The position numbers and the translations under genes are program-made. A stretch of 64,000 bases of DNA from NCBI GenBank assembly GCA_001873435.1, contig MNZB01000002.1, forward strand, positions 65,620 to 129,619. Direction: 5' to 3'. How positions within the stretch are numbered: the stretch's first letter is position 1; each line of letters starts with the position of its first letter. This document shows, piece by piece, positions 1 to 64,000 of the stretch. The notes under the pieces are model-generated. The model was not told where the DNA came from and did not search any database. It was given only the letters and a program-made list of their open reading frames with translations. This stretch comes from Candidatus Pacebacteria bacterium CG2_30_36_39. Lineage in GTDB: Bacteria; Patescibacteriota; Microgenomatia; UBA1400; PJMF01.

Positions 1-890
1 ATTGAATTGGTCCAGTTAAAGATGATAGGTATTGGGTCAAACTAAATTCTCTGGAATCATAGTTTTTTTCGAATTCAGCTAGCCATAGTCTAGTAGATCT
101 CCCCTCATCAACCATTTCATCTGTGTAAAACAAAACTGAATAAGGAAAAGGCACGGTGACTGGTGCCCAAAGAGTGGTTGGAATTGGTTGTTCTAATATT
201 TCCAAAGTTGTTAGAGCAATTTGTCCACCATTGCTATGAGCCCAAATTCCTATTTGTTCTGAATCTAAGGTAGCTTTGTAGTTTTTCTCAAGAGATTTAA
301 ATTCAACAGTTGATTGGGCGCGGATAGTGGTGAGTAGCTCAACTATTTGGATTGGCTTGATAAAACGAGCTTCCCAGGTATCTTTTGGTTCTGGATCACT
401 ACTACCATAACCAAGGAAATCAGGAGCAATAGTGATATAGCCATTTTCTGCAAATAAAGCAGCAGCATTTTTAGTGCCTATGCCAGTGGTGTAGTTTTCC
501 AAAGGCACATAACCTCTAATCATTACGATGACTGGATTTGGTTTATCAGGGTTTAAACTGGCTTTTTTGGGTAGGTTTAGTTGGCCAGTAATTTTTTGTT
601 GATTAGAAATATATGAAAAGAGAAAACTAATGTAGTCAGTTGTTTCGTTTATGGTTTTTTCTAAAGTAATTGTGCTTGGGGCATAGCGACGAGTTTTAAG
701 ATTTGGAATGGTGTATTGCAGGAGTGGCAAATCTTTTTTAATTAGGCCACGATCAACAAAGGGAGATAATAGTGGTGTATCTGGATTAAAAGGATAAATA
801 GTGGCAATAGCTAAGCCTGAAATGAAGATGGCTAGTCCAATAAAAGTTAAAGATATTATTTTTTTATATTTTTTAAGAAAAGTTTTCATT
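1..890 (-). CDS. alpha/beta-hydrolase fold protein (dienelactone hydrolase / S9 peptidase-like), partial - C-terminus lies beyond window start
   Basis: Open minus-strand frame from ATG (RC of cat at 888-890) running off the window. N-terminal signal/TM segment MKTFLKKYKKIISLTFIGLAIFISGLAIA. Nucleophile-elbow-like motif WAHSNGG (GxSxG). Confidence 0.55.
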
Positions 891-958
891 TAAATTAGTA
901 TAACGGAAGAAATGTTTTTCTTCTGTTGCACTAAATAATGTTTGTTTGAAAATGGAGT

Positions 959-983
959 CTCCCCTGCCATAAAGGCAGGGGAG
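959..983 (-). terminator. GC-rich hairpin (10-bp stem ctcccctgcc/ggcaggggag, loop ataaa) 16 nt downstream of the small minus-strand ORF 999..1103
   Basis: Perfect 10-bp stem read directly. On the minus strand it is followed by ACTCCATTTTCAAAC (short T-run). No T-run on the plus side. Confidence 0.4.
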
Positions 984-998
984 GGGTTGTGGAGGGTA

Positions 999-1103
999 TT
1001 ACTTAGTGCTGGTCTTCTTGGTGGTCGTCGGCTTGGGGTTGGTCTTGGTCTTTTTCTTGAACAGATCAGCCACAGGCGTAGGCCGTTTGGTTGACTTTGC
1101 CAT
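999..1103 (-). CDS. 34-aa basic Lys/Thr-rich micro-protein (MAKSTKRPTPVADLFKKKTKTNPKPTTTKKTSTK), unknown function
   Basis: ATG preceded by a strong SD (GGAAGGAGGAAGACTTT-ATG). Local GC is clearly above the surroundings. Hairpin downstream. Below the 60-aa cutoff of the ORF track. Confidence 0.35.
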   Translation of the reverse strand: MAKSTKRPTPVADLFKKKTKTNPKPTTTKKTSTK

Positions 1104-1403
1104 AAAGTCTTCCTCCTTCCATAAGAGACTCTTCTGAGTGAGGTTTCGCGATGAAACCCCTCAAAAGAGGGAGGTTAGAACCTCCTTGACTGGGTTTTAA
1201 GTATAAAGCCAAGACAAAGAAGTTCAACTTGTTTTAAAGAGCTGTTTTTCGTCAAAATATTAACCAGTTTTTTGACTGGTAAAAATTATTAAATAATCTA
1301 TCTTGAGAAAAACCAGTGATATTGTATCACAATAGATCAAAAACTAACAATCGTTATGCTCAAGGTCTGTTAAGAATGATAAAACCTGGCTATAATACCC
1401 TTT

Positions 1404-2816
1404 ATGACAAATCGTACTCTTATTTCTCAAACCCCAACTTTAGTTGGTCAAACAGTAGTTTTACAAGGATGGATCGCTAGTAAACGAGATCATGGTAAAG
1501 TCACTTTTATTGATCTTAGAGATCGTTCTGGTTTAGTTCAATGCGTCGGTTTTAAAATGATGGGAGAGTTGACAACAGAGTCAGTGGTTTCCTTGACAGG
1601 TTTGGTTAAGGCACGTCCGGAAAAGTTGGTTAATTTAGAAATTTTGACTGGTTCCATAGAAATTGAAGTTCAGTCTTATGAACTATTAAACAAAACTGCC
1701 GAATTACCAATTTCTATTGATACTGATGGTAAAGAAATTAGCGAAGAGCCTCGTTTAAAATATCGATATTTAGATTTGCGTCGTGCTAGATTACAAAAAA
1801 TTATGCGCATGAGATCTGAATTTATTCGAGCTATTAGAGACAGTCTTTATGGCAAAGATTTTGTTGAAATCGAAACTCCAATGCTGACTAAGTCAACTAA
1901 AGAAGGAGCTCGTGATTTTTTAGTTCCATCACGTTTTCAACCAGGAAAGTTTTATGCTCTTCCTCAGAGCCCACAACAATATAAGCAGCTTTTAATGACA
2001 GCTGGTTTTGAAAGATATTTTCAGGTAGCTCGCTGTATTCGTGATGAAGATTTGCGTGCAGATCGTGGTTTTGAATTTACCCAATTAGACTTGGAAATTA
2101 GTTTTGCTAGTCAGCAAGAAGTAATGGATTTAGTTGAGGAAACTGTTAAGACTGCGGTGAAAAAAGTAGGTGGTAAGCTTAAAACAGAGAGTTTCCCAGT
2201 AGTTAACTATCAGGATGCTATTAGCAAATATGGAGCTGATAGATTTGATTTGCGAACAGAAGAAGATAAGGCCAATGGAATTTTAGCTTTTGCTTGGGTA
2301 GTTAATTTTCCATTCTTTAAGAAAGTTGATAAAAAAGATATTGCTGAAGTTCGAGATGGTAAGAGTGGTTGGACTTTTACCCACAATCCTTTCAGTGCTC
2401 CTCTACCAGAGAATGAAGTTGATCATTTGGCTCATAAAAATATTGAAAATATTGTTACCGCTCAATATGACTTAGTTTGTAATGGCTATGAAGTGGGTGG
2501 TGGTAGTATCCGCGCTCATAAACCAGAGCTATTAAAAGCTACTTTTGAAATCATGGGTTATTCTGAAGAGCAAATAGAGGATGGTGTTGGCCACATGCTT
2601 AAAGCTTTCAAATTAGGCACCCCTCCACACGGTGGTATTGCTTTGGGCTTGGATCGTTTAATTATGTTGTTGGCTGGAGAAGAATCATTGAAAGAAACAA
2701 TTGCTTTTCCAATGACTTCATCTGGTAGAACAGCAGTTATGGATGGTCCTAGCGAAGCGGCCAAAGAACAATTAGATGAATTATCTTTAATGGTTAAACC
2801 ACAGGTGAAAGAGTAA
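1404..2816 (+). CDS. aspS: aspartyl-tRNA synthetase (short, archaeal/eukaryal-type class IIb without GAD insertion)
   Basis: 470 aa. N-terminal OB anticodon-binding fold. Class II motifs FQVARCIRDEDLRADRGFEFTQLDLE and GGIALGLDRLIM. The shorter length suggests the non-bacterial-type AspRS common in CPR. Confidence 0.93.
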   Translation: MTNRTLISQTPTLVGQTVVLQGWIASKRDHGKVTFIDLRDRSGLVQCVGFKMMGELTTESVVSLTGLVKARPEKLVNLEILTGSIEIEVQSYELLNKTAELPISIDTDGKEISEEPRLKYRYLDLRRARLQKIMRMRSEFIRAIRDSLYGKDFVEIETPMLTKSTKEGARDFLVPSRFQPGKFYALPQSPQQYKQLLMTAGFERYFQVARCIRDEDLRADRGFEFTQLDLEISFASQQEVMDLVEETVKTAVKKVGGKLKTESFPVVNYQDAISKYGADRFDLRTEEDKANGILAFAWVVNFPFFKKVDKKDIAEVRDGKSGWTFTHNPFSAPLPENEVDHLAHKNIENIVTAQYDLVCNGYEVGGGSIRAHKPELLKATFEIMGYSEEQIEDGVGHMLKAFKLGTPPHGGIALGLDRLIMLLAGEESLKETIAFPMTSSGRTAVMDGPSEAAKEQLDELSLMVKPQVKE

Positions 2817-2854
2817 GACTAGAGCAATTTGTTAAAAGTCCTTACAATGGTATC

Positions 2855-3823
2855 GTGAAATATTTTTGGAGTTGGTTTTATTTTGGCTTAATGGTTTTGT
2901 TGCTGTTTTTAACCAGTCTTTGGTTGATGTCAAAAAAAGGCTTTTTTTATCGTGAGCCACATTTTCCAGTTACTCTTTTTACTCAAGCAGAATTTCCATA
3001 TCTTGAAGCAAATAGTGATGCAGAATTAGCAGTTGGTTTTGAAGAATTGGGTAACTATATAGCGGCTGATGCTTATTTTGTTTTTGATAATTCAAGTAAA
3101 TCAGTTTTAGTAGAAAAAAATCCTCAATTACCTTTACCACCGGCTTCTACTACAAAATTAATGACTGTTTTTACAGCTTTACAACTTTATGATCTCAATG
3201 AAGTTGCTCAGGTTTCTACAACTGCTGCTTTAGAAAATGATGGTGGAGGTTTGTTTCCTTTGGAAAAAATTAAGGTAAAAGATCTGGCTGCTGCAGCTTT
3301 GGTGCGTTCTGCTAATGATGCAGCTTTAACTTTGGCAGAGCATCACAATCAGGGTGAAGTTGGCTTTGTTGCTGAAATGAATAGGAGAGCTCAAGAACTT
3401 TCTTTATTTAGCACACGCTTTGCTAATCCAGTTGGCTATGACGATCCAGATAATATTAGTACTGCTCATGATCTTGCAATTTTAACCATGAGAGTAATCC
3501 AAGAAAAGCCAATTGCAGAATGGATGAGTTTACGTAGTTATGTGGCAGAGAATGAAAATGGAACTATTAGACATTTTCTATTTACAACCAACGAACTGCT
3601 TGGCAAAGAAGATGGAGTAGTTGCTGGCAAAACAGGTACGACTCCACAAGCAAAAGAAGTATTAATTACTATTGCTAGAATTAATGATCATGATTTGATT
3701 ATTGTAGTTTTGGGTAGTTCTGATCGTTATCAGGATACAAAAACTCTTTTGCACTGGATAAGAGATAATATTAAATGGCGTACTCAAGAGTTTCCTCTCC
3801 AAATTCCAGTAGAAAATCGGTAG
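2855..3823 (+). CDS. D-alanyl-D-alanine carboxypeptidase (S11 / PBP5-6 family), membrane anchored
   Basis: SxxK (ASTTKLMT), SxN (RSANDAA) and KTG (GKTGTT) motifs in the canonical order. N-terminal TM helix. Confidence 0.85.
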   Translation: MKYFWSWFYFGLMVLLLFLTSLWLMSKKGFFYREPHFPVTLFTQAEFPYLEANSDAELAVGFEELGNYIAADAYFVFDNSSKSVLVEKNPQLPLPPASTTKLMTVFTALQLYDLNEVAQVSTTAALENDGGGLFPLEKIKVKDLAAAALVRSANDAALTLAEHHNQGEVGFVAEMNRRAQELSLFSTRFANPVGYDDPDNISTAHDLAILTMRVIQEKPIAEWMSLRSYVAENENGTIRHFLFTTNELLGKEDGVVAGKTGTTPQAKEVLITIARINDHDLIIVVLGSSDRYQDTKTLLHWIRDNIKWRTQEFPLQIPVENR

Positions 3824-3832
3824 AATGGAGTC

Positions 3833-4930
3833 ATGGCTTCGCGTTCAAATAGTTCCACTTTCAATTTAACTGCTGCTACCAGACTAGGTAGGTTATTTGT
3901 TAAGTACGGTTCAATTGTTTTGGTTACTCTAATGGTTGGACGTATGACTCTTAATGCTTTTGTAGCTTATTGGAAAGCTACTCATCCCGCTCCACCTCCT
4001 CCTCCAACAGTTGGTTTTGGTGTTTTGCCAAGTATTAAATTTCCAGCTCAAACCGAGTTTGATAGACCAAAGAGTTATAAGCTAGAAACTGGTTTGGGTA
4101 GCAATTTGCCAGAGTTTGATCTTGATAGAGCTAAAGTATTTTTAATGCCCAAGTCTGTACCTAGTTTGCTAGCAGATAAAGAGGTTAAGGCAATTGCTGC
4201 TACTTACGGTTTTATTTTTGAACCAGAAACTTTGAATAATAGGACATATCGTTGGACCAAGACTGGTCAATTAAATGCAAGTCTGGAGATTGATATCCAA
4301 AACAAGACTTTCCATTATCGAACAAACTATTTATCTAAACCAGAATTAATTGTAGGTACTGGTAAAGCTCCAGAGGAATATGAAGCAGTGCGTCGCCTAA
4401 AGTCTTTCTTGGATCGCACTGACTTGCTTCCAGAAGATTTAGCTACTAGTTCTGGTGAAATTCACTTTTTAAAATCATTGGGAGGTGAATTAGAAGAAGC
4501 TTTTTCTTTATCAGATGCTGATTTTATTCAAATCAACCTAGATCGTACTGTGATCGATGAAAAATATGAGATGTATAGCCCAGATCCTAAAAAGGGTGTG
4601 GTGACGGCAATCATGTCTGGGGTTTTATCTGGACAAGAGAGTATTGTTGATTTGGAGTATCATTATCGACCAGTTGATTACACTCAGGTAGAGACTTATC
4701 CAATTCGTTCTGCTAGATCTGCTTTTCAGGTCTTACAGTCTGGCAAGGGTTATGTTGCTAAAAAAGGAAAGACTGATGAGGCAGTAGTTCGTGAAGTAGC
4801 CTTTGGTTATTTTGAAGATTGGGCAACTGAGCAAGAATATTTGCAACCAATTTACATCTTTACTGGAGACAATGGTTTTGTAGGATATGCTCCAGCTGTT
4901 GATCCGAAATATTTAACTAATGAAAACTAG
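3833..4930 (+). CDS. hypothetical membrane-anchored protein with poly-Pro linker
   Basis: 365-aa ORF with N-terminal hydrophobic segment and PAPPPPPT linker. No recognisable catalytic motif. Confidence 0.5.
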   Translation: MASRSNSSTFNLTAATRLGRLFVKYGSIVLVTLMVGRMTLNAFVAYWKATHPAPPPPPTVGFGVLPSIKFPAQTEFDRPKSYKLETGLGSNLPEFDLDRAKVFLMPKSVPSLLADKEVKAIAATYGFIFEPETLNNRTYRWTKTGQLNASLEIDIQNKTFHYRTNYLSKPELIVGTGKAPEEYEAVRRLKSFLDRTDLLPEDLATSSGEIHFLKSLGGELEEAFSLSDADFIQINLDRTVIDEKYEMYSPDPKKGVVTAIMSGVLSGQESIVDLEYHYRPVDYTQVETYPIRSARSAFQVLQSGKGYVAKKGKTDEAVVREVAFGYFEDWATEQEYLQPIYIFTGDNGFVGYAPAVDPKYLTNEN

Positions 4931-4939
4931 AAAGTATTA

Positions 4940-6379
4940 ATGTCAAAAACAATTAGAACAAGAATGGCCCCAAGCCCTACTGGAGAACTCCATGTGGGTA
5001 GTATGGCTATGCTATTAAAAAACTATGCTTGGGCCAAGAGGAATAATGGCCAATTTATTTTACGTATTGAGGATACAGATAAAGAGCGTGAGGTTCCTGG
5101 TGCCATTGAAGAAATTAAAAAAGTTATTCGTGATTATGGCTTAGATTGGGACGAGGGTCCTGGCAAGGGTGGTCCTTATGGTTCATATATTCAATCAGAA
5201 CGTTTAAGCATTTATCAAGAAAAAGCTCAAGAATTAATCGATAATGGCAAAGCCTATTACTGTTTTTGTTCCAAGGAAAGACTTGAACAAGTAAGAGAAG
5301 AACAGCGGGCAAACAAACAAGCTCCTAAATACGATAAGCATTGTCGTATTTTGACAGCTGATGAAGCTTTGGCTCGCAAAGAAGCTGGGGAATCTTGGGT
5401 TATTAGATTGAAAGTACCAGAAGATCAACCTGTAGTGATTAACGATTTATTGCGTGGTGAAATCATTATTAATTCAAGCGAAGTTGATGATCAGGTTTTG
5501 CTCAAATCAGATGGTTATCCCACTTATCATTTGGGAGTAGTGGTTGATGATTATTTAATGCAGATTACCCATATCATGCGTGGTGAAGAGTGGATTAGTT
5601 CTGCTCCAAAACATGTTTTGCTTTATGAGGCTTTTGGTTGGGAAAAACCAGTTTTTGCTCATATCCCAGTTTTTTTGAATCCAGATGGCAAGGGTAAGAT
5701 GAGTAAGAGGAAAGGTACTGTTTCCTCAAGATCTTTTCTTGATCGAGGATATTTGCCAGAGGCAATGTTGAATTTTTTCATGATCTTGGGTTGGGCAAAA
5801 GCCGATCAACAAGAAGTCATTTCTTTGGCTGAATATATTGAAGCTTTTGATCCCAAAGATGTCAGTCCAAAATCAGTAGCCTTTGATTTACAAAAACTTA
5901 ATTGGATGAATGGTGTCTATATTAGGAAATTACCTTTGGCTGAGCTAAAAAAACGTTTGCAACCATTTATTCCAGAAACTTTTCCTATGAATAAGTTTGA
6001 TGCTATTTTGCCATTAGTTTTTGAACGCTTAGTTACTTTGGCAGATATTGATGAGTTAACAAGATTTTTTTATGTAGATGAACAACCAGATTATGAATTG
6101 CTTTTGAAAAAAGCTGATAATCAATTGGTTGCTAAACAACTCAATCAGACAATGGATTTTCTTTCTGGTTTGAGTGAGTGGACTACAGAAAAAATTGAGG
6201 TTGGCATGCGTGAGTTGCAGGAGAAAAATGATTGGCATCGTGGTCAGTTTTTTATGATGATTCGTTTGGCTGTTACTGGTCGTAAAGCCACCCCACCTTT
6301 ATTTGAAACGATGTCCGTTATTGGTAAAGACATTGTGCTGCGTAGATTAGAGATGGTTAAAGCAAAGTTGGAAAATTAG
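4940..6379 (+). CDS. gltX: glutamyl-tRNA synthetase
   Basis: Class I HIGH-region (PSPTGELHVGS) and KMSKS (GKMSKRKG). 479 aa. Confidence 0.93.
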   Translation: MSKTIRTRMAPSPTGELHVGSMAMLLKNYAWAKRNNGQFILRIEDTDKEREVPGAIEEIKKVIRDYGLDWDEGPGKGGPYGSYIQSERLSIYQEKAQELIDNGKAYYCFCSKERLEQVREEQRANKQAPKYDKHCRILTADEALARKEAGESWVIRLKVPEDQPVVINDLLRGEIIINSSEVDDQVLLKSDGYPTYHLGVVVDDYLMQITHIMRGEEWISSAPKHVLLYEAFGWEKPVFAHIPVFLNPDGKGKMSKRKGTVSSRSFLDRGYLPEAMLNFFMILGWAKADQQEVISLAEYIEAFDPKDVSPKSVAFDLQKLNWMNGVYIRKLPLAELKKRLQPFIPETFPMNKFDAILPLVFERLVTLADIDELTRFFYVDEQPDYELLLKKADNQLVAKQLNQTMDFLSGLSEWTTEKIEVGMRELQEKNDWHRGQFFMMIRLAVTGRKATPPLFETMSVIGKDIVLRRLEMVKAKLEN

Positions 6380-6382
6380 TTT

Positions 6383-7261
6383 ATGGTTAAAAAAACAACT
6401 ACTCCACTATCTCAACAAGATTTTTTGGAAAAAGTTAAACAACTTGATTTCAAAGTTACTTCTCAACAGCTTTTGGCAGCTATTTCCTTGGCCGGGCAAA
6501 TTGCTCTTAACCAACCAAATCCTGATGGTAAGTTTCCCCAAGCTTTTGCTATGGAAACTCAAACTCAAGATGATCAACTAGCTACTCAGGTAACTAAAGA
6601 AGAGCATGAAGAGATAATGGCAAAAATGGTGGGAATGGTTAATCGTCCACCAGGTCATTTAGCTAAAGATGAAGAATTATATTTAGAACAACAGCTTTCT
6701 GATACTTTGGGTTTTGATGTAACAGCGGAGCTTGATGGCCATAGGCTCAATCACAGTATTGGCGTAATGGGTGGTGAGCAACATATTTTACGTTTTGCCG
6801 GAGATACTCTTGCTCAACATGATGCTTATCAAGAGGCTGGTATTGCTCCAGCTCGTGGAGCTTTTGGTTGGTTTACAGAGAATGGTCAGTTATCTGAGAA
6901 AGCAATTCAACAAGAAAAATACTATTTTGCTGTTCAGACTCTTTATTTGCCAGATTGGAATTCTAATTATAGGGAACTCAAGCCTTGGTATAAGTTTCGC
7001 AAAATGATTGTAATTAACCCTGCTGAGTCTATGGCTGTAGTGGGAGTAGTTGGCGACGCTGGCCCTGCTCAATGGGTTAAAAAACAATTTGGTGGTTCTC
7101 CAGAAATTATTCGTGAGGGAAAGGTTTGGAGTCAGAAAAGCAGAGGAAAGATAATGTTGCTTTTTGTCGATGACCCAGAAGATAAGATTCCCTTGGGTCC
7201 AATAGATTTGCACTGGGAAGCTTTGCCACAGGCTGATTCTTCTCAGAGTCAAAATTCGTAG
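6383..7261 (+). CDS. hypothetical protein
   Basis: 292-aa ORF tightly packed after gltX. No motif recognised. Confidence 0.5.
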   Translation: MVKKTTTPLSQQDFLEKVKQLDFKVTSQQLLAAISLAGQIALNQPNPDGKFPQAFAMETQTQDDQLATQVTKEEHEEIMAKMVGMVNRPPGHLAKDEELYLEQQLSDTLGFDVTAELDGHRLNHSIGVMGGEQHILRFAGDTLAQHDAYQEAGIAPARGAFGWFTENGQLSEKAIQQEKYYFAVQTLYLPDWNSNYRELKPWYKFRKMIVINPAESMAVVGVVGDAGPAQWVKKQFGGSPEIIREGKVWSQKSRGKIMLLFVDDPEDKIPLGPIDLHWEALPQADSSQSQNS

Positions 7262-7279
7262 TATAAAGGTATAAAGTAT

Positions 7280-7669
7280 ATGATCTTAGTTAATTTTTAC
7301 ATTGGATCTAGATATCCAGTTTCTCGTAAGAGATTACGTCAAACAGTTGAGGATGTGTTAAAGAAAAATGGAGTGGAAAAAGCTCAAGTAGATGTTTCTA
7401 TAGTTGGGGTGCGTAAAATTCAGACTTTAAATGAAACCTTACTTCAACATGATGGTCCCACGGACGTTCTTTCATTTCCACATCATAATAAGAAACAGCT
7501 TGATGAAATTCCTTTGCCAACAGATGTTCCACCACATCTTGGTGATGTAGTTATTAGTTTTCCCGAATCAATTAAAATGGCTAAAAAATTTGGTAAAAGA
7601 GTAGATGATCAAATCTGTTTTTATCTTGAACATGGTTTGATGCATCTGTTAGGGTATCATCACGATTAA
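7280..7669 (+). CDS. ybeY: endoribonuclease YbeY (rRNA maturation factor)
   Basis: C-terminal zinc-binding motif HGLMHLLGYHH (H3xH5xH) and ~130-aa size. Confidence 0.88.
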   Translation: MILVNFYIGSRYPVSRKRLRQTVEDVLKKNGVEKAQVDVSIVGVRKIQTLNETLLQHDGPTDVLSFPHHNKKQLDEIPLPTDVPPHLGDVVISFPESIKMAKKFGKRVDDQICFYLEHGLMHLLGYHHD

Positions 7670-7671
7670 TT

Positions 7672-9267
7672 ATGGCTTGGCATAGAAAACACCGACCCCA
7701 GCTTGTCAGTGAGCTACATCTAGCTTCTGTTAGAACAGCTCTTGAAAAGTTGATGGCAAGTAAAAACTTTCCTCAGGTCTTTTTATTTGCAGGTCCCAAA
7801 GGAACTGGTAAGACTTCAACTTCAAGAATATTAGGAGCGATGCTTAACGATCCGCTTAATGCGGACGTAGTTGATGCTTTCTTTTTCAAAAAACCTTTAA
7901 AAAAAGCAAGGTCATTGCAAAATCCAGATATTAAATCTGATTTTTCTCGTCGTGTTTATGAAGGCAATTCTTTTGTAGTTCAGGAGATGGACGCTGCATC
8001 AAATCGTGGAATAGATGATATTAGAGCTCTCAAGGAACGGGTAATGTTGCCTCCACAGGAAGGTAAGGTCACTGTCTATATTCTAGATGAGGCTCACATG
8101 TTAACAACCGAAGCTTTTAATGCTCTTTTAAAGCTATTAGAGGAGCCTCCAGCTCATGCTGTGTTTATTCTTGCTACTACTGAATTGCATAAAATTCCAG
8201 AAACTATTATTTCTCGTAGTTATCAGATAAATTTCCACAAAGCTTCTAATGAAGAGCTCACTTTGGCTTTGGAATCAGTTTTGGCAAAAGAAAAAATTAA
8301 AGCAGAGCCTTTGGCTTTGCAGGCAATTGTGGCTAGAGCTGATGGTAGTTTTCGTGATGGAGTTAAGTTGCTTGAATCAGTGATTGATGGAGATAATTTG
8401 ACGTTGTTGCAAGTCGAAAATAATTTGGGTAAGAATATTAAGCCTTTGTTGTTAGATTTAATTCAGGCTGTTTTAGATAAAGACTCAGCTCAAGTTAGTC
8501 AGATTATTGCTTCATTTCGTACTAATAATGTTGCAGAAAAATATCTATATACTAGTCTATTTTCTCTTTTGCACAGCTCTTTAATGAAATCAATGGGGGT
8601 GGAAACTGGTGAACCAGTTTATGCACAAAAAATTACTAAGTTTTTACTTCAGGAATTACTTCAAGCTCAATTAGATTTATTTTCACCAATTCCATTTTTA
8701 CCATTGGAACTTAAGTTATTGGATTTAATTGATCGAGCTCAGCAGAAAGCTGGTAGTAATCAAGCAAGTGGTCCAGTGACCAAAAAAAAAATTCTTAAAA
8801 CAAATCCAGTAGCTATTGTTGAAGATCGTGTTGAGGAATTAGCTAAAGTTGATATTTCGACTGCAATCAATACAGCAATTGAAGAGGTTGCTGAGGTTGA
8901 AGAAGAAGAGGTGGTGCAGTTAACTGAAGAAATTAAAGGTTTAGGTCAGACCTTACTTTCGCAATGGGATCAGTTTTTAAAGATGGTACAGCTTAAAAAT
9001 GCTACGGTTGCAGCTTTACTGCGTTCTAGTAAGCCATCAATTAACGAGACTGGTATGCCAGAAGTAGCCGTATTTTATAAGTTTCATCAGGAGCAATTAC
9101 AGCAACAAAAATATATGGATTTATTACTGGATTGTGCTCGAGATTTAGTGGGAAGTAGTTTGCCTTTGAGAGTAGCTTTGCAAAAAGCTCCTGCGACGGC
9201 TACTTTAGTAGAAATTGAACAAGTACCTCCTCGATTGTCACAATTGGCAGAGGAAGCTTTGCTCTGA
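7672..9267 (+). CDS. dnaX: DNA polymerase III subunit gamma/tau
   Basis: AAA+ Walker A FAGPKGTGKTSTSRIL, Walker B ILDEAHMLT, sensor motifs. Followed by ybaB as in the conserved dnaX-ybaB(-recR) arrangement. Confidence 0.9.
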   Translation: MAWHRKHRPQLVSELHLASVRTALEKLMASKNFPQVFLFAGPKGTGKTSTSRILGAMLNDPLNADVVDAFFFKKPLKKARSLQNPDIKSDFSRRVYEGNSFVVQEMDAASNRGIDDIRALKERVMLPPQEGKVTVYILDEAHMLTTEAFNALLKLLEEPPAHAVFILATTELHKIPETIISRSYQINFHKASNEELTLALESVLAKEKIKAEPLALQAIVARADGSFRDGVKLLESVIDGDNLTLLQVENNLGKNIKPLLLDLIQAVLDKDSAQVSQIIASFRTNNVAEKYLYTSLFSLLHSSLMKSMGVETGEPVYAQKITKFLLQELLQAQLDLFSPIPFLPLELKLLDLIDRAQQKAGSNQASGPVTKKKILKTNPVAIVEDRVEELAKVDISTAINTAIEEVAEVEEEEVVQLTEEIKGLGQTLLSQWDQFLKMVQLKNATVAALLRSSKPSINETGMPEVAVFYKFHQEQLQQQKYMDLLLDCARDLVGSSLPLRVALQKAPATATLVEIEQVPPRLSQLAEEALL

Positions 9268-9314
9268 GAGAAAGATATAGTACAATCTAGGGACTTAATA
9301 GAAAGGTCAATATT

Positions 9315-9602
9315 ATGGCAAATCCATTTAAAGCTTTAGGAGATCTTAATCAACTCCGTCAACAAGCTAAGAAAATGCAAGAGGAATTAGCTGGTGAAGA
9401 AATTCGCATTGAAGAAGGTGATATCGTGGTAGTTATTTCTGGTGATCAGAAAATTAAACAATTTTCAGTTCAAGGAATTAGTAGCACTGAGGCTGTTGAA
9501 GTCTTAAATAAGGCTATTAAGAAATCTCAAGAAGTTGCTGCCAAGAAACTTCAGTCTATGACTGGTGGTTTGGGTGGAATGTTTGGTGGTGGTGGACAAT
9601 AA
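9315..9602 (+). CDS. ybaB: nucleoid-associated protein YbaB/EbfC
   Basis: 95 aa, N-terminal MANPFKALGDLNQLRQQAKKMQEEL and Gly-rich C-terminus typical of YbaB. Synteny with dnaX. Confidence 0.88.
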   Translation: MANPFKALGDLNQLRQQAKKMQEELAGEEIRIEEGDIVVVISGDQKIKQFSVQGISSTEAVEVLNKAIKKSQEVAAKKLQSMTGGLGGMFGGGGQ

Positions 9603-9631
9603 TTGTTATCAATTTTTAAAGTGAAAATTAA

Positions 9632-9658
9632 GGCCCCTGTATCAGGGGCCTTTTTGTT
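9632..9658 (+). terminator. rho-independent terminator after ybaB
   Basis: Stem ggcccct/aggggcc (7 bp), loop gtatc, followed by TTTTTGTT. Confidence 0.6.
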
Positions 9659-9661
9659 ACA

Positions 9662-10258
9662 ATGAGGCCTATGTCTCAACAATTTTTATTAGCTACTAAT
9701 AATCAACATAAAATCGAAGAGGTTAAAGCTATTTTGCCTGAGATAAATTGGGAGACTCCTAAAAATTTTCCAGAGCTAAATGATTTTTCTCCAGAAGAAA
9801 CTGGTAAGAATTTTGCAGAAAATGCTGAAATTAAAGCAAGAGCATTTGCAGCAAAAACTGGTTTGGTTACAGTGGCGGAAGACTCTGGTTTAGAGGTTAA
9901 AGCTTTAAATAATCGACCAGGAGTTTATTCTGCTAGATGGAGAGAAGGTAGTGATGATGATCGTAATCAAGCTATATTAAAGTTAATAGAAGAAAAACCA
10001 GATCGTACAGCCAGATATGTGGCTACTATTTGTGTTTATGACCCAAAAACAGATGAAGCTCATTTCTTTAAAGGTATGGTTGTTGGCCAAATTGCTATGG
10101 AAAGTAAGGGGATAGCTGGTTTTGGCTATGATCCCATCTTTATTCCAGATGGCTATCAACAAACCTTTGGTGAGTTGGGCAGTGAGATAAAGCACCAACT
10201 TAGTCACCGCAAAAAGGCTTTTGAGCAGTTTGCTGAGTGGTTAAATGAGAGAAGTTAG
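9662..10258 (+). CDS. rdgB: dITP/XTP pyrophosphatase (RdgB/HAM1 family)
   Basis: N-terminal LATNNQHKIEE (ATxNxxKxxE signature), ~198 aa. Confidence 0.82.
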   Translation: MRPMSQQFLLATNNQHKIEEVKAILPEINWETPKNFPELNDFSPEETGKNFAENAEIKARAFAAKTGLVTVAEDSGLEVKALNNRPGVYSARWREGSDDDRNQAILKLIEEKPDRTARYVATICVYDPKTDEAHFFKGMVVGQIAMESKGIAGFGYDPIFIPDGYQQTFGELGSEIKHQLSHRKKAFEQFAEWLNERS

Positions 10259-11577
10259 TCGCTCAAACCCTTAACGTCTTTGGTTGCAGTTTGTAGAGCA
10301 AAATCAGGAAGAGTTTTGTTTACTACTACTGGTTTAACAAATTTATTTACCATTTCTTGAGAATTGATAACATTGAGTTCTTTGAAGAAAAACTCAAAGC
10401 GATCCATCATGGTAGCTCTTAATTTAGTTCTATTTTCTACTGGCATATCCCAACATTTTTGTTTGAATGGTCCCCAGGCTTTTTTACGAAGTTTGTAATG
10501 AAATTGTTCTGGTGTTTCGGTTTCTTTCTTTTCATCTAAATGTTTAGCATCTAAATAATCATACATTTCTTGTAATAATTCTTGAGGAAATGCTGGGTCA
10601 TTCATGACTAAATTTTGAAAGCCAGTAGCTAGATGTACTTCTAGGGTTTTGGCTTGAGGAAATTGGTTGAAGTATTTATCTGGTAAGGTAGAAGCTCCAT
10701 GTTGGACAGAGCCACCAATTTGATATTTTTCTTGACCAATTTCAGTAATTGTTTTTAAGATAGAAAAGTCGACGTTGATATCGGCAAGCTTGCCATCAGC
10801 TAAGACAACACCGCCATGATGAGTTCCGGTTTGAATACTGATTTTGCTCATCCCAATCATACCTGTTGGTAGGCCTTGATTAAAACCTTCCATGTAGGCC
10901 GTGAAATCTGCTTCATTGCTATTTTTTCCTCCGATATGGCCAATTTCTCCACCCAAGGAAACATTGAGTTCTTTGGGTTGTAGTTTGCGGATGTATTTTG
11001 CTAGTTCTAGTGAATAGGTGTAGTTTGGTATTTGTTGTTCAGCTTCAGTTGGTTTGTCCAAAGCTACTAAAGTAGACATATCAATGTCGATGTTATAGAA
11101 ACCAGCTTTAAGAGCTTCTTCAATGAGTTTTTTAATAGTATCTATTTCACCATTTTTTGGTTCTCCTGGATTCGCTGCTTTGGCTTGGAAGTGATCACCT
11201 TGAACGAATAGTGGTCCAGACCAACCTTCTTTAATTGCAGCTGCAGTTAGGACAGTGACATATTCTTGTGGAGATTGATGGGTGTAGGCCATTTCTGAGC
11301 GGGCAATTTCGAAGATCATGGCTCCAACCTTAAGTTTTACTGCTGTGGCAAAAGCTGATCTAGCTGTGTCGTAGGTCATGCCACGAAGATTCATGGCTGG
11401 TACAGAAAAATTGTTGGGTAGTTGTTTTTTTCCACGAGCTGAATAAAATTCATGGATAGAACTGGGAATTACTCCAGCTTCAATGCCCATTTGCCAAATT
11501 TCAAAACGAGCTTGTTGTTTTTCTTGGTCAGAGCCAAAAACTGCTTGATAGACTAAGGTGTCAATATTTTTATTCAT
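10255..11577 (-). CDS. class II fructose-bisphosphate aldolase family protein (long form)
   Basis: 440 aa with His-rich metal-binding segments (VQGDHFQ, GGEIGHIGG, QTGTHHGG) resembling class II ketose-bisphosphate aldolases. Sits next to glpX and pgk in a glycolytic cluster. Family-level call only. Confidence 0.55.
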   Translation of the reverse strand: MNKNIDTLVYQAVFGSDQEKQQARFEIWQMGIEAGVIPSSIHEFYSARGKKQLPNNFSVPAMNLRGMTYDTARSAFATAVKLKVGAMIFEIARSEMAYTHQSPQEYVTVLTAAAIKEGWSGPLFVQGDHFQAKAANPGEPKNGEIDTIKKLIEEALKAGFYNIDIDMSTLVALDKPTEAEQQIPNYTYSLELAKYIRKLQPKELNVSLGGEIGHIGGKNSNEADFTAYMEGFNQGLPTGMIGMSKISIQTGTHHGGVVLADGKLADINVDFSILKTITEIGQEKYQIGGSVQHGASTLPDKYFNQFPQAKTLEVHLATGFQNLVMNDPAFPQELLQEMYDYLDAKHLDEKKETETPEQFHYKLRKKAWGPFKQKCWDMPVENRTKLRATMMDRFEFFFKELNVINSQEMVNKFVKPVVVNKTLPDFALQTATKDVKGLSD

Positions 11578-11588
11578 ATATTTCCTTG

Positions 11589-12560
11589 TTAATAACTATA
11601 CATACGATATTCCATGGTTTCTTTATTAAAAACATGAGTAGTGTCGATAAATCTGATTTTGTTTAGTTGATTGGTCATTACTAATGAGTGAGTGCGAGCC
11701 CCGTCTCCAAAAAATCTAACACCATTGAGTAATTCTCCAGAAGTAACGCCAGTGGCGCAGAAAACAATGTGTTTGCCACCAGCTAGTTCGTTTTGAGTAT
11801 AAATTTTCTTTAATTTACCACCCATTTTTACAAGTCTTGTTTCTTCTTCTTTGTTTTTCGGCCAGAATCTGGCTTGCATCTCGCCCTTAATACAGCGAAG
11901 GGCAGCTGCTGTCATTACGCCTTCAGGAGCAGCGCCGATGCCCATTACAGCATGGATGGCAGTACCTCTCATGCAGGCCGCAACACCCGGAATAAGATCT
12001 CCATCAGGAATTAAATTAACTCTGGCACCAGTTTCTCTGACATGAGCAATTAGTTCTTCATGTCTATCTCGATCGAGGATGGTGATTGTTAAATCATCAA
12101 TGTCTCTATCAAGTACTTTTGCTAAGGTTTTTAAGGTTGTTTTTACTGGGTCATCAAGATGAACTTTGCCAGCTGCTTCTGGTGGTACGATTAGTTTTTC
12201 CATGTACATATCTGGTGCATGAAAAAGACCACCTCTTTCACTGGCTGCTAGAACTGTTAAAGCTCTAGGTCCAAGGGTGGCTGTGGCATTAGTATTTTCC
12301 AAAGGATCAACGGCAATGTCTATTTCTTTACCTTCTCCAGTGCCTACTTTTTCACCAATATATAGCATTGGGGCTTCATCTCTTTCGCCTTCGCCAATTA
12401 CTATTTTGCCGTCAAATTCTACAGTGTTTAGGTGGGTGCGAATAGCAATGACAGCAGCATCATCTGCTCGTTCTTTATCTCCATATCCTGCTGCTCTAGC
12501 AGCGGCTATAGCGCCTAATTCGATCGCATGAGAAAGTTCTAGGGCTAAGGTTTGTTCCAT
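11589..12560 (-). CDS. glpX: fructose-1,6-bisphosphatase class II (GlpX)
   Basis: N-terminal LALELSHAIELGAIAAARAAGYGDKERADDAAV and DPLENT metal-binding segment typical of GlpX. 323 aa. Confidence 0.85.
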   Translation of the reverse strand: MEQTLALELSHAIELGAIAAARAAGYGDKERADDAAVIAIRTHLNTVEFDGKIVIGEGERDEAPMLYIGEKVGTGEGKEIDIAVDPLENTNATATLGPRALTVLAASERGGLFHAPDMYMEKLIVPPEAAGKVHLDDPVKTTLKTLAKVLDRDIDDLTITILDRDRHEELIAHVRETGARVNLIPDGDLIPGVAACMRGTAIHAVMGIGAAPEGVMTAAALRCIKGEMQARFWPKNKEEETRLVKMGGKLKKIYTQNELAGGKHIVFCATGVTSGELLNGVRFFGDGARTHSLVMTNQLNKIRFIDTTHVFNKETMEYRMYSY

Positions 12561-12569
12561 TGTTTTCCT

Positions 12570-13400
12570 TTAGATATTTGCTTCTAACTCGCTCCAACGG
12601 GCTCTAGCTTCTTTGAGGTTTTGTTCATTGGTTACTTCAAACCAGGGTCCTTGGAAGATTGAAGCACTTAGCTGTTGATGTTTGGCCAAAATTGGAAAGA
12701 CTTCTTTTTCTAGGTTGAAGATGTTTTTTTGAGGGAAGTAGTCAAAGATTTTGGTATCAAAAACATAGATGCCGGTATTAATAATGCTGATGCCAGCATT
12801 TTCGCTTGTAGTTAAGAATCTGGCAATTTTATTTCCTTGAATAAATACTTGGCCGTATTTTTTTTCTCCTAATCTTGGTTTGACAGCAATGGTTGCTAGA
12901 GATTTTTCTGAGAAATGAAAAGTACATAGTTCTGAAAGGTTGAGATTGGTTAGTACATCTCCGTGGATGACTAAGAATGGTAGTCCATGGAGTAGTTGTT
13001 CTGCTTTTTTCACTGCGCCGCCAGTGCCAAGTGGAGTGTCTTCGATTTGGTATTCAATTTTAAGGCCATGGTTTTCACCATTGCCAAAGATTCTCATGAT
13101 TTCAGTTTCATTTTGGTTGAGGCAAATAATGACTCTGTTGATGCGATGTTTTTTAAGGCTTGCTAGGGTGTGAGTTAATAAATAGCTGTTATTTATTTTT
13201 GTTAGGGCAGAGTTGGTTTGATTGTTTTGTTCTCCTCCAGCTAAAATTATGGCTGTTTGAATTGATGGTGAGAGAGATTGTTTGATTAGGGTTTCAATTG
13301 CATGAGAGCGATTACGAATGGTGACTCCGTTAACAAGGGCGTCTACAGAACTTAAGATCTCTTCAGATAAAGTGATGGTAAGTCTAGTTTTGGTGCGCAT
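12570..13400 (-). CDS. sugar-phosphate nucleotidyltransferase (RmlA/GlmU-N-like) with short N-terminal RHH-like extension
   Basis: AIILAGGEQ and GTGGAV segments resemble the NTP-transferase G-rich loop. 276 aa. Confidence 0.55.
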   Translation of the reverse strand: MRTKTRLTITLSEEILSSVDALVNGVTIRNRSHAIETLIKQSLSPSIQTAIILAGGEQNNQTNSALTKINNSYLLTHTLASLKKHRINRVIICLNQNETEIMRIFGNGENHGLKIEYQIEDTPLGTGGAVKKAEQLLHGLPFLVIHGDVLTNLNLSELCTFHFSEKSLATIAVKPRLGEKKYGQVFIQGNKIARFLTTSENAGISIINTGIYVFDTKIFDYFPQKNIFNLEKEVFPILAKHQQLSASIFQGPWFEVTNEQNLKEARARWSELEANI

Positions 13401-13412
13401 AAACCACTTTCT

Positions 13413-14678
13413 TTATTTTCTTAATAATGGTTCAAGGCCGGGGAGTACTTTGCCACCCAAGAATTCTAGAGCAGCGCCTCCTGCAGCAGAGATATAGTCA
13501 AAGCGATCTGCTAGTCCAAGGTGATGGACTGCGCTGATGGTGTCTCCGCCACCAATGATTGTTTGGGCACTGCTTTTTGCTATGGCCGTGGCAATGGCTT
13601 TGGTGCCAGAGGCAAAGTCTGGTTGTTCAAAAACACCCATTGGTCCATTCCAGAAAATGGTTTGGGCTTCGAGGATAATGTCTCGGAATAAGCGTTCTGT
13701 TTTGGGGCCAATATCTAGGTACATCCAGGTTTTGCGACGTTCATCATCAGTGCCATCACTAAGGTCAATAATCTTTTTTTCTTTTGGATGGTCCATGTCA
13801 TCTGCTGCTACCACATCTGATGGGTAAATGATTTTTGGTAAAGGAATATAGCCGTGAAGCATCATTTTTTCAGTTTTAGTATCTTTAATTAGTTCTTCAG
13901 CTACTGCAACAAAGGAGATATGTTCTTTTTTGGTATCTGCTGGTTTGTCTTCAAGATATGAGTGGAATACGTCTAAGCCTTCTGCTTTGAGGAAGTTGTT
14001 TGCAACACCGCCTCCTACGAGAACTACATCGGCTACTTTGCTGAGATTGCGGATGGCCTCAACTTTATCAGAGATTTTTGCTCCACCGACTATGGCGACA
14101 AAAGGGCGCTTTGGTTTTTGAGTTAGGTTGGTTAACATTTCTACTTCTTCAGCTAGGGCAAAGCCAGCATAGGCTGGTAGGTATTTGGTGATGCCAACTA
14201 CTGTTGAGTGGGCACGGTGTGCTGAGGAAAATGCGTCATTTACATAGATATCAGCTAGTTTTGCTAGGTCTTTGGCAAAGTTTAAATCGTTTTTCTTTTC
14301 TCCAGGGTGAAAGCGGCTGTTTTCTAACATGAGTATTTCTCCTGGTTGGAGTTGGGCTACTGCAGTTTCTGCTTCTGGTCCAGCTGGGACGTTTATTTTT
14401 TGAATTTTTTTGCCAAGAATTTTTTCTAATTGTTTGGCAATGGGGTCCATGCGCAGGGCTTCTACAATTTGGCCGCTTGGGCGACCGAAATGAGAAGTAA
14501 GGATGATTTTGGCTTTGTTTTTAATGAGAAATTCTAGGGTAGGGATAGTGACTCTTAGTCTTGTATCGTCCGTCACAACTTTGTTGTGGCGATCTGTTTT
14601 AGTGGGGATGTTGTAGTCAACTTTGAGTAATACTCTTTTGTTTGCAACTGCTTCAGTGGTTATTTTTTTAAGAGTCAT
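13413..14678 (-). CDS. pgk: phosphoglycerate kinase
   Basis: Canonical PGK N-terminus (RVLLKVDYNIP, ILTSHFGRP) and C-terminal GGGDT-like segment (IIGGGDTISA). 421 aa. Confidence 0.93.
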   Translation of the reverse strand: MTLKKITTEAVANKRVLLKVDYNIPTKTDRHNKVVTDDTRLRVTIPTLEFLIKNKAKIILTSHFGRPSGQIVEALRMDPIAKQLEKILGKKIQKINVPAGPEAETAVAQLQPGEILMLENSRFHPGEKKNDLNFAKDLAKLADIYVNDAFSSAHRAHSTVVGITKYLPAYAGFALAEEVEMLTNLTQKPKRPFVAIVGGAKISDKVEAIRNLSKVADVVLVGGGVANNFLKAEGLDVFHSYLEDKPADTKKEHISFVAVAEELIKDTKTEKMMLHGYIPLPKIIYPSDVVAADDMDHPKEKKIIDLSDGTDDERRKTWMYLDIGPKTERLFRDIILEAQTIFWNGPMGVFEQPDFASGTKAIATAIAKSSAQTIIGGGDTISAVHHLGLADRFDYISAAGGAALEFLGGKVLPGLEPLLRK

Positions 14679-14758
14679 AACTGAAATATTCCTTATGTCA
14701 TACTTTTGTCATACTCATTTATACTTGGAATTAATGAGCTTTGTCAAATCACGTTCAA

Positions 14759-15271
14759 CTATGATTTTTTCTTGATTGGGGAGGATTTTTTTGTTATTGT
14801 TTTTTCGTCAAAAACTCGTTCGAATTCAAAGATTAGATACCAGCCAATTAGGGTTAAGGTTAGGCTCCAGAAAACAGATGTTTGATGGAAAATTATGGCG
14901 TAGAGTCTGATTCCAGCCAATGCGACCGACGCTTGAAACCAGTTTTGCCAACCCTTTGTTTGAGTTTTCTTTTGAGCTAAGCCGGTGAAGGCTGAGAAGT
15001 ATAAGATTCCAACTAAGAGGTTGAAGATTCCGTCCCAAAAAAGGTAAATGGGGTTGATATCCAATAGATGGCTGAAGACTTTGGGTAGTGAACCAAATTG
15101 GAAGCTACCAGAAAGTGAGCGTAAGCCTTGAACTATTTTTACTAAACCACGCAAAAATAAATACCAAGGGATGAGCGGGATAAATGTTGAGAGGAGTTTT
15201 TTAGGAAAATGGGGGAAGGGAGCGAAAAATTTTTTAAAGTTACTGCTGAGATTGAAAAAGAACTCGGCCAT
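14759..15271 (-). CDS. hypothetical polytopic membrane protein
   Basis: 170 aa with several hydrophobic helices. Confidence 0.4.
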   Translation of the reverse strand: MAEFFFNLSSNFKKFFAPFPHFPKKLLSTFIPLIPWYLFLRGLVKIVQGLRSLSGSFQFGSLPKVFSHLLDINPIYLFWDGIFNLLVGILYFSAFTGLAQKKTQTKGWQNWFQASVALAGIRLYAIIFHQTSVFWSLTLTLIGWYLIFEFERVFDEKTITKKSSPIKKKS

Positions 15272-15338
15272 ATGGTTATTATAGAAACAAAATGATGGCT
15301 AGGCAAAGAGTAAAATGAGGTACAATACTTGAAGTAAA

Positions 15339-15794
15339 ATGCCACAACCTCGTTACGCCAAATCTTTACAACCTCATTCTGGAGCCGTGATTATGGCTCT
15401 ATATCATTTTCTTAAGCATCCTGATAAGTTGAATTTTGATATTAGGATGACAGAGCCGTTTTCTAGGGTTTATAGAATTATTTTAGAGGGTAGGACTCGT
15501 GATGAGTTGATTTTTAGGACTGGTAAGGATTGGCCTTGTTATTCCAGGATATATTTTCACTCTAATAACACTGAGTTTCGTATTCAACATGATCATTCCC
15601 CTGTTAAAGAGGAGTTTCGGATAGAGGGTAGAAAGTTGTATATGGGTGATTTGCGCACTGAATCTGGGATGAGGGTGGAGTTTGAGGGTGAGTTTTTTCA
15701 GCCTACTACGTTGGAGCTGAAGGAAGATTTTCGTTTGCCAGATGGTCGTTTAATTAATGATCGTCGTTATTATCAAGTAGATTCTGCCTGGTAA
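15339..15794 (+). CDS. hypothetical protein (atypical codon usage)
   Basis: 151-aa ORF. Strong G/T-ending codon bias (AGG, GAG, TTG) unlike the flanking housekeeping genes. Confidence 0.4.
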   Translation: MPQPRYAKSLQPHSGAVIMALYHFLKHPDKLNFDIRMTEPFSRVYRIILEGRTRDELIFRTGKDWPCYSRIYFHSNNTEFRIQHDHSPVKEEFRIEGRKLYMGDLRTESGMRVEFEGEFFQPTTLELKEDFRLPDGRLINDRRYYQVDSAW

Positions 15795-16276
15795 TGTCTG
15801 AAGATTTGGTTTTTCAAACTAAGAATTTTACTGTTGGTAGGCATCCTCAGCCTTTTGTTAGTCGTGCTGATGGTGGTCATTTAAGAATTTTTCCTAAAAA
15901 TAATGAGGTTAGTTGTATTAATGATTTGTCGGTTGAGGAGTCAATTGAGTTGATTAGGTTGCAGCGAGTGGTGAGAGAGGCTTTGATGACTGCGATGAAT
16001 AAGCGAGGTGTTGCTGTGGTGTGGGTTAATTTGGAGGATTTGGGTAATTGGGCTTTTAAGAGAGGTGAAAGGCCTGTCTTACATATTCATGTTTTTGGAA
16101 GGGCTAGAGATGCGGTTAAGCAGCCTTTTCCTGAAGCAGTTAATTTGCCAGATAGGTCAACTGGTTTTTATGATGGTTTTGAGGCCTTAAATCAAGGGGA
16201 TATGAAGGCTATTGCCGAGGAGATGGCTATGGTTTTTGCTCGGCCAGAATATCAAGATGATCAGTGGGGTTTATAG
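15794..16276 (+). CDS. HIT-superfamily-like protein (degenerate histidine triad HIHVF)
   Basis: GGHLRIFPK...LHIHVFGRA resembles the HIT fold but the third His is Phe. Start overlaps the upstream stop (ATGA). Same atypical codon usage. Confidence 0.4.
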   Translation: MSEDLVFQTKNFTVGRHPQPFVSRADGGHLRIFPKNNEVSCINDLSVEESIELIRLQRVVREALMTAMNKRGVAVVWVNLEDLGNWAFKRGERPVLHIHVFGRARDAVKQPFPEAVNLPDRSTGFYDGFEALNQGDMKAIAEEMAMVFARPEYQDDQWGL

Positions 16277-17016
16277 GGGTTAAAGATTTTTCTTAGTCCT
16301 CTTTGGAAGTTTTGCCAGAAGCCGCCGTTGTTTCTTTTCTCATTTTTTCTAAGGGTTTTGTCTTCAGGTCTTTCATAGTTCCAGGCTAGTAAATTTTTTT
16401 TCTTTTTTAGTTCACCTAAATAATGTTGAGCTACGTCCAGGATATATACAACTCCGGCACTATTAGTATAACGAGCCCAAGCATGTCCGCCTCTGCCTAG
16501 GATTTGGTTTCTATCAACTGAAACAGTGCCTCTTACGTAGCCGTTTGTTTTTAGTTTTTCAAGTAAGTAGGCCGCGAGTAGTCCTTGGTGTCTGCAAACT
16601 CCACCGCCAATGAATTCGCCTAAATATACTTTGTGGTTGTCTCCAACGCGTTGATGAACTCTGTCACCAGCTCCGGTGTCGTATGGCATGAGTCTGGCTA
16701 CAGTTTCATAGACGATGTTTAGGATTTGGCCTTTAGGGTCTATCCCAGTTCTTCTGATTTGTTCAATTTTTTGGATGACAGAGCCATAGATGGGCATTAG
16801 TCTTTTGTCTGCTTGGTCGTCAACTACTACTGCTTCGTCTTGGTTGTAGAAATATACGCCGCCGTTGATTGGGGTGTCTCTACCGATGATGGCTCTGCCT
16901 TGGTAGAGGTTTTCTCTACGGCCATCAGGTTTGATGTTTTGTTGAAATTTATTGATTTGTTTGGCGTGTTGGTGGGCGATGTTTGTGTATTCCCACAAGG
17001 CTGATTGTTCGTTCAT
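16261..17016 (-). CDS. transglutaminase-like / papain-fold cysteine peptidase family protein
   Basis: Cys-His-Asp arrangement GGGVCRHQGLLAAY ... GGHAWARY ... ILDV as in transglutaminase-like cores. Confidence 0.5.
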   Translation of the reverse strand: MNEQSALWEYTNIAHQHAKQINKFQQNIKPDGRRENLYQGRAIIGRDTPINGGVYFYNQDEAVVVDDQADKRLMPIYGSVIQKIEQIRRTGIDPKGQILNIVYETVARLMPYDTGAGDRVHQRVGDNHKVYLGEFIGGGVCRHQGLLAAYLLEKLKTNGYVRGTVSVDRNQILGRGGHAWARYTNSAGVVYILDVAQHYLGELKKKKNLLAWNYERPEDKTLRKNEKRNNGGFWQNFQRGLRKIFNPYKPH

Positions 17017-17028
17017 ATATTTAGTTAA

Positions 17029-17328
17029 TTAGTTTTTTCTTAGGCCCATGATTAGCATGAATAATATAAGTGCTTTGATGGGTAAATTGTCAGTTGGTTC
17101 AAGGATTATTTTGGTGAGTGTGGTTTCCTGGCCAATTAGGAGGTGAACTATGATGCTGATGGGGAACATGAGCCATAACCAGTTGCTTCTGTTGGTGTTG
17201 ATGTTGATGATTCTAAATAGTTTGATGAGGAGCGGAGAGAGAAGGTAAATAGCTAAGTATGAGATTGCAACGTCGAAGATGGCTATTTGATAGATTCTGA
17301 AGCTGCGAAGGTGTTCTATGGAAAACAT
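17029..17328 (-). CDS. small hypothetical membrane protein
   Basis: 99 aa, 2-3 hydrophobic helices. Confidence 0.3.
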   Translation of the reverse strand: MFSIEHLRSFRIYQIAIFDVAISYLAIYLLSPLLIKLFRIININTNRSNWLWLMFPISIIVHLLIGQETTLTKIILEPTDNLPIKALILFMLIMGLRKN

Positions 17329-17389
17329 TTTTTCTTTCTAAGAATTAAGTATACTTATTAAGTTTTATAAATGTGGTAGCATTTTAGTT

Positions 17390-18307
17390 GTGTTAGAAGA
17401 AGATCAGGTGGGTGTTAAGGAAGAGGTTGCTAGGCCTGAGATAAGGTCTTGGCAGGGTGATGCAGAGAAGAGGGCTGCTATTGCTGAGGCTTTGGGTAGG
17501 GAAACTTCTAGTTCAATGAGGCAGAGGCTTTATAATTATTTGTTTGATGAGGTTGGTCGTGAGGCTAAGGTTGCTGTTGCTAGTGAGGATAGGAAAGGGA
17601 GAAAGGTTCGTTATTATCGGATTATGGGTCAGGAGGATTTTAATTTATGGATTGAGCATGCCAAGCTTAATGCTGAGGTTTTGACTGATCCATTGACGGA
17701 TAAGATTTCTTCTAAGGATATTGCTCATTATCTGTATTATTTAGTTGGTTCTGGTTTATTTTTTAATTTTAGTGAGGATATTTCTCCTGAAAATGTTTTT
17801 GAGTATTTGCCTCAGTTGTTTCCGGCTGCAAGTGCAGAGGAGGTGGCTATGGTTTCTACTACTGATAGTGCTGCTGTGGTGCGAGGTTTTTTGTTTAAGT
17901 ATGCGAATAGAGAGGCTTTGAAGTTTATGCATCGCGGTTCTTCTTCGAGGCTTAATCCATATTTTTCTTGTAGTGTAGGTGGTCCTTCTTATCTTTATCA
18001 GGATCCTTTGGTTTGTGTGGAGCTGGTGATTCCAGATGATAAGGTTGAGGTGGAGAGTGGTGCTTTTGAGGAGGAGAAGGAGGTTTATTTGACTAATTTA
18101 GATTTGGCTTGGGTTACTAGGGTTTATGCTGGCGGTTCTACTGGTAATGAGCAGTGGATCGAGGAGGTAATTTATAATCCGGAGATTCCCATTGGTGAGC
18201 ATACGGTGAATAGATATAAGAGTTCTGATTCTAGTTATAGTGAGGTTGGTGCTTGGACTAGGGATGAGGAGTTGGTTGATTGTTTGCCAGTTGGTTTATT
18301 GGATTAA
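17390..18307 (+). CDS. hypothetical protein (GTG start, atypical codon usage)
   Basis: 305-aa ORF beginning GTG at 17390. No domain recognised. Confidence 0.4.
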   Translation: MLEEDQVGVKEEVARPEIRSWQGDAEKRAAIAEALGRETSSSMRQRLYNYLFDEVGREAKVAVASEDRKGRKVRYYRIMGQEDFNLWIEHAKLNAEVLTDPLTDKISSKDIAHYLYYLVGSGLFFNFSEDISPENVFEYLPQLFPAASAEEVAMVSTTDSAAVVRGFLFKYANREALKFMHRGSSSRLNPYFSCSVGGPSYLYQDPLVCVELVIPDDKVEVESGAFEEEKEVYLTNLDLAWVTRVYAGGSTGNEQWIEEVIYNPEIPIGEHTVNRYKSSDSSYSEVGAWTRDEELVDCLPVGLLD

Positions 18308-18464
18308 TCAAGCTATTTTTCATTATATTGCTATTTATTTTTTCTTTTTTTGGTTTAGAATGGTTGTAGCAGTTGTTTGTCTTTTGATAGCATCTGTCTG
18401 ATATATAACGATTTATTTCTGCCTGGTTATATTCTTTAAATAGTAATTAAAAGAAGGTTTAAAG

Positions 18465-21400
18465 GTGAAGAGTTTATTTCGCAAGTTTAATCAAAAGTTT
18501 TTTTCTATTTTCTATATTTTTCTCATTTTTGTTCAAAATCTTTTTCCTCTTTCTATTCTTTTTGCTTCTCCCGCTTATGCTCAGGAGAGTCAGGTAAATA
18601 TTGATGTTTCTAGTGTGAAGTTGTTTTTTAATAGTAATACTAATAAGCTTTCTTTTTCTGTTAAGGCTGACCAAAATCTTGATTATGTTATTGAGTATTC
18701 TAATGGAGATATAAATCAGGCTGTACAGAGTATGGCTCAGGTTGCTGATGGTGTTGTTAAGGCTGATGTTTATCTTGGTTCTTGCTCTACTACTGAGTGT
18801 TCTCCCGATGAGTTTTCAAGTGGGAAAATTAGTTTTCCGAGTGTTGGTTATGAGGCAGATTTTTCTTACAAGAATAATCAGCTTTGGTTAATTCATAATG
18901 GTTTAGCTTCTATTGCTAAGGTTTCTGCAGGCGTTACTTATGTTGCTCCTCAAAATGAACAGGTCAAGGTTACATTTATAAAGCTTCCAGCCGAAGCAGG
19001 TTCTTTGTCTATTAGAGAAGTAGAGCTTAGTGAAGAACAGGTTAGTGCTATTGGTGCGGTGAGCAATGTTGCTTATGACATTTCTTCTTCTATGGAGAAT
19101 GGTAGTTTTGCTTATGATCTTAAGTTGCCTGTTCCTGAGGGTGCAAATGATAATGCTCAAGTTGTTTATACAGAGGATTTAAATGATCTTAATGTGTCTA
19201 GTGTTGAGGAGTCTGTTGTGGATAATGAGGTTAGTGTGGATGGGTTGGATCATTTTACGGTTTTTGTTGTTGTTTATAACTCTACTCCAAGCGTTACTCC
19301 TGAGACTAGTTATCCAAGTCTTGGTTTTCAAGCAACTCAAACAAGTGAATTTGGTGATTATGTTCATTTGGCTGGAACTGCACGTTTATTACAAAAGATA
19401 ACTGTGACTATGGTTACTTGGGCAAAATTTTCAGATTATACTAGCGATCCTAGGTACAATAGCAGTAATTGGATTCATCCAATTACTGTAAATGTTTATA
19501 GTTCTCATTTGGATGAAAATGGTATTCCTGATGAACTTTTAGTCACAACTACGAAATCAGTTACAATTCCATGGAGACCGGCTGCTGACCCATTTTGTTC
19601 TGACAGTAGATGGAAAGATTCAAATGGTGTTTGTAACAATGGTTTTGCATTCAATGCAGAGTTTGATTTGAGTGGATTAAATGTAATCTTGCCTGATGAT
19701 GTAATAGTTGGAATTGCATATGATACACAAAGCTATGGTGTTTCTCCAATTGGAGTTGATGGGCCTTACAACTCTCTTAATGTAGCTGTTCCTAATAATC
19801 AATCTGTTAATGTCGGAAGTGATGATAATGTGAATGAATTATTTTGGAATACTTCTACAAAATCTTGGTATACAGACGGTGGAGCTGCAGGATATAAAGT
19901 TTTTCGTAAAGATGATAATTGGAGTCCAAACGGAACAGTTTCTTTTAAAATTGAAACATTAGGTGATAATACTGCGCCAAAAATAGTTGTTACATCCCCA
20001 ATAGATGAATCTTATGCAGGTGTTCCTACTACTATTAGCGGTACTGTTAGTGATTTAGAAACAGGTGTTGCTTCTGTGTCAATGCATTTATATAACAAAA
20101 ATACAAATACATTGATTCCTGGGTGTACTAGCTTATCAGCAACAATTGATGGTGGAAATTGGTCCTTAAATATTAATAATGGTGGAACATGTAATGTTTC
20201 AGATGGTTACTATGAAGTTGCTGCTTGGGCTTATGATAATGCAGGTAATCCAGGATGGGCATCACGCACACAATTTAAAATTGATAGTACTGCTCCATCT
20301 AAACCAACTGGATTAAAATTTTTAAATTCAGATGGCAAATATTATCAATGTGGAGATATTTCAAAAAGACAAGTTTCTGTTCCAATGTGGGATGATAATA
20401 CAGAGAGTGATTTTGACCACTACGAGTATTCGTCTTTTCATCCAACCGGAGCACAAGGTTTAAATGAAACTATTTTATATGTTCCAAAATTACAAAATTC
20501 TTGGATGCCGCCAACTGACGGAGCTTATGGTTTTTCAGTTAGGTCAGTTGATAAAGCTGGAAATAAATCAGATTGGTCATTAACTGGAGAAACTTTAGAT
20601 GGAAGTTGTAAAATAATTTATGATTCCACTTCTCCAGAAATTTCCATAGACTTAATTAAATATCCCAATGGCACTACAAAAACGGTATTTGTAACAAACT
20701 ACAACACACCAGTCATATTAGGTAGTCTAATAAGTCCTGACATTGACTCCGTAGTACTAAATGTAAATGGACATGATTACGCCGCAAACATTAGTAGTGG
20801 CTGGGAAGCTACTATTAGTGATGTATTAGCAGATGGTGAATACACCATGACAGTTATTGCAACTGACAAAGCTGGGAATAGTAAGTCATTTGAACAAAAA
20901 ATCTTAATCGATACAAAAGCACCAACTGCAAAACACACCTACTACAAAGACACTAAAGAAATCACTGATCCAATAGCCTATGGCCAGTTTGTAAATCAAT
21001 TCAGCTTTACTGGTAACTATGAAGATAGTGATCCATCATCAGGTCTTTATTGGGATTCATTTGTAATCTTCCAAGCACAGGATAACGGCACCTTTGCCTT
21101 TAGCAATAATGGTAAAAAATCCTATTGTGGCTGGAGAAAAAATCCCAACCTAGTAAATCTATCTGGAACAAATTTTGTTCTTGAAACACCAAGATCTTTT
21201 TCTGAATGTACCTCAGAATTACCAGATGGTGAATACTACCTGGCACATCATATTTATGACAGTGCCACTAGAAAAGATATCCCATCTATAAACCAATTTA
21301 GAGATGTCTTGGGATTACACTTTGTAATAGACACCGTTAAGCCAACTAGTGCCATAACCTCATATGAACTTGAAGATGGCGGATCAGTAGAAACAACCAC

Positions 21401-22154
21401 TTTCAACGGCCTCATAGAAGGTACTGCAGCAGATACAGGATCTGGAATAGACCATGTCTTATTATCTATAAAACATGAACCATTCAATGATCCTGCCAGC
21501 ACCATGTATTGGAATGGCAGTAATTGGGTAGGTACATTGGTAACCTTCAAAGCTGAAGGCACAAATACTTGGAACTATCAGCTTCCAGAGACTCCAGAGG
21601 GTATTTATACAATCTCCTCTCATGCAGTAGACAAAGCAGGTAACACTGAAGACACCTATACCATCAAAGTAGTCTTTGATAAAACAATCCCCGAAGTTAC
21701 CGTGAACATAGATCCCAATCCTGCTGACGGAGATAACGGTTGGTATAGAACATTGCCAACTCTAAAATTATCTGCAACAGACAACTATGAACTGGGCAAA
21801 ATCGAATATCGTTGGAACAACAACTCATGGTCCACATATTCAGCTGCCATTGCACCTCCAACAGAAGGACAAAACATCCTTTACTACAGAGGCACCGATA
21901 AAGTTGGCAATGTCACCGAAACAGGAATTAAAGAAGTTAAGTATGACAAAACATCTCCAATAGACAGCGCTCTAAACATTAAGGTTGAAAATATCACTCT
22001 AGACTCAGCTATTGGCAAATGGGAAAAACCAACCAATAACTCTGATATTACCAGATATGTTCTCTCATGGAGACATGAATCAGGTGATAGCAGCGGAGTT
22101 GAAGTAGGTGCAGACGTCTTTAAACAAGAAATGAAAAATCTTTATAACGGATAA
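18465..22154 (+). CDS. giant secreted surface protein with tandem bacterial Ig-like domains (N-terminal 1229-aa part, ends at in-frame TAA)
   Basis: GTG start. Signal peptide (FLIFVQNLFPLSILFASPAYAQE). Recurrent domain-terminal DxAGN motifs (YDNAGNPGW, VDKAGNKSD, TDKAGNSKS, VDKAGNTED, TDKVGNVTE). Confidence 0.7.
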   Translation: MKSLFRKFNQKFFSIFYIFLIFVQNLFPLSILFASPAYAQESQVNIDVSSVKLFFNSNTNKLSFSVKADQNLDYVIEYSNGDINQAVQSMAQVADGVVKADVYLGSCSTTECSPDEFSSGKISFPSVGYEADFSYKNNQLWLIHNGLASIAKVSAGVTYVAPQNEQVKVTFIKLPAEAGSLSIREVELSEEQVSAIGAVSNVAYDISSSMENGSFAYDLKLPVPEGANDNAQVVYTEDLNDLNVSSVEESVVDNEVSVDGLDHFTVFVVVYNSTPSVTPETSYPSLGFQATQTSEFGDYVHLAGTARLLQKITVTMVTWAKFSDYTSDPRYNSSNWIHPITVNVYSSHLDENGIPDELLVTTTKSVTIPWRPAADPFCSDSRWKDSNGVCNNGFAFNAEFDLSGLNVILPDDVIVGIAYDTQSYGVSPIGVDGPYNSLNVAVPNNQSVNVGSDDNVNELFWNTSTKSWYTDGGAAGYKVFRKDDNWSPNGTVSFKIETLGDNTAPKIVVTSPIDESYAGVPTTISGTVSDLETGVASVSMHLYNKNTNTLIPGCTSLSATIDGGNWSLNINNGGTCNVSDGYYEVAAWAYDNAGNPGWASRTQFKIDSTAPSKPTGLKFLNSDGKYYQCGDISKRQVSVPMWDDNTESDFDHYEYSSFHPTGAQGLNETILYVPKLQNSWMPPTDGAYGFSVRSVDKAGNKSDWSLTGETLDGSCKIIYDSTSPEISIDLIKYPNGTTKTVFVTNYNTPVILGSLISPDIDSVVLNVNGHDYAANISSGWEATISDVLADGEYTMTVIATDKAGNSKSFEQKILIDTKAPTAKHTYYKDTKEITDPIAYGQFVNQFSFTGNYEDSDPSSGLYWDSFVIFQAQDNGTFAFSNNGKKSYCGWRKNPNLVNLSGTNFVLETPRSFSECTSELPDGEYYLAHHIYDSATRKDIPSINQFRDVLGLHFVIDTVKPTSAITSYELEDGGSVETTTFNGLIEGTAADTGSGIDHVLLSIKHEPFNDPASTMYWNGSNWVGTLVTFKAEGTNTWNYQLPETPEGIYTISSHAVDKAGNTEDTYTIKVVFDKTIPEVTVNIDPNPADGDNGWYRTLPTLKLSATDNYELGKIEYRWNNNSWSTYSAAIAPPTEGQNILYYRGTDKVGNVTETGIKEVKYDKTSPIDSALNIKVENITLDSAIGKWEKPTNNSDITRYVLSWRHESGDSSGVEVGADVFKQEMKNLYNG

Positions 22155-22175
22155 TGGACATTTGTTGTTAAAGCA

Positions 22176-22685
22176 ATGGATGCTGCTGGAAACTTCAAGG
22201 AGTCTTCTGTTAAATTCATCATTGACCCAGTAGCTAGTACTTCTACTACTACAGAAGGTCAGGTATTAGGTGAAACAACCGGAGGTGGTTCAGTAATAGC
22301 CTCATTACCAAGAGTGCCAGTCCAAGAGGAACTAGTAGTAAACGAAAAAGAAACTATTGAAGAAGAACAAAATCCAGCAGGACAAGTTCTTGGCGCAGAA
22401 GATGTTAATTGTAAATCTACTAACACCAACCTACCTTGGATATTACTTGGCTTACAATTTGTAGGCCTATTAATAGCAGAAGTAGTTCTCAAGGGACGCA
22501 AAGATAATCTTAGAAACATAGTAATAACTGGAATTTCTTTATTGCTAATCGGAACATTCTATGTTTTAAGAGATGCAGACTGTATAAAATCAGGCTTTAT
22601 TTTCAATTGGTTTGCTTTGCCAGTCGTAGCAACATCAATTGTTACTAGAATGCTAGGATATTTCTTTATTGAAGAAATTGAATAA
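22176..22685 (+). pseudogene. C-terminal continuation of the giant Ig-like surface protein (in frame with 18465..22154, separated by a single TAA at 22152-22154); contains the C-terminal 3-helix membrane anchor
   Basis: Same reading frame as the upstream ORF. The sequence right after the stop reads WTFVVKAMDAAGNFKE, i.e. another DxAGN domain end. Three hydrophobic helices at 22440-22680. Confidence 0.5.
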
Positions 22686-22689
22686 GTAA

Positions 22690-22731
22690 AAAAACCCGTG
22701 ATCTTTTAGTTAAGACCACGGGTTTTTTATT
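22690..22731. terminator. bidirectional intrinsic terminator between convergent genes
   Basis: Stem aacccgtgatctt / aagaccacgggtt (13 bp with 1 mismatch), loop ttagtt, flanked by an A-run on one side and a T-run on the other. Confidence 0.55.
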
Positions 22732-22751
22732 GCTTATTTCAATTATTTTTT

Positions 22752-23456
22752 TTACTTTACAGTATCTGGAATAGTACCAACCAAATGGACGCCACCTGGC
22801 TCAAGAGTTAGTTCTTGTACATCCAAATTAGTTACTTTACTCATTCTTCTTTCAATAACATCTGCAACAGCACTTGAAACTGGAGCTACCAATGACTCTG
22901 GTAGGGCAACTCTACCAATCTCTACAGTAGTTGGACTAAGAGTAACTTGATTGTTTTTAACATTGGCAACGCCAGTCATATAGAAAGGCAAATCTCCGGC
23001 AACATACTTAACATATGACTTGCCTTTTTCAATATCCTCATCACTATAATCGAGTTGTTTAGCTAGCATAATGGCGGTAGAAAGCTCTAAAATACCAGAA
23101 ACCTCCCCAGTACCATCATCATTTATTCTGACTTGAACATCTCTAATAGGGCTTTTGCTATATTGATTTTTCCAGTAGGCCAAAATAGAAGTAATTTCAG
23201 CACTACTAACTTTAATATCTAGCTTCTTACTACCCTCATATTCTGGTTCTCTATCAGCTGGAATTTTTCCATCAGGCAATTCATTTTTCATTTCATGGGC
23301 AATGTCAAATGCTGCAACTAAAGCTGGATCAGCTTTAATACCAAGATCTTTGGGTTTAGTAATCAAAGGAGAAATAAAGGGAACTACACCTATATATGAT
23401 AGGAAACCAATGATTAACACAAAAATTAATAACAAACTAAATAAAATTTTTTTCAT
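22752..23456 (-). CDS. hypothetical secreted/membrane-anchored protein
   Basis: 234 aa with N-terminal signal anchor MKKILFSLLLIFVLIIGFLSYIGVV. Confidence 0.45.
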   Translation of the reverse strand: MKKILFSLLLIFVLIIGFLSYIGVVPFISPLITKPKDLGIKADPALVAAFDIAHEMKNELPDGKIPADREPEYEGSKKLDIKVSSAEITSILAYWKNQYSKSPIRDVQVRINDDGTGEVSGILELSTAIMLAKQLDYSDEDIEKGKSYVKYVAGDLPFYMTGVANVKNNQVTLSPTTVEIGRVALPESLVAPVSSAVADVIERRMSKVTNLDVQELTLEPGGVHLVGTIPDTVK

Positions 23457-23579
23457 ATATTCTTTTATTAATACTAAATCCAGTATACAAGATTAATATT
23501 AAAAATATGTTTTTATAGTTATCTATTAATAAGACTCTCTTCATAGACAGCGAGAGAAGATGAGTTGTATTATTGATAT

Positions 23580-24278
23580 ATGGACAATTTACGTTCCCTA
23601 ATAGATTTTTTTGTAATCTCCCCTATATATGAAATACTTGGTTTTTTAGGACTAAGTTTTTTAGCAATTACACTAACAATTGCTGTTTTATTTAATAAGA
23701 AAAATAAAAATAAAAAGAAAAAGAATTTATTAGCCTTTGCTATTGTTTTTATAGCAGTCTTAATCGAGCTTTTTGCCATAGAACTAGTGATGCCTATTTT
23801 TGAGGCAATTAAATCATTAATTTTATTTGGTGAAATAAAGGTTGAAGCTGGAACATGGATTACTCAGTACCCAAGGCTATTTTCAACTAATTTACTTTAT
23901 CTTATTGTAGGCATTTGTTTATTAGCTGCAATTAAAATCGCCTTTAAAAAAGAAAAGAAAATATTTTTAAAATATTTTGTGCCACTGGCTCTCATTGTTT
24001 TTAGCCTTACCTTTATTTTCTTGGGTATCAAAGGGTTTATGGGAATGTACAAATCTAGTTATATAACTCAATCTAGTTTGTTATTGGAAAAATATGTTTC
24101 AGCCAATCGCAGTTCTGCGGCTAAATATCATTTGGTTTTGGATAATGCTGGAGCAAAAGAATATGTCTCTGTTGATTGGTTTACATACGTAGTTGTTGAG
24201 CCTGGAGAAAAGCTAGAGATAACAAGAAATGAAATGAGTAGGCAAATTAGTAAAGTAAGGGTCAAGCCAATTCAATGA
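23580..24278 (+). CDS. hypothetical polytopic membrane protein
   Basis: 232 aa, multiple TM helices, Lys-rich loop. Confidence 0.45.
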   Translation: MDNLRSLIDFFVISPIYEILGFLGLSFLAITLTIAVLFNKKNKNKKKKNLLAFAIVFIAVLIELFAIELVMPIFEAIKSLILFGEIKVEAGTWITQYPRLFSTNLLYLIVGICLLAAIKIAFKKEKKIFLKYFVPLALIVFSLTFIFLGIKGFMGMYKSSYITQSSLLLEKYVSANRSSAAKYHLVLDNAGAKEYVSVDWFTYVVVEPGEKLEITRNEMSRQISKVRVKPIQ

Positions 24279-24928
24279 AAAAGAAAAGTATTTTAAAAAA
24301 ACAAAACAACCTATTAATGGTTTTTGTTCTATTCTTAATTCTTATTTCTCCTTTGTTTTTGTTCCCTAAAAATCCTAAGATTATTTCTTTAAAGAAAGAT
24401 CTTGAGTTGCGCTATCTACTAGCTATCGGGAAGTATGAGACATGTGAAATAGAGCAATTGAATCTTGAGTTTTCATGTCCCAGCTATGTTTCAATTGAAT
24501 ATTGGCCAGATCTATATTCTTCTGAGTGGGTTACGGTGAGAAACAAGTCTATTGGCACAGATAAGCTTGCTGAAAAAGATCTTTATGCAACTGGCTTCTT
24601 TTTTTCTCGTCGAGAACTACCCAGTTATGTTCCGAGCGGAACAGAAACAGCAGAATATTTTTCTCTTGAAGAGAAAGAGGAGGCTAGGAAGGTTAAGGCC
24701 GGTTCTTTGCCAACCACTGGGCTTGGTATTCCCAAAGTAGTGACTTCTGAGCCAGCTGAGTTCCCAGCTTGGACAGGAGAGGTTAGTACTAGGATTATTG
24801 ACTTTCCATTGGCCTATTACAATGTTAAAGACAACTATTTGTATGGTTTAGAGATTAATGAGGAGTCTGGTTTTACTGCTAAGGAGTTGGAGATTATGTT
24901 TTCAACTTTGAGGTGGGCTAATGAATAG
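24275..24928 (+). CDS. hypothetical secreted protein
   Basis: 217 aa. Start overlaps the upstream stop. N-terminal hydrophobic segment. Confidence 0.45.
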   Translation: MKKKSILKKQNNLLMVFVLFLILISPLFLFPKNPKIISLKKDLELRYLLAIGKYETCEIEQLNLEFSCPSYVSIEYWPDLYSSEWVTVRNKSIGTDKLAEKDLYATGFFFSRRELPSYVPSGTETAEYFSLEEKEEARKVKAGSLPTTGLGIPKVVTSEPAEFPAWTGEVSTRIIDFPLAYYNVKDNYLYGLEINEESGFTAKELEIMFSTLRWANE

Positions 24929-25089
24929 ACTATATATCCTATAACATTGACTATATTGATATATTTTGTTATACTAACTGCCGTTTTAATCACTCTATAA
25001 ATGCTTTTGCAGTGTTTGTTTAGAGTTTTTAAAATATTTTTTTATAGTTCGTTAACATGAGAATTGCTTTTGTTGTCATTTATTGAAAT

Positions 25090-25139
25090 TTGGATGGTCA
25101 AAATTTGGAGAAAACTTTCTTTAGATTTTGACCATCCAA
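25090..25139. promoter_or_regulatory. perfect 15-bp inverted repeat (ttggatggtcaaaat / attttgaccatccaa, 20-nt spacer) ~40 bp upstream of ORF 25179..25466
   Basis: Read directly. Candidate operator or stem-loop. Confidence 0.3.
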
Positions 25140-25178
25140 CATCTCCTTTATGGAGAAATATATTTCACGAGGTGAATC

Positions 25179-25466
25179 ATGCAAGGCAAATACCACAATG
25201 ATCCAAATGCTGTTCATTTGGCAGATTTCTACCATCAATTGATTGCTAGCGTAAATTCTGTGAGTGCTTTAGTGGCTAAGGTCACTGAGATGCTCAATAA
25301 TCCTGACTCGACAGACTATGTCGAGCCTGGTACACATACAAAGTGTGCTTGTGATGAAGATCTACGAGATCATCTTCAGGATATTCTTGATAATCCAGAA
25401 TTTGCAAAAGATGTTTTCAATGGTGATGTCGTTGATTTCTGCCCAAGAATGCAGAACTTTTGGTAA
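25179..25466 (+). CDS. hypothetical protein
   Basis: 95-aa ORF. Confidence 0.4.
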   Translation: MQGKYHNDPNAVHLADFYHQLIASVNSVSALVAKVTEMLNNPDSTDYVEPGTHTKCACDEDLRDHLQDILDNPEFAKDVFNGDVVDFCPRMQNFW

Positions 25467-25482
25467 ATCAATAACGCTATAT

Positions 25483-25516
25483 ATGTTTGGCGCATTAAAA
25501 ATGCGCCAAACATTAT
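25483..25516. terminator. bidirectional terminator hairpin between convergent ORFs
   Basis: Stem tgtttggcgca / tgcgccaaaca (11 bp), loop ttaaaaa, followed by T-rich tract. Confidence 0.5.
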
Positions 25517-25568
25517 TAGCAATAACTTCTCATGTTAACGATTTCTTAATTTAAAAATTGATTCTGAA

Positions 25569-25796
25569 CTAATCCTTTTTTTTGGCTGCTTCTTCAGCTG
25601 CTTCTCTGGCTATTCTGACAAGGTTTAGGCCATTTTTTAGGGCTTGAGCAATAAAAGAGTCAGTATTTAGATCATCGATTAATTCATCTTTTTGATATGT
25701 TTTTCTTCTTGAAAATTTTGCAGCCCAATTTTGTCTTTTTCTTATGTCTGCAGCTTGAGATTCATCTCTTTTTCTATCTGTTTCGTTCATATTCAT
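25569..25796 (-). CDS. small hypothetical basic protein
   Basis: 75-aa ORF. Confidence 0.35.
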   Translation of the reverse strand: MNMNETDRKRDESQAADIRKRQNWAAKFSRRKTYQKDELIDDLNTDSFIAQALKNGLNLVRIAREAAEEAAKKKD

Positions 25797-25855
25797 ATTT
25801 TAACATTTTGTTGAAAATAGGGTATTTATTTTAATGTTAGCTAGTAAAATCATGA

Positions 25856-26131
25856 TTGTTTGAATGTATAATTTTAATAATGAAAAAAAGAGTTTTATCT
25901 TTAGATTTGGCTAGAGTTTTATCTATTTTAGGTGTAGTTGCGATTCATGCTGAAAATATTACTTCTTCAAAAACAAATTATTTAGGTGGAATTTCTTGGT
26001 GGTTTGTCAATACAGTTCATTCTTTGGTTGCTGTAAGTGTTCCTTTATTTGTCATGATTTCTGGAACACTATTGTTAAATAAGAAAGATTTATCTAATAA
26101 TTATGTTTTTAGCAAAATAAAAAATATTTAA
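25856..26131 (+). pseudogene. acyltransferase-3 family N-terminal fragment (truncated remnant)
   Basis: LSLDLARVLSILGVVAIHA... matches the first two TM helices of OatA-like acyltransferase_3 proteins. At 91 aa the ORF is far shorter than that family. Confidence 0.45.
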
Positions 26132-26185
26132 TGTTTTATTTGGAATAAGAAAAGAATAATTTTTTTTATTTGTTAACTTAGTGTG

Positions 26186-27001
26186 TCATATACACTGTAA
26201 GTATTCGAGAGCTCCATCTGTATATTTTTTTGAAGTTGTAAAAACTGGGTAAAGCGCATTCAAATAATGTTTGCTCTCACCAACAAAAACAAATTCAGTC
26301 ATTAGACCTTTTTCTGAAAAAAAATCGCTCATCTGCATGTCAGAAACAGAATCTCCAAAACAAATTATTTTTAATTGGTTTTTTAAAATGAAATGATGCT
26401 CATTAAGCCACTTATAAATTTTGAATGCTCCAAGCTTTTTATCAAAGTTTTGCGGTTTAATATCGATAGCAATGGTAGACGATGAGGGTCTTATGTGAAT
26501 AGATGGATAATAATTCTTTAAGATGATATCTATCGTTGCCTTTAGTTTGCTTTGCTCCAACCTATATTTTTCCAAAGGAAACCCCTTCATCATTTCTATG
26601 GTAAGAATAGCTTTCTTACTCTGATCGACAAACATTGAGTCATGGTAAATGCAATCAACAATACTTTGAACAGTATTTTTTAATTGTATTGGAATAATAT
26701 TATTTTCTGTGATTTTTGAGGTATAGTTGCCATCTTGATCTGTTTTTAATATAACAGCTCCCATTTCACAGACACAAAAAAACATTTTTTTTGATAGTTT
26801 CTTATCAATATATTTGCAGATGTTTTTAATAACCCAATCTGATGATCTGCCTGTATTCAACAAAACTGGAATATTATTACTAAGTCTCTTATTAAGAAAG
26901 GAGAAAATTGCTGGATTATCTACTTTTTTGGAGATAGGATCAGTTAATACTCCATCTATGTCGAATACCCAAAGATTGTTTTTCTGTGTTGATCTAATCA
27001 T
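26186..27001 (-). CDS. HAD-superfamily hydrolase (Cof/IIB-like phosphatase)
   Basis: Motif I FDIDGVLTD, motif II LNTGRS, motif IV GDSVSD. Confidence 0.7.
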   Translation of the reverse strand: MIRSTQKNNLWVFDIDGVLTDPISKKVDNPAIFSFLNKRLSNNIPVLLNTGRSSDWVIKNICKYIDKKLSKKMFFCVCEMGAVILKTDQDGNYTSKITENNIIPIQLKNTVQSIVDCIYHDSMFVDQSKKAILTIEMMKGFPLEKYRLEQSKLKATIDIILKNYYPSIHIRPSSSTIAIDIKPQNFDKKLGAFKIYKWLNEHHFILKNQLKIICFGDSVSDMQMSDFFSEKGLMTEFVFVGESKHYLNALYPVFTTSKKYTDGALEYLQCI

Positions 27002-27005
27002 TTTA

Positions 27006-27114
27006 CTTGTGACCTTAGGCCTTCCACATCAGAACCAGGTTATTTTAGACCTGGTAAAGCTATTCAATACATTCCTACCAGATATAAAACAATTGGGCTT
27101 ATTACTCAGTAAGG
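27006..27114 (+). repeat. structured ~110-bp repeat, copy A (conserved 24-bp core attactcagtaaggggatttgaac at 27091..27114; internal hairpin ccaggt/acctgg)
   Basis: Aligns ~75% with copy B over its whole length. The two copies share blocks tgtgacc, ttccacat, taccagatat and the identical 24-bp core. The hairpin arms differ between copies but stay complementary. Confidence 0.5.
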
Positions 27115-27138
27115 GGATTTGAACTATCAAACTAGATT

Positions 27139-27366
27139 TTATTCTGTTTTCTCTGATTTTCTGTAAGCTGCAAGAGAGTCATTTTCTTTTGCTCTATCTA
27201 AAAGCATTCCAATGGTGTCTTTAATTTGAGCTAGTATTTCTTCATCTGAATAACCTTGTAGATTTTCATTTCTAGCTAATGATGCTAAAAGATCACTCAT
27301 GGGTTTTAATGCTTCTCCTCCAATCAACATTCTTAATTTTCTTTCTCTATCGCTCATTATTTCCAT
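27139..27366 (-). CDS. small hypothetical protein flanked by the repeat copies
   Basis: 75-aa ORF. Confidence 0.35.
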   Translation of the reverse strand: MEIMSDRERKLRMLIGGEALKPMSDLLASLARNENLQGYSDEEILAQIKDTIGMLLDRAKENDSLAAYRKSEKTE

Positions 27367-27495
27367 GATGGCTTATGTCCTTTATTTTATTTGTACATAT
27401 TAAATGTATCATAAATTGTTTTTTTTATGAACATTATTAGTAATTTGAGGGGAGTATATTTTTATCTATTTAATAATAGATGTCTATATTTATAT

Positions 27496-27623
27496 ATGGG
27501 TAAATTGTGACCCTTCGTGTTCCACATACGAACGAGATCATTGGTGATCTAGTGGACTTATTTAATACCTTTATACCAGATATGAGACAACTCGGTTTAA
27601 TTACTCAGTAAGGGGATTTGAAC
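27496..27623 (+). repeat. structured repeat, copy B (core at 27600..27623; hairpin gatca/tgatc)
   Basis: See copy A. Lies immediately 3' of minus-strand ORF 27640..28173. Confidence 0.5.
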
Positions 27624-27639
27624 GGTGTGGAGTTGTTAA

Positions 27640-28173
27640 TTATTTGTTTTTTCCAATCACTACTTTTGGAGAGAATGTTATTTTTTGTCTTATTTGACCC
27701 TCATGAGTTTCTTTTGGACAAATTTTTATATCAAAGGATTTTTTAAAAACAAGATTGCATATTTCAAAATGATCTCTTAATTCTGAACAAACATTTTCGT
27801 ATTCTATTACTCCATTGATGAAATTATGTAAAACTTCATTTCTTTTATTCCAATAGTTTTTTATTTTTCTTGATTCACTTGTGGTGAATATTTCAACTTG
27901 CCTTGTATAGTTAGCTAGTTCTATAACATCCTTTTCTTTTTTTAGAATTTTTCTTATTTTATTTTTCTTAGTTTTTTGTTGCTCAAGATACATTTCAATG
28001 GTTATTGATAAATAGTATTTAAGAATATTAATAGATAGAGATAGTGCTTCTATGCAGTAACCATTTTTACGTGCTTTATTAAATTTTTCTACAGTCTCCC
28101 AAGCTTTAGGAAATCTTGAGTTTGAAATTTCTAATCCTTTTACTTCAGTTGGTACAGGTAAGACTTTTATCAT
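27640..28173 (-). CDS. hypothetical protein (very AT-rich)
   Basis: 177-aa ORF. Confidence 0.35.
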   Translation of the reverse strand: MIKVLPVPTEVKGLEISNSRFPKAWETVEKFNKARKNGYCIEALSLSINILKYYLSITIEMYLEQQKTKKNKIRKILKKEKDVIELANYTRQVEIFTTSESRKIKNYWNKRNEVLHNFINGVIEYENVCSELRDHFEICNLVFKKSFDIKICPKETHEGQIRQKITFSPKVVIGKNK

Positions 28174-28280
28174 TAATTTACTATATCAGTCTTAATAACT
28201 TGTACTCAAATCTAGTTATTGTGAACATTTAACTAGTATATAATTTATTTTTAGATATTTTTTAAAATTAAAGGAAAAAT

Positions 28281-28511
28281 ATGTTTATCCCTGGATGGAT
28301 TTTGGTCGTTTTTATTTTTATTTTAATAGATTATTTTCTTCAAAAAAGAAATGTTTCAATTCTTGAAAAAGAAAGAGATTCTTTAATGATGAAGCTATCT
28401 CCATACTTGATAAAAGAAGAGAGAGAGAAAGCAGATAAAGAACTGTTTGCTATGGAAGAAGAAATGTTTAAAGATGTTAAAAATAGTAAAACTAAAAAAA
28501 AGAAAAAATGA
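28281..28511 (+). CDS. small hypothetical membrane protein
   Basis: 76 aa, N-terminal TM helix. Very AT-rich. Confidence 0.3.
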   Translation: MFIPGWILVVFIFILIDYFLQKRNVSILEKERDSLMMKLSPYLIKEEREKADKELFAMEEEMFKDVKNSKTKKKKK

Positions 28512-28891
28512 TTGCTAATTTTTTAAGACAAGTTAAAAATAAAATATTATTATTATTTTATAATTTATTGGAGTTTTTTGATAAGTCTCCTTTACAGAAA
28601 AATAACGAAGATATTGAAAAATATCTTTTTAGGATAGATAAAAAATATGCACTTAGATATTTAAATTTTTGGATTTCACTTATGCCTGATTATAATTCAT
28701 CTATTCTATCTGATTTAATTGAGAAAGAAAAAAACGAAGATAAAAAAGAATTATTTAATATGATGTTGGATGCTGAAGCAAAAAAAATAAAACTAATTAT
28801 TCTTAAAAAGAAAATCTTAGAAAAAAAACTTACATCTGTGGAAAAAAAAGCCCTAATAACAATTAAAAAAAGATTCGAAACAAGAAACTAA
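28508..28891 (+). CDS. hypothetical Lys/Glu-rich protein
   Basis: 127-aa ORF overlapping the previous stop. Confidence 0.3.
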   Translation: MIANFLRQVKNKILLLFYNLLEFFDKSPLQKNNEDIEKYLFRIDKKYALRYLNFWISLMPDYNSSILSDLIEKEKNEDKKELFNMMLDAEAKKIKLIILKKKILEKKLTSVEKKALITIKKRFETRN

Positions 28892-29012
28892 TTCAATCAT
28901 TGGAAGAAGAAAATGGCAATATTGTGACCCTAGTGACGCGTGGTTTGAACCGCTTTTAGCTCATTTTGAGCAACTCCGCCAGATGTACGAGACATCAGAA
29001 CAGGAGGAAAGC

Positions 29013-29454
29013 GATGTTTAAGTCTACCTTATTTGACGAGTCAACTTTCTACAAGCAGTTTACCACGGATTTACTCAAGGCCAAACAAGAAGTAGTGATC
29101 GAGAGTCCATTTATCACTACTAAAAGAATGAATCAGCTAGCACCTATCTTTAGTAAGCTGGTTAGACGTGGAGTTAGAGTCTACGTCATCACCAGAGACC
29201 CTAGAGAACATCGAGAGCCTTACAAAGAGCAGTCGGAGCATGAGATACAGCACTTTGAACAAATTGGGGTGCAGGCGCTAATCTGCCAGGGCAATCATCA
29301 TCGCAAGTTAGCGATAATTGACAGAAAGATTCTTTGGGAAGGCAGTCTTAATATACTATCTCAGATTAAAAGCAGGGAAATTATGCGCCGCTTTGATGGC
29401 GGCGGCTTCGCCGTGGAGATGTTTAATTTTTTGAAACTCGAGAGATTTATATAA
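29013..29454 (+). CDS. PLD-superfamily single-HKD nuclease (Nuc/NucT-like); ORF opens at 28966 but SD-supported start is 29013
   Basis: HKD motif HHRKLAIIDRKILWEGSLN (HxKx4Dx6GSxN). AGGAGGAAAGCG-ATG at 29013. GC clearly higher than surrounding DNA. Confidence 0.7.
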
Positions 29455-29489
29455 ATTATGGTAGACTACCACTATCAATAAAGGAAAAT

Positions 29490-29699
29490 ATGACAAAACA
29501 ACCAATAGAAGCAGAAATCCAAAAAGTACTTAAGATGCTTGAGGAATCAGATCCAGCTAATGCTACTCGTGAGAATGCTATCAAAGTTATTGAAGGTATG
29601 AAAACAATGGCAAGTGGAGTGATCGACAAGATTGATGATGATCTAAAAACAGGTAAAGTAAAAGTTTCTGATGATGGCAAAGTTACTCGAAAAGGTTAG
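29490..29699 (+). CDS. small hypothetical acidic protein
   Basis: 69-aa ORF with SD AAAGGAAAATATG. Confidence 0.3.
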   Translation: MTKQPIEAEIQKVLKMLEESDPANATRENAIKVIEGMKTMASGVIDKIDDDLKTGKVKVSDDGKVTRKG

Positions 29700-29906
29700 T
29701 TAAAAAGGTAAGACTTCAGACGATTTAATTCCAAGAGCTTTGACTATTTTCTCTAGTGCTTCGTAAGAAGGATTTTCTCCACCACGCTCAATACGAGCAT
29801 AGTAGTTAACATGCATCTTGGCTTTATCAGCTATCTGTTGCTGGGTTAGTCCAGTCTTGTTACGAGCTGACTTAATGTTTTGGCCGAATTGTTGTTGTGA
29901 TCCCAT
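29700..29906 (-). CDS. XRE-family helix-turn-helix transcriptional regulator
   Basis: 68 aa. GQNIKSARNKTGLTQQQIADKAKMHVNYYARIERG is a classic Cro/CI HTH. Start 6 nt after the TIR gene stop. Confidence 0.8.
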   Translation of the reverse strand: MGSQQQFGQNIKSARNKTGLTQQQIADKAKMHVNYYARIERGGENPSYEALEKIVKALGIKSSEVLPF

Positions 29907-29912
29907 ATTTAT

Positions 29913-30401
29913 TTACCTGCCTGCATTAGCTGCAGCTATTTCTATCCAGTTTCCCATGTTATTGTATCCATCATCATTTACCCAATCATAAGTTTTGTAT
30001 AGTTCTGCAAAATATATCTTTTTGCCATCTCTAGTTATATACCAGTCTGAAAAAGGATTTCTTCCTTTACTAGTAGTGTTTCCTTCTCGATCTTTTTTAT
30101 TATGTATGTAGATTCCGAGTAAACCATTTTTTTTGCCATGACTGCTTTTTATCTCATAATCAATCCACTTTCTCCCTGATGTATTTTCTCCAATTAATAC
30201 TACAGTTACTGAGGTGCCAGATAATTGGCCATCAATCCATTTCTTTATATCAGCATCATCTTTCTTTTTAACCTCTTCCCATTCAGCTGAATCAAAAAAG
30301 CCGGCAGCTTTCCTATCTTGAGTAACCCAGCTATTTCTTACTTGTGAAGCTCTCCAGTTATCCTGCTTGTAATGAAAGCTGAAAAATGTTTTTCTTGTCA
30401 T
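29913..30401 (-). CDS. TIR-like domain protein (DUF1863 / Thoeris ThsB-like)
   Basis: 162 aa. N-terminal FFSFHYKQD...VRNSWVT, central TSVTVVLIGENTSGRKWIDYEI, C-terminal YKTYDWVNDDGY. This pattern closely resembles MTH538/ThsB-type TIR proteins. Confidence 0.68.
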   Translation of the reverse strand: MTRKTFFSFHYKQDNWRASQVRNSWVTQDRKAAGFFDSAEWEEVKKKDDADIKKWIDGQLSGTSVTVVLIGENTSGRKWIDYEIKSSHGKKNGLLGIYIHNKKDREGNTTSKGRNPFSDWYITRDGKKIYFAELYKTYDWVNDDGYNNMGNWIEIAAANAGR

Positions 30402-30405
30402 CTGC

Positions 30406-30882
30406 TTACTCCTTAATTATATCAATAATATTGTTTGAATTTTGCTCGTCACAATCTATATAAAACTGAATTTTCGTGGTATTAATTTTGAGAGTCAGTG
30501 TCACAAATAACATCATTATTAGCAATGATCCATAAAAAGGAGTGAGAGTTTTTGAAAATATCGAGCGAATCCATGTATTTTTTCCTTTTTTATGTTTTCT
30601 GTAGTCCATTGAAAAATCAATATCTTTATCCTTCTGTTTTCTAACAAAGTTGTATAAATCACGATAACATCGTTCAATTGAAAGGAAAAACCCATCTAGT
30701 AGCCAAAAAACTAAAATTAAGAAAAAAGAAAACAATATGTAAATACCCTCTTCATTATTAGAAGCAACTGTCAATAATCCTATTATGAGAGTGATAGTCC
30801 AACCTTTTAAAATAAACAAGTTACCACTCATTCGTGTAATGATGGTTTGGATCATTTTGAGATGTTCAACTTTTTTATCCAT
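30406..30882 (-). CDS. small 3-TM membrane protein translationally coupled to the TIR gene (candidate membrane effector)
   Basis: 158 aa. Hydrophobic helices at ~27-40, 47-62 and 115-130. Its last codons contain the GGAG for the TIR gene (AAGGAGTAAgcagATG). Confidence 0.5.
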   Translation of the reverse strand: MDKKVEHLKMIQTIITRMSGNLFILKGWTITLIIGLLTVASNNEEGIYILFSFFLILVFWLLDGFFLSIERCYRDLYNFVRKQKDKDIDFSMDYRKHKKGKNTWIRSIFSKTLTPFYGSLLIMMLFVTLTLKINTTKIQFYIDCDEQNSNNIIDIIKE

Positions 30883-30911
30883 ATGCTTATTATATCAACT
30901 AATTTTTCCTT

Positions 30912-31514
30912 TTATTTTCCAAGAAATGTCCTTGGATTCACTGGTATCCCATATACTCTGGCTTCAAGGTGTAGATGTGGCCCTGTTGACCAGCCAGTAG
31001 AGCCCATCTTGCCGATTTCATCCTCGACCTTTACCTCTTGCCCTTCAAAGACATAGATCTTATCTAAATGGCCATAAAGTGAGGTGATTTTATCCCCGTG
31101 GTCAATGATGATGTGCTTGCCATATCCCCAGAAGATCTCACCAGCATAGACTACCTTGCCCTGCATCAAAGGAGAGATGGGAGTCCCTAAGTTGTTGGCA
31201 ATATCAATTCCAGTATGAAAAACTTGATAACCACTTGATTGAGCAAATTCTAATGTAATGACCCCTAGTACTGGCCAGGCAATCGTGTGATCTACCTCGC
31301 TCACTACTTCTCCTGTGGTGGGGTCTAGGATCTGGATATTCTTAGTTTCACTATCTACTCCCACGAGTGCATCTGACACAACATTAATACCGGTGTGAGC
31401 CAGGATAAACACAGCAATCACTGGCAACATGATGACTACGAGAAAGGCGATTAAAACGAATTTAAACTCTTTCCTAAAAGAAAATATTGCTGCTACTTGG
31501 GCATAGATGTTCAT
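30912..31514 (-). CDS. M23 family metallopeptidase (LytM-like cell-wall hydrolase), membrane anchored
   Basis: HTGIDIA (HxxxD) and GSTGWSTGPHLHLE (HxH) motifs. N-terminal TM helix. Position distal in the T4SS operon. Confidence 0.85.
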   Translation of the reverse strand: MNIYAQVAAIFSFRKEFKFVLIAFLVVIMLPVIAVFILAHTGINVVSDALVGVDSETKNIQILDPTTGEVVSEVDHTIAWPVLGVITLEFAQSSGYQVFHTGIDIANNLGTPISPLMQGKVVYAGEIFWGYGKHIIIDHGDKITSLYGHLDKIYVFEGQEVKVEDEIGKMGSTGWSTGPHLHLEARVYGIPVNPRTFLGK

Positions 31515-31516
31515 GG

Positions 31517-33328
31517 CTATTGGTAGATCTCTCTTGGATCAGTGGTCAAGAGAGGGTGCTCTTTTTCACTCGCTACCACCTTAAGTGCTACATGATTTTG
31601 ATCAGCAATAATTAAGCCTTCACCTTTGTCGCAAGTCAGTAAGTAGCGTTGTTCGTACTCACTCAAGTTAAACTCTTGAGCCACCTTTTTGATCGTGGTG
31701 GTGTCTTGTCTCATTAGGATACGAAGTGATGATTGTGAAGCAATTGCTCGACCATATTCTTGATTAAGAAAGTCATTTGCTTGTTGTGAGATGAGAGTGA
31801 CTCCTAGATAGTGCTTACGGGCTCGCCTAGTTAGTCCTGCTAGAAACCTAGCACTCTCTTCATGTTGGAGGAGAATCCAAGCCTCATCAATCACTAGAAT
31901 ACGCTTCTGTGGGTCAGCCTTGACTTGTGAATGAACAAAGTTAGCAGTCGCTAGAATCATAATCTGGCGGAGTGACTCGTCCAGATCCTTGATATCAAAT
32001 ACCACTAGTCGGTTATCCAGGTTCACATTAGTCTGTCCGTCAAATACCGTTGAGAGTGAGCCAGAGACAAATCTCTCCAATCTGTCACACAAGTCTTTTT
32101 GCTTCATCTTCTTGAGAGTTTTGTAGAGATCTTTTAGGAGTGGGAACTTTTGTTTGTCTTTGAACCTCTTCATTCGCATCGAGAAGCCAAAGTTTTTGTA
32201 AGTAGCAATCAGTGCTTTATCAATCACCGCTCGCTCCTCAGAGTTAAGCGATCCAACTAGTAAGGAGACTATCTCGGTTAGATCTTGGATGTGTTCGGCT
32301 AGATTATTATTGCCGTTATATGACTTGAGAGAGAAATCAAAAGGATTAATCTTTTCCTTGCTTGTTGAAGAGAGTCTAATGTATGTTCCCTTAACTGATT
32401 TAGTCAGTTGTTTGTACTCCCGCTCTGGGTCAATCACGATGACTCGGGTGCCTTGCATCAGTTGTCTTAAGATCTCGACTTTGGCGGTGTAGCTTTTACC
32501 ACTCCCAGATTGGGCAAATATTATGGCGTTAGCATTATTGAGTGAAAACCTATCCACGATTACCAAAGAGTTATTGGATTTGTTAATTCCGTACAATATC
32601 CCAGACTCTTGCACTAACTCAGACGAGACAAAGGGGAAAGTTAGCGCCGCACTAGAGCTATCTAGGTTGCGATTCTGTCCTAGTTTGTTCTCTCCTCGGG
32701 GTAGGGCGGTTTGCAGGCCCTCAAGTTGTTGGAAGGTGGCAGTCTTGATGTAAAAGAGTCTAGTAGACATGACTGTTTCTAGGATTGTGGTGATCTTGTT
32801 AAGATCGCACACGCTCTCAGCCGTGATCGTCATGTAAATACTGATCTGAAAGAGCTTTTCTTGCCCACGCTGGATCTTATCCTTAAGTTCAATTGCCGAC
32901 TCCAGTGGATCAGTAATCTCAGAACCAATTACCTTACCTTGTTTGAGCATAGTACGTTTGGTGGATTCAAGCTCAGTGATCTTTCGATTAAGTTTGGGCA
33001 GAGCTAGAAGTGGATTAATCTGCTCAATGTGATGTGAGATATCAATGTTGTGGTTAAAGTTAATGAGCATATTTAGCCAGCCCACGCTTGCAACATATGG
33101 ATAGCCGGAGATGAATAATGTGCGCACAAACTTATCACCCATTTGTAAGTAAGTAGATTCCTCCGCCAGTCCTGAATATGAGATGAGGTCAAGCTGATCT
33201 TGCCCGCCAAAATTAAACTGGACGGCCTTTTTCTCAAGTAGCTTTTGGACTTTTCTCTTTTTACTCCGCCTGACTCGCTTAGCATGTTCTTTTTTGATAG
33301 CATTTATTTTATTTTTAAAGTTAAACAT
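31517..33328 (-). CDS. type IV secretion ATPase VirB4/TrsE family, C-terminal ATPase part
   Basis: Walker A FAQSGSGKSYTAK, Walker B LVIDEAW. 603 aa. Confidence 0.85.
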   Translation of the reverse strand: MFNFKNKINAIKKEHAKRVRRSKKRKVQKLLEKKAVQFNFGGQDQLDLISYSGLAEESTYLQMGDKFVRTLFISGYPYVASVGWLNMLINFNHNIDISHHIEQINPLLALPKLNRKITELESTKRTMLKQGKVIGSEITDPLESAIELKDKIQRGQEKLFQISIYMTITAESVCDLNKITTILETVMSTRLFYIKTATFQQLEGLQTALPRGENKLGQNRNLDSSSAALTFPFVSSELVQESGILYGINKSNNSLVIVDRFSLNNANAIIFAQSGSGKSYTAKVEILRQLMQGTRVIVIDPEREYKQLTKSVKGTYIRLSSTSKEKINPFDFSLKSYNGNNNLAEHIQDLTEIVSLLVGSLNSEERAVIDKALIATYKNFGFSMRMKRFKDKQKFPLLKDLYKTLKKMKQKDLCDRLERFVSGSLSTVFDGQTNVNLDNRLVVFDIKDLDESLRQIMILATANFVHSQVKADPQKRILVIDEAWILLQHEESARFLAGLTRRARKHYLGVTLISQQANDFLNQEYGRAIASQSSLRILMRQDTTTIKKVAQEFNLSEYEQRYLLTCDKGEGLIIADQNHVALKVVASEKEHPLLTTDPREIYQ

Positions 33329-33941
33329 AGTTATTCCTTAATAAGGCTTCAATGGTTTCGCTTTTTAATTCTTGGGTCTTAATTTGAGAAGGGTTATAGA
33401 AGCTATAGAACAAATCTAGTATTTCCAAGCTATCTAGTGCCTTGGTTTTGATCCCCATCTTCTCTAGAGACTTCATAATTAGATCGCGGGTGATATGGAG
33501 CTGTTCTTTGACTAGTTCAAAATCACGCTTTTTGCCCTCATGTCGATATGGCACCACGATATAGAAGTGGCGAGAGAGAATTTTATTGCCAGACACCAGA
33601 TTCTTGATAAATTGGCAGTAGTTAGTGATCTGATTTTTGTAGACTGTTTGCTTTTCCATATCTTTTGATCTCATCATCTGCTCTAAGTATTGATCAATAT
33701 CAACTTCTCGAACTCTCACCAAAATTTGGAGGTTGCAAGGCAGTGAATTAAGAAAGTTTTGATAACTATCAATAATCACGTCCTGCTCTTCTTCGCTCTT
33801 GAGTTCAAAATTAATAGAGGAGGTCTTGATCACCAGCCGATACTCATGGTTGGGTAGTATCAGGATTCCATTTCTCACCTCTTTGATCTCAATTTGTTTC
33901 CTGGAGTTAGTCTTACTTTTTGATTTGTTCAAAAGCCACAT
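33321..33941 (-). CDS. VirB4-family N-terminal domain encoded as a separate ORF (split or frameshifted VirB4)
   Basis: 206-aa ORF overlapping the downstream ATPase ORF by 8 nt in a different frame. Combined length ~809 aa fits full-length Gram-positive VirB4 homologues. Confidence 0.5.
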   Translation of the reverse strand: MWLLNKSKSKTNSRKQIEIKEVRNGILILPNHEYRLVIKTSSINFELKSEEEQDVIIDSYQNFLNSLPCNLQILVRVREVDIDQYLEQMMRSKDMEKQTVYKNQITNYCQFIKNLVSGNKILSRHFYIVVPYRHEGKKRDFELVKEQLHITRDLIMKSLEKMGIKTKALDSLEILDLFYSFYNPSQIKTQELKSETIEALLRNNYV

Positions 33942-34431
33942 TCAAACCTCCTTTCCTACTTACCTTGTAGCGAAAATCCATGTCTTTACTACCAATCAGA
34001 CTCTCCCAACTAACCAGATTCTTGACTTGATAAGCTTGAGGAGAGATCTTTTTCTTAACTTTAAGTTTGACCTGTTTTTGTTTGAGTACTTGCTCTTGTT
34101 CAAAGCTAGGCAAATACATGGTTCTTAAGTGAGTCTCGTTTTTGTTGTAGACATAATATTTTGCTCGCAGGTTGTAGCGAAGTAAGATTGCTAGCCAATC
34201 TACAACCACTTTGCCTTTAATTCTCAGAGATAGTAGCAGGCAGGTCACAAATACTACTGCCGAGACGATGAGTTTGTAGACTACAAAACTCATGGTAGGT
34301 GGGAGAATTGAGTAGATTAGAGTGGTAAAAAACACTGGTGCCATTAGAATCAGCATCTGCAAGAGGTTTAGACTTCCCACGATCTTGTCTTCTACAGTTG
34401 TAATTTGAGCTGGGATTACTCTAGTTCTCAT
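33913..34431 (-). CDS. small 2-TM membrane protein, VirB3-like position
   Basis: 172 aa. Two adjacent TM helices near the N-terminus. Immediately upstream of VirB4. Confidence 0.35.
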   Translation of the reverse strand: MRTRVIPAQITTVEDKIVGSLNLLQMLILMAPVFFTTLIYSILPPTMSFVVYKLIVSAVVFVTCLLLSLRIKGKVVVDWLAILLRYNLRAKYYVYNKNETHLRTMYLPSFEQEQVLKQKQVKLKVKKKISPQAYQVKNLVSWESLIGSKDMDFRYKVSRKGGLNVAFEQIKK

Positions 34432-35720
34432 CCGTCAATGACCTTTCTAGGTAGTTTTACTTTGCTAGCGGCTGCTCTAGTTGTTGAAGCTGAGTTGTCC
34501 GCGCTAATTACATTAACCACTTGATTGCTCATTTTCTTAAGAGCCGAGCTCTTGGCGGTGTAAAAAACCATTTGCATCATCAGTGATGGGGTTTTAAGGA
34601 GCGTAAAAAACAAACCAATTGCTACAGCTACTGAGATCAGTGAGTTCTCAGTGTGATCAGGTAGAGCCAGGAATGCTCCTGCAAGTTGTATTATCACTAC
34701 ATGGACAAACACCATAAAAACATTCACAAAGTAGGTTTTAACTGCGATAGTGGCAAAATCAGAGAATCTGGGTAATGCCCACATCATAAAGACAAATGGA
34801 GCGAGGACTGCACCCAGGGCAATCATGATTAGTCGGCTGATATATATGAGAAGCAAAACTATCGAGACTATCAGAAATAGCACTAGGAAGATGAGAATAA
34901 TTAGTGGAGCGGTACCAGTAATCAGAGTAGTAGGGTTAATTGCATCCACTACCCAGGCGTGGTTGAGTCCACCAGTTGAGTCAAGTATGGCTTGTACTAG
35001 GGCGTTGCTAGTTATGATGAGATAGTTTGCTAAAAATAACGAGACATTAGCTCCCAGGAAAGCTAAGCCAATTCTAGGTAATAGTTGCCCAAGTTCCATT
35101 TCCTCAAAGCCAAAGGTGCTGGCGCTCATAAACTGGAGGCCTAGTAGTGCCACCACTACGACAAACAAGGCGTCTACTATCCCCACACTCACTAACCAAT
35201 ACTCACGAATCACAGAGTTATCAAGTAAGTTTGGAGTAGTAGTCAGATATCCTAAGACTCCATTGACGATTGGCTCAGTCGAGCTCTCCACAATGTTTTG
35301 GATAAAGCCTGAAACCGCGTCGATCAGGACTTGAGTAAGGCCGTCACTTGGCTCCACAGTCTCGATTGCCACCATATCGATATTACTGCCTCCGCTAGTG
35401 TTACTTGGCGCATTCAGTGAGCTATTAAAGATCGAGACCAAAACATTGGCAGACAATACCATTACCAGGCCAATCACAGTATTTTTGATGGTGCGCTTAG
35501 CTGATTCCAAGGCTTGCGGTTTGCCAGTGGAGGTAATGTAGGTGTAGCCACCTTTGATTAAAAAAAAGACCGCGGCTGCGGTCGAGATTATAGTTAACAT
35601 TTCCAATGTGCTATTGGTATAGTCGATTATTCCTGGGCTAGCAGACTGAGCGAAAACGGGACGAGTGAAAATAGATAAGAGTGTGAGAGTTGTAAAAATG
35701 TAGTTAACTAATTTCTTCAT
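34428..35720 (-). CDS. VirB6/TrbL-like polytopic membrane protein with N-terminal pilin-like module
   Basis: 430 aa. Signal peptide. N-terminal segment IKGGYTYITSTGKPQALESAKRTIKNTVIGLVMVL is paralogous to the upstream 129-aa pilin-like ORF, followed by >=6 TM helices. Confidence 0.55.
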   Translation of the reverse strand: MKKLVNYIFTTLTLLSIFTRPVFAQSASPGIIDYTNSTLEMLTIISTAAAVFFLIKGGYTYITSTGKPQALESAKRTIKNTVIGLVMVLSANVLVSIFNSSLNAPSNTSGGSNIDMVAIETVEPSDGLTQVLIDAVSGFIQNIVESSTEPIVNGVLGYLTTTPNLLDNSVIREYWLVSVGIVDALFVVVVALLGLQFMSASTFGFEEMELGQLLPRIGLAFLGANVSLFLANYLIITSNALVQAILDSTGGLNHAWVVDAINPTTLITGTAPLIILIFLVLFLIVSIVLLLIYISRLIMIALGAVLAPFVFMMWALPRFSDFATIAVKTYFVNVFMVFVHVVIIQLAGAFLALPDHTENSLISVAVAIGLFFTLLKTPSLMMQMVFYTAKSSALKKMSNQVVNVISADNSASTTRAAASKVKLPRKVIDG

Positions 35721-35755
35721 TTAGTACTTTTGTTTACGGGCAGGAAGTAATGATC

Positions 35756-36145
35756 TTACTGACCAGAGCCAAAGGCAGTGCCAGCCAAGTCACCAATTAC
35801 ATTGGAGAGAACAAATGCCCCCAAGACTAGAGTAAGGCCGATAGCAGAGTACAAAATTGTTTTCTTGGATTTTTCTAGGGCTTCTGGGTTGCCAGAACTG
35901 GTGATATATCCCACTCCACCCCAGACGATAAATCCTGCAGCAACAAGACCAGAAAGGGTGACTAATACTTGGATCACACTTTGAATGAAGGTTTGGATCT
36001 TGCCCACGTCATTTGCTTGAGCCATTACGGGAGCGGCTGTCATCAACCATGTCATCACAACTGCTGGGATGATAATTTTTTTCTTCATACATACCCCTTT
36101 CTTGATCAGCGGGCAGTACTGAAAAATTGTTAATAAAAAAGCCAC
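35756..36145 (-). CDS. VirB2/TrbC-like conjugative pilin candidate
   Basis: Signal peptide MKKKIIIPAVVMTWLMTAAPVMAQA (likely true start at the internal Met). Two hydrophobic segments separated by GYITSSGNPEALEKSKKT. Confidence 0.5.
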   Translation of the reverse strand: MAFLLTIFQYCPLIKKGVCMKKKIIIPAVVMTWLMTAAPVMAQANDVGKIQTFIQSVIQVLVTLSGLVAAGFIVWGGVGYITSSGNPEALEKSKKTILYSAIGLTLVLGAFVLSNVIGDLAGTAFGSGQ

Positions 36146-36278
36146 CTCATCGTTGGGCAGCTATTTACCTGTTCAATTACTTTAATTAATTGAATCTGGA
36201 TCAAATTATATCAAGGGACTTGAGAAAGTCAAATTTTAGTATGTTGGCGCCTTAACTTTAGGTAGCATTCAGAATTCA

Positions 36279-38249
36279 CTACTCATATCTTAGAGCATTA
36301 AGTGCCGAGATCTTGGTAGCTCGTTTAGCTGGGAAGTAACCAGTGGCAATACCCACTAGCATTGATAGAAATAACACTGCGATCACGAAAATTGGTGGAA
36401 CGTAAGAAATATCTACAAACCCGACTCCCTTTACAATCGATAAGGCGGATAAGACGACGCTGAGTACCTTACCCACCAAAAGCCCCAAAACTAGTCCTAA
36501 AATCCCACCGTACAACCCCATTATCATGGATTCTGTGAGAAACAATGACTTAACTTCATCAGATTTCATGCCCATCGCTTTCATTAAGCCCACTTCACGT
36601 GTTCTCTCAAGTAGTGAGACAGTTAGAGTGTTAAACATCCCCAGTGCCGCTACCGATAAAGCCACCATTCCTAGAATAGAAAGTATTAATCTAAAATTAG
36701 CAAATAAGCTGTCAATTTGAGCTACTGTATCGGCAACGGATACAGTACCATAGCCTGCCGATTCGATTGTGCTTCTAACTTTGATCAAGTTGCTTTTGTC
36801 ATCCACAATCACTTTGGTTTGAGAAAACTTGTTAACTCCCATGGATCTAACGTCAATAAATGGCACGTAGATAATTGGCGTACCCTCATCTGCTATCACT
36901 CCCACAATGGTGTACTTAAGTGGGGCTGACTCAACTCGTTTACTTGGATCATCCAGGAGTTCTCCTACCACAACCATGGCTAGGTCTAGCTCACGACCAA
37001 TTGCCTCATTCTCCGAGATGTTAAGTAGTTGCAAGACTGATCGGTTAACTACTATTTGCTTTTTTGCCTCACTATTTATATCTACTTTTTCGATGTCTTG
37101 CTCATTTGCACTAGCTGATTCACTGGCAATCTCTACGACCGGCAAGCTCCCGTCAGTCTCATCAGTACTTACTCCCAACACTTGGCTCACAATTTCCCTG
37201 GGAGTAGCGGTCATGGATATTTCTGCTACAAACCCCTCTGCTTGAGTCTGAGTGTTGTCTTCCTCTCTTACAACCATGTACTCACCATCCTCGCAGTCGC
37301 CACTTTCTTCTATGTTGCAGGGAGTCTTATCCCACAGCAAATATGTTGACTTGACCCACTTGCCTAGTGGGACACCGCCCGCAGTTTCTCCAGCTTGACC
37401 TGCCTCACCATTGGACTCAAAATTCTCTCCCCAAACTTCAACTCCATCAGTATTACCTTCAATTCGCTTGGTATAGCCAATAATTGGGGAATCTGTACTT
37501 GGCTCTTCTCTCACCTTGAGAAACACTCCTTGTGTAATCGAGATTTCAACATCTCCAATTTCCTCACCCACCTCACGCGTCACAGAAGAAACACCCAAAA
37601 CCGGTGGCATATTAGTAGTATCAAAGGCGGTAGTATTGCTCTCAAATAAGTTGCCCTTAACAGGTTGTAAGGCAGAATACTTGAGGTAATCAGCGGTAGC
37701 ACCATAGACGGCAATATCGGAGACAGAGTTTTGATAAGACACTCTCCCTACAACTGCAATCAGGGGTAGGACGTCGGTAACATTGGTAATTTGTTTAAAC
37801 TTGGCAAGAGTGGCATCAGTCAAACTCAAGTCTGCTGACAGTCCAGGTACTACCTCGGCCTGCTTGAGCTCATCTAGTCTTGCCACACGTGAGATTACTA
37901 GCTGTTGCAAGCCATACCCAATCGACACTAAAAACACGATGAATGATATTCCAATTGCCATTCCTCCAATGGTAACAATTGTGCGAGTTTTCTTGGCCGC
38001 CATGTTTTTAAATGAAATCTCAATCAAGTACAAGCGAGAAACACCGCTCTTATCAGCCTTATCAAGCGACTTTACCCAGCTGTCAAATTTCTCTGAGACA
38101 GATCTTAACACGCGATTTTTTTGACCAAGCCTGTTTAGCAGTAAGGTAAACGAATACAAAATAGTCAATATAACAAAACTACTGATCTCATAAGTAGATC
38201 GCCAGAGGGTTTTTAGAATTGGTTTTTTGTTTCTTTTAAGTGTTTTCAT
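36279..38249 (-). CDS. ABC transporter permease, FtsX/MacB family with large extracytoplasmic domain
   Basis: 656 aa. N-terminal TM, ~400-aa periplasmic domain, C-terminal FtsX-type 3-TM bundle (LERTREVGLMKAMGMKSDEV). Confidence 0.75.
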   Translation of the reverse strand: MKTLKRNKKPILKTLWRSTYEISSFVILTILYSFTLLLNRLGQKNRVLRSVSEKFDSWVKSLDKADKSGVSRLYLIEISFKNMAAKKTRTIVTIGGMAIGISFIVFLVSIGYGLQQLVISRVARLDELKQAEVVPGLSADLSLTDATLAKFKQITNVTDVLPLIAVVGRVSYQNSVSDIAVYGATADYLKYSALQPVKGNLFESNTTAFDTTNMPPVLGVSSVTREVGEEIGDVEISITQGVFLKVREEPSTDSPIIGYTKRIEGNTDGVEVWGENFESNGEAGQAGETAGGVPLGKWVKSTYLLWDKTPCNIEESGDCEDGEYMVVREEDNTQTQAEGFVAEISMTATPREIVSQVLGVSTDETDGSLPVVEIASESASANEQDIEKVDINSEAKKQIVVNRSVLQLLNISENEAIGRELDLAMVVVGELLDDPSKRVESAPLKYTIVGVIADEGTPIIYVPFIDVRSMGVNKFSQTKVIVDDKSNLIKVRSTIESAGYGTVSVADTVAQIDSLFANFRLILSILGMVALSVAALGMFNTLTVSLLERTREVGLMKAMGMKSDEVKSLFLTESMIMGLYGGILGLVLGLLVGKVLSVVLSALSIVKGVGFVDISYVPPIFVIAVLFLSMLVGIATGYFPAKRATKISALNALRYE

Positions 38250-39031
38250 GATTTTTCTGTCTCGCTATTGGTAGGATTGATTGAGGACATAAGTTTTTTA
38301 AACCCACCGATTTTCCCTGCTAACTCATGACTCTTTGCTTGTCCCACAATTTTACCGTCAAACATAATTAGAGAGCGAGAGGCAAATGTCATGTACTCCA
38401 AGTCATGCGTAACCATGATAATAGTTCTACCCTCGTGATTGAGTCTCTGGAGTAACTCCATTAGCTCTTGGCCGGATTTGAAGTCTAGGTTGCCGGTTGG
38501 TTCATCAGCAATGATAATCTTGGGGCTAGTGACTACCGCGCGAGCCAAGGCTATTTTTTGTTGTTGACCACTTGATAGCTCGGTAGGGATGTAGTCCTGC
38601 CAGTTATCCATGCCTACCATTTTTAACACCTCAGACGCTTTCTTTTTGGCCTCATCATGGAGCTCACCATTGATTCGCAGGGCAAACATAATGTTTTCCA
38701 ACACAGTCAGAGCTTTGATCCAGTTGGGTTGCTGGTAAACCATCCCGACATCGTTTTTGCGAATCTCGGTTCGCTCATCCTCATTTAACCCTTGATAGAG
38801 TTGCTGTCCCAAAAACTCCACACTGCCAGTGGTTGGAGGCTCTAGTCCGAGTAAGATATGCAGTAGGGTTGACTTGCCACAACCTGATGGGCCCGTGATA
38901 ATGATAAACTCTCCGCTTGCGACTTGCAGATTGATCTCTTTGAGTACTGGTACTTTGGTAGATCTAACCTCGAAGGTCTTATTCAGATCTTTGACTGTGA
39001 TGACAGTTTGGGAGGAGTTTGCTTGATTCAT
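38246..39031 (-). CDS. ABC transporter ATP-binding protein (MacB/LolD-like)
   Basis: Walker A GPSGCGKST, signature LSGGQQQKIALARA, Walker B IIIADEPTGNLD. Start overlaps the target-gene stop. Confidence 0.9.
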   Translation of the reverse strand: MNQANSSQTVITVKDLNKTFEVRSTKVPVLKEINLQVASGEFIIITGPSGCGKSTLLHILLGLEPPTTGSVEFLGQQLYQGLNEDERTEIRKNDVGMVYQQPNWIKALTVLENIMFALRINGELHDEAKKKASEVLKMVGMDNWQDYIPTELSSGQQQKIALARAVVTSPKIIIADEPTGNLDFKSGQELMELLQRLNHEGRTIIMVTHDLEYMTFASRSLIMFDGKIVGQAKSHELAGKIGGFKKLMSSINPTNSETEKS

Positions 39032-39033
39032 AG

Positions 39034-42000
39034 TTATTTTGGTATGACTCCTGTCACAAAGCCAAATGCTTCGGACAAATTCTTAATGACCAGATCAAGG
39101 GCAGAACGAGTAGCCTTAGGGGCGATGGTGACCAAATCAATGCTTTGTGTATTATTACCGGTGCCGTCCTGAGAGATCGCTCGTAAGTGATAAACTTGGC
39201 TTGGCACGAGGCCTGACAAAATAACCGTGTGATTGTTGGTGAGATTGCCGTCATATTGGGACTTTTGAGAATAGGTATTGCCTGATCCCTGACCAAATTC
39301 AACTTGACTACTAGCTGGCTCATCTGTATCCCAGGTGACAATTAGTTGTGCCTTAACATCCCCGGCAGCAAACCAAACCGGCGGGATAGTGCCACCAATA
39401 ACTTTGAGATTAAGAATTTGAGGCGGTCTGGTATCGGTGGCAGTGGTGAAGCGCTGAATATCACTGGTTGCCTCGTTACCTAGTTTATCCCTACCCTTGA
39501 CCACCAAGAAGTACTTGGTTTGAGCCGCAAGGTTACGAATTATCATTGAATGAGCACCTTTTTCTAAGAGTACCTTGACTTCGTCCCGTGCTTCTCCAGC
39601 ATTGTTTTCTGGGTAGTAGGTCACAATCGAAGAGACCTCTGTATTGGTGCTCCAGGTCACGCGGATGGTAGTTTGAGCTGCATTAGCCACAGTTTCCAGG
39701 CGAACTCCCGAGATTTTGGGTCGGGGCAGGGTGGTGAAGTCGTTAATCTGATTATCGTATTCATAGTTATCGCTATCAAAAGTATTGATCTTATAGTAGT
39801 ACTTAGTCCCATCATCCAACTCTGCTAGCTGAGTAGTGTAGGTCGTCTCACTGGTTGAGGTAGAGACTTCTTTGACTGCCCCAAAATTAGTGGTCTTGCC
39901 GTAATAAATCTTGACTTTGGAGGCTCCCTTGACTGTGTATTGGATGATTCCTGAGGTGAGTCCCACGTTTTCGGCTGAGACATCAAATACAGTTGGGGCA
40001 GCCTGAGTGGTAAAACTGTTCTCGTCTGATTCTCCAGTGTTTCCATCTTCATCCGTCCACTTAGCCTTGTAATAGTAAGTAGTGCCAGCAGTTAGGCCAG
40101 TCAGATTGATCTCGTGGTCGGTAACTTGGCTAGAGCTACTTGGCTCCTCAGTGTTATACGAACCACTACTTGTGCCGTAAGCTACTTTGGAGTCAGCACT
40201 CCTGCTTGTACTCCAACTAATCTTGGCTTTTTTGGTGGTAATGCCTGACTCCGAAGGCTCAGAGGATAGAGTTGGAGCAGTGGTGTAGCGTCCGGTAGGA
40301 GTAATGGTGACGGCATTGGTGCCACTACTGGTCGCATTGGCGCCGTCTTTGGTGTAGATCTTGTAATAGTACTGGGCAGATTCAGGAGTGTTGTCTACAT
40401 ATGACAGGCCGCTAGTTGTCCCCACTTGAGAGAAAGTGGTGCCATCAGCTGAGCGATATACCAGATAGGTCAAGTTGCCTGCCCCTTGGTAGCTAGGTGC
40501 AGTCCAGGTCAGAGTGGCATACCACTTGGACTCAGATTTGATTGATGAGTCGGAGGCCACCAAATTACTGACATTATCAGGGTCAGTCGAGTTGAGGGTA
40601 AAAGTACCCGAGATATAGTTACTGGGGCTATAGTTATCCGCATCATCGACCGCTACCACGTAGACCGTATTACTCCCCTTATTTACCCCTGGTAGAGCCG
40701 TAGCATCCACGGTGATTGCCGTCCCGTTATCAATATATGTAGCGGCATTGCCAGTTATGGTTGAGAGTGTCGAGGGAGGAGCGACGTTGACCATGTAGTA
40801 GTAATTAGTTACACTCTGGCCTAATGTTGCAGTGGCCTCAGGCCAGCTCAGAGCAAAAGAGTTGGCCGTCGAAGAACTAGGAGCAACAGTAATAGTATCA
40901 CTCCCGCCAAAGGTTGGTGCAGCCCCGCCATACTCCAAACTACAGGTGCGAATACTAGCATCAGCGCTGACGTTTCCGGCTGCATCAACGCTACGAAAAT
41001 AGACAATGTTACTGCCGGTGGCGATACCGCTTCCGTCTTGCGCGTCAGTCAGGGTGCGGGATGTTTCTGAAGTGGGAATATAGTTATTAATTCCCAACAC
41101 TGACTCAGTTGTAGTTCCAAGCCAAGTGCCACCCGTGGTATTGATCTGATACTGCCAGCCCAAAGTCCCGGCGTTATCATCAACTGTCGCGGTTGCGCCA
41201 CTAGTAGGCCAGGAGAAGTTCATGTCCGCCACATTGGCAAAGCTCCCACCCGGACAAGAGACGTAGGAAACATTGGTAGGTGGGGTATTATCAAATCTAA
41301 ATTGGAATTGTTCACTTGCTCCAGTGAACACGTTTTCAGCGTTATCAATTGCTTTAATATTAAGATAATACGGATCACTGCCAGTAGTTAACCAAGTGCT
41401 ACCTCGATAGCTAGTGGTGGCAAAATCAATGCTGGTACCAGCCACGATAAACTGACAAGTCGAGCCGGCGGTAGATACCGGCGAGGTACCAAGCAAGCCT
41501 TTACTAGTGGCCGGATCTCCGTCAGGGTCAGTCCCCAAATATAAACAGTAGCCTTTGAGTCCCACCCCACCTGCATTATCAGCGCCAGCCGTCCAGCTAT
41601 AATACGGGGCAATATTATTTGTCCAGTCGTTACTGCTCATGCTAGTACCACCATTAGTTCTAGTCATCGCGATGGCCGAGGCATTAGTGTCAGGTGCCGC
41701 AGTATCAGTAGTGAGCCCAATACTCAGGTTGGTTATTGAAGGCGTATCCGCCCCACCAAAGCCCATAATGGCTTTAATTGAGATTTTTTGGGAAGTTACA
41801 GACAAGGCTTGCATAGCAGATTGAGTCAGCTCGGCGGCTGTGTTGACATGGGTAGTAGTGTTACTAGCTGTTGCCCATGCTCCACCATCCCAATAATTCC
41901 AACTCCCACCTGACTCACAAGTGGAGCCGTCATCTAGGCAGAGCTGGTAGACCACACTGGCGTTGCCGCTAGCCGTCACTCCGTCATCGCTACAGGTACT

Positions 42001-43614
42001 CCCCGTGAGAGTGCCCTCACAAAAGCTGTCCCATGAGGAAACGGAAGAATTGGAATAAGCCAGAGTCGTGTAGACACTGTAGGTGCCGTTTTGGGACAAG
42101 GTAAAGTCGTCTAAAATAACAGTCTTGCCTGACTTTACTAACACACCATAATTGCGGGATTCAGCAGCTCCCGTGACTTGACCCGCAAGTTTCCACCAGC
42201 CAGATCCCTGATCAGTGTAGGTAGTGGTGACAGTTGAGCCGTTGTAATAAAGCTGGGCAATCGAGGATGAGACAGTTCCTCCCTCACTCCCACTGGTGTT
42301 GTCATAGACATAAGCCGAAAGATCGTAAGTTGAGGTGTCACCGACGTTGACTGATTGGGTAACTTTAGCGTCAGAAATAGACCCCACCAAAATTTGGTCG
42401 CCGCCGGTCGCTTCGCGACCAAGAGAAGAGGAGAAAGAGGAAGAGAGGTCTACGGGATCACTGGCGCAGCGAAAGCCAAGAGCGCTGTACTGACCGCCTG
42501 GCGCATTACCCAGATTCAAAGCGAATGCCCCGGCGCTGGCCGTAAGACTCCAATTACCGCCGCGGCGGAAGGCATTGTTCAATGCCCCACCATAAACTTG
42601 ACCCATGCCGTGAGCTGATAGATAGCCACTAGCTGGCCCATATAGGTCAATAGCGCCCGCTGCTATATTGGCATGGTTCCAGTCTAACCAGCCGACAGTA
42701 GTATTAATTGCTTCTGTTTGCACATCACTATTCCAGTCCCAGACGTTGCCAGACATATCCCAAATCTCGGTGCCGTTACTAAGGGTTAGCTTGGCTTTAG
42801 TGTCTCGGCCTGTACCGTATTCTGGATCAGCGCCGTTGTAACCAACACTCGTGGTTTCACCCACATTACCTCGGAACATTCCACCACCCGCAGCTACAGT
42901 GGAGCCTACTGTGCCGTCTGCCCAGTTAGAGGCTTGGGACTCGGCATTTCTAGCAATGGTCATCCACTCAGTGTTAGAGATGAGATGATAGCCAGATGGA
43001 CAAGCTGAGAGTGCCTGGGTTTGAGTGATGTGCACAATTGGCGCACCGTTTGCTGAAGAGACCACCTTGGCAGTATCAAAGCTAGCAATGTCACGATAGT
43101 CTAGTCCAGAGCCTGAGTCAGCAGGAGCGCTACAGGTGGCAGCCGTATCACCGTCTCCGTCTGCTGTACAGTCATACTTGGCTTCATAGGCCATCGCTAA
43201 GAAGGCTTTGTCATCTCCACCCGTCATAAAGGTGCTGTTACCTGGTACGGGGATATATCCAGCAGGGGTAGTCGAGCCGGCAATAGGGGTGATCGACCAA
43301 GAGGAGTTGTCGGCAGAAAAATCAGGGTTAGTGAACTTGTTAACTCCAGAGACTGGATGAGCTCCAGAACCATCTACTGCCACCAGATTACTATCATAAG
43401 TGTAGTTAGCCGCCTCCCCGGTACTAAACGTCCAGTTTTTGCTAGTGTCATTGAGGGCAAATACATTGGGGAAGACCTCGAATAGTGCTAAATAGATACC
43501 AGTTACAAGACCAATAGAAGAAATCAGGACAGTAAACGCATTAAGCTGAAAGCGGGACAAATGCCATCTTGGGGAGAAGAAGTAGAGCTTGAGTTTGTGT
43601 AGTAAAGTCTTCAT
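39034..43614 (-). CDS. DGR target (variable) protein: N-terminal signal/anchor, FGE-sulfatase-type C-type-lectin fold carrying the VR, then Ser-rich linker and >1100 aa of FN3/Ig-like repeats
   Basis: 1526 aa. FGE-type motifs GYHLISNTEW, GNVWDW, RGGNW, GFRCASD. The VR at 42466..42562 matches the TR near the reverse transcriptase. FN3-like repeats (ISWSTSRSADSKVAYGTS...YYYKAKWTDEDGN). Confidence 0.8.
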   Translation of the reverse strand: MKTLLHKLKLYFFSPRWHLSRFQLNAFTVLISSIGLVTGIYLALFEVFPNVFALNDTSKNWTFSTGEAANYTYDSNLVAVDGSGAHPVSGVNKFTNPDFSADNSSWSITPIAGSTTPAGYIPVPGNSTFMTGGDDKAFLAMAYEAKYDCTADGDGDTAATCSAPADSGSGLDYRDIASFDTAKVVSSANGAPIVHITQTQALSACPSGYHLISNTEWMTIARNAESQASNWADGTVGSTVAAGGGMFRGNVGETTSVGYNGADPEYGTGRDTKAKLTLSNGTEIWDMSGNVWDWNSDVQTEAINTTVGWLDWNHANIAAGAIDLYGPASGYLSAHGMGQVYGGALNNAFRRGGNWSLTASAGAFALNLGNAPGGQYSALGFRCASDPVDLSSSFSSSLGREATGGDQILVGSISDAKVTQSVNVGDTSTYDLSAYVYDNTSGSEGGTVSSSIAQLYYNGSTVTTTYTDQGSGWWKLAGQVTGAAESRNYGVLVKSGKTVILDDFTLSQNGTYSVYTTLAYSNSSVSSWDSFCEGTLTGSTCSDDGVTASGNASVVYQLCLDDGSTCESGGSWNYWDGGAWATASNTTTHVNTAAELTQSAMQALSVTSQKISIKAIMGFGGADTPSITNLSIGLTTDTAAPDTNASAIAMTRTNGGTSMSSNDWTNNIAPYYSWTAGADNAGGVGLKGYCLYLGTDPDGDPATSKGLLGTSPVSTAGSTCQFIVAGTSIDFATTSYRGSTWLTTGSDPYYLNIKAIDNAENVFTGASEQFQFRFDNTPPTNVSYVSCPGGSFANVADMNFSWPTSGATATVDDNAGTLGWQYQINTTGGTWLGTTTESVLGINNYIPTSETSRTLTDAQDGSGIATGSNIVYFRSVDAAGNVSADASIRTCSLEYGGAAPTFGGSDTITVAPSSSTANSFALSWPEATATLGQSVTNYYYMVNVAPPSTLSTITGNAATYIDNGTAITVDATALPGVNKGSNTVYVVAVDDADNYSPSNYISGTFTLNSTDPDNVSNLVASDSSIKSESKWYATLTWTAPSYQGAGNLTYLVYRSADGTTFSQVGTTSGLSYVDNTPESAQYYYKIYTKDGANATSSGTNAVTITPTGRYTTAPTLSSEPSESGITTKKAKISWSTSRSADSKVAYGTSSGSYNTEEPSSSSQVTDHEINLTGLTAGTTYYYKAKWTDEDGNTGESDENSFTTQAAPTVFDVSAENVGLTSGIIQYTVKGASKVKIYYGKTTNFGAVKEVSTSTSETTYTTQLAELDDGTKYYYKINTFDSDNYEYDNQINDFTTLPRPKISGVRLETVANAAQTTIRVTWSTNTEVSSIVTYYPENNAGEARDEVKVLLEKGAHSMIIRNLAAQTKYFLVVKGRDKLGNEATSDIQRFTTATDTRPPQILNLKVIGGTIPPVWFAAGDVKAQLIVTWDTDEPASSQVEFGQGSGNTYSQKSQYDGNLTNNHTVILSGLVPSQVYHLRAISQDGTGNNTQSIDLVTIAPKATRSALDLVIKNLSEAFGFVTGVIPK
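42466..42562 (-). repeat. DGR variable repeat (VR) core; homology to TR extends 42456..42574
   Basis: 119-bp match to 45888..46006. 13 of 14 core mismatches have T in TR versus G/C/A in VR on the plus strand, i.e. A on the coding minus strand. Confidence 0.72.
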
Positions 43615-44462
43615 GTTAGTTGTTTCTTTTTTGAGGGAGGCAAGTAATTAGCTTTAGTTGACACTTTCTTACCACTTTTCTCTTCAAGCTCTTGTTTGGC
43701 GTTCCCAGCAATCTTACCACCTTCTTTGGCGGCTTGTTTGTTTTGGGAAAACCCTCGAGCATCTTTATTTTTAGCAATTTCGGTAGTAGAGGCCTCCCCC
43801 AGCATGGAGAAGATTAACTCCAGATCATTCATATGATCTCGCAAGTTCTCACGCTCAAGTCCTTTGAATTTTTTGTATTCTGAGGGAGTCATCCCAAAGG
43901 TAGCCTTGGAGATTTCTGCTGTTAGGATTGCATACTCGCGGTCTTGACCAACATTTCTCTTTTTCCATTCGTCTGTCAGAGTCTCGCGGATTTCTATTCC
44001 GCGCATGCGTTTCTCAATCCAAGAATCAGGATATCCTTTAGCCTTATATATGGCTCTAGTGCGTTTTGTGGCTAACTCTGGGTCTTCTATCTCTTGTACT
44101 CGTTCATAACCGACTTTGGCTAGCCAACGCTTGAAAGGTTCTGCTTTGGGAGAAGGGATAGACTGGATAAGTCTAAATATTCCCTCTGTATTCCAACAAT
44201 AAGCCTTTTGCCTACCACCTGGAGTTTCGATTTCTAGCATAAGGGGTGGTACAAATTGTACCCCCCCCTCATCGGTCAACTTAGCTAACTCCACATCTCT
44301 TGTTTTAAGTCTTTTGAAGTATTGGGATGGGTCTCTTGAATCTGTCAAAGATTGGATAACGTCGTTTATCACAAACCACCACTCATTATTGTGAATGGTT
44401 TTCCTTACTTTTTTGCCCTTAAATATGGCAATTTTAGTAGTAATTGTTTCTGGTTTTTTCAT
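43611..44462 (-). CDS. Bro-N domain protein (phage antirepressor-like)
   Basis: N-terminal IAIFKGKKVRKTIHNNEWWFVINDVIQSL resembles the Bro-N DNA-binding domain. 283 aa. Stop overlaps the target-gene start (ATGA). Confidence 0.55.
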   Translation of the reverse strand: MKKPETITTKIAIFKGKKVRKTIHNNEWWFVINDVIQSLTDSRDPSQYFKRLKTRDVELAKLTDEGGVQFVPPLMLEIETPGGRQKAYCWNTEGIFRLIQSIPSPKAEPFKRWLAKVGYERVQEIEDPELATKRTRAIYKAKGYPDSWIEKRMRGIEIRETLTDEWKKRNVGQDREYAILTAEISKATFGMTPSEYKKFKGLERENLRDHMNDLELIFSMLGEASTTEIAKNKDARGFSQNKQAAKEGGKIAGNAKQELEEKSGKKVSTKANYLPPSKKKQLT

Positions 44463-44565
44463 AGTTAATAAGCTCTATTCATCAATGACAAAATTAGCCA
44501 CCAATTTGCCTAATATTAATACTAGATTAGTGGTGAGTGTTTTGCAAGATGAGAGAAGACAATCG

Positions 44566-45663
44566 TTACTCAAATAAGCTCTTCATTAGTCCACGAGAGT
44601 CAGCGTGAGTTAAATGACCGATGATTGCGGCTTTGCTTGCCTCAAGTTCTTGAGTAGAGATAGTTTCATTTTTAAGTTGTTTCTTTTTCTTTCGCCAATT
44701 TCTCTCCATTCTAAGTAGAGTATTTCCACGAATCAAAATGTGATCATAAAAAACCCGGTAACCCACAAAGGGCACACCATTTTTGACGTCTTTGATATTA
44801 AGCTTCTTAGGGTGAAGGGACAAAGCCAAATTGTCTTTTAGATAAACATCTATCGTAGTTATTAGTTCTTTGAGGTACTCCTTGTCAGGATGAATGACGT
44901 AAAAATCATCCATATATCTGCCGTACCACTTGAGTTTTAACCTGTCCTTCATAAAATGATCAAGCTCATTAAGATAGATATTAGCAAATAACTGACTAGT
45001 TAAGTTGCCAATTGGTAATCCCACTCTTTTTTGAGTATTTATGCCAGGCGGTTGATAAGTACTGTTATTTGTAAAAAGAGTAAGTTGTTCTTTTGGGACT
45101 GAAGAGTTGCGATGATTGCTGGTGTGAGTAACAATAATTTTTTTAATCAAGGATCTTGTCTCTTCGCACTTGATAGTACGATTGATAATCGCGAGCAATT
45201 TATCCCAAGAAATACTCTGAAAAAACTTACTAATATCGCACTGCAGAGCATAAATCGGCGTATCTTTGCCATAAACACATCTAGCTGCCATGAGAAACTT
45301 TTTGAGTCTTTTAGCACCAAGGTGTGTTCCTTTTTCAATTCGACAAGCGTAAGCGTCATAAATGAACTGTTTTTCAAATAATGGCTGGATCTGTGCAACT
45401 AGCGAGTGTTGAACTACTCTGTCTCGAAAAGCAGGAGCAGCGATATTTCTTGCCTTTGGCTCATGCACTACGAAGTATGTATAAGCCTGGGGAGTGTATC
45501 GGTGGCGTGATAGCTCCCAACTGAGTCTATTGACATTTTCTTCCAAAAAGAAAGAAAAGACACACACTTTTCTCTTGTAGTGATTATCTAGTTGAGCTTT
45601 TTTGAAAGCATTATGTAAGTTTTGTAAGTTATATATTTTGTTAAACATGCTAATAAACGACAA
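44566..45663 (-). CDS. DGR-type reverse transcriptase
   Basis: 365 aa. RT motifs incl. LPIGNLTSQLFANIYLNELD and YGRYMDDFYV (YMDD). Compact size without maturase/endonuclease domains. TR immediately upstream. Confidence 0.85.
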   Translation of the reverse strand: MSFISMFNKIYNLQNLHNAFKKAQLDNHYKRKVCVFSFFLEENVNRLSWELSRHRYTPQAYTYFVVHEPKARNIAAPAFRDRVVQHSLVAQIQPLFEKQFIYDAYACRIEKGTHLGAKRLKKFLMAARCVYGKDTPIYALQCDISKFFQSISWDKLLAIINRTIKCEETRSLIKKIIVTHTSNHRNSSVPKEQLTLFTNNSTYQPPGINTQKRVGLPIGNLTSQLFANIYLNELDHFMKDRLKLKWYGRYMDDFYVIHPDKEYLKELITTIDVYLKDNLALSLHPKKLNIKDVKNGVPFVGYRVFYDHILIRGNTLLRMERNWRKKKKQLKNETISTQELEASKAAIIGHLTHADSRGLMKSLFE

Positions 45664-45887
45664 ACCCAGCTTTCGCAGGGCTTGTCTCTCGTACCCTTTG
45701 TTTTTTAGTGCCTATTTGCTTTACCATTCGCGCTTTGAGAATGGTAAAAATACGGGCATTATTTTTGTCTAACATAACATCAGACTGGAAAAAATCACTG
45801 TGATCCTAAAAACCCTGGATATATGTCCGTGAACACATACCACTCGTTCTGGCTACCACTTTGGGTACCTAAGTGGTAATAGCAGTA

Positions 45888-46006
45888 ATCGCTGGCACAG
45901 CGAAAGCCAATATTGTTGTTCTGATTGCCTGGCGCATTATTCAGATTCAAAGCGAATGCCCCGGCGTTGGACGTATTATTCCAATTACCGCCGCAGAGGA
46001 AGGCAT
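45888..46006 (-). repeat. DGR template repeat (TR); the overlapping 78-aa ORF 45795..46031 is not a real gene
   Basis: Encodes GGNWNNTSNAGAFALNLNNAPGNQNNNIGFRCAS, rich in AAY Asn codons. It corresponds to RGGNWSLTASAGAFALNLGNAPGGQYSALGFRCAS in the target. Confidence 0.72.
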
Positions 46007-46045
46007 GCTGCGTTTTGTTAATTTTCCCCACGTTTAATCATACAT

Positions 46046-46384
46046 TTATTTACCTTTTCTCATCCAGCAATTTAACATTCTGCCAATCTCATTCAACTTT
46101 TCTGATCCCAGTAAATATTGCTTAACACTCATCAGGTGTAAGTCTTTAGTGAGGCGCAACAAAATTCTTAATAAATCTAACTCGTTTGAACTTAGTTTCT
46201 GAAAAGAATCTCTCTCAGCTCCTCTAGCGTTGTTGGCGTTTATCAAGCTTACCAGTAGTGACAAGCCCTCTTCTTCTAGTTTTGTACCTAAAATTTGTCG
46301 ATGGTTTTTGGGCAGGCGATTAATAATTGGGTATAGCCATAGTACAAAGTCATATGTTTTTTGGTGCAAGATAAATTTTTCCAT
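46046..46384 (-). CDS. Avd-like accessory variability determinant (small four-helix protein)
   Basis: 112 aa, basic/helical, immediately upstream of the TR-RT pair in the same orientation. Confidence 0.55.
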   Translation of the reverse strand: MEKFILHQKTYDFVLWLYPIINRLPKNHRQILGTKLEEEGLSLLVSLINANNARGAERDSFQKLSSNELDLLRILLRLTKDLHLMSVKQYLLGSEKLNEIGRMLNCWMRKGK

Positions 46385-46591
46385 TAGTTCATTATGACAA
46401 TTAAAACTTATTTCGTCAGTTAGTTAAGGGGCCTTGCCCTTCATTTTGCAAGGGCTACGTAAATTGTTCCCTTTGGTCACAACCATTGCAAAACTCACCC
46501 CGCTTCTGGTTGCACCAGGTAAGGGAAGCATGGGCATGCTTCCCAAATATTAATTACTAGGGAAGCGCTACAAGAAAGGAAGGGTAGATAT

Positions 46592-46906
46592 ATGAAACTA
46601 CTCACAAAAACATTATTAAACAGGTTTGGAGCAGTCGGCAGACAAGAGGAGTCGGCCGATCCCTTGGTAATTGCCAAGTTCTTCAATCCCACAGGTGCGG
46701 GCACTTGGTACGCCACAGAATTTGATCCAGACTCCAAAGAGTTCTTTGGGTTCGTTTCGATTTTTGGTGATCACAATGACGAGTGGGGATACTTCTCCCT
46801 GGCAGAGCTTGAAAGCTATCAAGGCAAGTTCGGTCTTGGGATTGAGCGGGATCTGTATTTTGACGAGCAGAGAATCAGTGAAGTTGTACCCGGAGCAAAA
46901 TTATAA
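46592..46906 (+). CDS. DUF2958-like protein (family common on conjugative elements)
   Basis: AKFFNPTGAGTWYATEFDPDSKEFFGFVSIFGDHNDEWGYFSLAELES pattern, recalled from memory of the DUF2958 family. Confidence 0.45.
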   Translation: MKLLTKTLLNRFGAVGRQEESADPLVIAKFFNPTGAGTWYATEFDPDSKEFFGFVSIFGDHNDEWGYFSLAELESYQGKFGLGIERDLYFDEQRISEVVPGAKL

Positions 46907-47021
46907 ATGATTAACTGCCGCGGGGCTAACCACCCCGCAGATAGAATTAGAAAATATGATTAGAGGTTAAAATATCATGTGATATTATTGATATGTAGTA
47001 TTAAAACTAAGCAATAAAATT

Positions 47022-47255
47022 ATGACACTTGTCTTTCTTAAGCCTAATTGGCTAACAATTGTCCTTTTTAGCATATTACTGATGCTACCGGTTATAGATG
47101 GCTATCCCGCATTAGTTTTAATTTTTTCTTACTTATGGCTTGGTGAGTTATACGGACTTTTATTGATACTAGGTTTTACGATACTTGCTTATATTGTTGC
47201 ATCAGGCATATCAAGATTAACAATATTTATTACAAATAAATTGTTAAATAAATAA
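47022..47255 (+). CDS. small hypothetical membrane protein
   Basis: 77 aa, two TM helices. Confidence 0.3.
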   Translation: MTLVFLKPNWLTIVLFSILLMLPVIDGYPALVLIFSYLWLGELYGLLLILGFTILAYIVASGISRLTIFITNKLLNK

Positions 47256-47270
47256 TACAGACGCAGTCAC

Positions 47271-47768
47271 ATGATTAAGAGATTAACCCCAATCATACTC
47301 ATAGTCATGGCAATTAGTGCTGGATATTTTTATTTAATTAAACCCACCGAAGAAAGTTTAGAAGCTCCAGGGAAGGACTGGGAATCAGCCAAGAAAGTAG
47401 AAGATTATTTTATTGAACGCCTCCACATGACTGTTCCTGAAGCCGAGCAGATCAGATCCAAGCCAGGAGTTGATGGAACAGTTGACTTGCGAATCAGTAC
47501 AGAAGTTACACTTGATGCTCTTATAGGCAATCTATATCACTATGGATTTATCAGGGATGAAAAAGCTTTTAGGTACGCTCTTGAGCACACCAAAGACACA
47601 ACCCCAAGCGATAAAGCTCTTAAGGTAGGAAATAACGGAACAATCGATACAAACGCAGAATATAGAATCTCTGAGAACATGAGTGCTTGGGAACTGGCTG
47701 ATTTACTGCTCAACAAACCCGCTGGACATTACTCATATGATAAATATAATTATTTTTTCATGCCTTAG
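47271..47768 (+). CDS. hypothetical secreted protein
   Basis: 165 aa with signal anchor. Confidence 0.4.
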   Translation: MIKRLTPIILIVMAISAGYFYLIKPTEESLEAPGKDWESAKKVEDYFIERLHMTVPEAEQIRSKPGVDGTVDLRISTEVTLDALIGNLYHYGFIRDEKAFRYALEHTKDTTPSDKALKVGNNGTIDTNAEYRISENMSAWELADLLLNKPAGHYSYDKYNYFFMP

Positions 47769-48542
47769 TTACTCGTCATCTGAATCGACCTTTTCCCAGT
47801 TACCAGCAAAAGCCTGCTCGTGAGTAGCTAAATAGACCTCTGTTTCATCTAGCGATGTCTCGTCATAAATTCTCCCTAAGTGTTTTTTGAGATAGATCAA
47901 GCTAGCAAACCCTGGACAGATAAATAGAATGGTTGGGAAAGGGTGTCCCGTTTTCTCCTCAAATTTGCCATCTTCCAGATAATCGTTATATTGCTCGATT
48001 CTTCGCCTGAGAGCAAAGCGTGGCGACGCGTCGTCGATTAGTTCGACAAAATAACGCTTAGTTTCATTCTTCTTATCAACTCTGGCAAAATACGCATCCG
48101 GCAGGGGGTGAAGTAGATAAGGATGAGCCAATAGATCAGTTTTGGTAAAAAAGTGAAGAGTATGAGCTGATTTCTGGGAGTCAGTTATTAGGTGAAGATA
48201 ATACTCAGCAATAAATGAAGACCTAGCGATAAACTGTTGAGAGCGCATTTTCTCTCGATAGACTCGCTTGAGAGCTCGCTTGTCTATACCGTCTCTACCT
48301 TCCAATATCTTAATACTGCCTGAGGCTAGGTAATATACGGCTGGTTGATTGGCTTGACCTAGTGAGCGAGTGTAGTGTTTGCCGATGTAGTTGTGAGTAG
48401 TGAGAATTTGTAGGTGATAGTTCGTTAGACGGATATTTTTGTGACTCAGAAGTTTAGAGATTTGACGACTAGTTAAGAAACGAAAACGATAAAGATAGTG
48501 AAGTATTGTAAGTTGGGATGCTGGTAATTGTTGACTGGCCAT
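47769..48542 (-). CDS. Replic_Relax family protein (replication-relaxation, winged helix)
   Basis: N-terminal LTILHYLYRFRFLTSRQISKLL wHTH typical of this family. 257 aa. Adjacent to the coupling protein. Confidence 0.55.
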   Translation of the reverse strand: MASQQLPASQLTILHYLYRFRFLTSRQISKLLSHKNIRLTNYHLQILTTHNYIGKHYTRSLGQANQPAVYYLASGSIKILEGRDGIDKRALKRVYREKMRSQQFIARSSFIAEYYLHLITDSQKSAHTLHFFTKTDLLAHPYLLHPLPDAYFARVDKKNETKRYFVELIDDASPRFALRRRIEQYNDYLEDGKFEEKTGHPFPTILFICPGFASLIYLKKHLGRIYDETSLDETEVYLATHEQAFAGNWEKVDSDDE

Positions 48543-48677
48543 AGTATATGGTGGGCAGTGTGGAATGATTGTATCATTCCTCTCCCTTATTTATAAGGAA
48601 TAAGAGGTAAAAGTAAAAATAAAAAAGGTTAATAGATCGGTCTAATCTCAAAAATACCATTTCCTACCGGTAGGTAA

Positions 48678-51275
48678 TCACGGCAACAAAGAATTGACCT
48701 TATTAGATCTCCTTACGATCTCCTTTTTAACTGATACTTTCTCACTCTCTACAAACTTTCGGGCATACAATCTACGAGAGGACTCAACTACTGTATCTGC
48801 CACTTTCTGATTAGACTCCAATTCTACTGGCACCGTTATCCCAGAGAATGGCGCCTCTGGATTAATTGCTCCTAATCTCATGTAAAAGCGATAAGAGGGT
48901 AAACTAGCAATCTCACCTGGCTCAATATATGGCCGGAATTGAGGCAAGATGACTCGCTCGTCCTCAGGGTTGGCTGTTCGAAAGCAAATCACTGTCCCAG
49001 TATTAGCCAAAGTAATATTAACCAGTGAGCCATCTTCTAGTTGAGAGGTGGTTTGATGAGCCAAAATTGCATTTAGTTTGTATTTTCTAGCCTCAGATAA
49101 AATTTGCGCAAAAGCAGGAGTCGCAAAGTTCTGAAACTCATCCACATATAAGTAGAAGTCACGGCGCTCGTCTTGGGTCATCCGAGCCCGTTTGAGGGCT
49201 GCTAACTGAATCTTGGCCATGATCAATACTCCAAAGACACTCGAGTTATCCTCACCAATCTTACCTTTTGAAAGATTGCATAGCAGAATTTTGTCATCAT
49301 TCAAGATCGAGTCAAAGTTAACAGTGGACTTGCTCTGCTCTAGGATTCTCTTAGCAGTGGGAGAAAATAAAAACCTTCCAATCTTGTTAGTAATCGGCGA
49401 GATCATCTTCACTTTTTGATAGTCTCCCGCCTTGGCAAACTCATACTTCCAGAAGTCCAAAAGATTCTCATCCGTCAGCCCTTTCACTACTGACTTACGA
49501 TACTTTGTGTTGATCAGGAGCTTGTAGACGGTAAAGAGGGTTGCACCAGGGACGGTAAAAGCGGTATGGATAGTGTTTCTTAAGATATATTCCATCCTGG
49601 GGCCAGAGTATTTGTCGGTATAGATCTTGTGGAATACCGAGATAATACTCTCAGCAACAAACTCTTTTTCTCGGATGGCTTCCTCAGCTGATAAGTTAGG
49701 AGTTAACTCAAGTAAGTTAATACCTATCGGATAGCCAATGTCATCAGGATTAAAGTAAACCACATCTTTGATTCTCTTCTTAGGAATAACTGTCAAAATC
49801 TGCTCAATCAAGTCTCCATGAGGATCAACGATTGCTAGACCTTTGTTGTGATCAATATCTTGTTTAATCATCGATAGGAGCATGGTTGACTTACCAGTTC
49901 CGGTTGCCCCCAGCACATAAACATGGCGTCTGCGCTCATCCAGACTCAAGCCAATCTCAGTTTTTACCCCGCCATAAGTATTTCTGCCAAAGTAGAGATC
50001 ACACACAGCTTTTTGTTTGAGCGAGAGTGGTGCCGGAAGTTCTTTGCTGTGAGACTTCACAAGATCCTCAGTCTTGGCAGTGCTGGTAAATGGGAAATGA
50101 TAGATATCACCAATCTCTGAAGCAGAGAGAATTGACTTGTTAAGCAGTCGGGGCAAGCGGTTAGTGAATAAGTGTCTTTTGAAACGACTAATTAACTTTA
50201 GTTTCCAAGCTAGAGACTTGACTAACATTTGATAGCTTGAGTTATTGAATGAAGACAAGGTAGAGACAAATCCTTTTTCATGATTTCCTAGGCTGCCTTT
50301 ATTGCTACTCACCACCAACAGTCGTAGTGAGGTGCTAAATAGTTGTTGATCTAGTTTGTGCTTTACCAACCCTTCCATTTCTTCCTGATAGGGGTTATTA
50401 GTTTTTTGTTGTTGATCTTTGGCGTGGATTGACAGGAGTGGCCCTTCTTTGCCGTCGGTTAATAAGAACACTAGTAAGCCAATCGGGAACAGGAGAATTT
50501 GTAGAGCTACATATAGTAGTTGCTGAAAGATGGCGAGGTAGGGGTGCTCTTGCAAGCGATCATTGATGTTAACCACCAAGTCATTACCAGAATATATCAA
50601 TTTGGAGATTCTCTTAATATCCGCCACCATACTTTTGTTTATTGGTGCCACAATGATTTGAAAGGCAATCAACTCATTCTCTTTGAGCTTTGTCATGCTC
50701 CCAGTCATGTAAGCAATTGGGTCGTGCTTATCTAGTGACTCTTGCTTCTTAAGAGGTAGGGCAAAGTGATTGGAGAGCTTGAATTCAGTGATTTTGTGAG
50801 GCTTTGTCTCTAGGTCTTGTGGTAAGTAATCAGCAACTTTTTTGATAGCAATCCCAGGTAAATAAGAAAAAAGGCTTTTCTCTACCAGTTCTACATCATT
50901 TTTATCAACTCTAATCAGGTATCTAATCCCAGCTTCCTTAGTAGAGACTATTTCAAAAGCATAGTTCTTGGAGATATTAAAGAATCGCTCCAATCTCGAG
51001 GCTTGTCTTGCTAGCCCATGAAGCATGTTAAAGAGTTGTTCAGTGGTAAAGGGGTTTTGCTCGGTAATCCTCAGGGGTTTGGCCTCAATTATAATTTGTG
51101 GTCTGTTTTGGAGCTTGTGGGTCAGTAAATATCTAGTCAAATGATACGCGAGAAACAAAAGAGCCCAAACAGCGATTAGTGCAATTGAAGAGTTTAACCA
51201 AAAAGAAAGATCAATATCAGATAAATATCGAGCAGGAGTTTGAAGTTTTAAGAATATCTCACTAAGTGTATACAT
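48678..51275 (-). CDS. type IV coupling protein (VirD4/TraG/TraD family)
   Basis: 865 aa. N-terminal TM helices. Walker A VLGATGTGKST, Walker B YLYVDEFQNFA. Confidence 0.85.
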   Translation of the reverse strand: MYTLSEIFLKLQTPARYLSDIDLSFWLNSSIALIAVWALLFLAYHLTRYLLTHKLQNRPQIIIEAKPLRITEQNPFTTEQLFNMLHGLARQASRLERFFNISKNYAFEIVSTKEAGIRYLIRVDKNDVELVEKSLFSYLPGIAIKKVADYLPQDLETKPHKITEFKLSNHFALPLKKQESLDKHDPIAYMTGSMTKLKENELIAFQIIVAPINKSMVADIKRISKLIYSGNDLVVNINDRLQEHPYLAIFQQLLYVALQILLFPIGLLVFLLTDGKEGPLLSIHAKDQQQKTNNPYQEEMEGLVKHKLDQQLFSTSLRLLVVSSNKGSLGNHEKGFVSTLSSFNNSSYQMLVKSLAWKLKLISRFKRHLFTNRLPRLLNKSILSASEIGDIYHFPFTSTAKTEDLVKSHSKELPAPLSLKQKAVCDLYFGRNTYGGVKTEIGLSLDERRRHVYVLGATGTGKSTMLLSMIKQDIDHNKGLAIVDPHGDLIEQILTVIPKKRIKDVVYFNPDDIGYPIGINLLELTPNLSAEEAIREKEFVAESIISVFHKIYTDKYSGPRMEYILRNTIHTAFTVPGATLFTVYKLLINTKYRKSVVKGLTDENLLDFWKYEFAKAGDYQKVKMISPITNKIGRFLFSPTAKRILEQSKSTVNFDSILNDDKILLCNLSKGKIGEDNSSVFGVLIMAKIQLAALKRARMTQDERRDFYLYVDEFQNFATPAFAQILSEARKYKLNAILAHQTTSQLEDGSLVNITLANTGTVICFRTANPEDERVILPQFRPYIEPGEIASLPSYRFYMRLGAINPEAPFSGITVPVELESNQKVADTVVESSRRLYARKFVESEKVSVKKEIVRRSNKVNSLLP

Positions 51276-51367
51276 AACCTACCTTTAGTTGGGCAGGTGT
51301 TTGACAGAAGTATATCTTAGAGAGTTAATAAACGCCAGTACTTGACTAAAATTAGTCTAAAAAAGAC

Positions 51368-51397
51368 TTGACAACTATCCGTATTAGTATATATACT
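51368..51397 (+). promoter_or_regulatory. sigma70-like promoter candidate upstream of the recombinase operon
   Basis: TTGACA at 51368 and TATACT at 51392 with 18-nt spacing. Confidence 0.3.
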
Positions 51398-51432
51398 AAC
51401 CATATAGGGATAGTTACAAACAAGCTTTGAAT

Positions 51433-51606
51433 ATGAGTAAAGATAGCCTAAAACCAGAAGTAGATCAGAAGTTCCCAGTGCAAGATCTCCAAGATGCAAA
51501 AGTAGAAATCAAGTATCTAGCTCGCACTTGGTTAGATGACTTTGAGAAGCAAGTATTTCACGGCAAAACAGTAGAGGAGTTACTAGGTAGGGGTAACTAT
51601 GACTAG
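51433..51606 (+). CDS. 57-aa acidic small ORF overlapping the recombinase start (ATGACTAG); candidate recombination directionality factor
   Basis: ATG..TAG frame read manually. Below the ORF-track cutoff. Confidence 0.25.
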   Translation: MSKDSLKPEVDQKFPVQDLQDAKVEIKYLARTWLDDFEKQVFHGKTVEELLGRGNYD

Positions 51607-53158
51607 GGATGAGAAAAATACCAAAACTGATGCGATCCTATATCTCAGAGTCTCCACTGAGGAGCAAGTAGATAACTTCTCCCTTGGTACCCAAGAAGAA
51701 ATCTGTCGCAAAGAAGCGACTCGCATGGGCATGAAAATCGTCAAAATCTTTCGGGAAGAGGGCAAATCAGCCAAAACCATTGTCGGTAGACCTCAACTAG
51801 TTGAGCTCCTCAAGTATTGTAGGCAAAACAAAAAGACTCTAGGGGCAGTGTTTGTTTATCGCCTAGATAGACTCTCCAGAAAGACTGCTGACTACCTTAG
51901 CATTAGAAAAAGTCTGATTAACTATCAGATTCAGCTTATCTCAGCGTCAGAGCCTACAGGCACCTCACCAACAGACACACTTCTTGAGACTATTCTTGCT
52001 AGCTTTGCCCAGCACGACAACGACGTAAGGAGTGAGCGCACCAGAAACGGAATGCACGCTAGATTTATGTCGGGCCTTATTACTCGTAAGCCTCCTCTGG
52101 GTTACTTGATGAATCCTCAAAAGATCCCAGTCAAAGATCCTGAAACCTGGGATTTGGTCAAACAAGCTTGGGACTTAATGGCTACCGGCACCAAGAGCTT
52201 GCGAGAAATGGCAATAATCATGAATAAACTAGGTCTACGTACCAAGTCACACGGCAAACCATATGAACTAAGAACCCAGACTGCTCACCGCATCTTCAAA
52301 AACAAATTCTATGCTGGCATCCTTACCTCAGATACCTACAAAGAAGAGGTGAAGGGTCAACACACGCCCATGATTACTCTTGAGCAGTATTATCGAGTGC
52401 AAAACATCCTAGAAGGTAGATGTGTTAATAAAAAAGCTCTCAACATTAAAAAAACTCGACTCAATCAAAAGTTCCCTCTCAGAAGAATTATTAAATGTGC
52501 TGAGTGTGGGACTGGACTCACTGCTGGCTGGAGTAAGGGTAGAACCAAGAGATATCCTTACTATAGATGTGCTAATGGCTGTAAACAGACCTCGGTTAGA
52601 GCCGAAGTATTAGATGAGACAGTAGTAGAGCTACTTCGCTCAATTACACCCAAGAAAGAATGCCTAGAGCTCTTTACTCAGTATGTAGTCGAAGAATACG
52701 AGTCTAGACTCGAGAACATTAAGAAAGCCAAAAACGTTGCTGACGGCGAGATCCAGAGGCTCAAAGACATGCGAAAAATACTGGTCGAAAAGAACATGAT
52801 GGGCATCTATACCGATGAAATCTTTATGGAACAAAACGCCCTTATCGAGAAGAAAATGACTGTCGTCGAAGTAGCCAAATCCGACTCCACTCTAGAGAAA
52901 TATGACATCCACAAACTGTCTGATTTTATCAAGGCAACTCTTAGTGATCTGGGGAGTACTTATAAGCGGTCAACTGTTTCCCAGGCTAAAGCATTAATTG
53001 GTTCAATCTTCCCTTTGGGAATCAGTTACAACATTGACGGTACATTGAACCATGAAATTAACCCAATGTATCAAGCTATTCTCAACTATGATACTCAGGG
53101 CATCTCGTATGGTGACCCCATGGGGAATCGAACCCCAGTTACCAGGATGAGAACCTAG
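51599..53158 (+). CDS. large serine recombinase (integrase)
   Basis: Resolvase-type N-terminus AILYLRVSTEEQ with catalytic Ser, VYRLDRLSR, recombinase domain, and Cys-rich zinc ribbon (CAECGTGL...YYRCANGC). 519 aa. Its last ~49 nt overlap the tRNA-Glu gene. Confidence 0.85.
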   Translation: MTRDEKNTKTDAILYLRVSTEEQVDNFSLGTQEEICRKEATRMGMKIVKIFREEGKSAKTIVGRPQLVELLKYCRQNKKTLGAVFVYRLDRLSRKTADYLSIRKSLINYQIQLISASEPTGTSPTDTLLETILASFAQHDNDVRSERTRNGMHARFMSGLITRKPPLGYLMNPQKIPVKDPETWDLVKQAWDLMATGTKSLREMAIIMNKLGLRTKSHGKPYELRTQTAHRIFKNKFYAGILTSDTYKEEVKGQHTPMITLEQYYRVQNILEGRCVNKKALNIKKTRLNQKFPLRRIIKCAECGTGLTAGWSKGRTKRYPYYRCANGCKQTSVRAEVLDETVVELLRSITPKKECLELFTQYVVEEYESRLENIKKAKNVADGEIQRLKDMRKILVEKNMMGIYTDEIFMEQNALIEKKMTVVEVAKSDSTLEKYDIHKLSDFIKATLSDLGSTYKRSTVSQAKALIGSIFPLGISYNIDGTLNHEINPMYQAILNYDTQGISYGDPMGNRTPVTRMRT

Positions 53159-53185
53159 TGTCCTAAACCACTAGACGATGGGGCC
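53110..53185 (-). tRNA. tRNA-Glu (anticodon CUC), CCA encoded
   Basis: Manual cloverleaf: acceptor GGCCCCA/TGGGGTC, D-arm GTCT-AGTGGTTTA-GGAC, anticodon arm CTAGG-TTCTCAT-CCTGG, T-arm TGGGG-TTCGATT-CCCCA, ACCA. The D-arm TCGTCTAGTGG...GGACA is typical of tRNA-Glu. Confidence 0.85.
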
Positions 53186-53265
53186 AGTGGTATAACGAAC
53201 CGTTATTATACGATTTATATGGTTTTAAGACAATTACTGTCATAGACATTTGTCATGATGAATTA

Positions 53266-54162
53266 ATGGCAAAAACAATCCTCTTTTTTATTATCTTCTT
53301 TTTCTCATTCACAGAAACAATTGCTCAGGAATTCACTCCAACAACAAACTTATTCAACTCAAACCTAGATGGAATATGGGAAATACCTGCTTTAGAAAAC
53401 ATACTAATTGAAAAAGATTTTAATGAAAAAAATTGGCAAGAAATAACAACAACCAAAGAAACATTTGGCTCCATTAAACTAAACAACAACACCTATCAAC
53501 TTAATGAAACCATCACCGACTATTTAACCAAAAACAAAATAAAAATAAAATATCTGGCACCAGAAAACAAATACCTCAAACTACAATTTAAATATCGTTG
53601 TCAAACATCAGAACAAGACAACAACTTCGACTCGCCATTCCTACTATTATTCCTTAAAACTAAACTAGTCATTAGAAAAGACCAATTAGACATTTGCTCT
53701 AAAGACACCAACCAGTGGGGAGAATGGCAAAACATAGAACACACATACCTCAATAATGCTAATGAAATATTCATCTTCGCTGGAGACTTTGGTGATCTAG
53801 AACTTCCAACGAAAATAGAAATAAAAGAAATCAAATTATTCATCTATCAAGAAGAAATACCTCAATCAACACCAACCATACATATAACTCCAATACCAAA
53901 AATTTCTAAAACCAACCCCCAGCCAACAACTCAAAAAAACCAAGTTCAACCAACTCCCAAATACCATAGCTCAAACACACAGCCCCAAAATGGAGAAATA
54001 TTGGGAGATATCATGGACAAAAACATAGCACCAGAAAAAAGAAATTTCTTTTGGGAAAAAATCCTACTAATATCAATTATTGCCATGACATTCATTTTCT
54101 CTTTCACCTCAATCTTTGTTTTACTCCTAATCATTCTAAAAAACAGAAAAAAACCCTATTAA
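53266..54162 (+). CDS. hypothetical secreted protein with C-terminal membrane anchor
   Basis: 298 aa. Signal peptide. Pro/Gln-rich linker. C-terminal TM helix followed by NRKKPY. Confidence 0.45.
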   Translation: MAKTILFFIIFFFSFTETIAQEFTPTTNLFNSNLDGIWEIPALENILIEKDFNEKNWQEITTTKETFGSIKLNNNTYQLNETITDYLTKNKIKIKYLAPENKYLKLQFKYRCQTSEQDNNFDSPFLLLFLKTKLVIRKDQLDICSKDTNQWGEWQNIEHTYLNNANEIFIFAGDFGDLELPTKIEIKEIKLFIYQEEIPQSTPTIHITPIPKISKTNPQPTTQKNQVQPTPKYHSSNTQPQNGEILGDIMDKNIAPEKRNFFWEKILLISIIAMTFIFSFTSIFVLLLIILKNRKKPY

Positions 54163-54212
54163 AAACATCTCTTTTAGCAAAAAACTCCTTTCTCTTGTAG
54201 GAATAGAGTATT

Positions 54213-55214
54213 TTGTTGCATAATGGAACTATACGTATGTCACGAAACAAACAGCGACGTCGAGCAACAGGCGGTATTAGAGGAACCCTAATGCATCTCT
54301 TCCATCCTTCATATCACAATGAACATAAGCCAAAACTACTTCATCCTGAATCACTACTATATTTCTCTCTCATAGTCTTAGCCTCATTTTCATTACTCAA
54401 AGCAATCCGTTTTTTTCCAGGAATAGAACATAGCATCTTAGGCTATGCCTCAAACATCACCCCAGAAGATGTAATCATCCAGACAAACAAAGAAAGAACA
54501 ACCAACGGCATGGGAGGATTAATCCTTAACGAAGAACTCTCTCAAGCAGCCCTAGCCAAGGGCCAAGACATGTTTGCCGACCAATATTGGTCACACACAG
54601 CTCCAGACGGAACAGAACCATGGTATTTCATTGAAAAATCAGGCTACAGCTACAAAGTAGCTGGAGAAAACCTAGCCCGCGACTTCATGAACACCTCAGA
54701 CATGATGCAAGCATGGCTAGCATCTCCAACTCACCGAGCCAACCTCCTCAACCCCCGCTTTCAAGAAATCGGCATTGCAGTTATCGACGGTAGACTAAAC
54801 GGCTTTGAAACCACCTTAGTAGTCCAAATGTTTGGTACACCAGAAAAAACGGCAAACATTGCAACCAAACCAACAGAAAAGAAAACACCACAACTACTAA
54901 CCGACGCAGCAGAAACAAATACCACCCAAGAAAAAACAGGCACAGAAGCAGTCCTAGCAGACTCAACCATGCTAGTCGGCCAAGCAGTATCCCCAATGGA
55001 ATTTAGAGATGCAGTCCTACTAACGCCGTTGCAACTAACCAAAGCCTTTTTCCTAGCAGTAATCCTCTTAGTAGTCATGACCCTAACCTATGACACCTTT
55101 ATTGCGAGTAACACTAAAACAGCCCATTTAATTGGCAAAAACATCGGCCATCTAATGATCTTCAGCGCCGTAGCCTTTATGCTAATTTTCTTTAAGGGAG
55201 GAATGGTAAATTAA
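54213..55214 (+). CDS. CAP/SCP (YkwD-like) domain protein with membrane anchors
   Basis: GENLARDF...WLASPTHRANLLNPRFQEIGIAV matches the CAP domain signature. Confidence 0.7.
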   Translation: MLHNGTIRMSRNKQRRRATGGIRGTLMHLFHPSYHNEHKPKLLHPESLLYFSLIVLASFSLLKAIRFFPGIEHSILGYASNITPEDVIIQTNKERTTNGMGGLILNEELSQAALAKGQDMFADQYWSHTAPDGTEPWYFIEKSGYSYKVAGENLARDFMNTSDMMQAWLASPTHRANLLNPRFQEIGIAVIDGRLNGFETTLVVQMFGTPEKTANIATKPTEKKTPQLLTDAAETNTTQEKTGTEAVLADSTMLVGQAVSPMEFRDAVLLTPLQLTKAFFLAVILLVVMTLTYDTFIASNTKTAHLIGKNIGHLMIFSAVAFMLIFFKGGMVN

Positions 55215-55215
55215 T

Positions 55216-55473
55216 ATGGTTGCAGAAATCTTAAAACACAAACTAGCCTACGCCTTTCTACTAATTGCGCTCATAACCTTTACCTTTGGCTTCTTTGCTG
55301 TTTGGCCCAACAGACAACTACAAAGAATCTTAGTAATAGGCTTAGCAATTTTCTATTTTACCTGGGGACTAGTAACTCACGTCAAAAGCAGAAAACTAAC
55401 AAAACTAGTAGTACTAGAATATTTAACTACCTCACTTTTAGCAGGAATCTTGCTATTATTAGTAACGCTCTAA
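55216..55473 (+). CDS. small 3-TM membrane protein
   Basis: 85 aa, hydrophobic. Confidence 0.35.
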   Translation: MVAEILKHKLAYAFLLIALITFTFGFFAVWPNRQLQRILVIGLAIFYFTWGLVTHVKSRKLTKLVVLEYLTTSLLAGILLLLVTL

Positions 55474-55475
55474 AC

Positions 55476-56309
55476 ATGAAAAAATTAAAATATTTCTTCC
55501 TATCCACTCTAATTACTGGCGTTTTGCTAATACCATCTATGGCCTTAGCCCAGCAACTACCAGAACCAGTCAAAAACGAAGAAGTTGTAGCCAGACAAGG
55601 ACTAGAAAAAGAAATCGCTAAACTCAAAGAAATATATCGAGGACAACTAGCTGAATATCGTGATGCTGACAAACAATTTAACATCGCCAAAGACCAATAC
55701 AATGAACTAGAAACCTTGGCCTCAATCAATGACGTTGTCAAAGCCGCAAGAGACGTTTTAATGCTTCGCGACCTAGTAATGATCACTCACTTCGAACTAC
55801 TAAGAAACAACATTGTAGCTGCAGACGGCATTGAACTATCACTAAAACAAAAAGTAATAGAAAGAATGCAAGACAGAGTAAAGTGGCTAGAAGAACACCG
55901 TGGCAAGCTAGAAAAAGCTCAAGACAGACCACAATTTAATGTTTTATCTGATGAATTTACTGATAAAGAAGATGATTTTATGGAAATCTCAAATCAAGCA
56001 ACTACAATCTTGGCTGTTGGCTCAATGCAAGACGTTTATGACAGACTAGTCTTAGTCCGTAAAGACATCTTAGCCTTAGAAGCCAAATCAAGCACTGCTG
56101 ATCGCTCTAGAGCATCTATAGAGACCGACCGCATGATCTCTGCTGTCAAGGGAACATTGGATAGTAATTGGGTAGAGCTAGGAGAAGAAGTCCTGGATGG
56201 CAATGTCACCAGTTATTCTAGTAACTTAGTTAAAACTCTAAGCCCCATTTACACTGGACTAAATAAGACAGTGTCATTCTTAAGAGAACTATTGAGAGAA
56301 ATAAAATGA
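55476..56309 (+). CDS. secreted coiled-coil protein (ORF track start 55302 is probably an upstream extension)
   Basis: Met at 55476 begins a signal peptide MKKLKYFFLSTLITGVLLIPSMALAQQ. The earlier ORF portion overlaps the 85-aa membrane ORF in another frame. Confidence 0.5.
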   Translation: MKKLKYFFLSTLITGVLLIPSMALAQQLPEPVKNEEVVARQGLEKEIAKLKEIYRGQLAEYRDADKQFNIAKDQYNELETLASINDVVKAARDVLMLRDLVMITHFELLRNNIVAADGIELSLKQKVIERMQDRVKWLEEHRGKLEKAQDRPQFNVLSDEFTDKEDDFMEISNQATTILAVGSMQDVYDRLVLVRKDILALEAKSSTADRSRASIETDRMISAVKGTLDSNWVELGEEVLDGNVTSYSSNLVKTLSPIYTGLNKTVSFLRELLREIK

Positions 56310-56677
56310 TAGAAGAAAATTACAATCCAAACCAAACACAGTTTGCTGGTGAACAACCCATCTTTGAAACACCACCAATTGAACCATTAGATCCTATTGC
56401 TCCACCCAAAAAAAAGATTCCTCCTCTTTATTTTATTATTAGTGGAGCCTTAATTATTTTAATTGCAGTCTTAACCTATGCTGCAATCAACCGCAAACCA
56501 GTAGTAGAAGAAGTTCCAGAGGTTACACCAACCCCAACTATAGCTTCAGAACTAAGCCCCATTGAACAGAAACTAAATACTGCTGTAGACCTTTTAAAAC
56601 AAGCTAATCCAGAAACAGAAAAATATCCTTTTCCACCAATAGACATGGAACTAAGGATAGATGAAACTAAATTTTAG
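56306..56677 (+). CDS. hypothetical single-TM protein
   Basis: 123 aa. Confidence 0.4.
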   Translation: MIEENYNPNQTQFAGEQPIFETPPIEPLDPIAPPKKKIPPLYFIISGALIILIAVLTYAAINRKPVVEEVPEVTPTPTIASELSPIEQKLNTAVDLLKQANPETEKYPFPPIDMELRIDETKF

Positions 56678-57566
56678 ACTTTGTCTCTCCACTTAAAAAA
56701 TCTGGAAACTTCCAACTCAAAAGAATAAAACCAGAAATTGCCCAGAAACCAAGCTCTCTGATGGCAATTGGATTATTTTGATAAACTTGTTGCATCACCA
56801 ACTCTAAAATATTTAAGGTTACAAGCACTGCTAAACTAAGCCTCCAACCTTGTTTCCAAGTTTTAAGCAAGCCAGCCATCTTAGCAAACAACCAAAGAAT
56901 AGTGCCATAAAAAAGACTAAAAAACAGTTCCATTAAAATGGTAATCAAACCAAAGAAAATTGGTAACAAATATTTAATACGATTTTGCCAAACAACCAGA
57001 TTTTCATTAAAAACTTTTTGTAAATAAGGCAAATCACTTGCTTGAACATCAAATTCCTCTTGAGGAAGAACAGAATTCAACTGTTTAGTTAAAGACTTGT
57101 TTTCTTCATCCAAAACTGAATACTGACTTTTTTCAATAACCACCAAAGTCTCTTCATCATTCAATAATTCATTTCTTAATTCTGGATTCAATTCCGATGA
57201 TCGATAACGAATATTCAATGGCTTTACAAATTCATTAGTTAGAAAACTTAATTTAGTTATATCAACATCTAAATCTTGATATTTGCCAGTAGGGAAAAGA
57301 GTCAATTCCTTCGTATCCCAAGCAACAACTAGGTCTTCAGGATATTGAGCTACTACCTCTTCAGTGGCTTGACTGATAGAAGAAACTAATTTGGGCAATT
57401 GAAAATATGAAAAAAGACCACCCCTAATAAGACCAATAATAAAAAGACTGATAGCAAAAAAACGAAAAACATGTTTGGTAGGCAAAATCACCCAACGCAT
57501 ATAACTCTGAGGATTAGTAAAACCCAAAACAATAGTTACAAAATATTTTTTAAACTGATTTTTCAT
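56667..57566 (-). CDS. hypothetical polytopic membrane protein
   Basis: 299 aa. Confidence 0.45.
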   Translation of the reverse strand: MKNQFKKYFVTIVLGFTNPQSYMRWVILPTKHVFRFFAISLFIIGLIRGGLFSYFQLPKLVSSISQATEEVVAQYPEDLVVAWDTKELTLFPTGKYQDLDVDITKLSFLTNEFVKPLNIRYRSSELNPELRNELLNDEETLVVIEKSQYSVLDEENKSLTKQLNSVLPQEEFDVQASDLPYLQKVFNENLVVWQNRIKYLLPIFFGLITILMELFFSLFYGTILWLFAKMAGLLKTWKQGWRLSLAVLVTLNILELVMQQVYQNNPIAIRELGFWAISGFILLSWKFPDFLSGETKSKI

Positions 57567-57640
57567 GTGTACTAGTATACCAGGCTCATAAACTCAAGTT
57601 CCCTCCACATCTTATTATCTTTGCGGTAAAATGAAGGGAT

Positions 57641-58192
57641 ATGATCCAAAAAAAAGATTATGTTCAACAATTTACTCAAGCAATAAATCACACCGAAAAA
57701 GAAGTTTCTACTCTTAGAACCGGTAGGGCATCTGTACAAATGCTTGACGATGTAATGGTAGAAGCCTATGGCTCAATGATGCATCTTAACGAAGTGGGTA
57801 ACATTAGTGCTCCAGATCCAACCTTATTAGTTATTTCTCCCTGGGATAAAAGCTTGGTTGGTCCAATTGAGAAGGGTGTTTTAGCAGCCAATCTCAATTT
57901 AGCTGCTATCGTAGATGGCGCCACTGTTAAAGTTCCAGTTCCTCCACTAACTCAAGAACGACGTCAAGAAATGGTAAAAATATTACATCAAAAAGCAGAA
58001 AGTGGTAAAGTCATGCTTCGTTCAGTGCGATCTGATGTAAAAGATATGATTGAGAGCCAAGAAGGCGAAGCTGGAGTAAGTGAAGATGACACCAAACTTT
58101 CTCTTAAAGAATTAGAAGAAGTCACCAAAGAATATATTGAGAAGATAGATCTTTTAGTTAAAAACAAGGAAAAAGAACTACTTTCTTTGTAA
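57641..58192 (+). CDS. frr: ribosome recycling factor
   Basis: 183 aa. RRF-like pattern (LRTGRAS..., VRSVRSDVKDMIE). Confidence 0.88.
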   Translation: MIQKKDYVQQFTQAINHTEKEVSTLRTGRASVQMLDDVMVEAYGSMMHLNEVGNISAPDPTLLVISPWDKSLVGPIEKGVLAANLNLAAIVDGATVKVPVPPLTQERRQEMVKILHQKAESGKVMLRSVRSDVKDMIESQEGEAGVSEDDTKLSLKELEEVTKEYIEKIDLLVKNKEKELLSL

Positions 58193-58198
58193 TTCAAA

Positions 58199-59320
58199 AT
58201 GACTACTTTTGTTTTCATTCTCATTCTATCTTTTCTAGTCATAATCCATGAACTAGGTCATTTTTTCCTTGCTAAGAAAAATAATGTTAAAGTCCATGAA
58301 TTTGGCTTCGGCTATCCTCCTAAATTTTTGCGTTTATTCACTTGGAAAAAAACTGATTTCACCTTAAACCTAATTCCATTCGGTGGTTTTGTTAGATTAG
58401 AAGGAGAGGAATACGATGAAAATGCTAGTGAAAAAGAAAAGAAAAACCAAACTGCTTTTTATAATAAATCAGCCAAGGCTCGTTTAGCCATTGCTGCTGC
58501 TGGTCCTTTGGTCAACATTATTTATGCTCTATTTATTTTTTCTATTGTCTTTAGTGTTATGGGCGTTCCAACTGATTTACAAAATAGACCAAGAATTGGT
58601 GAAATTTCTCCAGAATCGCCAGCTGCGGTGGCTGAATTAAAACCTGATTACGAAATTGTTGGCTTCCGTCTTTATGATGAAGAAATCAAAATTAACAAAA
58701 TAGAAGAAGTAATTAATTTTATTAAATTAAATCAGGGACAGACAGTTGAAGTTTCTTTGGTTGGCCCATGCCAACAGCTAACCTGTGCAGAAAAAATTAT
58801 TACTAAAGAAATTTATCTAAGAACAGAGGCAGAAATTCCAGCAGGACAAGGATCGATGGGCGTTGCTTTTAGTGACTTCTATTTTGCCAAAGGACCTTGG
58901 TATTTAAGACCTTTTCAAGGAATGATTTATGGTTTTCAAGAAGCCTATCAGATGGTAGTAATGATTTTAATGTCACTCTGGATTTTGATAAGCGATATCA
59001 TCGCTGGTAATGGAGTACCAGATGGCATAGCTGGTCCAATTGGTATTGTTGACCAAGCATCAAACGCTGGACTATTTGAACAGGGCTGGTTAACTATATT
59101 AGGATTTTCTGGCATGTTATCTCTCAATCTTGGTATTATGAATTTATTACCTATTCCAGCTCTAGATGGAGGTAGAATCTTCTTTATTTTCTTGGAAAAA
59201 TTTTTAGGTAAAGAAAAAGTAAGACGTTTTGAAGGCACTGCCCACTTGACTGGTTTTATTATTTTGCTAGGCTTAATCATTCTGATTTCAATTCGTGATG
59301 TGTTTAGAATCTTTCAATAA
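58199..59320 (+). CDS. rseP: RIP zinc metalloprotease RseP (site-2 protease, M50)
   Basis: HELGHFFLAKK (HExxH) in TM1. PDZ region. C-terminal NLLPIPALDGG. Confidence 0.9.
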   Translation: MTTFVFILILSFLVIIHELGHFFLAKKNNVKVHEFGFGYPPKFLRLFTWKKTDFTLNLIPFGGFVRLEGEEYDENASEKEKKNQTAFYNKSAKARLAIAAAGPLVNIIYALFIFSIVFSVMGVPTDLQNRPRIGEISPESPAAVAELKPDYEIVGFRLYDEEIKINKIEEVINFIKLNQGQTVEVSLVGPCQQLTCAEKIITKEIYLRTEAEIPAGQGSMGVAFSDFYFAKGPWYLRPFQGMIYGFQEAYQMVVMILMSLWILISDIIAGNGVPDGIAGPIGIVDQASNAGLFEQGWLTILGFSGMLSLNLGIMNLLPIPALDGGRIFFIFLEKFLGKEKVRRFEGTAHLTGFIILLGLIILISIRDVFRIFQ

Positions 59321-59329
59321 AAAGGAAAA

Positions 59330-59599
59330 ATGGCTAAAAAACGAACTAAAGCACAAAAAAAACATGCAAAAATAACCTTAACACAAGGTGGTATGGGTTA
59401 TGCTTATGGCCAAGAATCAGCTGTTTCTTCAAATCAAAAAAAACAAGAAAATAGTAAGATAAAAAAAGAGTCTGACAATGGTTTTTCCAAACAAGAACAA
59501 AGCTTTATTATTAAAGATTTAATTAAAACAATTATTTTTACCTTGATAATAACAGCTGCATTATTATTAATTTTTGTTTATACTAAGACATCTTATTGA
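59330..59599 (+). CDS. small basic protein with C-terminal TM helix
   Basis: 89 aa. Confidence 0.35.
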   Translation: MAKKRTKAQKKHAKITLTQGGMGYAYGQESAVSSNQKKQENSKIKKESDNGFSKQEQSFIIKDLIKTIIFTLIITAALLLIFVYTKTSY

Positions 59600-59620
59600 G
59601 AAAAAGGAGTATTTTAAAAC

Positions 59621-60817
59621 ATGCAAAAAAAGCATCTTATCCTAGCCCTGGTTCTTTATGCAGTTTCTGCCATTGGATCATTTAGCGTCTTTTCATATGT
59701 AGATAAATCAAAAGTAGTTTTACCAGGTGGTAAAAACTCCAATACTGGTACTGATGGCACAACCCTACTTGGCGCTTTATTAGAAATTGATCCTCAAGCC
59801 CCTAGAGACCAAGTTTGTCCTCTCAATGGCACAATGTACACTCAGTTAGAAAAAGATACTTGGGAAACTCGCAGACCTCTATTTGTCATGATCGAAAATC
59901 ACCCTGAAGCTAGACCTCAATCTGGTCTTTCTAGGGCTGATTTAGTTTTTGAAGCAGTAGCTGAGGGTGGAGTAACCCGTTTTGGAGCCATGTTCTATTG
60001 TGCAGCTCAAATTCAAGATATAACTTTGGCTCCTATTAGATCTGCTCGTACCTATTTTGTTGATTTAGCCTCTGGTTTTAACCTGCCAATGTATGTTCAT
60101 GTTGGTGGAGCAAACGTTCCAGGTCCAACCGATGCCTTGGGCCAAATTGTTGATTATGGTTGGAATTTACAAAATGATATCAATCAGTTTTCAGTAGGCT
60201 ATCCAACTTTTGTCCGTGATTATAATCGTGTGCCAGGTAAAGAATTAGCTACAGAACACACGATGGTTACTACCACTGAAAAACTTTGGGCCGTTGCCTT
60301 GGATCGCGATTGGACAAACATGTCTCCAGATCGAAAAGTTGGTAGAAAAGTAGTTGAAGGCTCTGACTGGAAAGCTGGCTATGAAGGTTGGACTTTTGAA
60401 AAAGAAGCTCCTGCCGCTGGTTCAGTTAATAAGATTAGTTATGATTTTTGGAGTGGTTATGGTGATTATTCAGTTAGCTGGGAATTTGATTCTGCCAAGG
60501 ATGCTTATGCTCGGTCAATGGGCGGAGAAAAGCATATGGATATTAATAATGATGAACAAATTATGGCAAAGAACGTAGTTGTATTGTTTATGACCGAAAA
60601 AGGTCCTATTAATGAAAAGAAACATATGCTTTATGGCACTATCGGTACTGGTAAGGCATTAGTGTTTAAACACGGCATTGCCACCGAAGTTACTTGGAGT
60701 AAGAAGACTCGTACTTCTGAATTAGAACTACTAGATTCTAAAGGCAAAACAATCGAACTTGCCAGAGGTCTAACTTGGTTCTCAATTTTAGCAACTGGTA
60801 GCGATGTTAATTATTAG
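59621..60817 (+). CDS. DUF3048 (YerB-like) secreted/lipoprotein family
   Basis: IENHPEARPQSGLSRADLVFEAVAEGGVTRF matches the conserved DUF3048 core as recalled. Confidence 0.6.
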   Translation: MQKKHLILALVLYAVSAIGSFSVFSYVDKSKVVLPGGKNSNTGTDGTTLLGALLEIDPQAPRDQVCPLNGTMYTQLEKDTWETRRPLFVMIENHPEARPQSGLSRADLVFEAVAEGGVTRFGAMFYCAAQIQDITLAPIRSARTYFVDLASGFNLPMYVHVGGANVPGPTDALGQIVDYGWNLQNDINQFSVGYPTFVRDYNRVPGKELATEHTMVTTTEKLWAVALDRDWTNMSPDRKVGRKVVEGSDWKAGYEGWTFEKEAPAAGSVNKISYDFWSGYGDYSVSWEFDSAKDAYARSMGGEKHMDINNDEQIMAKNVVVLFMTEKGPINEKKHMLYGTIGTGKALVFKHGIATEVTWSKKTRTSELELLDSKGKTIELARGLTWFSILATGSDVNY

Positions 60818-60884
60818 TAAAAACTTTTAAAAAAGTGATATACTTTTTTGAGTACAAAAATAACTCAAAAATATTTAAGAACAT

Positions 60885-61484
60885 ATGGCAGATTTACAAG
60901 ACCTGATTGTTTCCAGAGTAAGAGTGAAGATGCTAGAACTATTCTTCACCAATCCTGAGGAAATGTACTATGTACGAGAAATTACTAGGGCTATAAAAGA
61001 AGAAATTAACGCTGTTAGACGCGAGTTGGATCGCTTGCTTGGATCCGGACTTTTAAAAAGTGAGCAACGAGGCAATCGTTTATATTACTCACTCAACAAC
61101 CACTATTTATATTTTCAAGAATTCCAACAAATGATTGCTAAAAGCATTGGTCTTGGCAAAAAAATTCGTCGTTTACGACGTAAATTAGGGCAACTAGATT
61201 TTGTTATGTTCTCTGGAAAATTTGTTCGTGGCATTAAGCCTACTCAAAATGAAGTAGAAGTTCTTGTAATTGGCGATGTAGTATTGCCAGAACTACAAGC
61301 CTTAATGAAAGAAGAAGAAAAAGAACGAGGTCGAGAATTGAATTATGCTGTTTTTGATTCTCAAGAATTCGAGTTCCGTAAAACCCGTCGTGATCCATTT
61401 ATTATGGATATTCTATATAGCACTCGGGTGATGGTAATTGGTAATGAAGATGAGTTTGCCCATCGTCAAGTTCAGGGTATATAA
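60885..61484 (+). CDS. putative winged-helix transcriptional regulator
   Basis: N-terminal ELFFTNPEEMYYVREITRAIKEEINAVRRELDRLLGSGLL resembles ArsR/MarR-type wHTH. Confidence 0.4.
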   Translation: MADLQDLIVSRVRVKMLELFFTNPEEMYYVREITRAIKEEINAVRRELDRLLGSGLLKSEQRGNRLYYSLNNHYLYFQEFQQMIAKSIGLGKKIRRLRRKLGQLDFVMFSGKFVRGIKPTQNEVEVLVIGDVVLPELQALMKEEEKERGRELNYAVFDSQEFEFRKTRRDPFIMDILYSTRVMVIGNEDEFAHRQVQGI

Positions 61485-61490
61485 GGACAC

Positions 61491-62879
61491 ATGAATAATT
61501 TAGGCAGACGTCTTACTTTTATTATTTTTTTAGCTTTGTTTTCACTCTATATTGCTTTACCAACCTCTATTTCATTAGATTTTTCTATGGCTGGTCGTCA
61601 AATTAAAGCCGATATAGATATTCCAAAAATCTCTCTCAATCTTTTTGGCAAAAATTTTTCATCTGATTTACCCCTCAAACAAGGACTAGATCTTCAAGGT
61701 GGAATGCAGGTAATTTTATTGGCTGATATGAATGGTATTGATTTACCAGACAGAGAAGATGCTTTGACTTCAGCTCAAGAAATCATTCGTCGCAGAGTTG
61801 ATTTGTATGGTGTTAGTGAACCCTTGATTCAAACTGCTAAAAGTGGCGACCAATATCGTTTAATTATTGAGCTTCCTGGAGTTGATGATCCTGCTCAAGC
61901 TTTGGCTTTGGTAGGCACCACTGCACAACTTGATTTTAGAGTGGAAACTGAATTACCAGCCTTAGATGAAAATGGCGAACAAACAGATACTCAAATTGGT
62001 TTTTTACCAACAGAACTGACTGGTAAAGAATTAAAAAAAGCAGCCACTCAATTTGATCCAAATACTGGAGAACCAGTGATTTCTTTACAATTTGATGATA
62101 AAGGTACTGAATTATTTGCTGCTATGACTACAGACTATGTTGGTAAAAGAATTGGAATTTTTATTGATGGTTATCCAGTAGTTGCTCCAGTAGTTTCTAC
62201 TCCAATCTTAACTGGTCAAGCAATAATGACTGGAAACTTTACTGTTGATGATGCCAAACAACTCGCTATTCAGTTAAATGCTGGGGCATTGCCAGTTCCT
62301 ATTCAAATTCTTGAGCAAAGAACTATCGGAGCTAATCTAGGCGAGGCTTCAGTTAAACAGAGTGTTTTTGCGGGCCTAGTAGGCTTAGGTTTGGTGGTTG
62401 TGTTTATGATCTTAAATTATGGTTTTCATGGAGCAGTTGCTGCTCTAGCTTTGGCAATTTATGCAGCATTAACCGTAGCGATATATAAGATTATGGGTGT
62501 AACTTTAACATTACCAGGAATAGCTGGTCTTTTATTATCTATTGGCATGGCTGTTGATGCTAATATCTTAATTTTTGAGCGTTTTAAAGAAGAATTCAGA
62601 GTTGGTCATAGTTATCTTAATGCTTTGGAACTTGGTTTCGGTCGAGCTTGGGAAAGTATTAAGGATGCAAATTTGGTTACTATTGTTACAGCTTTAGTTT
62701 TAATTAATCCTTTAAACTTAGAATTTTTAAATAGAAGCGGTATGGTGCGTGGTTTTGGTGTTACTTTACTAATAGGTGTATTACTTAGTTTATTCACTGG
62801 TGTTGTAGTTAGCCGAACTTTGTTAAGAGCTTTCGCTCCAATTTTACAAAAGTTTTATCATCAGAAGGATCAATCATGA
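61491..62879 (+). CDS. secD: protein translocase subunit SecD
   Basis: N-terminal TM, GLDLQGGMQVIL, C-terminal 6-TM SSD-like bundle. Followed by secF with 4-nt overlap. Confidence 0.9.
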   Translation: MNNLGRRLTFIIFLALFSLYIALPTSISLDFSMAGRQIKADIDIPKISLNLFGKNFSSDLPLKQGLDLQGGMQVILLADMNGIDLPDREDALTSAQEIIRRRVDLYGVSEPLIQTAKSGDQYRLIIELPGVDDPAQALALVGTTAQLDFRVETELPALDENGEQTDTQIGFLPTELTGKELKKAATQFDPNTGEPVISLQFDDKGTELFAAMTTDYVGKRIGIFIDGYPVVAPVVSTPILTGQAIMTGNFTVDDAKQLAIQLNAGALPVPIQILEQRTIGANLGEASVKQSVFAGLVGLGLVVVFMILNYGFHGAVAALALAIYAALTVAIYKIMGVTLTLPGIAGLLLSIGMAVDANILIFERFKEEFRVGHSYLNALELGFGRAWESIKDANLVTIVTALVLINPLNLEFLNRSGMVRGFGVTLLIGVLLSLFTGVVVSRTLLRAFAPILQKFYHQKDQS

Positions 62880-63739
62880 AATTCATGAAGTGGCGTTGGC
62901 TCTATTTCTTAATTTCTGCCATCGTGATTATTCCTGGAGTTTATTCATTATTTGTTAATGGTTTACGACCAGCTATTGATTTTACTGGTGGCGCTTTACT
63001 TGAGATAAAGATGGCGCAACAAAATATTACTGAAGAACAATGGATTAGTCTAGCTGGTGAAGAGTTGGCTTTACAATCTGTGCAAAAATCTGGTAACGAT
63101 GGCTATATTTTAAGAGGCAAGCCAGTTACTGAAGAAATAAAAGAGGTTTTTGTACAAAAAGCATTTCAAGAGTTTGGTACTGGAGAAGTAGTTAGATTTG
63201 AAACTGTTGGACCTATTTTGGGCCAAGAGTTAATTCAAAAAATGTTTGCTGCTGGAGTAATTGTAATTATTTTTATTCTTTTCTATGTAGCTCGTCAGTT
63301 TTCAGATATTTCTTTTGGTGTTTCGGCCATTTTGGCAATGTTCCACGATTCTTTGGTTGTAGTTGGTGGTTTCAGTCTATTAGGTTTCTTCTATGGTGTA
63401 GAAGTAGATGTTTTGTTTGTAACTGCCTTACTAACTACTCTCTCTTTTTCTGTTCATGACACAATCGTGGTTTTTGATCGCATCCGCGAATTACATCGCA
63501 AGTATCCAAGATATGATTTTGAAGATATGGCAAATCGTGCTGTTAGTGAGACTCTAGTTAGATCTTTAAATAATTCAATTACTATTGTTATGATGTTATT
63601 AGCTTTGGTTCTTTTAGGCGGAGGGTCAATTAAATGGTTTTCAGTAGCTTTATTAATAGGCGCTGTTACTGGTACTTATTCTAGTACTTTTACAGCAGTG
63701 CCTCTTCTAGTAGAGTGGAATAAACGTCGTAAAAAATAG
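62876..63739 (+). CDS. secF: protein translocase subunit SecF
   Basis: 287 aa. IDFTGGALLEI and C-terminal TM bundle typical of SecF. Confidence 0.9.
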   Translation: MKFMKWRWLYFLISAIVIIPGVYSLFVNGLRPAIDFTGGALLEIKMAQQNITEEQWISLAGEELALQSVQKSGNDGYILRGKPVTEEIKEVFVQKAFQEFGTGEVVRFETVGPILGQELIQKMFAAGVIVIIFILFYVARQFSDISFGVSAILAMFHDSLVVVGGFSLLGFFYGVEVDVLFVTALLTTLSFSVHDTIVVFDRIRELHRKYPRYDFEDMANRAVSETLVRSLNNSITIVMMLLALVLLGGGSIKWFSVALLIGAVTGTYSSTFTAVPLLVEWNKRRKK

Positions 63740-63740
63740 G

Positions 63741-64000
63741 TATGTATAACCTTACTAATTACCAACAGCATCAGCTTGAAGTAATTGGTCAAATTGAAGA
63801 ATCATTAGCAAAAAATCAAGCAAAATTTACTATGGTTGAACCAGTAGCTGATTTTGTTAATGACGATAGAATTTGTTTGACTAGCGTTCATTTTCCAGAT
63901 CCAAAATTAATTAACAAGGTTTATAAAGAAATTATTGAACCACTTAAAAAAATTTCTCCGGAACATTTTTATTATCCATCTAGTTCAATCCATGCGACAA
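63741..64000 (+). CDS. hypothetical protein, partial (runs off window end)
   Basis: ATG at 63741, open to the window end. Confidence 0.35.

Follow-up and report, generated by a model that had tools for sequence, protein, structure and literature searches.

A 24.2-kb element with a conjugative gene set, probably inserted by a large serine recombinase at tRNA-Glu(CUC) of a Candidatus Pacebacteria genome

The window analysed here, a 64,000-nt stretch of DNA from the ultra-small bacterium Candidatus Pacebacteria bacterium CG2_30_36_39 (Patescibacteria), contains between 28,93x and 53,11x what is probably, at roughly three chances in four, a 24.2-kb integrative element whose gene set is that of an integrative and conjugative element (ICE), inserted by a large serine recombinase (LSR) at the 3′ end of tRNA-Glu(CUC). 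The island is 24,188 bp long with a GC content of 42.3%, its flanks have 36-37% GC, and GC computed along the window steps up at 28.8-29.1 kb. The recombinase lies at the right end, host junctions with matching cores (28924-28930 and 53112-53118) and a P′-type half-site delimit the island, and mating-pair genes including VirB4 (together with VirB6-like, PrgI-like, pilin and M23 proteins) are accompanied by a type IV coupling protein (T4CP). Its genes for transfer, processing and integration are all intact, and from this gene content we infer conjugative transfer.

The original prediction of an ICE-like element integrated at tRNA-Glu by an LSR is borne out in that relatives carry the same right flank and tRNA without the island, and in that a module of LSR, T4CP, Replic_Relax and DUF2958 genes recurs beside many different tRNAs. 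Every gene that it listed is present, but its start at 25000 does not hold as a boundary, as the DNA from 25.0 to about 28.92 kb falls outside the element.

The recombinase, the tRNA and the att sites

The LSR (519 aa; 51599..53158, plus strand) has a Resolvase, Recombinase and Zn_ribbon_recom architecture (PF00239, PF07508 and PF13408, all above cut-offs). Its catalytic serine (S19, in YLRVS) is invariant in 28 sequences, so that the resolvase domain with catalytic serine, the recombinase domain and the zinc ribbon of a serine integrase are all in place, and its relatives in the PDB include the SPbeta, A118 and TP901-1 integrases. A domain search of the block's proteins found no tyrosine recombinase. 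The single tRNA found by ARAGORN is tRNA-Glu(CUC) on the minus strand (53110..53185), which the Rfam tRNA model scores at 57.8 bits over 53113..53185. Together with the ORF coordinates, this confirms the noted overlap of 49 nt (53110..53158) between the recombinase gene and the 3′ part of the tRNA on the opposite strand. The last 16 LSR codons are antisense to the tRNA and about the last 13 are host-encoded; the ORF thus crosses the junction, and the C-terminal tail of the LSR therefore differs between the integrated and attP forms. [quoted passage not shown] Relatives L005-L013 can be aligned across the promoter CGTATAAT and the tRNA body, and homology to the relatives' tRNA loci ends at the tRNA 3′ end. 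The overlap is not due to chance, because 59 of the 63 homologous loci that are informative, covering 15 isoacceptors, have their LSR stop codon inside a convergent tRNA. The overlap of a tRNA by a serine recombinase had been considered unusual, which is correct for the enzyme class, but it is not peculiar to this copy, being the rule in this LSR family.

Where, then, does the element end on its other side? The left, attR-type junction (28900..28955; host B arm, core, element P′ arm) and the right, attL-type junction (53090..53140; element P arm, core, host B′ arm) have the identical 7-nt core GTGACCC, at 28924-28930 and 53112-53118 respectively, within an imperfect 11-nt repeat, TAT(T/G)GTGACCC, at 28920-28930 and 53108-53118. 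The left end also carries a ZD-like motif, TTGAACCGC, at 28945-28953, which mimics the tRNA T-arm and lies 5 bp further from the core than the T-arm motif TCGAACCCC does in the tRNA at the right junction (53128-53136). This geometry equals the published ZD motif positions of 16-24 in attP and 11-19 in attB (PMC3783163), and at the level of sequence the core with its shifted mimic is the attP-versus-attB signature of serine integrases. The repeat and the attP-type half-site therefore put the left end at about 28.92 kb, with the boundary at about 28,920-28,953, which leaves the AT-rich cassettes (25-28.9 kb) outside the element. Two earlier statements, that no flanking direct repeat is visible and that the left boundary is undefined, are in this way superseded.

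The same +5 left-end signature is found in L160 (at Gly-GCC), L097 (Glu-UUC) and L141 (Leu-UAG), so that four elements have P′/B′ arms in which the distal ZD motif of attB is nearer to the crossover by 5 bp. An offset scan over 277 kb gave four matches at +5 and at most two at any other offset. L160 has an atypical T-arm (GCGCCC) with which its mimic co-varies, and there the same arrangement of core and mimic lies upstream of a PLD-HTH gene pair. The P and B arms have no convincing motif or dyad symmetry, the dyad-symmetry peaks in the reconstructed attP (CAGGGCATCTCGTATGGTGACCCTAGTGACGCGTGGTTTGAACCGCTTTTAGC) and attB (GAAGAAAATGGCAATATTGTGACCCCATGGGGAATCGAACCCCAGTTACC) being weak and inconsistent. 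The reconstructed empty site ends in ...GGGGTCACAA, with its 3′ flank as in the relatives. The crossover can be narrowed down to the shared core, which corresponds to positions 3-9 of the tRNA 3′ end read antisense and where the best guess for the crossover dinucleotide is CC/GG (CC at 28929-28930 / 53117-53118, tRNA nt 68-69). A search for a displaced tRNA fragment, as a direct repeat of at least 12 nt, came up empty both in the window and in 38 related loci; the only near-match in the window, at 29895, lies around the start codon of the HTH gene and was put down to chance.

In the proposed mechanism the element's own LSR would insert the element into the chromosome at the 3′ end of tRNA-Glu(CUC), with recombination occurring within the 7-nt core on the 3′ strand of the acceptor stem. 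The zinc-ribbon domain would read the tRNA T-arm in attB and, in attP, the T-arm mimic 5 bp further out, while the acceptor-stem region would give tRNA-specific contacts, a combination that would explain the moves of close relatives between many tRNA genes.

Genes of the island

The first gene inside the left end encodes a PLD-family nuclease (29014..29454, plus strand; PF13091, E=5e-12), whose homologues directly follow the P′ site in L160 and come after attP-type junctions in L153 and L158. A 69-aa ORF on the plus strand (within 29490..29906) and an HTH_3 regulator on the minus strand (29700..29906; PF01381, E=5e-15) follow, and this PLD-x-HTH order is kept in L160. The adjoining ThsB-like TIR protein (29913..30401, minus strand; PF08937; PADLOC ThsB E=5e-69) forms with a 158-aa membrane partner a candidate defence pair (29913..30882, minus strand; PADLOC PDC-M50A/B).

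The transfer cluster proper, all on the minus strand, begins with an M23 peptidoglycan hydrolase (30912..31514; PF01551, E=4.5e-31) and continues with a VirB4 ATPase that is split into a 603-aa C-terminal part (31517..33328), scoring 369.9 bits against a cut-off of 325 with the NCBIfam model for the CD1110-family VirB4, a conjugal ATPase, and a 206-aa TrsD/TraC-like N-terminal part (33321..33941), which matches CD1110/TrsD. The split is also present in other contigs and in L162. A PrgI/VirB3-like protein (33913..34431), a VirB6-like polytopic protein with an N-terminal pilin domain (34428..35720) and a VirB2-like pilin (35756..36145) complete the cluster, the matches within 33913..36145 including PF12666, PF18895, PF04956 and the Mbov_0395 pilin-like family. 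Beyond these lie an FtsX/MacB-like permease and an ABC ATPase (36279..39031, minus strand; PF02687, PF12704, PF00005).

A diversity-generating retroelement (DGR) occupies 39034..46384 on the minus strand, as recognised from Pfam domains and a TR/VR repeat. It consists of a 1526-aa target protein with its VR at 42457-42575, a Bro-N protein (within 39034..46384), a reverse transcriptase (44566..45663) and Avd (46046..46384), all on the minus strand, with the TR at 45888-46006. The TR/VR repeat extends over 119 nt at 85% identity, and its mismatches, read from the aligned strings inside the repeat since the computed tally takes in non-homologous flanks too, fall mostly at TR adenines; reverse transcriptase, Avd and a TR/VR pair with adenine-specific differences are therefore all present. 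Of 10 differences to another sample, 7 lie in the VR. The cargo of the island is thus the DGR with its large surface protein, the ABC pair, the TIR-based candidate defence pair and the PLD nuclease.

Towards the right end a DUF2958 protein (46592..46906, plus strand; PF11171, E=6e-20) is accompanied by two small ORFs of 77 and 165 aa on the same strand (within 46592..47768) and stands beside the Replic_Relax gene, a neighbourhood kept in many loci. The Replic_Relax protein (47769..48542, minus strand) matches PF13814 at 49.5 bits against a cut-off of 25.3. A canonical relaxase had been reported as absent from the block, yet PF13814 is the domain given for the MOB_C (MobC) relaxase class (PMC5357655), and by this family assignment the protein is a candidate MOB_C-type relaxase. 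Its AF2 model (pLDDT 85) has an N-terminal winged helix and an alpha-beta-beta-beta-alpha-beta domain, and Foldseek with this model returned no solved nuclease matching the C-terminal domain. Residues E97, D149 and E167 are invariant among 26 close homologues (alignment A4); in the more diverse alignment A3 only E97 is invariant, D149 varying in four sequences and E167 in two. The search for an oriT in the element gave candidate hairpins only.

The VirD4/TraD-like coupling protein (865 aa; 48678..51275, minus strand; PF10412, PF12696, PF02534), whose TraD/CD1115 matches in NCBIfam score under cut-off, adjoins the LSR in most related loci. A 57-aa ORF overlapping the LSR start (51433..51606, plus strand) is called in all same-species contigs, has no Pfam match and has a small ORF as its positional equivalent in L169 and L170; it is possibly a regulator or directionality factor, and no recombination directionality factor was identified in the element. 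NCBIfam models gave no match for the Replic_Relax, PLD, DUF2958 and PrgI-like proteins. With this gene set the element would excise as a circle, which the MOB_C-type Replic_Relax protein would nick and the VirD4-like coupling protein would pass on for export through a monoderm-type T4SS (split VirB4, VirB6-like, PrgI-like, pilin and M23 hydrolase), followed by re-integration at a tRNA of the recipient.

Empty sites and rival explanations

Related genomes lacking the insertion had been proposed as a check, and L005-L010 provide it, sharing the right flank and tRNA-Glu(CUC) with neither LSR nor T4SS alongside, so that the island is absent from the homologous site. In L006 and L007 the distance between the tRNA and a homologue of the window gene at 25569..25796 is about 0.7 kb. 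Within the species, exact-protein look-ups with the LSR, a right-flank gene, a left-flank gene and the PLD nuclease recovered more than 20 contigs from several projects, all of them occupied and 99.88-99.995% identical, with no empty site or excised form among them. These contigs are near-clonal and therefore say little about mobility. The circular junction that might have been expected in metagenomes did not appear either, the attP junction pattern being without a match in IMG/VR.

How far do these data allow other readings? The idea that the block is ancestral core DNA, or that the recombinase is part of a small, unrelated element whose position beside T4SS genes is accidental, draws on the fact that T4SS clusters of Patescibacteria are commonly chromosomal (PMC12102498), but it is scarcely credible: the block is missing at this site in related species, the adjacency of LSR, T4CP and Replic_Relax is kept in dozens of loci, and the matching att half-site is found on the far side of the T4SS genes. 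Both of these outcomes had been named beforehand as ones that would overturn the ICE-like reading, and both are contradicted. It is also very improbable that the element is larger, at about 25.8-53.1 kb, with the AT-rich cassettes as part of it or as what is left of a previous insertion at this tRNA and with the 28.92-kb site internal. The short spacing in L006 and L007 does mean that 25.8-28.9 kb is likewise extra relative to these loci, and that stretch has 27% GC and a truncated acyltransferase gene. However, the P′ site with its matching core stands at 28.92 kb and leads into the same PLD-HTH left-end module that L160 has, the DNA immediately to the left in L160 being of host origin, a TMEM175 channel gene; the 9-mer GCCATTTTC (tRNA sense) just left of 28,920 also occurs, as judged by eye, in the sequence downstream of the tRNA in L008; GC rises stepwise at 28.8-29.1 kb; and a search near 25.8 kb for a tRNA-like or P′-like site found none.

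More serious, though still unlikely, is that the insertion took place as described and that the island is now fixed and domesticated, its T4SS serving the epibiotic lifestyle through macromolecule import or export with the host cell, and its LSR, coupling protein and Replic_Relax protein being relics or having other roles. The T4SSs of Patescibacteria are reported to be chromosomal, usually relaxase-less and, in one tested species, essential for epibiotic growth (PMC12102498), and a surface protein diversified by a DGR fits an interaction with a host. The island is moreover present in every same-species contig examined and its excised form was found neither there nor in IMG/VR, but fixation among near-clonal contigs is not informative. 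Against domestication speak the intact transfer, processing and integration genes with the conserved catalytic serine of the LSR, the occurrence of the same module at many tRNAs as a mosaic between elements, and the attP-type junctions in relatives. Co-opted T4SSs of Patescibacteria are characterised by the lack of a relaxase or integration module and by a core context, often near dnaA/dnaN; the island does not belong with them, because a MOB_C-type protein, a T4CP and an LSR are adjacent, the cluster is inside an insertion, and the flanks are PGK/FBA/glpX and frr/rseP/secDF rather than dnaA. The mobile, conjugative-type element at tRNA-Glu remains the preferred reading.

Known systems and the wider recombinase family

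Among known systems, the island resembles the monoderm-type ICEs (MPF_FATA / Firmicutes-Mollicutes; Clostridioides CD1110-type and Mycoplasma ICEs) in its CD1110-family VirB4, Mbov_0395-type pilin-like protein, PrgI/VirB3-like and VirB6-like proteins, cell-wall hydrolase and VirD4-like coupling protein, as well as in chromosomal integration with the integrase at one end. It differs from them in an LSR aimed at a tRNA 3′ end, the split VirB4, the MOB_C-type relaxase candidate, the Patescibacterium host and the DGR cargo. With the LSR systems of A118, Bxb1, phiC31 and SPbeta, TndX of Tn5397 and CcrAB of SCCmec it has in common the Resolvase, Recombinase and zinc-ribbon architecture and the lack of long flanking repeats, and with the A118/LI model a distal motif whose distance from the crossover is 5 bp greater in the half-site of the element than in that of the host. 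To our knowledge, known large serine recombinases target protein-coding or intergenic sites, whereas the target of the island's family is the acceptor/T-arm end of tRNA genes, with a spread over at least 16 isoacceptors. A tRNA-Phe target is seen in an IMG/VR contig. In the island, moreover, the ORF of the recombinase spans the junction.

Integration at tRNA genes is the classic behaviour of tyrosine integrases. Like the Islander-type islands formed by those enzymes, the present element is inserted at a tRNA 3′ end, restores the gene and has its integrase gene beside the tRNA; in contrast, it uses another enzyme family and has only a 7-11-nt core, with neither a tyrosine recombinase nor a displaced tRNA fragment of tens of nt as direct repeat. 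Islander-type logic (PMC4383910) would not detect such elements, and standard island finders that rely on displaced tRNA fragments and tyrosine integrases would miss them; the +5 P′ signature offers a means of delimiting them genome-wide.

The 'Patescibacteria T4SS' (Quinonero-Coronel et al. 2025, PMC12102498) comprises the same set as the island, namely VirB4, TrsD-like, PrgI/VirB3, VirB6 and VirB2-like pilin proteins, and is likewise related to monoderm conjugation systems. These T4SSs are described as mostly relaxase-less chromosomal clusters, often near dnaA, with co-option to mostly non-conjugative functions proposed, in a text that makes no mention of recombinases or tRNAs; the island's cluster, by contrast, is enclosed by att sites together with a T4CP, a MOB_C-type protein and an LSR. 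It makes the question of whether Patescibacteria T4SSs are conjugative directly testable.

A serine-integrase family that systematically uses tRNA 3′ ends, with an att architecture that mimics the tRNA at the predicted 5-bp shift, is unusual, and no description of one was found in the literature searched. A wider proposal, put forward tentatively and at rather less than even odds, is that a Patescibacteria-wide LSR family uses the universal tRNA T-arm as its zinc-ribbon motif and the acceptor stem as its crossover site, and together with the MOB_C-type Replic_Relax protein defines widespread genuine ICEs. Elements of this kind could therefore hop between tRNA genes by small changes. If so, standard relaxase screens may miss MOB_C-type Replic_Relax proteins, and a substantial share of the 'co-opted' Patescibacteria T4SSs would still be conjugation machines. 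Integrase engineering could also profit from serine integrases that recognise a conserved tRNA feature and differ naturally in specificity.

Within the family, the order DUF2958, Replic_Relax, T4CP, LSR, tRNA is conserved, with the T4SS upstream in L162, and LSRs with 70% identity or more occupy tRNAs for Gly, Glu, His and Met. Over 37.7-46.4 kb and 47.8-48.7 kb the island shares 84-89% nucleotide identity with L152 and L154; the LSR of these two loci, located at tRNA-Leu, reaches only 54% identity. From these alignments they appear to be mosaic relatives of the island. Some contigs stop just beyond the LSR end, inside a tRNA. L153, L158, L169 and L170 carry intact attP-type junctions (LSR end, core and P′ spacing); L153 and L158 had been considered as integrated tRNA sites and were rejected because no tRNA folds there. 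Contigs with such junctions may be circular, plasmid or tandem forms, and terminal overlaps of the kind that mark circular contigs were found in none of 32 full contigs. In L169, argG/argH lie on one side of the attP-type junction.

Insertion beside the tRNA-Glu(CUC) gene

The sole tRNA gene of the window, tRNA-Glu(CUC) at 53110..53185 on the minus strand (Rfam 57.8 bits), is overlapped from the opposite strand by the gene for a large serine recombinase (LSR; 51599..53158, plus strand), a 519-aa protein with Resolvase, Recombinase and Zn_ribbon_recom domains and an architecture that is ordinary among known LSRs. The final 49 nt of this ORF lie within the tRNA gene and run antisense across its 3' part, so that the overlap described in the original prediction is borne out by the tRNA call, the Rfam match and the domains.

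Species-representative genomes were scanned with the ribosome recycling factor gene (frr), and the relatives found in this way, at 67-81% protein identity, keep the gene order of the right flank and the tRNA-Glu(CUC), which lies ~5 kb upstream of frr. Next to this tRNA the relatives carry neither a recombinase nor any T4SS gene. A homologue of the host gene at 25569..25796 is ~0.7 kb from the tRNA in two related loci (L006 and L007), as against 27 kb in the window, and alignment of the tRNA locus with relatives shows a conserved promoter (CGTATAAT) and a conserved tRNA in its entirety, with conservation ending exactly at the tRNA 3' end. Comparison with related genomes, the course the original prediction had proposed, therefore returns the same tRNA and right flank free of the LSR and T4SS genes, and by this comparison the block is judged to be an insertion. 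No island-free contig was found in the source species, where all contigs examined are occupied; these are 99.88-99.995% identical to the window and represent one clonal population, and therefore carry little information on polymorphism. One of the contigs (L002) has 18 SNPs within 140 nt of the Replic_Relax gene (window 48084-48225), beside the contig end, and other contigs break inside the island, in the coupling protein gene (L004) or just past the PLD gene (L088), which suggests that variant elements co-occur in those samples.

Junctions and attachment sites

A displaced tRNA fragment of at least 12 nt was found neither in the window nor in related loci, and a tyrosine-integrase pattern at tRNA-Glu is therefore rejected. 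The left boundary had been regarded as undefined, with no flanking direct repeat; a long repeat is indeed absent, but a boundary at 28.92 kb is marked by a 7-nt core and a shifted T-arm motif. The left site (28920-28953, just upstream of the PLD gene; TATTGTGACCCTAGTGACGCGTGGTTTGAACCGC) and the antisense tRNA end from 53108 (TATGGTGACCCCATGGGGAATCGAACCCC) share the identical core GTGACCC (28924-28930 and 53112-53118), and the T-arm 9-mer TCGAACCCC (53128-53136) recurs as TTGAACCGC (28945-28953), exactly 5 bp farther from the core. Measured from the junction cores the element is 24,188 bp long, with a GC content of 42.3% against 36-37% in the flanks and a step at 28.8-29.1 kb. Given this junction and this step, the AT-rich segment at 25.8-28.9 kb, originally counted as part of the element, falls outside it. 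The segment (25801-28920, 27% GC) separates the host gene 25569..25796 from the left end of the island, is absent from L006 and L007, and contains a truncated Acyl_transf_3 fragment (25856..26131) that varies between strains, a HAD-like gene and small ORFs with no family matches.

The same +5 relation is present in three independent elements with targets other than that of the window: L160 at tRNA-Gly-GCC, where PLD and HTH genes come next and a host K+ channel gene lies on the left, L097, a decayed 3-kb remnant at tRNA-Glu-UUC, and L141 at tRNA-Leu-UAG. When offsets from -3 to +13 were scanned over 277 kb of upstream sequence, +5 gave four matches and each other offset at most two, which were weaker. 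In L160 the T-arm of the target is atypical (GCGCCC) and the mimic changes with it: the tRNA-Gly(GCC) (ARAGORN, 11476-11550) has an atypical T-loop region, antisense ...GGGATGCGCGCCCGC, and the left-end mimic (1696-1730) has the matching GCGCCC, an apparent covariation of target and element site. This element measures only ~9.8 kb and has no T4SS, the place of which is taken by DUF1848 and a SNF2-helicase/methyltransferase gene.

On four further contigs (L153, L158, L169 and L170) the LSR 3' end is joined directly, with no tRNA, to a site of element-type spacing. Such junctions are of attP type as judged from their spacing, and the contigs may be circles, plasmids or tandem arrays. On L169, argininosuccinate synthase and lyase genes (argG/argH; 1-3800) lie on one side of the Replic_Relax-T4CP-LSR module (T4CP, coupling protein), where they are unexpected neighbours for a Patescibacteria-type element; this contig may be chromosomal, a plasmid or a mis-assembly.

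In the published model of serine integrases the zinc-ribbon motif occupies positions 16-24 of the attP half-site and 11-19 of the attB half-site (PMC3783163), an arrangement that the window sites match. With the crossover at the CC of 53117-53118 / 28929-28930, which is our best guess for the dinucleotide, the window motifs fall exactly at 16-24 / 11-19. Mismatches bracket the crossover to antisense tRNA positions 3 to 9, since position 2 has the host-type base at the left junction and the element's CCA at the right, and position 10 has the reverse pattern. The empty site reconstructed through the host-type base at position 2 ends ...GGGGTCACAA, like those of relatives L007, L009, L010 and L013. 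The opposite (P and B) arms hold no clear motif.

A recombinase family linked to tRNA 3' ends

Homologues of the LSR number more than 1,300 at E < 1e-20, the best 120 of them at 55-100% identity, and their C-terminal tails resemble antisense translations of various tRNA 3' ends. Among 80 metagenomic LSR loci retrieved, the 63 with at least 110 nt past the LSR are informative, and 59 of these have a convergent tRNA with its 3' end under the LSR stop codon. These tRNAs comprise 15 isoacceptors of Leu, Glu, Gly, Ser, His and Met; one IMG/VR contig adds tRNA-Phe, and several remaining LSR contigs terminate within a tRNA. Overlap with a tRNA is thus a trait of the family. Gly, Glu, His and Met tRNAs are occupied by LSRs that share at least 70% identity with each other, and one clade is found at five Leu isoacceptors.

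The order DUF2958(+), Replic_Relax(-), T4CP(-), LSR(+) recurs upstream in dozens of loci, and in L162 T4SS genes follow this module as they do in the window. Two loci (L152 and L154) have 84-89% nucleotide identity to window 37.7-46.4 kb and 47.8-48.7 kb, with no coupling protein at that position and an LSR that is only 54% identical, at tRNA-Leu; set against the window, they indicate that LSR elements are mosaic. In L151, a second, inverted module with a distant LSR (21% identity), T4CP and Replic_Relax lies past two adjacent tRNA-Leu genes (11478-21000), so that two elements appear to face one tRNA-Leu pair from opposite sides. In L161, a 36-nt direct repeat of the 3' part of tRNA-Lys(CUU) stands ~0.75 kb off (3470-3505, 4228-4300), the classical displaced-fragment signature of another (tyrosine-type) island or remnant near the LSR element.

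The sequence comparisons show that the block is inserted when set against related species, and they show the junction cores, the relation of the P' and B' arms, the family-wide tRNA linkage and the conserved processing module. The LSR would then act on an attP that spans the 3' end of its gene, recombining it with tRNA-Glu at the acceptor/T-arm end, and the final ~8 nt of the tRNA (GGTCACCA) would come from the element. In the integrated state the recombinase tail would be host-encoded, ...GDPMGNRTPVTRMRT, and for the attP state the prediction is ...GDPSDAWFEPLL... in a 536-aa protein; tails of the latter type are found in database homologues P0003, P0018 and P0101. The zinc-ribbon domain would recognise a universal tRNA feature, which would make for easy retargeting among tRNAs.

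Known serine integrases target protein-coding or intergenic sites. Two papers present tRNA targeting as a hallmark of tyrosine integrases (PMC4383910; PMC10484663), and a Prochlorococcus study has LSRs in 27 of 937 integrative elements, the passages on them leaving targets unstated. Full-text searches of the literature returned no relevant description of tRNA-linked serine recombinases or conjugative elements in Patescibacteria. ICEs and LSRs are themselves known; the variant here would be an ICE that integrates by means of a serine integrase family specific for tRNA 3' ends.

Cargo and transfer functions

Every gene that the original prediction listed is present in Pfam, NCBIfam and PADLOC scans, and the transfer, processing and integration genes are intact. 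The genes include an 865-aa VirD4-type coupling protein with Replic_Relax and DUF2958; a diversity-generating retroelement (DGR) with Avd, reverse transcriptase, a template/variable repeat (TR/VR) pair and a 1526-aa target; an ABC/FtsX pair; a VirB2-like pilin, a pilin-VirB6-like protein and a PrgI/VirB3-like protein; a split VirB4, whose C-terminal part scores above the NCBIfam 'CD1110 family conjugal transfer ATPase' cut-off; an M23 hydrolase; and a PLD nuclease. The transfer genes resemble those of monoderm ICEs (CD1110-type VirB4, Mycoplasma-ICE-type pilin) and match the component set of 'the Patescibacteria T4SS' (PMC12102498), the text of which mentions neither recombinases nor tRNAs. 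A ThsB-like TIR protein with a membrane partner (29913-30882; PADLOC candidate system PDC-M50) and a Bro-N protein adjoining the DGR (43611-44462; PDC-S13, E=4e-108) are candidate defence cargo. The flanks are housekeeping in nature, with PGK, class II aldolase and glpX on the left and frr, rseP and secDF on the right, and among reference genomes the nearest are Patescibacteria MAGs that bear the label Paceibacterota/Pacebacteria.

Whether Replic_Relax might serve as the relaxase had been raised originally. In its favour, a survey of streptococcal mobilizable elements lists PF13814 as the MobC relaxase class (PMC5357655), and the family is conserved next to the coupling protein. E97, D149 and E167 are invariant among 26 close homologues, and in a more diverse alignment of 19 sequences E97 alone is, D149 being replaced in four and E167 in two. 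The AlphaFold model (pLDDT 85) places an alpha-beta-beta-beta-alpha-beta domain after an N-terminal winged helix; a structure search matched this second domain to no solved structure, and the nuclease role is therefore putative. Neither an oriT nor a directionality factor was identified in the island. A 57-aa ORF (51433..51606) overlapping the LSR start is a candidate for the latter, and a perfect 10-nt inverted repeat (GGGAAGCATG..CATGCTTCCC) overlapping a second, 12-nt one in the Avd-DUF2958 intergenic region (46523-46566) may be a regulatory or oriT-like site. A rival reading, in which the island has become fixed and its T4SS serves epibiosis, is compatible with the insertion history and less probable than that of an integrative conjugative element.

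The DGR appears to be active. Over 21.5 kb that otherwise match a contig of a second sample exactly, 10 differences occur, of which seven lie within the VR (42457-42575; TR 45888-46006) at 42526-42555 and three adjacent ones at 42938-42940. The VR lies in the N-terminal FGE-sulfatase/C-type-lectin-like domain of the 1526-aa protein, not at its C-terminus. At window 22152, a T introduces a TAA stop, by which a large surface protein is divided into ORFs of 1229 aa and 169 aa, and other same-species contigs have a G there, with a single 1406-aa gene called.

Follow-up and report, generated by a model that had tools for sequence, protein, structure and literature searches.

What are the two direct repeats that lie beside small minus-strand genes in the genome of Candidatus Pacebacteria bacterium CG2_30_36_39? 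Within the window (the whole stretch of 64,000 nucleotides analysed here), repeat A occupies positions 27009..27124 of the + strand (from 27007 in alignment) and repeat B occupies 27507..27623 (from 27505 in alignment), spaced 498 bp apart. Each is ~118 nt in length, and the two are 71% identical over 95 nt and finish in an identical 24-nt block, ATTACTCAGTAAGGGGATTTGAAC, which has two matches in the window and none in shuffled sequence. Both adjoin minus-strand ORFs, lying 14–15 nt past the stops of 27139–27366 and 27640–28173. A preliminary description had recorded the repeats and this placement correctly, and had suggested attC-like recombination sites, a terminator family or a small non-coding RNA. 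The explanation proposed here, which we consider highly probable, is that A and B are the orphan last ~35 codons of serine integrase genes, and that they mark successive insertions at tRNA-Glu.

Coding nature of repeats A and B

Repeats A and B are protein-coding sequence on the + strand, and not structured elements, because the differences between the two copies show codon periodicity, with 11, 3 and 14 of them falling at codon positions 1, 2 and 3, respectively (pS 0.57, pN 0.22, dN/dS about 0.24). This periodicity had been overlooked in the preliminary description. Among pairs of homologues (n=528), pN/pS is 0.35. Repeat A begins with a GTGACC core, has a GAAC box at nt 24 and encodes a 37-codon frame (VTLGLPHQNQVILDLVKLFNTFLPDIKQLGLLLSKGI, then a stop); a 1-nt deletion ahead of its last 24 nt leaves the final codons frame-shifted, and its 3′ flank ends in TTTGAAC. 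Repeat B has a frame of 34 codons (VTLRVPHTNEIIGDLVDLFNTFIPDMRQLGLITQ, then a stop); its core is GTGACCC, and its GAAC box likewise lies at nt 24. The identical 24-nt block at the 3′ ends is not explained by split integrase genes alone; gene conversion, or membership of the same 3′ subclass, may account for it.

Homologues of A and B amount to 60 matches in 39 loci, on Patescibacteria contigs of different lineages, and ~50 of them keep a single 34–37-codon frame whose start is always GTGACC. The frame is open for 34–37 codons in 31 of 38 unique copies, and the other two frames are full of stops. Upstream of GTGACC, each copy has unrelated sequence without a long ORF. The exact 24-nt core had no match in reference genomes, and the tail had none in viral contigs. 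It had been reasoned at the outset that a purely local duplication should lack further copies in relatives. The short distance between A and B and their identical 24-nt block would suit a segmental duplication without wider meaning, but divergence between the copies amounts to 29%, with a dS of about 1, and homologues on 39 or more further contigs, from different lineages of Patescibacteria, refute that reading, which we regard as scarcely credible. Nor do the tails derive from the 3′ end of a host gene that islands target and displace: among about 50 copies, none is joined to a long host ORF, and no full-length protein with an A/B-type tail emerged from a word-index protein search.

An open frame under purifying selection, a GTG that is nearly invariant at its start and the many copies unattached to any longer ORF could conceivably point to an independent small gene (GTG start, 34–37 aa) or a dual-function small RNA that serves as an insertion hotspot. 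Such a reading is improbable. No conserved ribosome-binding site or promoter is found upstream, and the copies follow the terminators of unrelated genes. Moreover, in the first 9 nt all three codon positions are conserved, which is expected of a DNA site and not of the region around a start codon, the same peptide forms the in-frame C-terminus of two large serine recombinases (LSRs), P0014 and P0026, and a second tail family crosses the same core in another frame. A leader peptide or riboswitch was also rejected, since A and B have no + strand gene downstream and the distance to −10 boxes downstream varies from 3 to 17 nt; spacing was similarly inconsistent when the 3′ TTGAAC was read as a −35 box.

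Single-strand structured elements, whether attC-type integron sites, small ncRNAs or terminators, were suggested by an internal hairpin said to differ in sequence and stay complementary. A hairpin of 6–7 bp does lie in the same register in A and B, with 82% of cells pairing among 35 homologues, and the ~118 nt size and cassette-like context resemble chromosomal-integron repeats. The claim of compensatory change did not survive, however, as a column-shuffle null gives 81% pairing, 68 of 1000 shuffles reach the observed 82%, and slid controls give 17–39%, showing merely a conserved palindromic sequence. The palindrome, AAC CAG ATy / GAT CTG GTT, spells the codons for NQI and DLV, and synonymous third-position changes freely break its pairs. 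When the homologues were folded together, as had been recommended, RNAalifold gave −0.08 kcal/mol and no covariation was seen. Rfam found no match in the whole window at the gathering threshold or in 26800–29100 even at E<=1, which speaks against a small ncRNA, and no terminator-like site occurs within A or B, which speaks against a terminator family. The ends, GTGACC...TTTGAAC, are non-complementary and do not follow RYYYAAC...GTTRRRY, and a Pfam scan of ~30 ORFs over about 14.7–54.2 kb of the window detected no tyrosine or IntI integrase. By comparison, attC sites conserve structure over sequence, depend on IntI and recombine in folded, single-stranded form. The present repeats share with integrons a co-oriented arrangement of ~60–140-nt repeats between single-gene cassettes, but they are conserved as codons, without covariation, and are linked to serine recombinases. 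We judge a structured element of any of these kinds to be very improbable.

Two further candidates were considered and set aside. A template/variable repeat pair of a diversity-generating retroelement does not fit, as the differences between copies are not restricted to adenine and the reverse transcriptase is 17 kb off; nor does a tRNA-like or tmRNA-like reading of the GGGGATTTGAAC end, where ARAGORN and Rfam find nothing.

Site C, the resident element and its tRNA-Glu gene

A third site, C, lies at 28924..29021 (+). It had been described as a collapsed copy in which the first and last blocks of the repeat are directly joined. There is indeed a site at 28924, with GTGACCCTA and a GAACC box in common with A and B, but the blocks are not joined: TTTGAACC aligns with the internal GAACC box (nt 24–28 of A/B) and not with TTTGAAC, and what follows is a different tail in another frame. 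After the GTGACCC core, the LSR frame (xGT GAC CCT) encodes the native 31-codon tail of a second LSR family, (G)DPSDAWFEPLLAHFEQLRQMYETSEQEESDV and a stop, the latter overlapping the start of a PLD gene at 29014; we refer to A/B-type tails and their LSRs as family 1 and to those of C as family 2. A regular-expression search of the window for this arrangement of blocks found exactly three P-type sites, all on the + strand (27009, 27507 and 28924), against a shuffle mean of 0.5.

Site C is the putative attL of an integrated conjugative element of about 24.2 kb (28924..53118), which encodes a PLD nuclease, an HTH protein, ThsB-TIR, a peptidase M23, VirB4/TraC-like proteins, T4SS pilins, an ABC/FtsX pair, a 1526-aa protein, Bro-N, a reverse transcriptase, a relaxase, a coupling protein and an LSR. 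The LSR, here in its integrated form (51599..53158, +; 519 aa), carries the Pfam domains Resolvase, Recombinase and Zn_ribbon_recom. From 53112 onwards, its last 15 codons (..GDPMGNRTPVTRMRT, then a stop) are read off the antisense strand of the one tRNA gene that ARAGORN finds in the window, tRNA-Glu (CTC) at 53110..53185 (−). The antisense 3′ end of this gene, GTGACCCC (53112), is the shared core, and the gene would supply the B′ arm of attB and attR. The serine recombinase that had been taken to be adjacent to the repeats is actually 24 kb away and belongs to a different family, with 30% identity to A/B-type LSRs, and its cognate site is the third copy and not A or B. The wider suggestion of a recombination-site family came closer, in that the repeats bound small cassettes and a serine recombinase is the right type of enzyme, but the sites are not attC-like.

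The two junctions, at 28924 and 53112, have GTGACCC in common. At attL, the core is preceded by T (B-type) and followed by T (P′); at attR, it is preceded by G (P-type, as in the related locus L046) and followed by C (B′). Of 38 tails, 33 have a GAAC box at nt 24–27, as do C and the tails contiguous with an LSR in L046 and L047. In all 11 antisense tRNA-Glu genes examined, GAAC, as the T-loop box, lies at nt 19–22, 5 bp nearer the core than in the P′ arms. In serine integrases, attP half-sites carry the zinc-ribbon-domain motif 5 bp farther from the core than attB half-sites do (PMC3783163), and the displacement of GAAC from nt 24 to nt 19 is, judged by sequence, this same attP/attB shift. The left half-sites (P and B arms) have no recognisable symmetry with P′ or B′, and the sequence preceding the core is unconstrained even in genuine LSR genes. 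Recombination between attP and attB by the cognate LSR is predicted.

To the left of C, the tails are separated by what appear to be remnant units. The unit between A and B (27125..27506) contains a 75-aa ORF (27139–27366, −) and an AT-rich spacer, and lacks a recombinase. The unit between B and C (27624..28923; GC 25–29%) contains ORFs 27640–28173 (−), 28281–28511 (+) and 28508–28891 (+), with neither a recombinase nor a remnant of an LSR body.

Probable split integrase genes and tail arrays in relatives

In the window and in two related loci, L007 and L015, the LSR body enters the same core on antisense tRNA-Glu, and in all three cases the parts of the gene lie at opposite ends of an element at the tRNA. 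The core is read as tat GGT GAC CCC in the window (53112) and as gaa aat GTG ACC CCT in L007. The tails of L007 and L015 lie at the opposite end of islands of 5.8 kb and 3.9 kb, respectively. An LSR adjoins the other junction for C in the window, and for A/B-type tails it does so in L007 and L015 and not in the window. In L015, a family-2 LSR body abuts a family-1 tail, which fits the prediction of tandem insertion.

Unsplit genes, in which the LSR reads in frame across the attachment core, were found for both families. For family 1, P0014 (in L047) reads ...QKEDL/VTLSIPHPNDIIDNLLDLFN... and is 49% identical to the L007 LSR, and P0026 reads ...EEKSEN/VAPHLWNPNRIISDLVKLF... and is 82% identical to a query made of LSR plus tail based on L007. 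For family 2, P0022 (in L046), which belongs to the window's LSR family, reads ...GDP/KAQQFEPFLAELEELRLIY and is homologous to the tail encoded at C. In each family, the tail is conserved in precisely the frame of the LSR body at the core, GTG ACC in family 1 and GGT GAC CC in family 2. Moreover, near-identical LSRs part exactly after ..EN/V, continuing into a tail, antisense tRNA-Glu or other sequences. L046 aligns to 52769–53118 of the window and then to 29014–29908. A free circular junction of a related element, with attP unintegrated, was considered for it, but L046 has two tails, the second before the PLD gene, and may instead be a tandem array; tandem or not, its LSR and tail form one frame.

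The unit conserved among the copies comprises the coding 3′ end of an LSR gene and the P′ half of its attP. We propose that attP sits inside the LSR gene, ~31–37 codons ahead of its stop, and that the target is the extreme 3′ end of the tRNA-Glu gene, antisense to the LSR, with the 7-bp core GTGACCC of the acceptor stem common to attP and attB. Integration at tRNA-Glu would split the LSR gene, because attP lies within it; the body would remain proximal to the tRNA and gain 12–15 new codons from the antisense tRNA, and the native tail would form attL at the element's opposite end. A full-length gene would be restored by excision, or by a second element inserting alongside. Site C (28924) would represent the tail and attL of the resident 24-kb element, whose LSR enters tRNA-Glu at 53112. 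Since the 64-kb window holds no family-1 LSR, and neither B nor C has an LSR-body remnant on its left, relatives supply the history proposed for A and B: they would be family-1 tails, with A as an attL-type junction, from two earlier integration events at this tRNA, displaced to the left as later elements arrived and since deprived of their LSR bodies. The sequences themselves show that the repeats are coding, that tail and LSR are contiguous in frame in relatives, where the junction lies, the tandem order and the 5-bp displacement of the distal box; the exact crossover dinucleotide, the route of LSR-body loss and any functional effect of the tail swap are inferred.

Excision of the resident element is predicted to yield the junction ...CTCGTATGGTGACCCTAGTGACGC... 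/ ...CAGGGCATCTCGTATGGTGACCCTAGTGACGCGTGGTTTGAACC..., with position 53111 fused to 28924, and the emptied site ...GGCAATATTGTGACCCCATGGGGAATCGAACC... Searches of contigs and viral contigs found neither a circular junction nor an empty site for the 28924–53118 element, the predicted excision junction had no match in viral contigs, and a look-up for contigs with an empty site or another arrangement of the locus returned only the same arrangement.

In ten related loci (L007, L008, L012, L015, L020, L022, L025, L027, L038 and L045), the tail is followed 0.4–4 kb on by a minus-strand tRNA-Glu gene. In 8 of 11 loci, no LSR lies in the unit between tail and tRNA-Glu, and because the junction of the unit nevertheless stays exactly at the core, simple decay is no obvious explanation for such units. 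Other loci contain arrays of 3–4 co-oriented tails, spaced 0.5–1.3 kb apart with one gene in either orientation between them; such arrays occur in L010/L036, L011, L014, L021, L026 and L029, as well as in the window, and one Nudix cassette is common to L010 and L029 in different array contexts.

These arrangements raise the possibility of an integron-like capture platform, in which single-gene cassettes without an LSR, each consisting of a gene with the core and P′ tail, are inserted at the end of tRNA-Glu and shuffled in trans by LSRs encoded elsewhere, and A and B are working cassette sites and not scars. The single-gene arrays seen in several loci, the LSR-less units that end exactly at the core, the shared Nudix cassette and the unconstrained sequence left of the core would all suit it. 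Purifying selection on the tail protein, however, requires time spent within a translated LSR gene, serine integrases normally require both half-sites of attP, no circular cassette has been seen, and aberrant excision or deletion combined with new insertions can yield the same pattern. We therefore regard a capture platform as possible but rather unlikely. It is compatible with orphan tails of split LSR genes, from which it differs only in whether the sites are still active. A still bolder extension, which we offer as speculation, is that Patescibacteria possess a serine-recombinase counterpart of the integron, with the 3′ end of tRNA-Glu (for other LSRs, tRNA-Lys) as the fixed capture site and the LSR tail as the cassette site. 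Single-gene cassettes without an LSR could then enter, be stacked and be reshuffled in trans, and the swap between native and tRNA-derived tails could act as a built-in direction switch without a separate directionality factor.

Known systems and the meaning of the tails

The split inactivates the SSV integrase and alters the activity of the Mx8 integrase; for the LSRs described here, the C-terminal exchange is one of 31–37 codons for 12–15 tRNA-derived codons. We know of no arrays of orphan tails described for Mx8. In that phage, attP lies in the integrase coding sequence, and integration converts IntP into IntX, a recombinant gene with a new 3′ end and an intact enzyme body (PMC6070905). The Islander paper likewise notes that the Mx8 and SSV integrases extend across attP at tRNA-gene targets (PMC4383910). 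An attP inside the gene, a new 3′ end upon integration and a body that is kept are all features that the present LSRs share with Mx8, but the Mx8 integrase is a tyrosine recombinase, and the core shared here is just 7 bp. In SSV-type integrases, the site is again inside the ORF, and int(N) and int(C) come to flank the element once it has integrated into a tRNA gene; hybrid genes can be rebuilt from pieces of different origin, and these enzymes are tyrosine recombinases reported to be confined to archaea so far (PMC7253208). The family-2 body beside a family-1 tail in L015 is the equivalent of such hybrids, whereas the split removes the last 31–37 codons alone and leaves all recognised domains in one piece. 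Given the Resolvase, Recombinase and Zn_ribbon_recom domains in place of a tyrosine recombinase, the present system works like those of Mx8 and SSV but is not a member of either.

To our knowledge, attP lies outside the gene in known serine integrases. Their sites (A118/LI, Bxb1 and phiC31) resemble those described here in being short, with identity confined to a small core, and in a distal motif that lies 5 bp farther from the core in attP half-sites than in attB half-sites, but differ in that the left half-sites here have no evident dyad symmetry. In Islander-type arrays, successive insertions into a tRNA gene displace older elements, and a diagnostic repeat marks each distal end. Stacked insertions with distal diagnostic repeats are found here as well, but the Islander repeat is a displaced tRNA 3′ fragment and its enzymes are tyrosine recombinases, whereas the present repeat is a fragment of a recombinase gene and just 7 nt of the tRNA are duplicated. 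No unit carries a displaced tRNA 3′ fragment of tens of nt, the shared part being the 7-nt acceptor core. Serine integrases have been stated not to target tRNA genes (PMC4383910), and a serine version of an integrase with attP in its gene that targets tRNA genes appears to be undescribed.

The LSRs described here would show that the attP-inside-integrase design of Mx8 and the archaeal SSV type is also used by large serine recombinases, and by candidate phyla radiation bacteria. They would also provide examples of tRNA-targeting serine integrases, stated as not known by the Islander authors (PMC4383910). Gene callers overlook the tails, and integrated LSRs are annotated with spurious tRNA-derived C-termini. 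The possession of a different C-terminus before and after integration suggests an idea for how the direction of recombination might be set, and the defined attP/attB pairs (the LSR-tail junction and the 3′ end of tRNA-Glu) are candidate tools for genome engineering. Finally, the tails would constitute a readable record of past insertions, with one tail per insertion at the tRNA-Glu hotspot, and the boundaries of islands in poorly annotated genomes could therefore be mapped to the base, here as 28924–53118.

Repeats A and B as coding sequence

Two plus-strand direct repeats lie at 27007-27124 (A) and 27505-27623 (B). They share 71% identity over 95 nt and then an identical 24-nt terminal block, matched twice in the window but never in shuffled sequence, and each starts or ends 14-15 nt beyond the stop codon of a minus-strand ORF; the preliminary description of direct repeats 3' of such ORFs thus holds. 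A third, short plus-strand site, C, starts at 28924. The pattern shared by the three (a 5' core, GTGACC(C), and a GAAC box 16 nt on) occurs in the window only at A, B and C, all on the plus strand (shuffle mean, 0.5). C had been read as the first and last blocks of A/B directly joined, but its TTTGAACC aligns instead to the box that A and B carry internally, at nt 24.

The identical 24 nt (27101-27124 in A, 27600-27623 in B) follow 95 nt that are 29% diverged, and other members of the A/B 3' subclass carry 2-6 differences within these positions. The identity may stem from local gene conversion, a recombination breakpoint or a shared 3' subclass. A has also lost 1 nt ahead of this 24-nt block, which fits with decay.

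The A/B repeat is coding sequence rather than a folded structure. In one plus-strand frame, differences between A and B at codon positions 1/2/3 number 11/3/14, with ten synonymous codon changes (pS 0.57, pN 0.22); this frame reads (V)TLxxPHxNxxIxDLVxLFNTFxPDxxQLGL and then a stop, and the remaining five frames contain stops. Further copies do occur in relatives: a back-translated motif search returned 39 loci (7 in genomes of Patescibacteria, 32 in metagenomes), over which nucleotide profile mapping placed 60 copies, co-oriented within every locus and often at contig ends. Among 528 pairs of homologous copies pN/pS is 0.35, and 31 of the 38 unique copies keep the frame open over 34-37 codons. 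All copies start with GTGACC, their upstream sequences are unrelated, and no mapped copy is fused to a long host ORF.

The hairpin previously proposed as a selected structure is a conserved palindrome arising from the codons AAC CAG ATy / GAT CTG GTT. Pairing holds in 82% of cells over 35 copies versus 81% after column shuffling (the observed value was reached in 68 of 1000 shuffles), synonymous changes break the pairs without compensation, and RNAalifold gives -0.08 kcal/mol for the repeat alignment. The suggestions of a small ncRNA or a terminator family fare no better: Rfam yielded no match, whether at its gathering threshold (whole window) or with the limit relaxed to E<=1 (26800-29100), and no terminator-like site was found within either repeat.

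Tails of split serine integrase genes

The window's only serine recombinase gene is a large serine recombinase (LSR) at 51599-53158 (+) with Resolvase, Recombinase and Zn_ribbon_recom domains. Its 3' end (...tat GGT GAC CCC atg ggg aat cga acc...) overlaps an antisense tRNA-Glu gene (53110-53185) and is the antisense tRNA-Glu strand from 53112. The annotated C-terminus of this integrated LSR (53112-53158, GDPMGNRTPVTRMRT) is therefore translated antisense tRNA; database relatives (P0018-P0021, P0027, P0031) carry equally artefact-like ends, so that automatically generated annotations mislead for this group of enzymes.

A second LSR family (loci L007 and L015), 30% identical to the window LSR, has the same layout. 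The L007 enzyme ends ...EEKSEN|VTPSGIEPLLLG*, reading into tRNA-Glu, and the L007 and L015 islands (5.8 kb and 3.9 kb) each bear an A/B-type repeat at the end opposite the LSR. An exhaustive profile search recovered P0014. This C-terminal region of an LSR shares 49% identity with the L007 enzyme and runs in frame into an A/B-type repeat (...QKEDL|VTLSIPHPNDIIDNLLDLFN...). Querying with the L007 C-terminus in reconstituted form yielded P0026, an L007-like body followed by the tail, whose sisters are identical as far as ..EN|V and then continue into antisense tRNA-Glu or other sequences. This in-frame continuity indicates that the repeat is the native C-terminal tail of an LSR with attP inside its own gene; integration of the LSR element at a tRNA would carry the tail to the element's far end. 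The earlier idea of a recombination-site family was thus right in spirit, and its structural reading was wrong.

Phage Mx8 likewise has attP within int, and integration creates a new 3' gene end without destroying the enzyme (PMC6070905). Archaeal SSV-type integrases, described as restricted to archaea, similarly have their own gene split by integration at tRNA targets (PMC7253208). Both, however, are tyrosine recombinases, whereas the window, L007 and L015 enzymes are serine recombinases, and serine integrases were not known to target tRNA genes according to the Islander authors (PMC4383910). Neither split serine integrases nor tails of this kind were found described in the literature, the coverage of which was incomplete, making this absence of evidence only.

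Site C and the resident conjugative element

In the window LSR frame (xGT GAC CCT), C encodes DPSDAWFEPLLAHFEQLRQMYETSEQEESDV*, the stop of which overlaps the start, at 29014, of a PLD-family nuclease gene. P0022, which is related to the window LSR, crosses the core into a tail homologous to that of C (GDP|KAQQFEPFLAELEELRLIY), and its contig, L046, aligns to window 52769-53118 and then to 29014-29908; the integrated relatives P0018-P0021 read into antisense tRNA rather than a tail. The homology with P0022 and the L046 alignment order thus point to C as the putative attL of a resident element at 28924-53118, whose genes include those for type IV secretion, a relaxase and a coupling protein, together with defence-like cargo. 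L046 has a second tail ahead of its PLD gene, so it may be a tandem array instead of a free circle; body and tail share one frame under either arrangement.

The predicted attL and attR have the core GTGACCC in common, within which we infer the crossover. The base 5' of the core is T (B-type) at attL and G (P-type) at attR; the base 3' is T (P'-type) at attL and C (B'-type) at attR. In 33 of 38 tails, as well as in C and where tail and LSR are contiguous (L046, L047), the GAAC box is at nt 24; in 11/11 tRNA-Glu genes, as the T-loop, it is at nt 19. A zinc-ribbon-domain motif 5 bp further out in attP than in attB is a hallmark of serine-integrase sites (PMC3783163).

Tail arrays resembling C occur at L029:6329 and 7587 (two tails) and at L046:815 and 1481, with tail-PLD junctions that mirror that of the window. 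The element's left end (29014-30401) encodes the PLD-family nuclease, a small ORF, an HTH regulator and a ThsB-like TIR protein; the mirrored junctions suggest that this PLD/HTH/ThsB module is conserved at the left end of such elements. The module may be defence cargo, and no ThsA was found among the window ORFs scanned. Further inside (43611-45663), the element encodes a 365-aa reverse transcriptase (RVT_1) alongside a protein with a Bro-N domain.

Probable repeated insertion at tRNA genes

The window order of A, B, C, conjugative element and tRNA-Glu is that predicted by repeated insertion at the tRNA end, with the oldest unit most distant, and L015, where a body of the window LSR type directly adjoins an A/B-type tail, represents an intermediate state. 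No recombinase or remnant was found in the window units right of A (0.4 kb) and B (1.3 kb), and 8 of 11 tRNA-proximal units in other loci likewise lack one. The bodies would have been lost by aberrant excision or deletion; alternatively, recombinase-less cassettes may have been moved in trans. Older foreign material probably reaches left of A, since GC content over 23-29 kb is 25-32% versus 36-45% around it. At 25856-26131, a short ORF whose match to Acyl_transf_3 is confined to the N-terminal portion probably represents a gene fragment.

Several lineages (L008, L020, L022, L027) share synteny around the tRNA-Glu insertion site, with a CTP synthase gene nearby in all four and, at L008 and L022, a ribosomal protein L19 gene, both identified by N-terminal motifs only. 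L037 carries, besides an A/B-type tail, three copies (1828, 2641, 10547) of a third tail-like family that also has the core (GTGACCCAAAGG), encoding VTQRVWSWN(Y/H)LIxDLKKLKDQLFPQE.... L013:1-1394, identical in sequence to L035, encodes part of a reverse transcriptase and a four-helix protein resembling Avd, both assigned by motifs only; the pair is within a few kb of a tail and may represent a diversity-generating retroelement.

Finally, two more distant LSR genes (L020:59-1769 and L044:1642-3412) read into the antisense tRNA-Lys 3' end at GTGAGTCC, with the junctions ...IPDG|ESAGIRTRD... and ...SETV|CESAGTRTRD..., so that the split-integrase design would extend beyond tRNA-Glu. From sequence comparison, then, A and B are very probably orphaned tails of serine integrase genes that split themselves at a tRNA-Glu insertion hotspot.

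Follow-up and report, generated by a model that had tools for sequence, protein, structure and literature searches.

Three minus-strand genes in the 64,000-nucleotide stretch of Candidatus Pacebacteria DNA analysed here (the window) very probably constitute a type V Thoeris anti-phage system in the order thsF–thsB, followed by a lineage-specific XRE gene. Thoeris types V–XI were defined by Yirmiya et al. (bioRxiv, December 2025; 10.64898/2025.12.03.692087), with type V comprising a TIR protein (ThsB) and ThsF, a small protein with three membrane helices. Phage defence by type V was validated in the same study for the systems of Bacillus thuringiensis DAR 81934 and Bacillus sp. 1NLA3E, and it is only in such homologues that the signalling has been followed by experiment: both type V ThsBs tested made 3'cADPR upon phage infection, the TIR protein doing so on its own; 3'cADPR was toxic to cells carrying the B. 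thuringiensis system; and the Tad1 sponge blocked type V defence (10.64898/2025.12.03.692087). According to AlphaFold3 modelling, ThsF would assemble into a homo-oligomeric ring with pockets of positive charge between protomers (10.64898/2025.12.03.692087). For the window locus, the evidence obtained consists of protein homology for ThsF and ThsB alike, the arrangement of their genes in an operon and the catalytic residue of the TIR domain.

The first-pass annotation had described a candidate Thoeris-like or novel TIR module and had taken the pairing of a TIR protein with a bare small membrane protein for a different architecture. That interpretation holds in part: the locus appears to be a Thoeris-type signalling module with the membrane protein as its likely effector, but the architecture is not new, since the same pairing is already described as type V Thoeris (ThsB and ThsF), validated in two Bacillus systems, and the window membrane protein is 39% identical to ThsF. 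No new class is therefore needed.

Gene organization of the locus

The genes are tightly packed on the minus strand and are transcribed in the order thsF, thsB, XRE. Their features, in the direction of transcription, are:

30889..30898, minus strand: TTGATATAAT, a TGnTATAAT-type extended −10-like motif, possible promoter of thsF itself (inferred)
30406..30882, minus strand: thsF, probable 158-aa three-TM effector of type V Thoeris (PADLOC PDC-M50A), from homology, AF2 modelling and hydropathy
30409..30414, minus strand: AAGGAG Shine-Dalgarno sequence for thsB, within the final thsF codons, read from the sequence
29913..30401, minus strand: thsB, 162-aa TIR-domain protein, predicted phage sensor and signal synthase with catalytic Glu E83, from PF08937, PADLOC and PDB matches
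29700..29906, minus strand: XRE/Cro-type HTH gene, 68 aa, lineage-specific add-on and probable transcriptional regulator, from HTH_3 and PADLOC matches

At this level the first-pass annotation was accurate. All three of its ORFs are present on the minus strand, and the Shine-Dalgarno sequence it had placed in the final codons of the TM gene is found there: the thsF/thsB junction reads ...ATT AAG GAG TAA GCAG ATG, with GCAG as a 4-nt spacer, so that the AAGGAG of thsB lies inside the last thsF codons. The XRE ATG follows the thsB stop after 6 nt, the spacing previously given.

A 29-nt spacer separates thsF from an M23 peptidase gene on the same strand. This spacer contains TTGATATAAT, which is invariant in the window and in the related loci L001, L002 (where the flanks have diverged) and L008; in the window, L001 and L008 it sits 6 nt before the thsF ATG. 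The motif was not called by a consensus promoter scan because it has no −35 element. Its conservation suggests a promoter belonging to thsF; at 6 nt from the ATG such a promoter would possibly give a leaderless or near-leaderless thsF mRNA.

Relationship to the validated ThsF

The validated ThsF was located from the exact B. thuringiensis ThsB (Table S1 of the type V study), recovered as P0298 with 100% identity. The sole gene downstream of this ThsB is a 141-aa ORF, whose position fits the consecutive IMG gene ids of TIR and effector in Table S2. A B. cereus plasmid match (H1) was rejected as a reference, since it has a ThsB homologue but no intact ThsF ORF. In BLASTP the window ThsF and the B. 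thuringiensis ThsF share 39% identity over 132 aa (E = 1e-35), and the B. thuringiensis protein matches both the PADLOC model PDC-M50A (E = 1.8e-48) and an HMM built from relatives of the window protein (E = 8.6e-56). This three-way match identifies the window pair as type V Thoeris.

The resemblance extends to the pairing of one TIR gene with one gene for a standalone three-TM membrane effector of about 140 aa, to ThsF homology along the whole conserved length, and to the setting as cargo of a defence island or mobile element. The two systems differ in that the effector gene comes first here, whereas the TIR gene is first in B. thuringiensis; the window ThsB is of the short, 162-aa PF08937/DUF1863 type, whereas that of B. 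thuringiensis has 252 aa with an N-terminal extension; the window ThsF has at its C terminus some 25 additional residues, an acidic tail modelled with low confidence; an XRE gene is co-transcribed here; and the host is a CPR bacterium in which the module ends a type IV secretion system (T4SS) cluster.

Both adjacent window proteins also match, at full length, the component HMM sets A and B of PADLOC PDC-M50. That name is a bioinformatic candidate label only, which type V Thoeris now covers; the PDC series consists of untested “phage defence candidates” derived from guilt-by-embedding (Payne et al., 10.1101/2024.01.29.577857). Literature searches for “PDC-M50” and “8xMP” by name returned nothing useful.

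ThsB and the identity of the signal

Assignment of the 162-aa protein to the ThsB/DUF1863-type TIR domains, proposed earlier from sequence motifs, was upheld by profile searches. The protein covers positions 1–100 of the 100 in Pfam PF08937, ThsB_TIR (E = 1.2e-27), and matches the PADLOC models PDLC00431 for ThsB (E = 5e-69) and PDC-M50B (E = 2.8e-64) as well as the structures of B. cereus ThsB (PDB 6LHY/9B7D; E = 1.2e-36). Its core is identical to that of B. cereus MSX-D12 ThsB at 49 of 101 residues (49%). The catalytic-pocket glutamate, for which the first-pass annotation had proposed a check, is kept as E83 in the motif WIDYEI and aligns with E85 of B. cereus ThsB. The B. cereus protein is the 3'cADPR synthase of type I Thoeris. 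To that system the window locus is related through its very similar TIR, with the same catalytic Glu and probably the same signal; it differs in having no SIR2-SLOG ThsA and in an effector that would act on the membrane rather than by NAD+ depletion. TIR proteins bearing the same motifs as the window ThsB (VRNSWVT, TSVTVVLIGE) are labelled “DUF2270 - Type V” in Table S1 (10.64898/2025.12.03.692087). From the likeness to B. cereus ThsB and these labels, 3'cADPR is the most likely signal to be made by the window ThsB.

The same architecture might instead operate with another ADPR derivative, such as 2'cADPR, canonical cADPR or a conjugate, to which ThsF would be tuned. This is rather unlikely, though it carries some weight. 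In the Bacillus sp. 1NLA3E type V system 3'cADPR did not induce toxicity, which leaves room for ThsF variants with different activating ligands, and TIR clusters are common to Thoeris types that use different signals (10.64898/2025.12.03.692087); the window ThsF is itself only 39% identical to the validated protein. Activation of ThsF by 3'cADPR was demonstrated with the 252-aa ThsB type of B. thuringiensis, and the window ThsB is of the short type. Against a different signal stand the 49% identity of the window TIR to a 3'cADPR synthase and the production of 3'cADPR by both of the type V ThsBs tested (10.64898/2025.12.03.692087).

The ThsF membrane protein

The description of the TIR partner as a bare small three-TM protein fits both the hydropathy profile and the structural model. 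Three hydrophobic segments span residues ~25–44, 50–68 and 113–134; the loop at 69–112 is strongly basic (13 K/R vs 6 D/E) and the C-terminal tail is acidic, a distribution that suggests an N-in/C-out topology. An AF2 monomer model built with 23 homologues (mean pLDDT 82) has three long helices at residues 3–43, 47–82 and 113–157. Foldseek comparison of this model with the PDB gave non-specific helical-bundle matches alone (best E = 0.63).

The 158-aa protein has no significant match in Pfam or NCBIfam, and NCBIfam holds no model for it or for the window ThsB; it does match PDC-M50A of PADLOC-DB over its full length (E = 1.9e-46). The statement that the locus has no SIR2, SLOG or Macro sensor agrees with the domain scans, in which neither SIR2 nor SLOG was found in any scanned ORF from 26.2 kb to 45.7 kb and the Pfam search gave no Macro match in the TM protein or its neighbours. 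SLATT was likewise absent from the Pfam matches of the window protein and from the top families among 77 relatives.

Invariant or near-invariant residues in these 77 relatives fall in two regions, the N-terminal amphipathic helix with the start of TM1 (K4, H7, Q12, R17, K26, G27, W28) and the end of TM2 with its cytoplasmic extension (F59, W60, D63, E70, R71, R74, Y77). The conserved residues are predicted to face the cytoplasm, which makes them obvious candidates to line the positively charged pocket in which ThsF is proposed to bind its ligand, and the basic residues on the cytoplasmic helices are compatible, in a model of the monomer only, with pockets between protomers. R17, K26, D63, E70, R71, R74 and Y77 offer concrete targets for mutagenesis of the still hypothetical 3'cADPR pocket.

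The ThsF family and the DUF2270 label

Yirmiya et al. referred to ThsF as “DUF2270 (PF10028)” (10.64898/2025.12.03.692087). The window ThsF gave no match to PF10028 at E <= 0.1, and the validated B. thuringiensis ThsF gave none at E <= 1; since the validated protein also misses the profile, DUF2270 is best regarded as a loose label, and the negative result does not signify that the window protein lies outside the family. Weak PF10028 matches were obtained for 15 of 77 ThsF family members (best E = 0.0029), weak DUF3278 matches for 28 and weak 8xMP matches for seven. At best, ThsF is a remote relative of the DUF2270, DUF3278 and 8xMP families, currently without a curated profile. The sub-threshold matches also hint at a superfamily of small oligomeric membrane proteins that has so far escaped recognition. 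As there is no Pfam or NCBIfam model and DUF2270 is not reproducible at Pfam thresholds, annotation pipelines will go on missing ThsF.

The family is large, with 5,570 clusters at 50% identity in a HMMER search of 1.84 billion representatives, 4,019 of them at E <= 1e-10. Nearly all homologues are standalone proteins of 130–170 aa, and fusions to SLOG or 8xMP domains are rare, so the window ThsF is not a truncated fragment of a larger effector; this possibility, which the first-pass annotation had raised against its own reading, was accordingly rejected. Among the rare fusions are a SLOG (LD_cluster2) domain placed N-terminal to the ThsF module and another ThsF joined to an 8xMP domain. In locus L092 (2689–5137), a TIR_2 gene and a 152-aa gene are followed by a gene for a 378-aa SLOG (LD_cluster2)–ThsF fusion that contains the full ThsF module; the TIR_2 gene is two genes upstream of it, and patatin and nSTAND genes lie alongside. 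The presence of a SLOG–ThsF fusion in a TIR operon supports an effector role for ThsF driven by a nucleotide signal.

These fusions bear on a reading in which the roles are reversed and no diffusible signal is involved, the membrane protein sensing envelope perturbation or phage entry and the TIR protein killing by NAD+ depletion. A standalone ThsF without a recognisable ligand-binding domain would suit such an arrangement, as would the activity of TIR domains as NADase effectors in other bacterial systems (10.64898/2025.12.03.692087). We nevertheless consider it highly improbable: the fusions place a nucleotide sensor on the membrane module, and in the homologous system the TIR alone makes 3'cADPR on infection, external 3'cADPR makes cells with the system suffer toxicity and Tad1 blocks defence (10.64898/2025.12.03.692087).

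Linkage of ThsF to TIR genes

Recurrent association of the membrane protein with TIR genes, which the first-pass annotation had offered as a check on its proposal, is found across phyla. One genome per species was scanned with the 23-sequence alignment, and ThsF relatives were present in at least 569 genomes from many phyla. Linkage was counted in the best 80 loci of these genomes, about 24 of which are from Patescibacteria, a ranking biased by the CPR query. A TIR gene is nearby in 72 of the 80 and adjacent in 63, arranged as follows:

TIR gene on the thsF strand at <=150 nt, in most cases directly downstream: 58 of 80 loci
TIR gene elsewhere within the flank: 9 of 80 loci
Adjacent divergent TIR gene, confirmed by Pfam: 5 of 80 loci
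No TIR gene found: 8 of 80 loci, three of them on contigs that end <=600 nt from the TM gene

Plasmids point in the same direction. The B. thuringiensis ThsB matched 124 plasmid records and the window ThsF 126, with near-identical breakdowns by genus and several listed records in common. The pair often occurs in defence islands, where its neighbours include Bsp6I-type restriction–modification (RM) genes, several methyltransferases and restriction enzymes, DruA/NurA/HerA-like genes and OLD/UvrD (Gabija-like) genes.

One locus, L008 (CAYXBZ010000038.1), is binned as “uncultured Pseudomonadales” and encodes a ThsF 93% identical to the window protein, with the TIR gene 7 nt downstream. It is probably a mis-binned CPR contig or the result of a very recent transfer.

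The XRE gene

The 68-aa protein encoded downstream of thsB matches HTH_3 (E = 5e-15); its best PADLOC matches are to “Control_protein” of RM systems (E = 4e-16) and to capH (E = 3e-12), and it is probably a transcriptional regulator. An XRE gene downstream of the TIR gene is confined to the window and to L001, L002 and L093–L095, which are closely related to it. It was therefore rejected as an integral third component and is regarded as an accessory, and the three genes grouped earlier as one module stay together only in the closest relatives. A search of 29600–31100 revealed no inverted repeats suitable as operators for the XRE protein.

Five other loci (L020, L027, L029, L046 and L062), mostly from Patescibacteria or unclassified MAGs, have an XRE-like gene at a fixed distance (~2.1–2.6 kb) upstream of thsF and not 3' of the TIR gene. 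These genes may be control proteins of adjacent RM systems.

The T4SS neighbourhood

Upstream of thsF, on the same strand, are genes for the M23 peptidase, VirB4, a TraC-like protein, a PrgI-like protein, pilins and a MacB-type ABC transporter, together with those for a 1,526-aa surface protein, a Bro-N protein, a reverse transcriptase, a Replic_Relax protein and a VirD4-type coupling protein. The first-pass annotation had placed the three genes at the distal end of the T4SS operon of an integrative and conjugative element (ICE). They do end a conjugative-type T4SS cluster, and the coupling protein, Replic_Relax protein, VirB4 and pilins make an ICE or other conjugative element plausible; no integrase, however, was identified among the neighbouring genes examined. 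Other genes around the locus are:

18465–22154, plus strand: giant surface protein, 1,229 aa, with Big_13/Big_3 Ig-like domains
27640–28173, minus strand: 177-aa ORF with a weak ScaI restriction-endonuclease match (E = 1.6e-4, below the Pfam cut-off)
28966–29454, plus strand: small PLD-family nuclease (PLDc_2, E = 5e-12; PADLOC MkoC/DrmC-like)
29490–29699, plus strand: 69-aa ORF following the PLD gene, convergent with the XRE gene
Within 36279–43614, minus strand: giant surface protein, 1,526 aa, with FGE-sulfatase and Fn3-like domains
43611–44462, minus strand: Bro-N domain protein, adjoining the reverse transcriptase gene inside the T4SS cluster
44566–45663, minus strand: reverse transcriptase, 365 aa (RVT_1, E = 2.4e-18)

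Several of these genes merit separate mention. At 29699/29700 the stop codon of the 69-aa ORF directly adjoins that of the XRE gene, and the L002 copies of these genes share a 29-nt overlap; the PLD gene and the 69-aa ORF may represent a separate small defence or toxin module. The 177-aa ORF lies in a very AT-rich stretch, with 23–29% GC at 27.2–29.0 kb. The reverse transcriptase could belong to a group II intron or a retron, or be a defence-associated RT. The giant surface proteins and the MacB-type ABC transporter are interleaved with T4SS genes.

The base composition of the region revises the claim that the PLD nuclease gene is GC-atypical. At 42.9% GC it resembles the T4SS genes (42–43%), whereas thsF (28%) and thsB (35%) are the low-GC genes in a window with a mean of 38.5%; their GC content below that of the flanks suggests that the pair was acquired later, as cargo. 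The position behind the T4SS genes is kept in relatives whose ThsF is 70–95% identical to the window protein, and the convergent 69-aa and PLD genes are also kept in L001, L002 and L093–L095. The window locus recurs in groundwater metagenome contigs of up to 469 kb.

This setting could mean that the three genes are an XRE-regulated accessory of the T4SS, with a function in entry exclusion, killing of donor or recipient cells, or element addiction, and not an anti-phage system. The genes begin 29 nt after the last gene of the T4SS cluster, on the same strand and in a position kept in relatives, and the cluster holds a coupling protein and a Replic_Relax protein. Outside this lineage, however, ThsF–TIR pairs occur without a T4SS, beside RM, DruA/NurA/HerA-like or OLD/UvrD genes, and the window pair has a GC content distinctly below that of the T4SS genes and its own conserved −10-like motif. 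We therefore regard a T4SS accessory as very unlikely and retain the reading of the pair as type V Thoeris.

Proposed mechanism and implications

The findings on the homologues, together with the sequence features of the window proteins, lead us to propose a model in which ThsB would stay inactive until phage infection, whereupon E83 would convert NAD+ to a cyclic ADP-ribose isomer, most likely 3'cADPR. The signal would then bind a basic cytoplasmic pocket of a ThsF homo-oligomer, formed by the N-terminal helix (K4, H7, Q12, R17, K26) and the helix following TM2 (D63, E70, R71, R74, Y77). Activated ThsF would disrupt the membrane, and the infected cell would stop growing or die before phage release. 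For the window system itself we infer which signal is used, where ThsF binds it, that ThsF oligomerises and that the XRE protein controls transcription of the operon. In the activation of an oligomerising membrane effector by a TIR-made signal that leads to death or arrest of the cell, the model resembles type II (TM-Macro) and type VII (SLATT) Thoeris; unlike the effectors of those types, ThsF yields neither a Macro nor a SLATT domain in Pfam searches. Type II signals through His-ADPR and type VII through canonical cADPR.

In this Pacebacteria lineage the type V module, with its XRE gene, may have become fixed at the 3' end of the T4SS cluster, in which case the T4SS or the mobile element could be coupled to the expression or activation of the module. 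One form of such coupling could be an abortive-infection module borne by the element and derepressed by the XRE protein upon transfer or stress. We hold this extension of the type V reading to be distinctly doubtful.

The locus thus provides a new example of a known system, in a host of the candidate phyla radiation and with an extra regulator gene. The ThsF family is common in genomes of Patescibacteria/CPR, whose defence repertoires are little studied. If the module is coupled to the T4SS or the element, abortive infection based on signalling would be at work in CPR bacteria, which are ultra-small and depend on a host.
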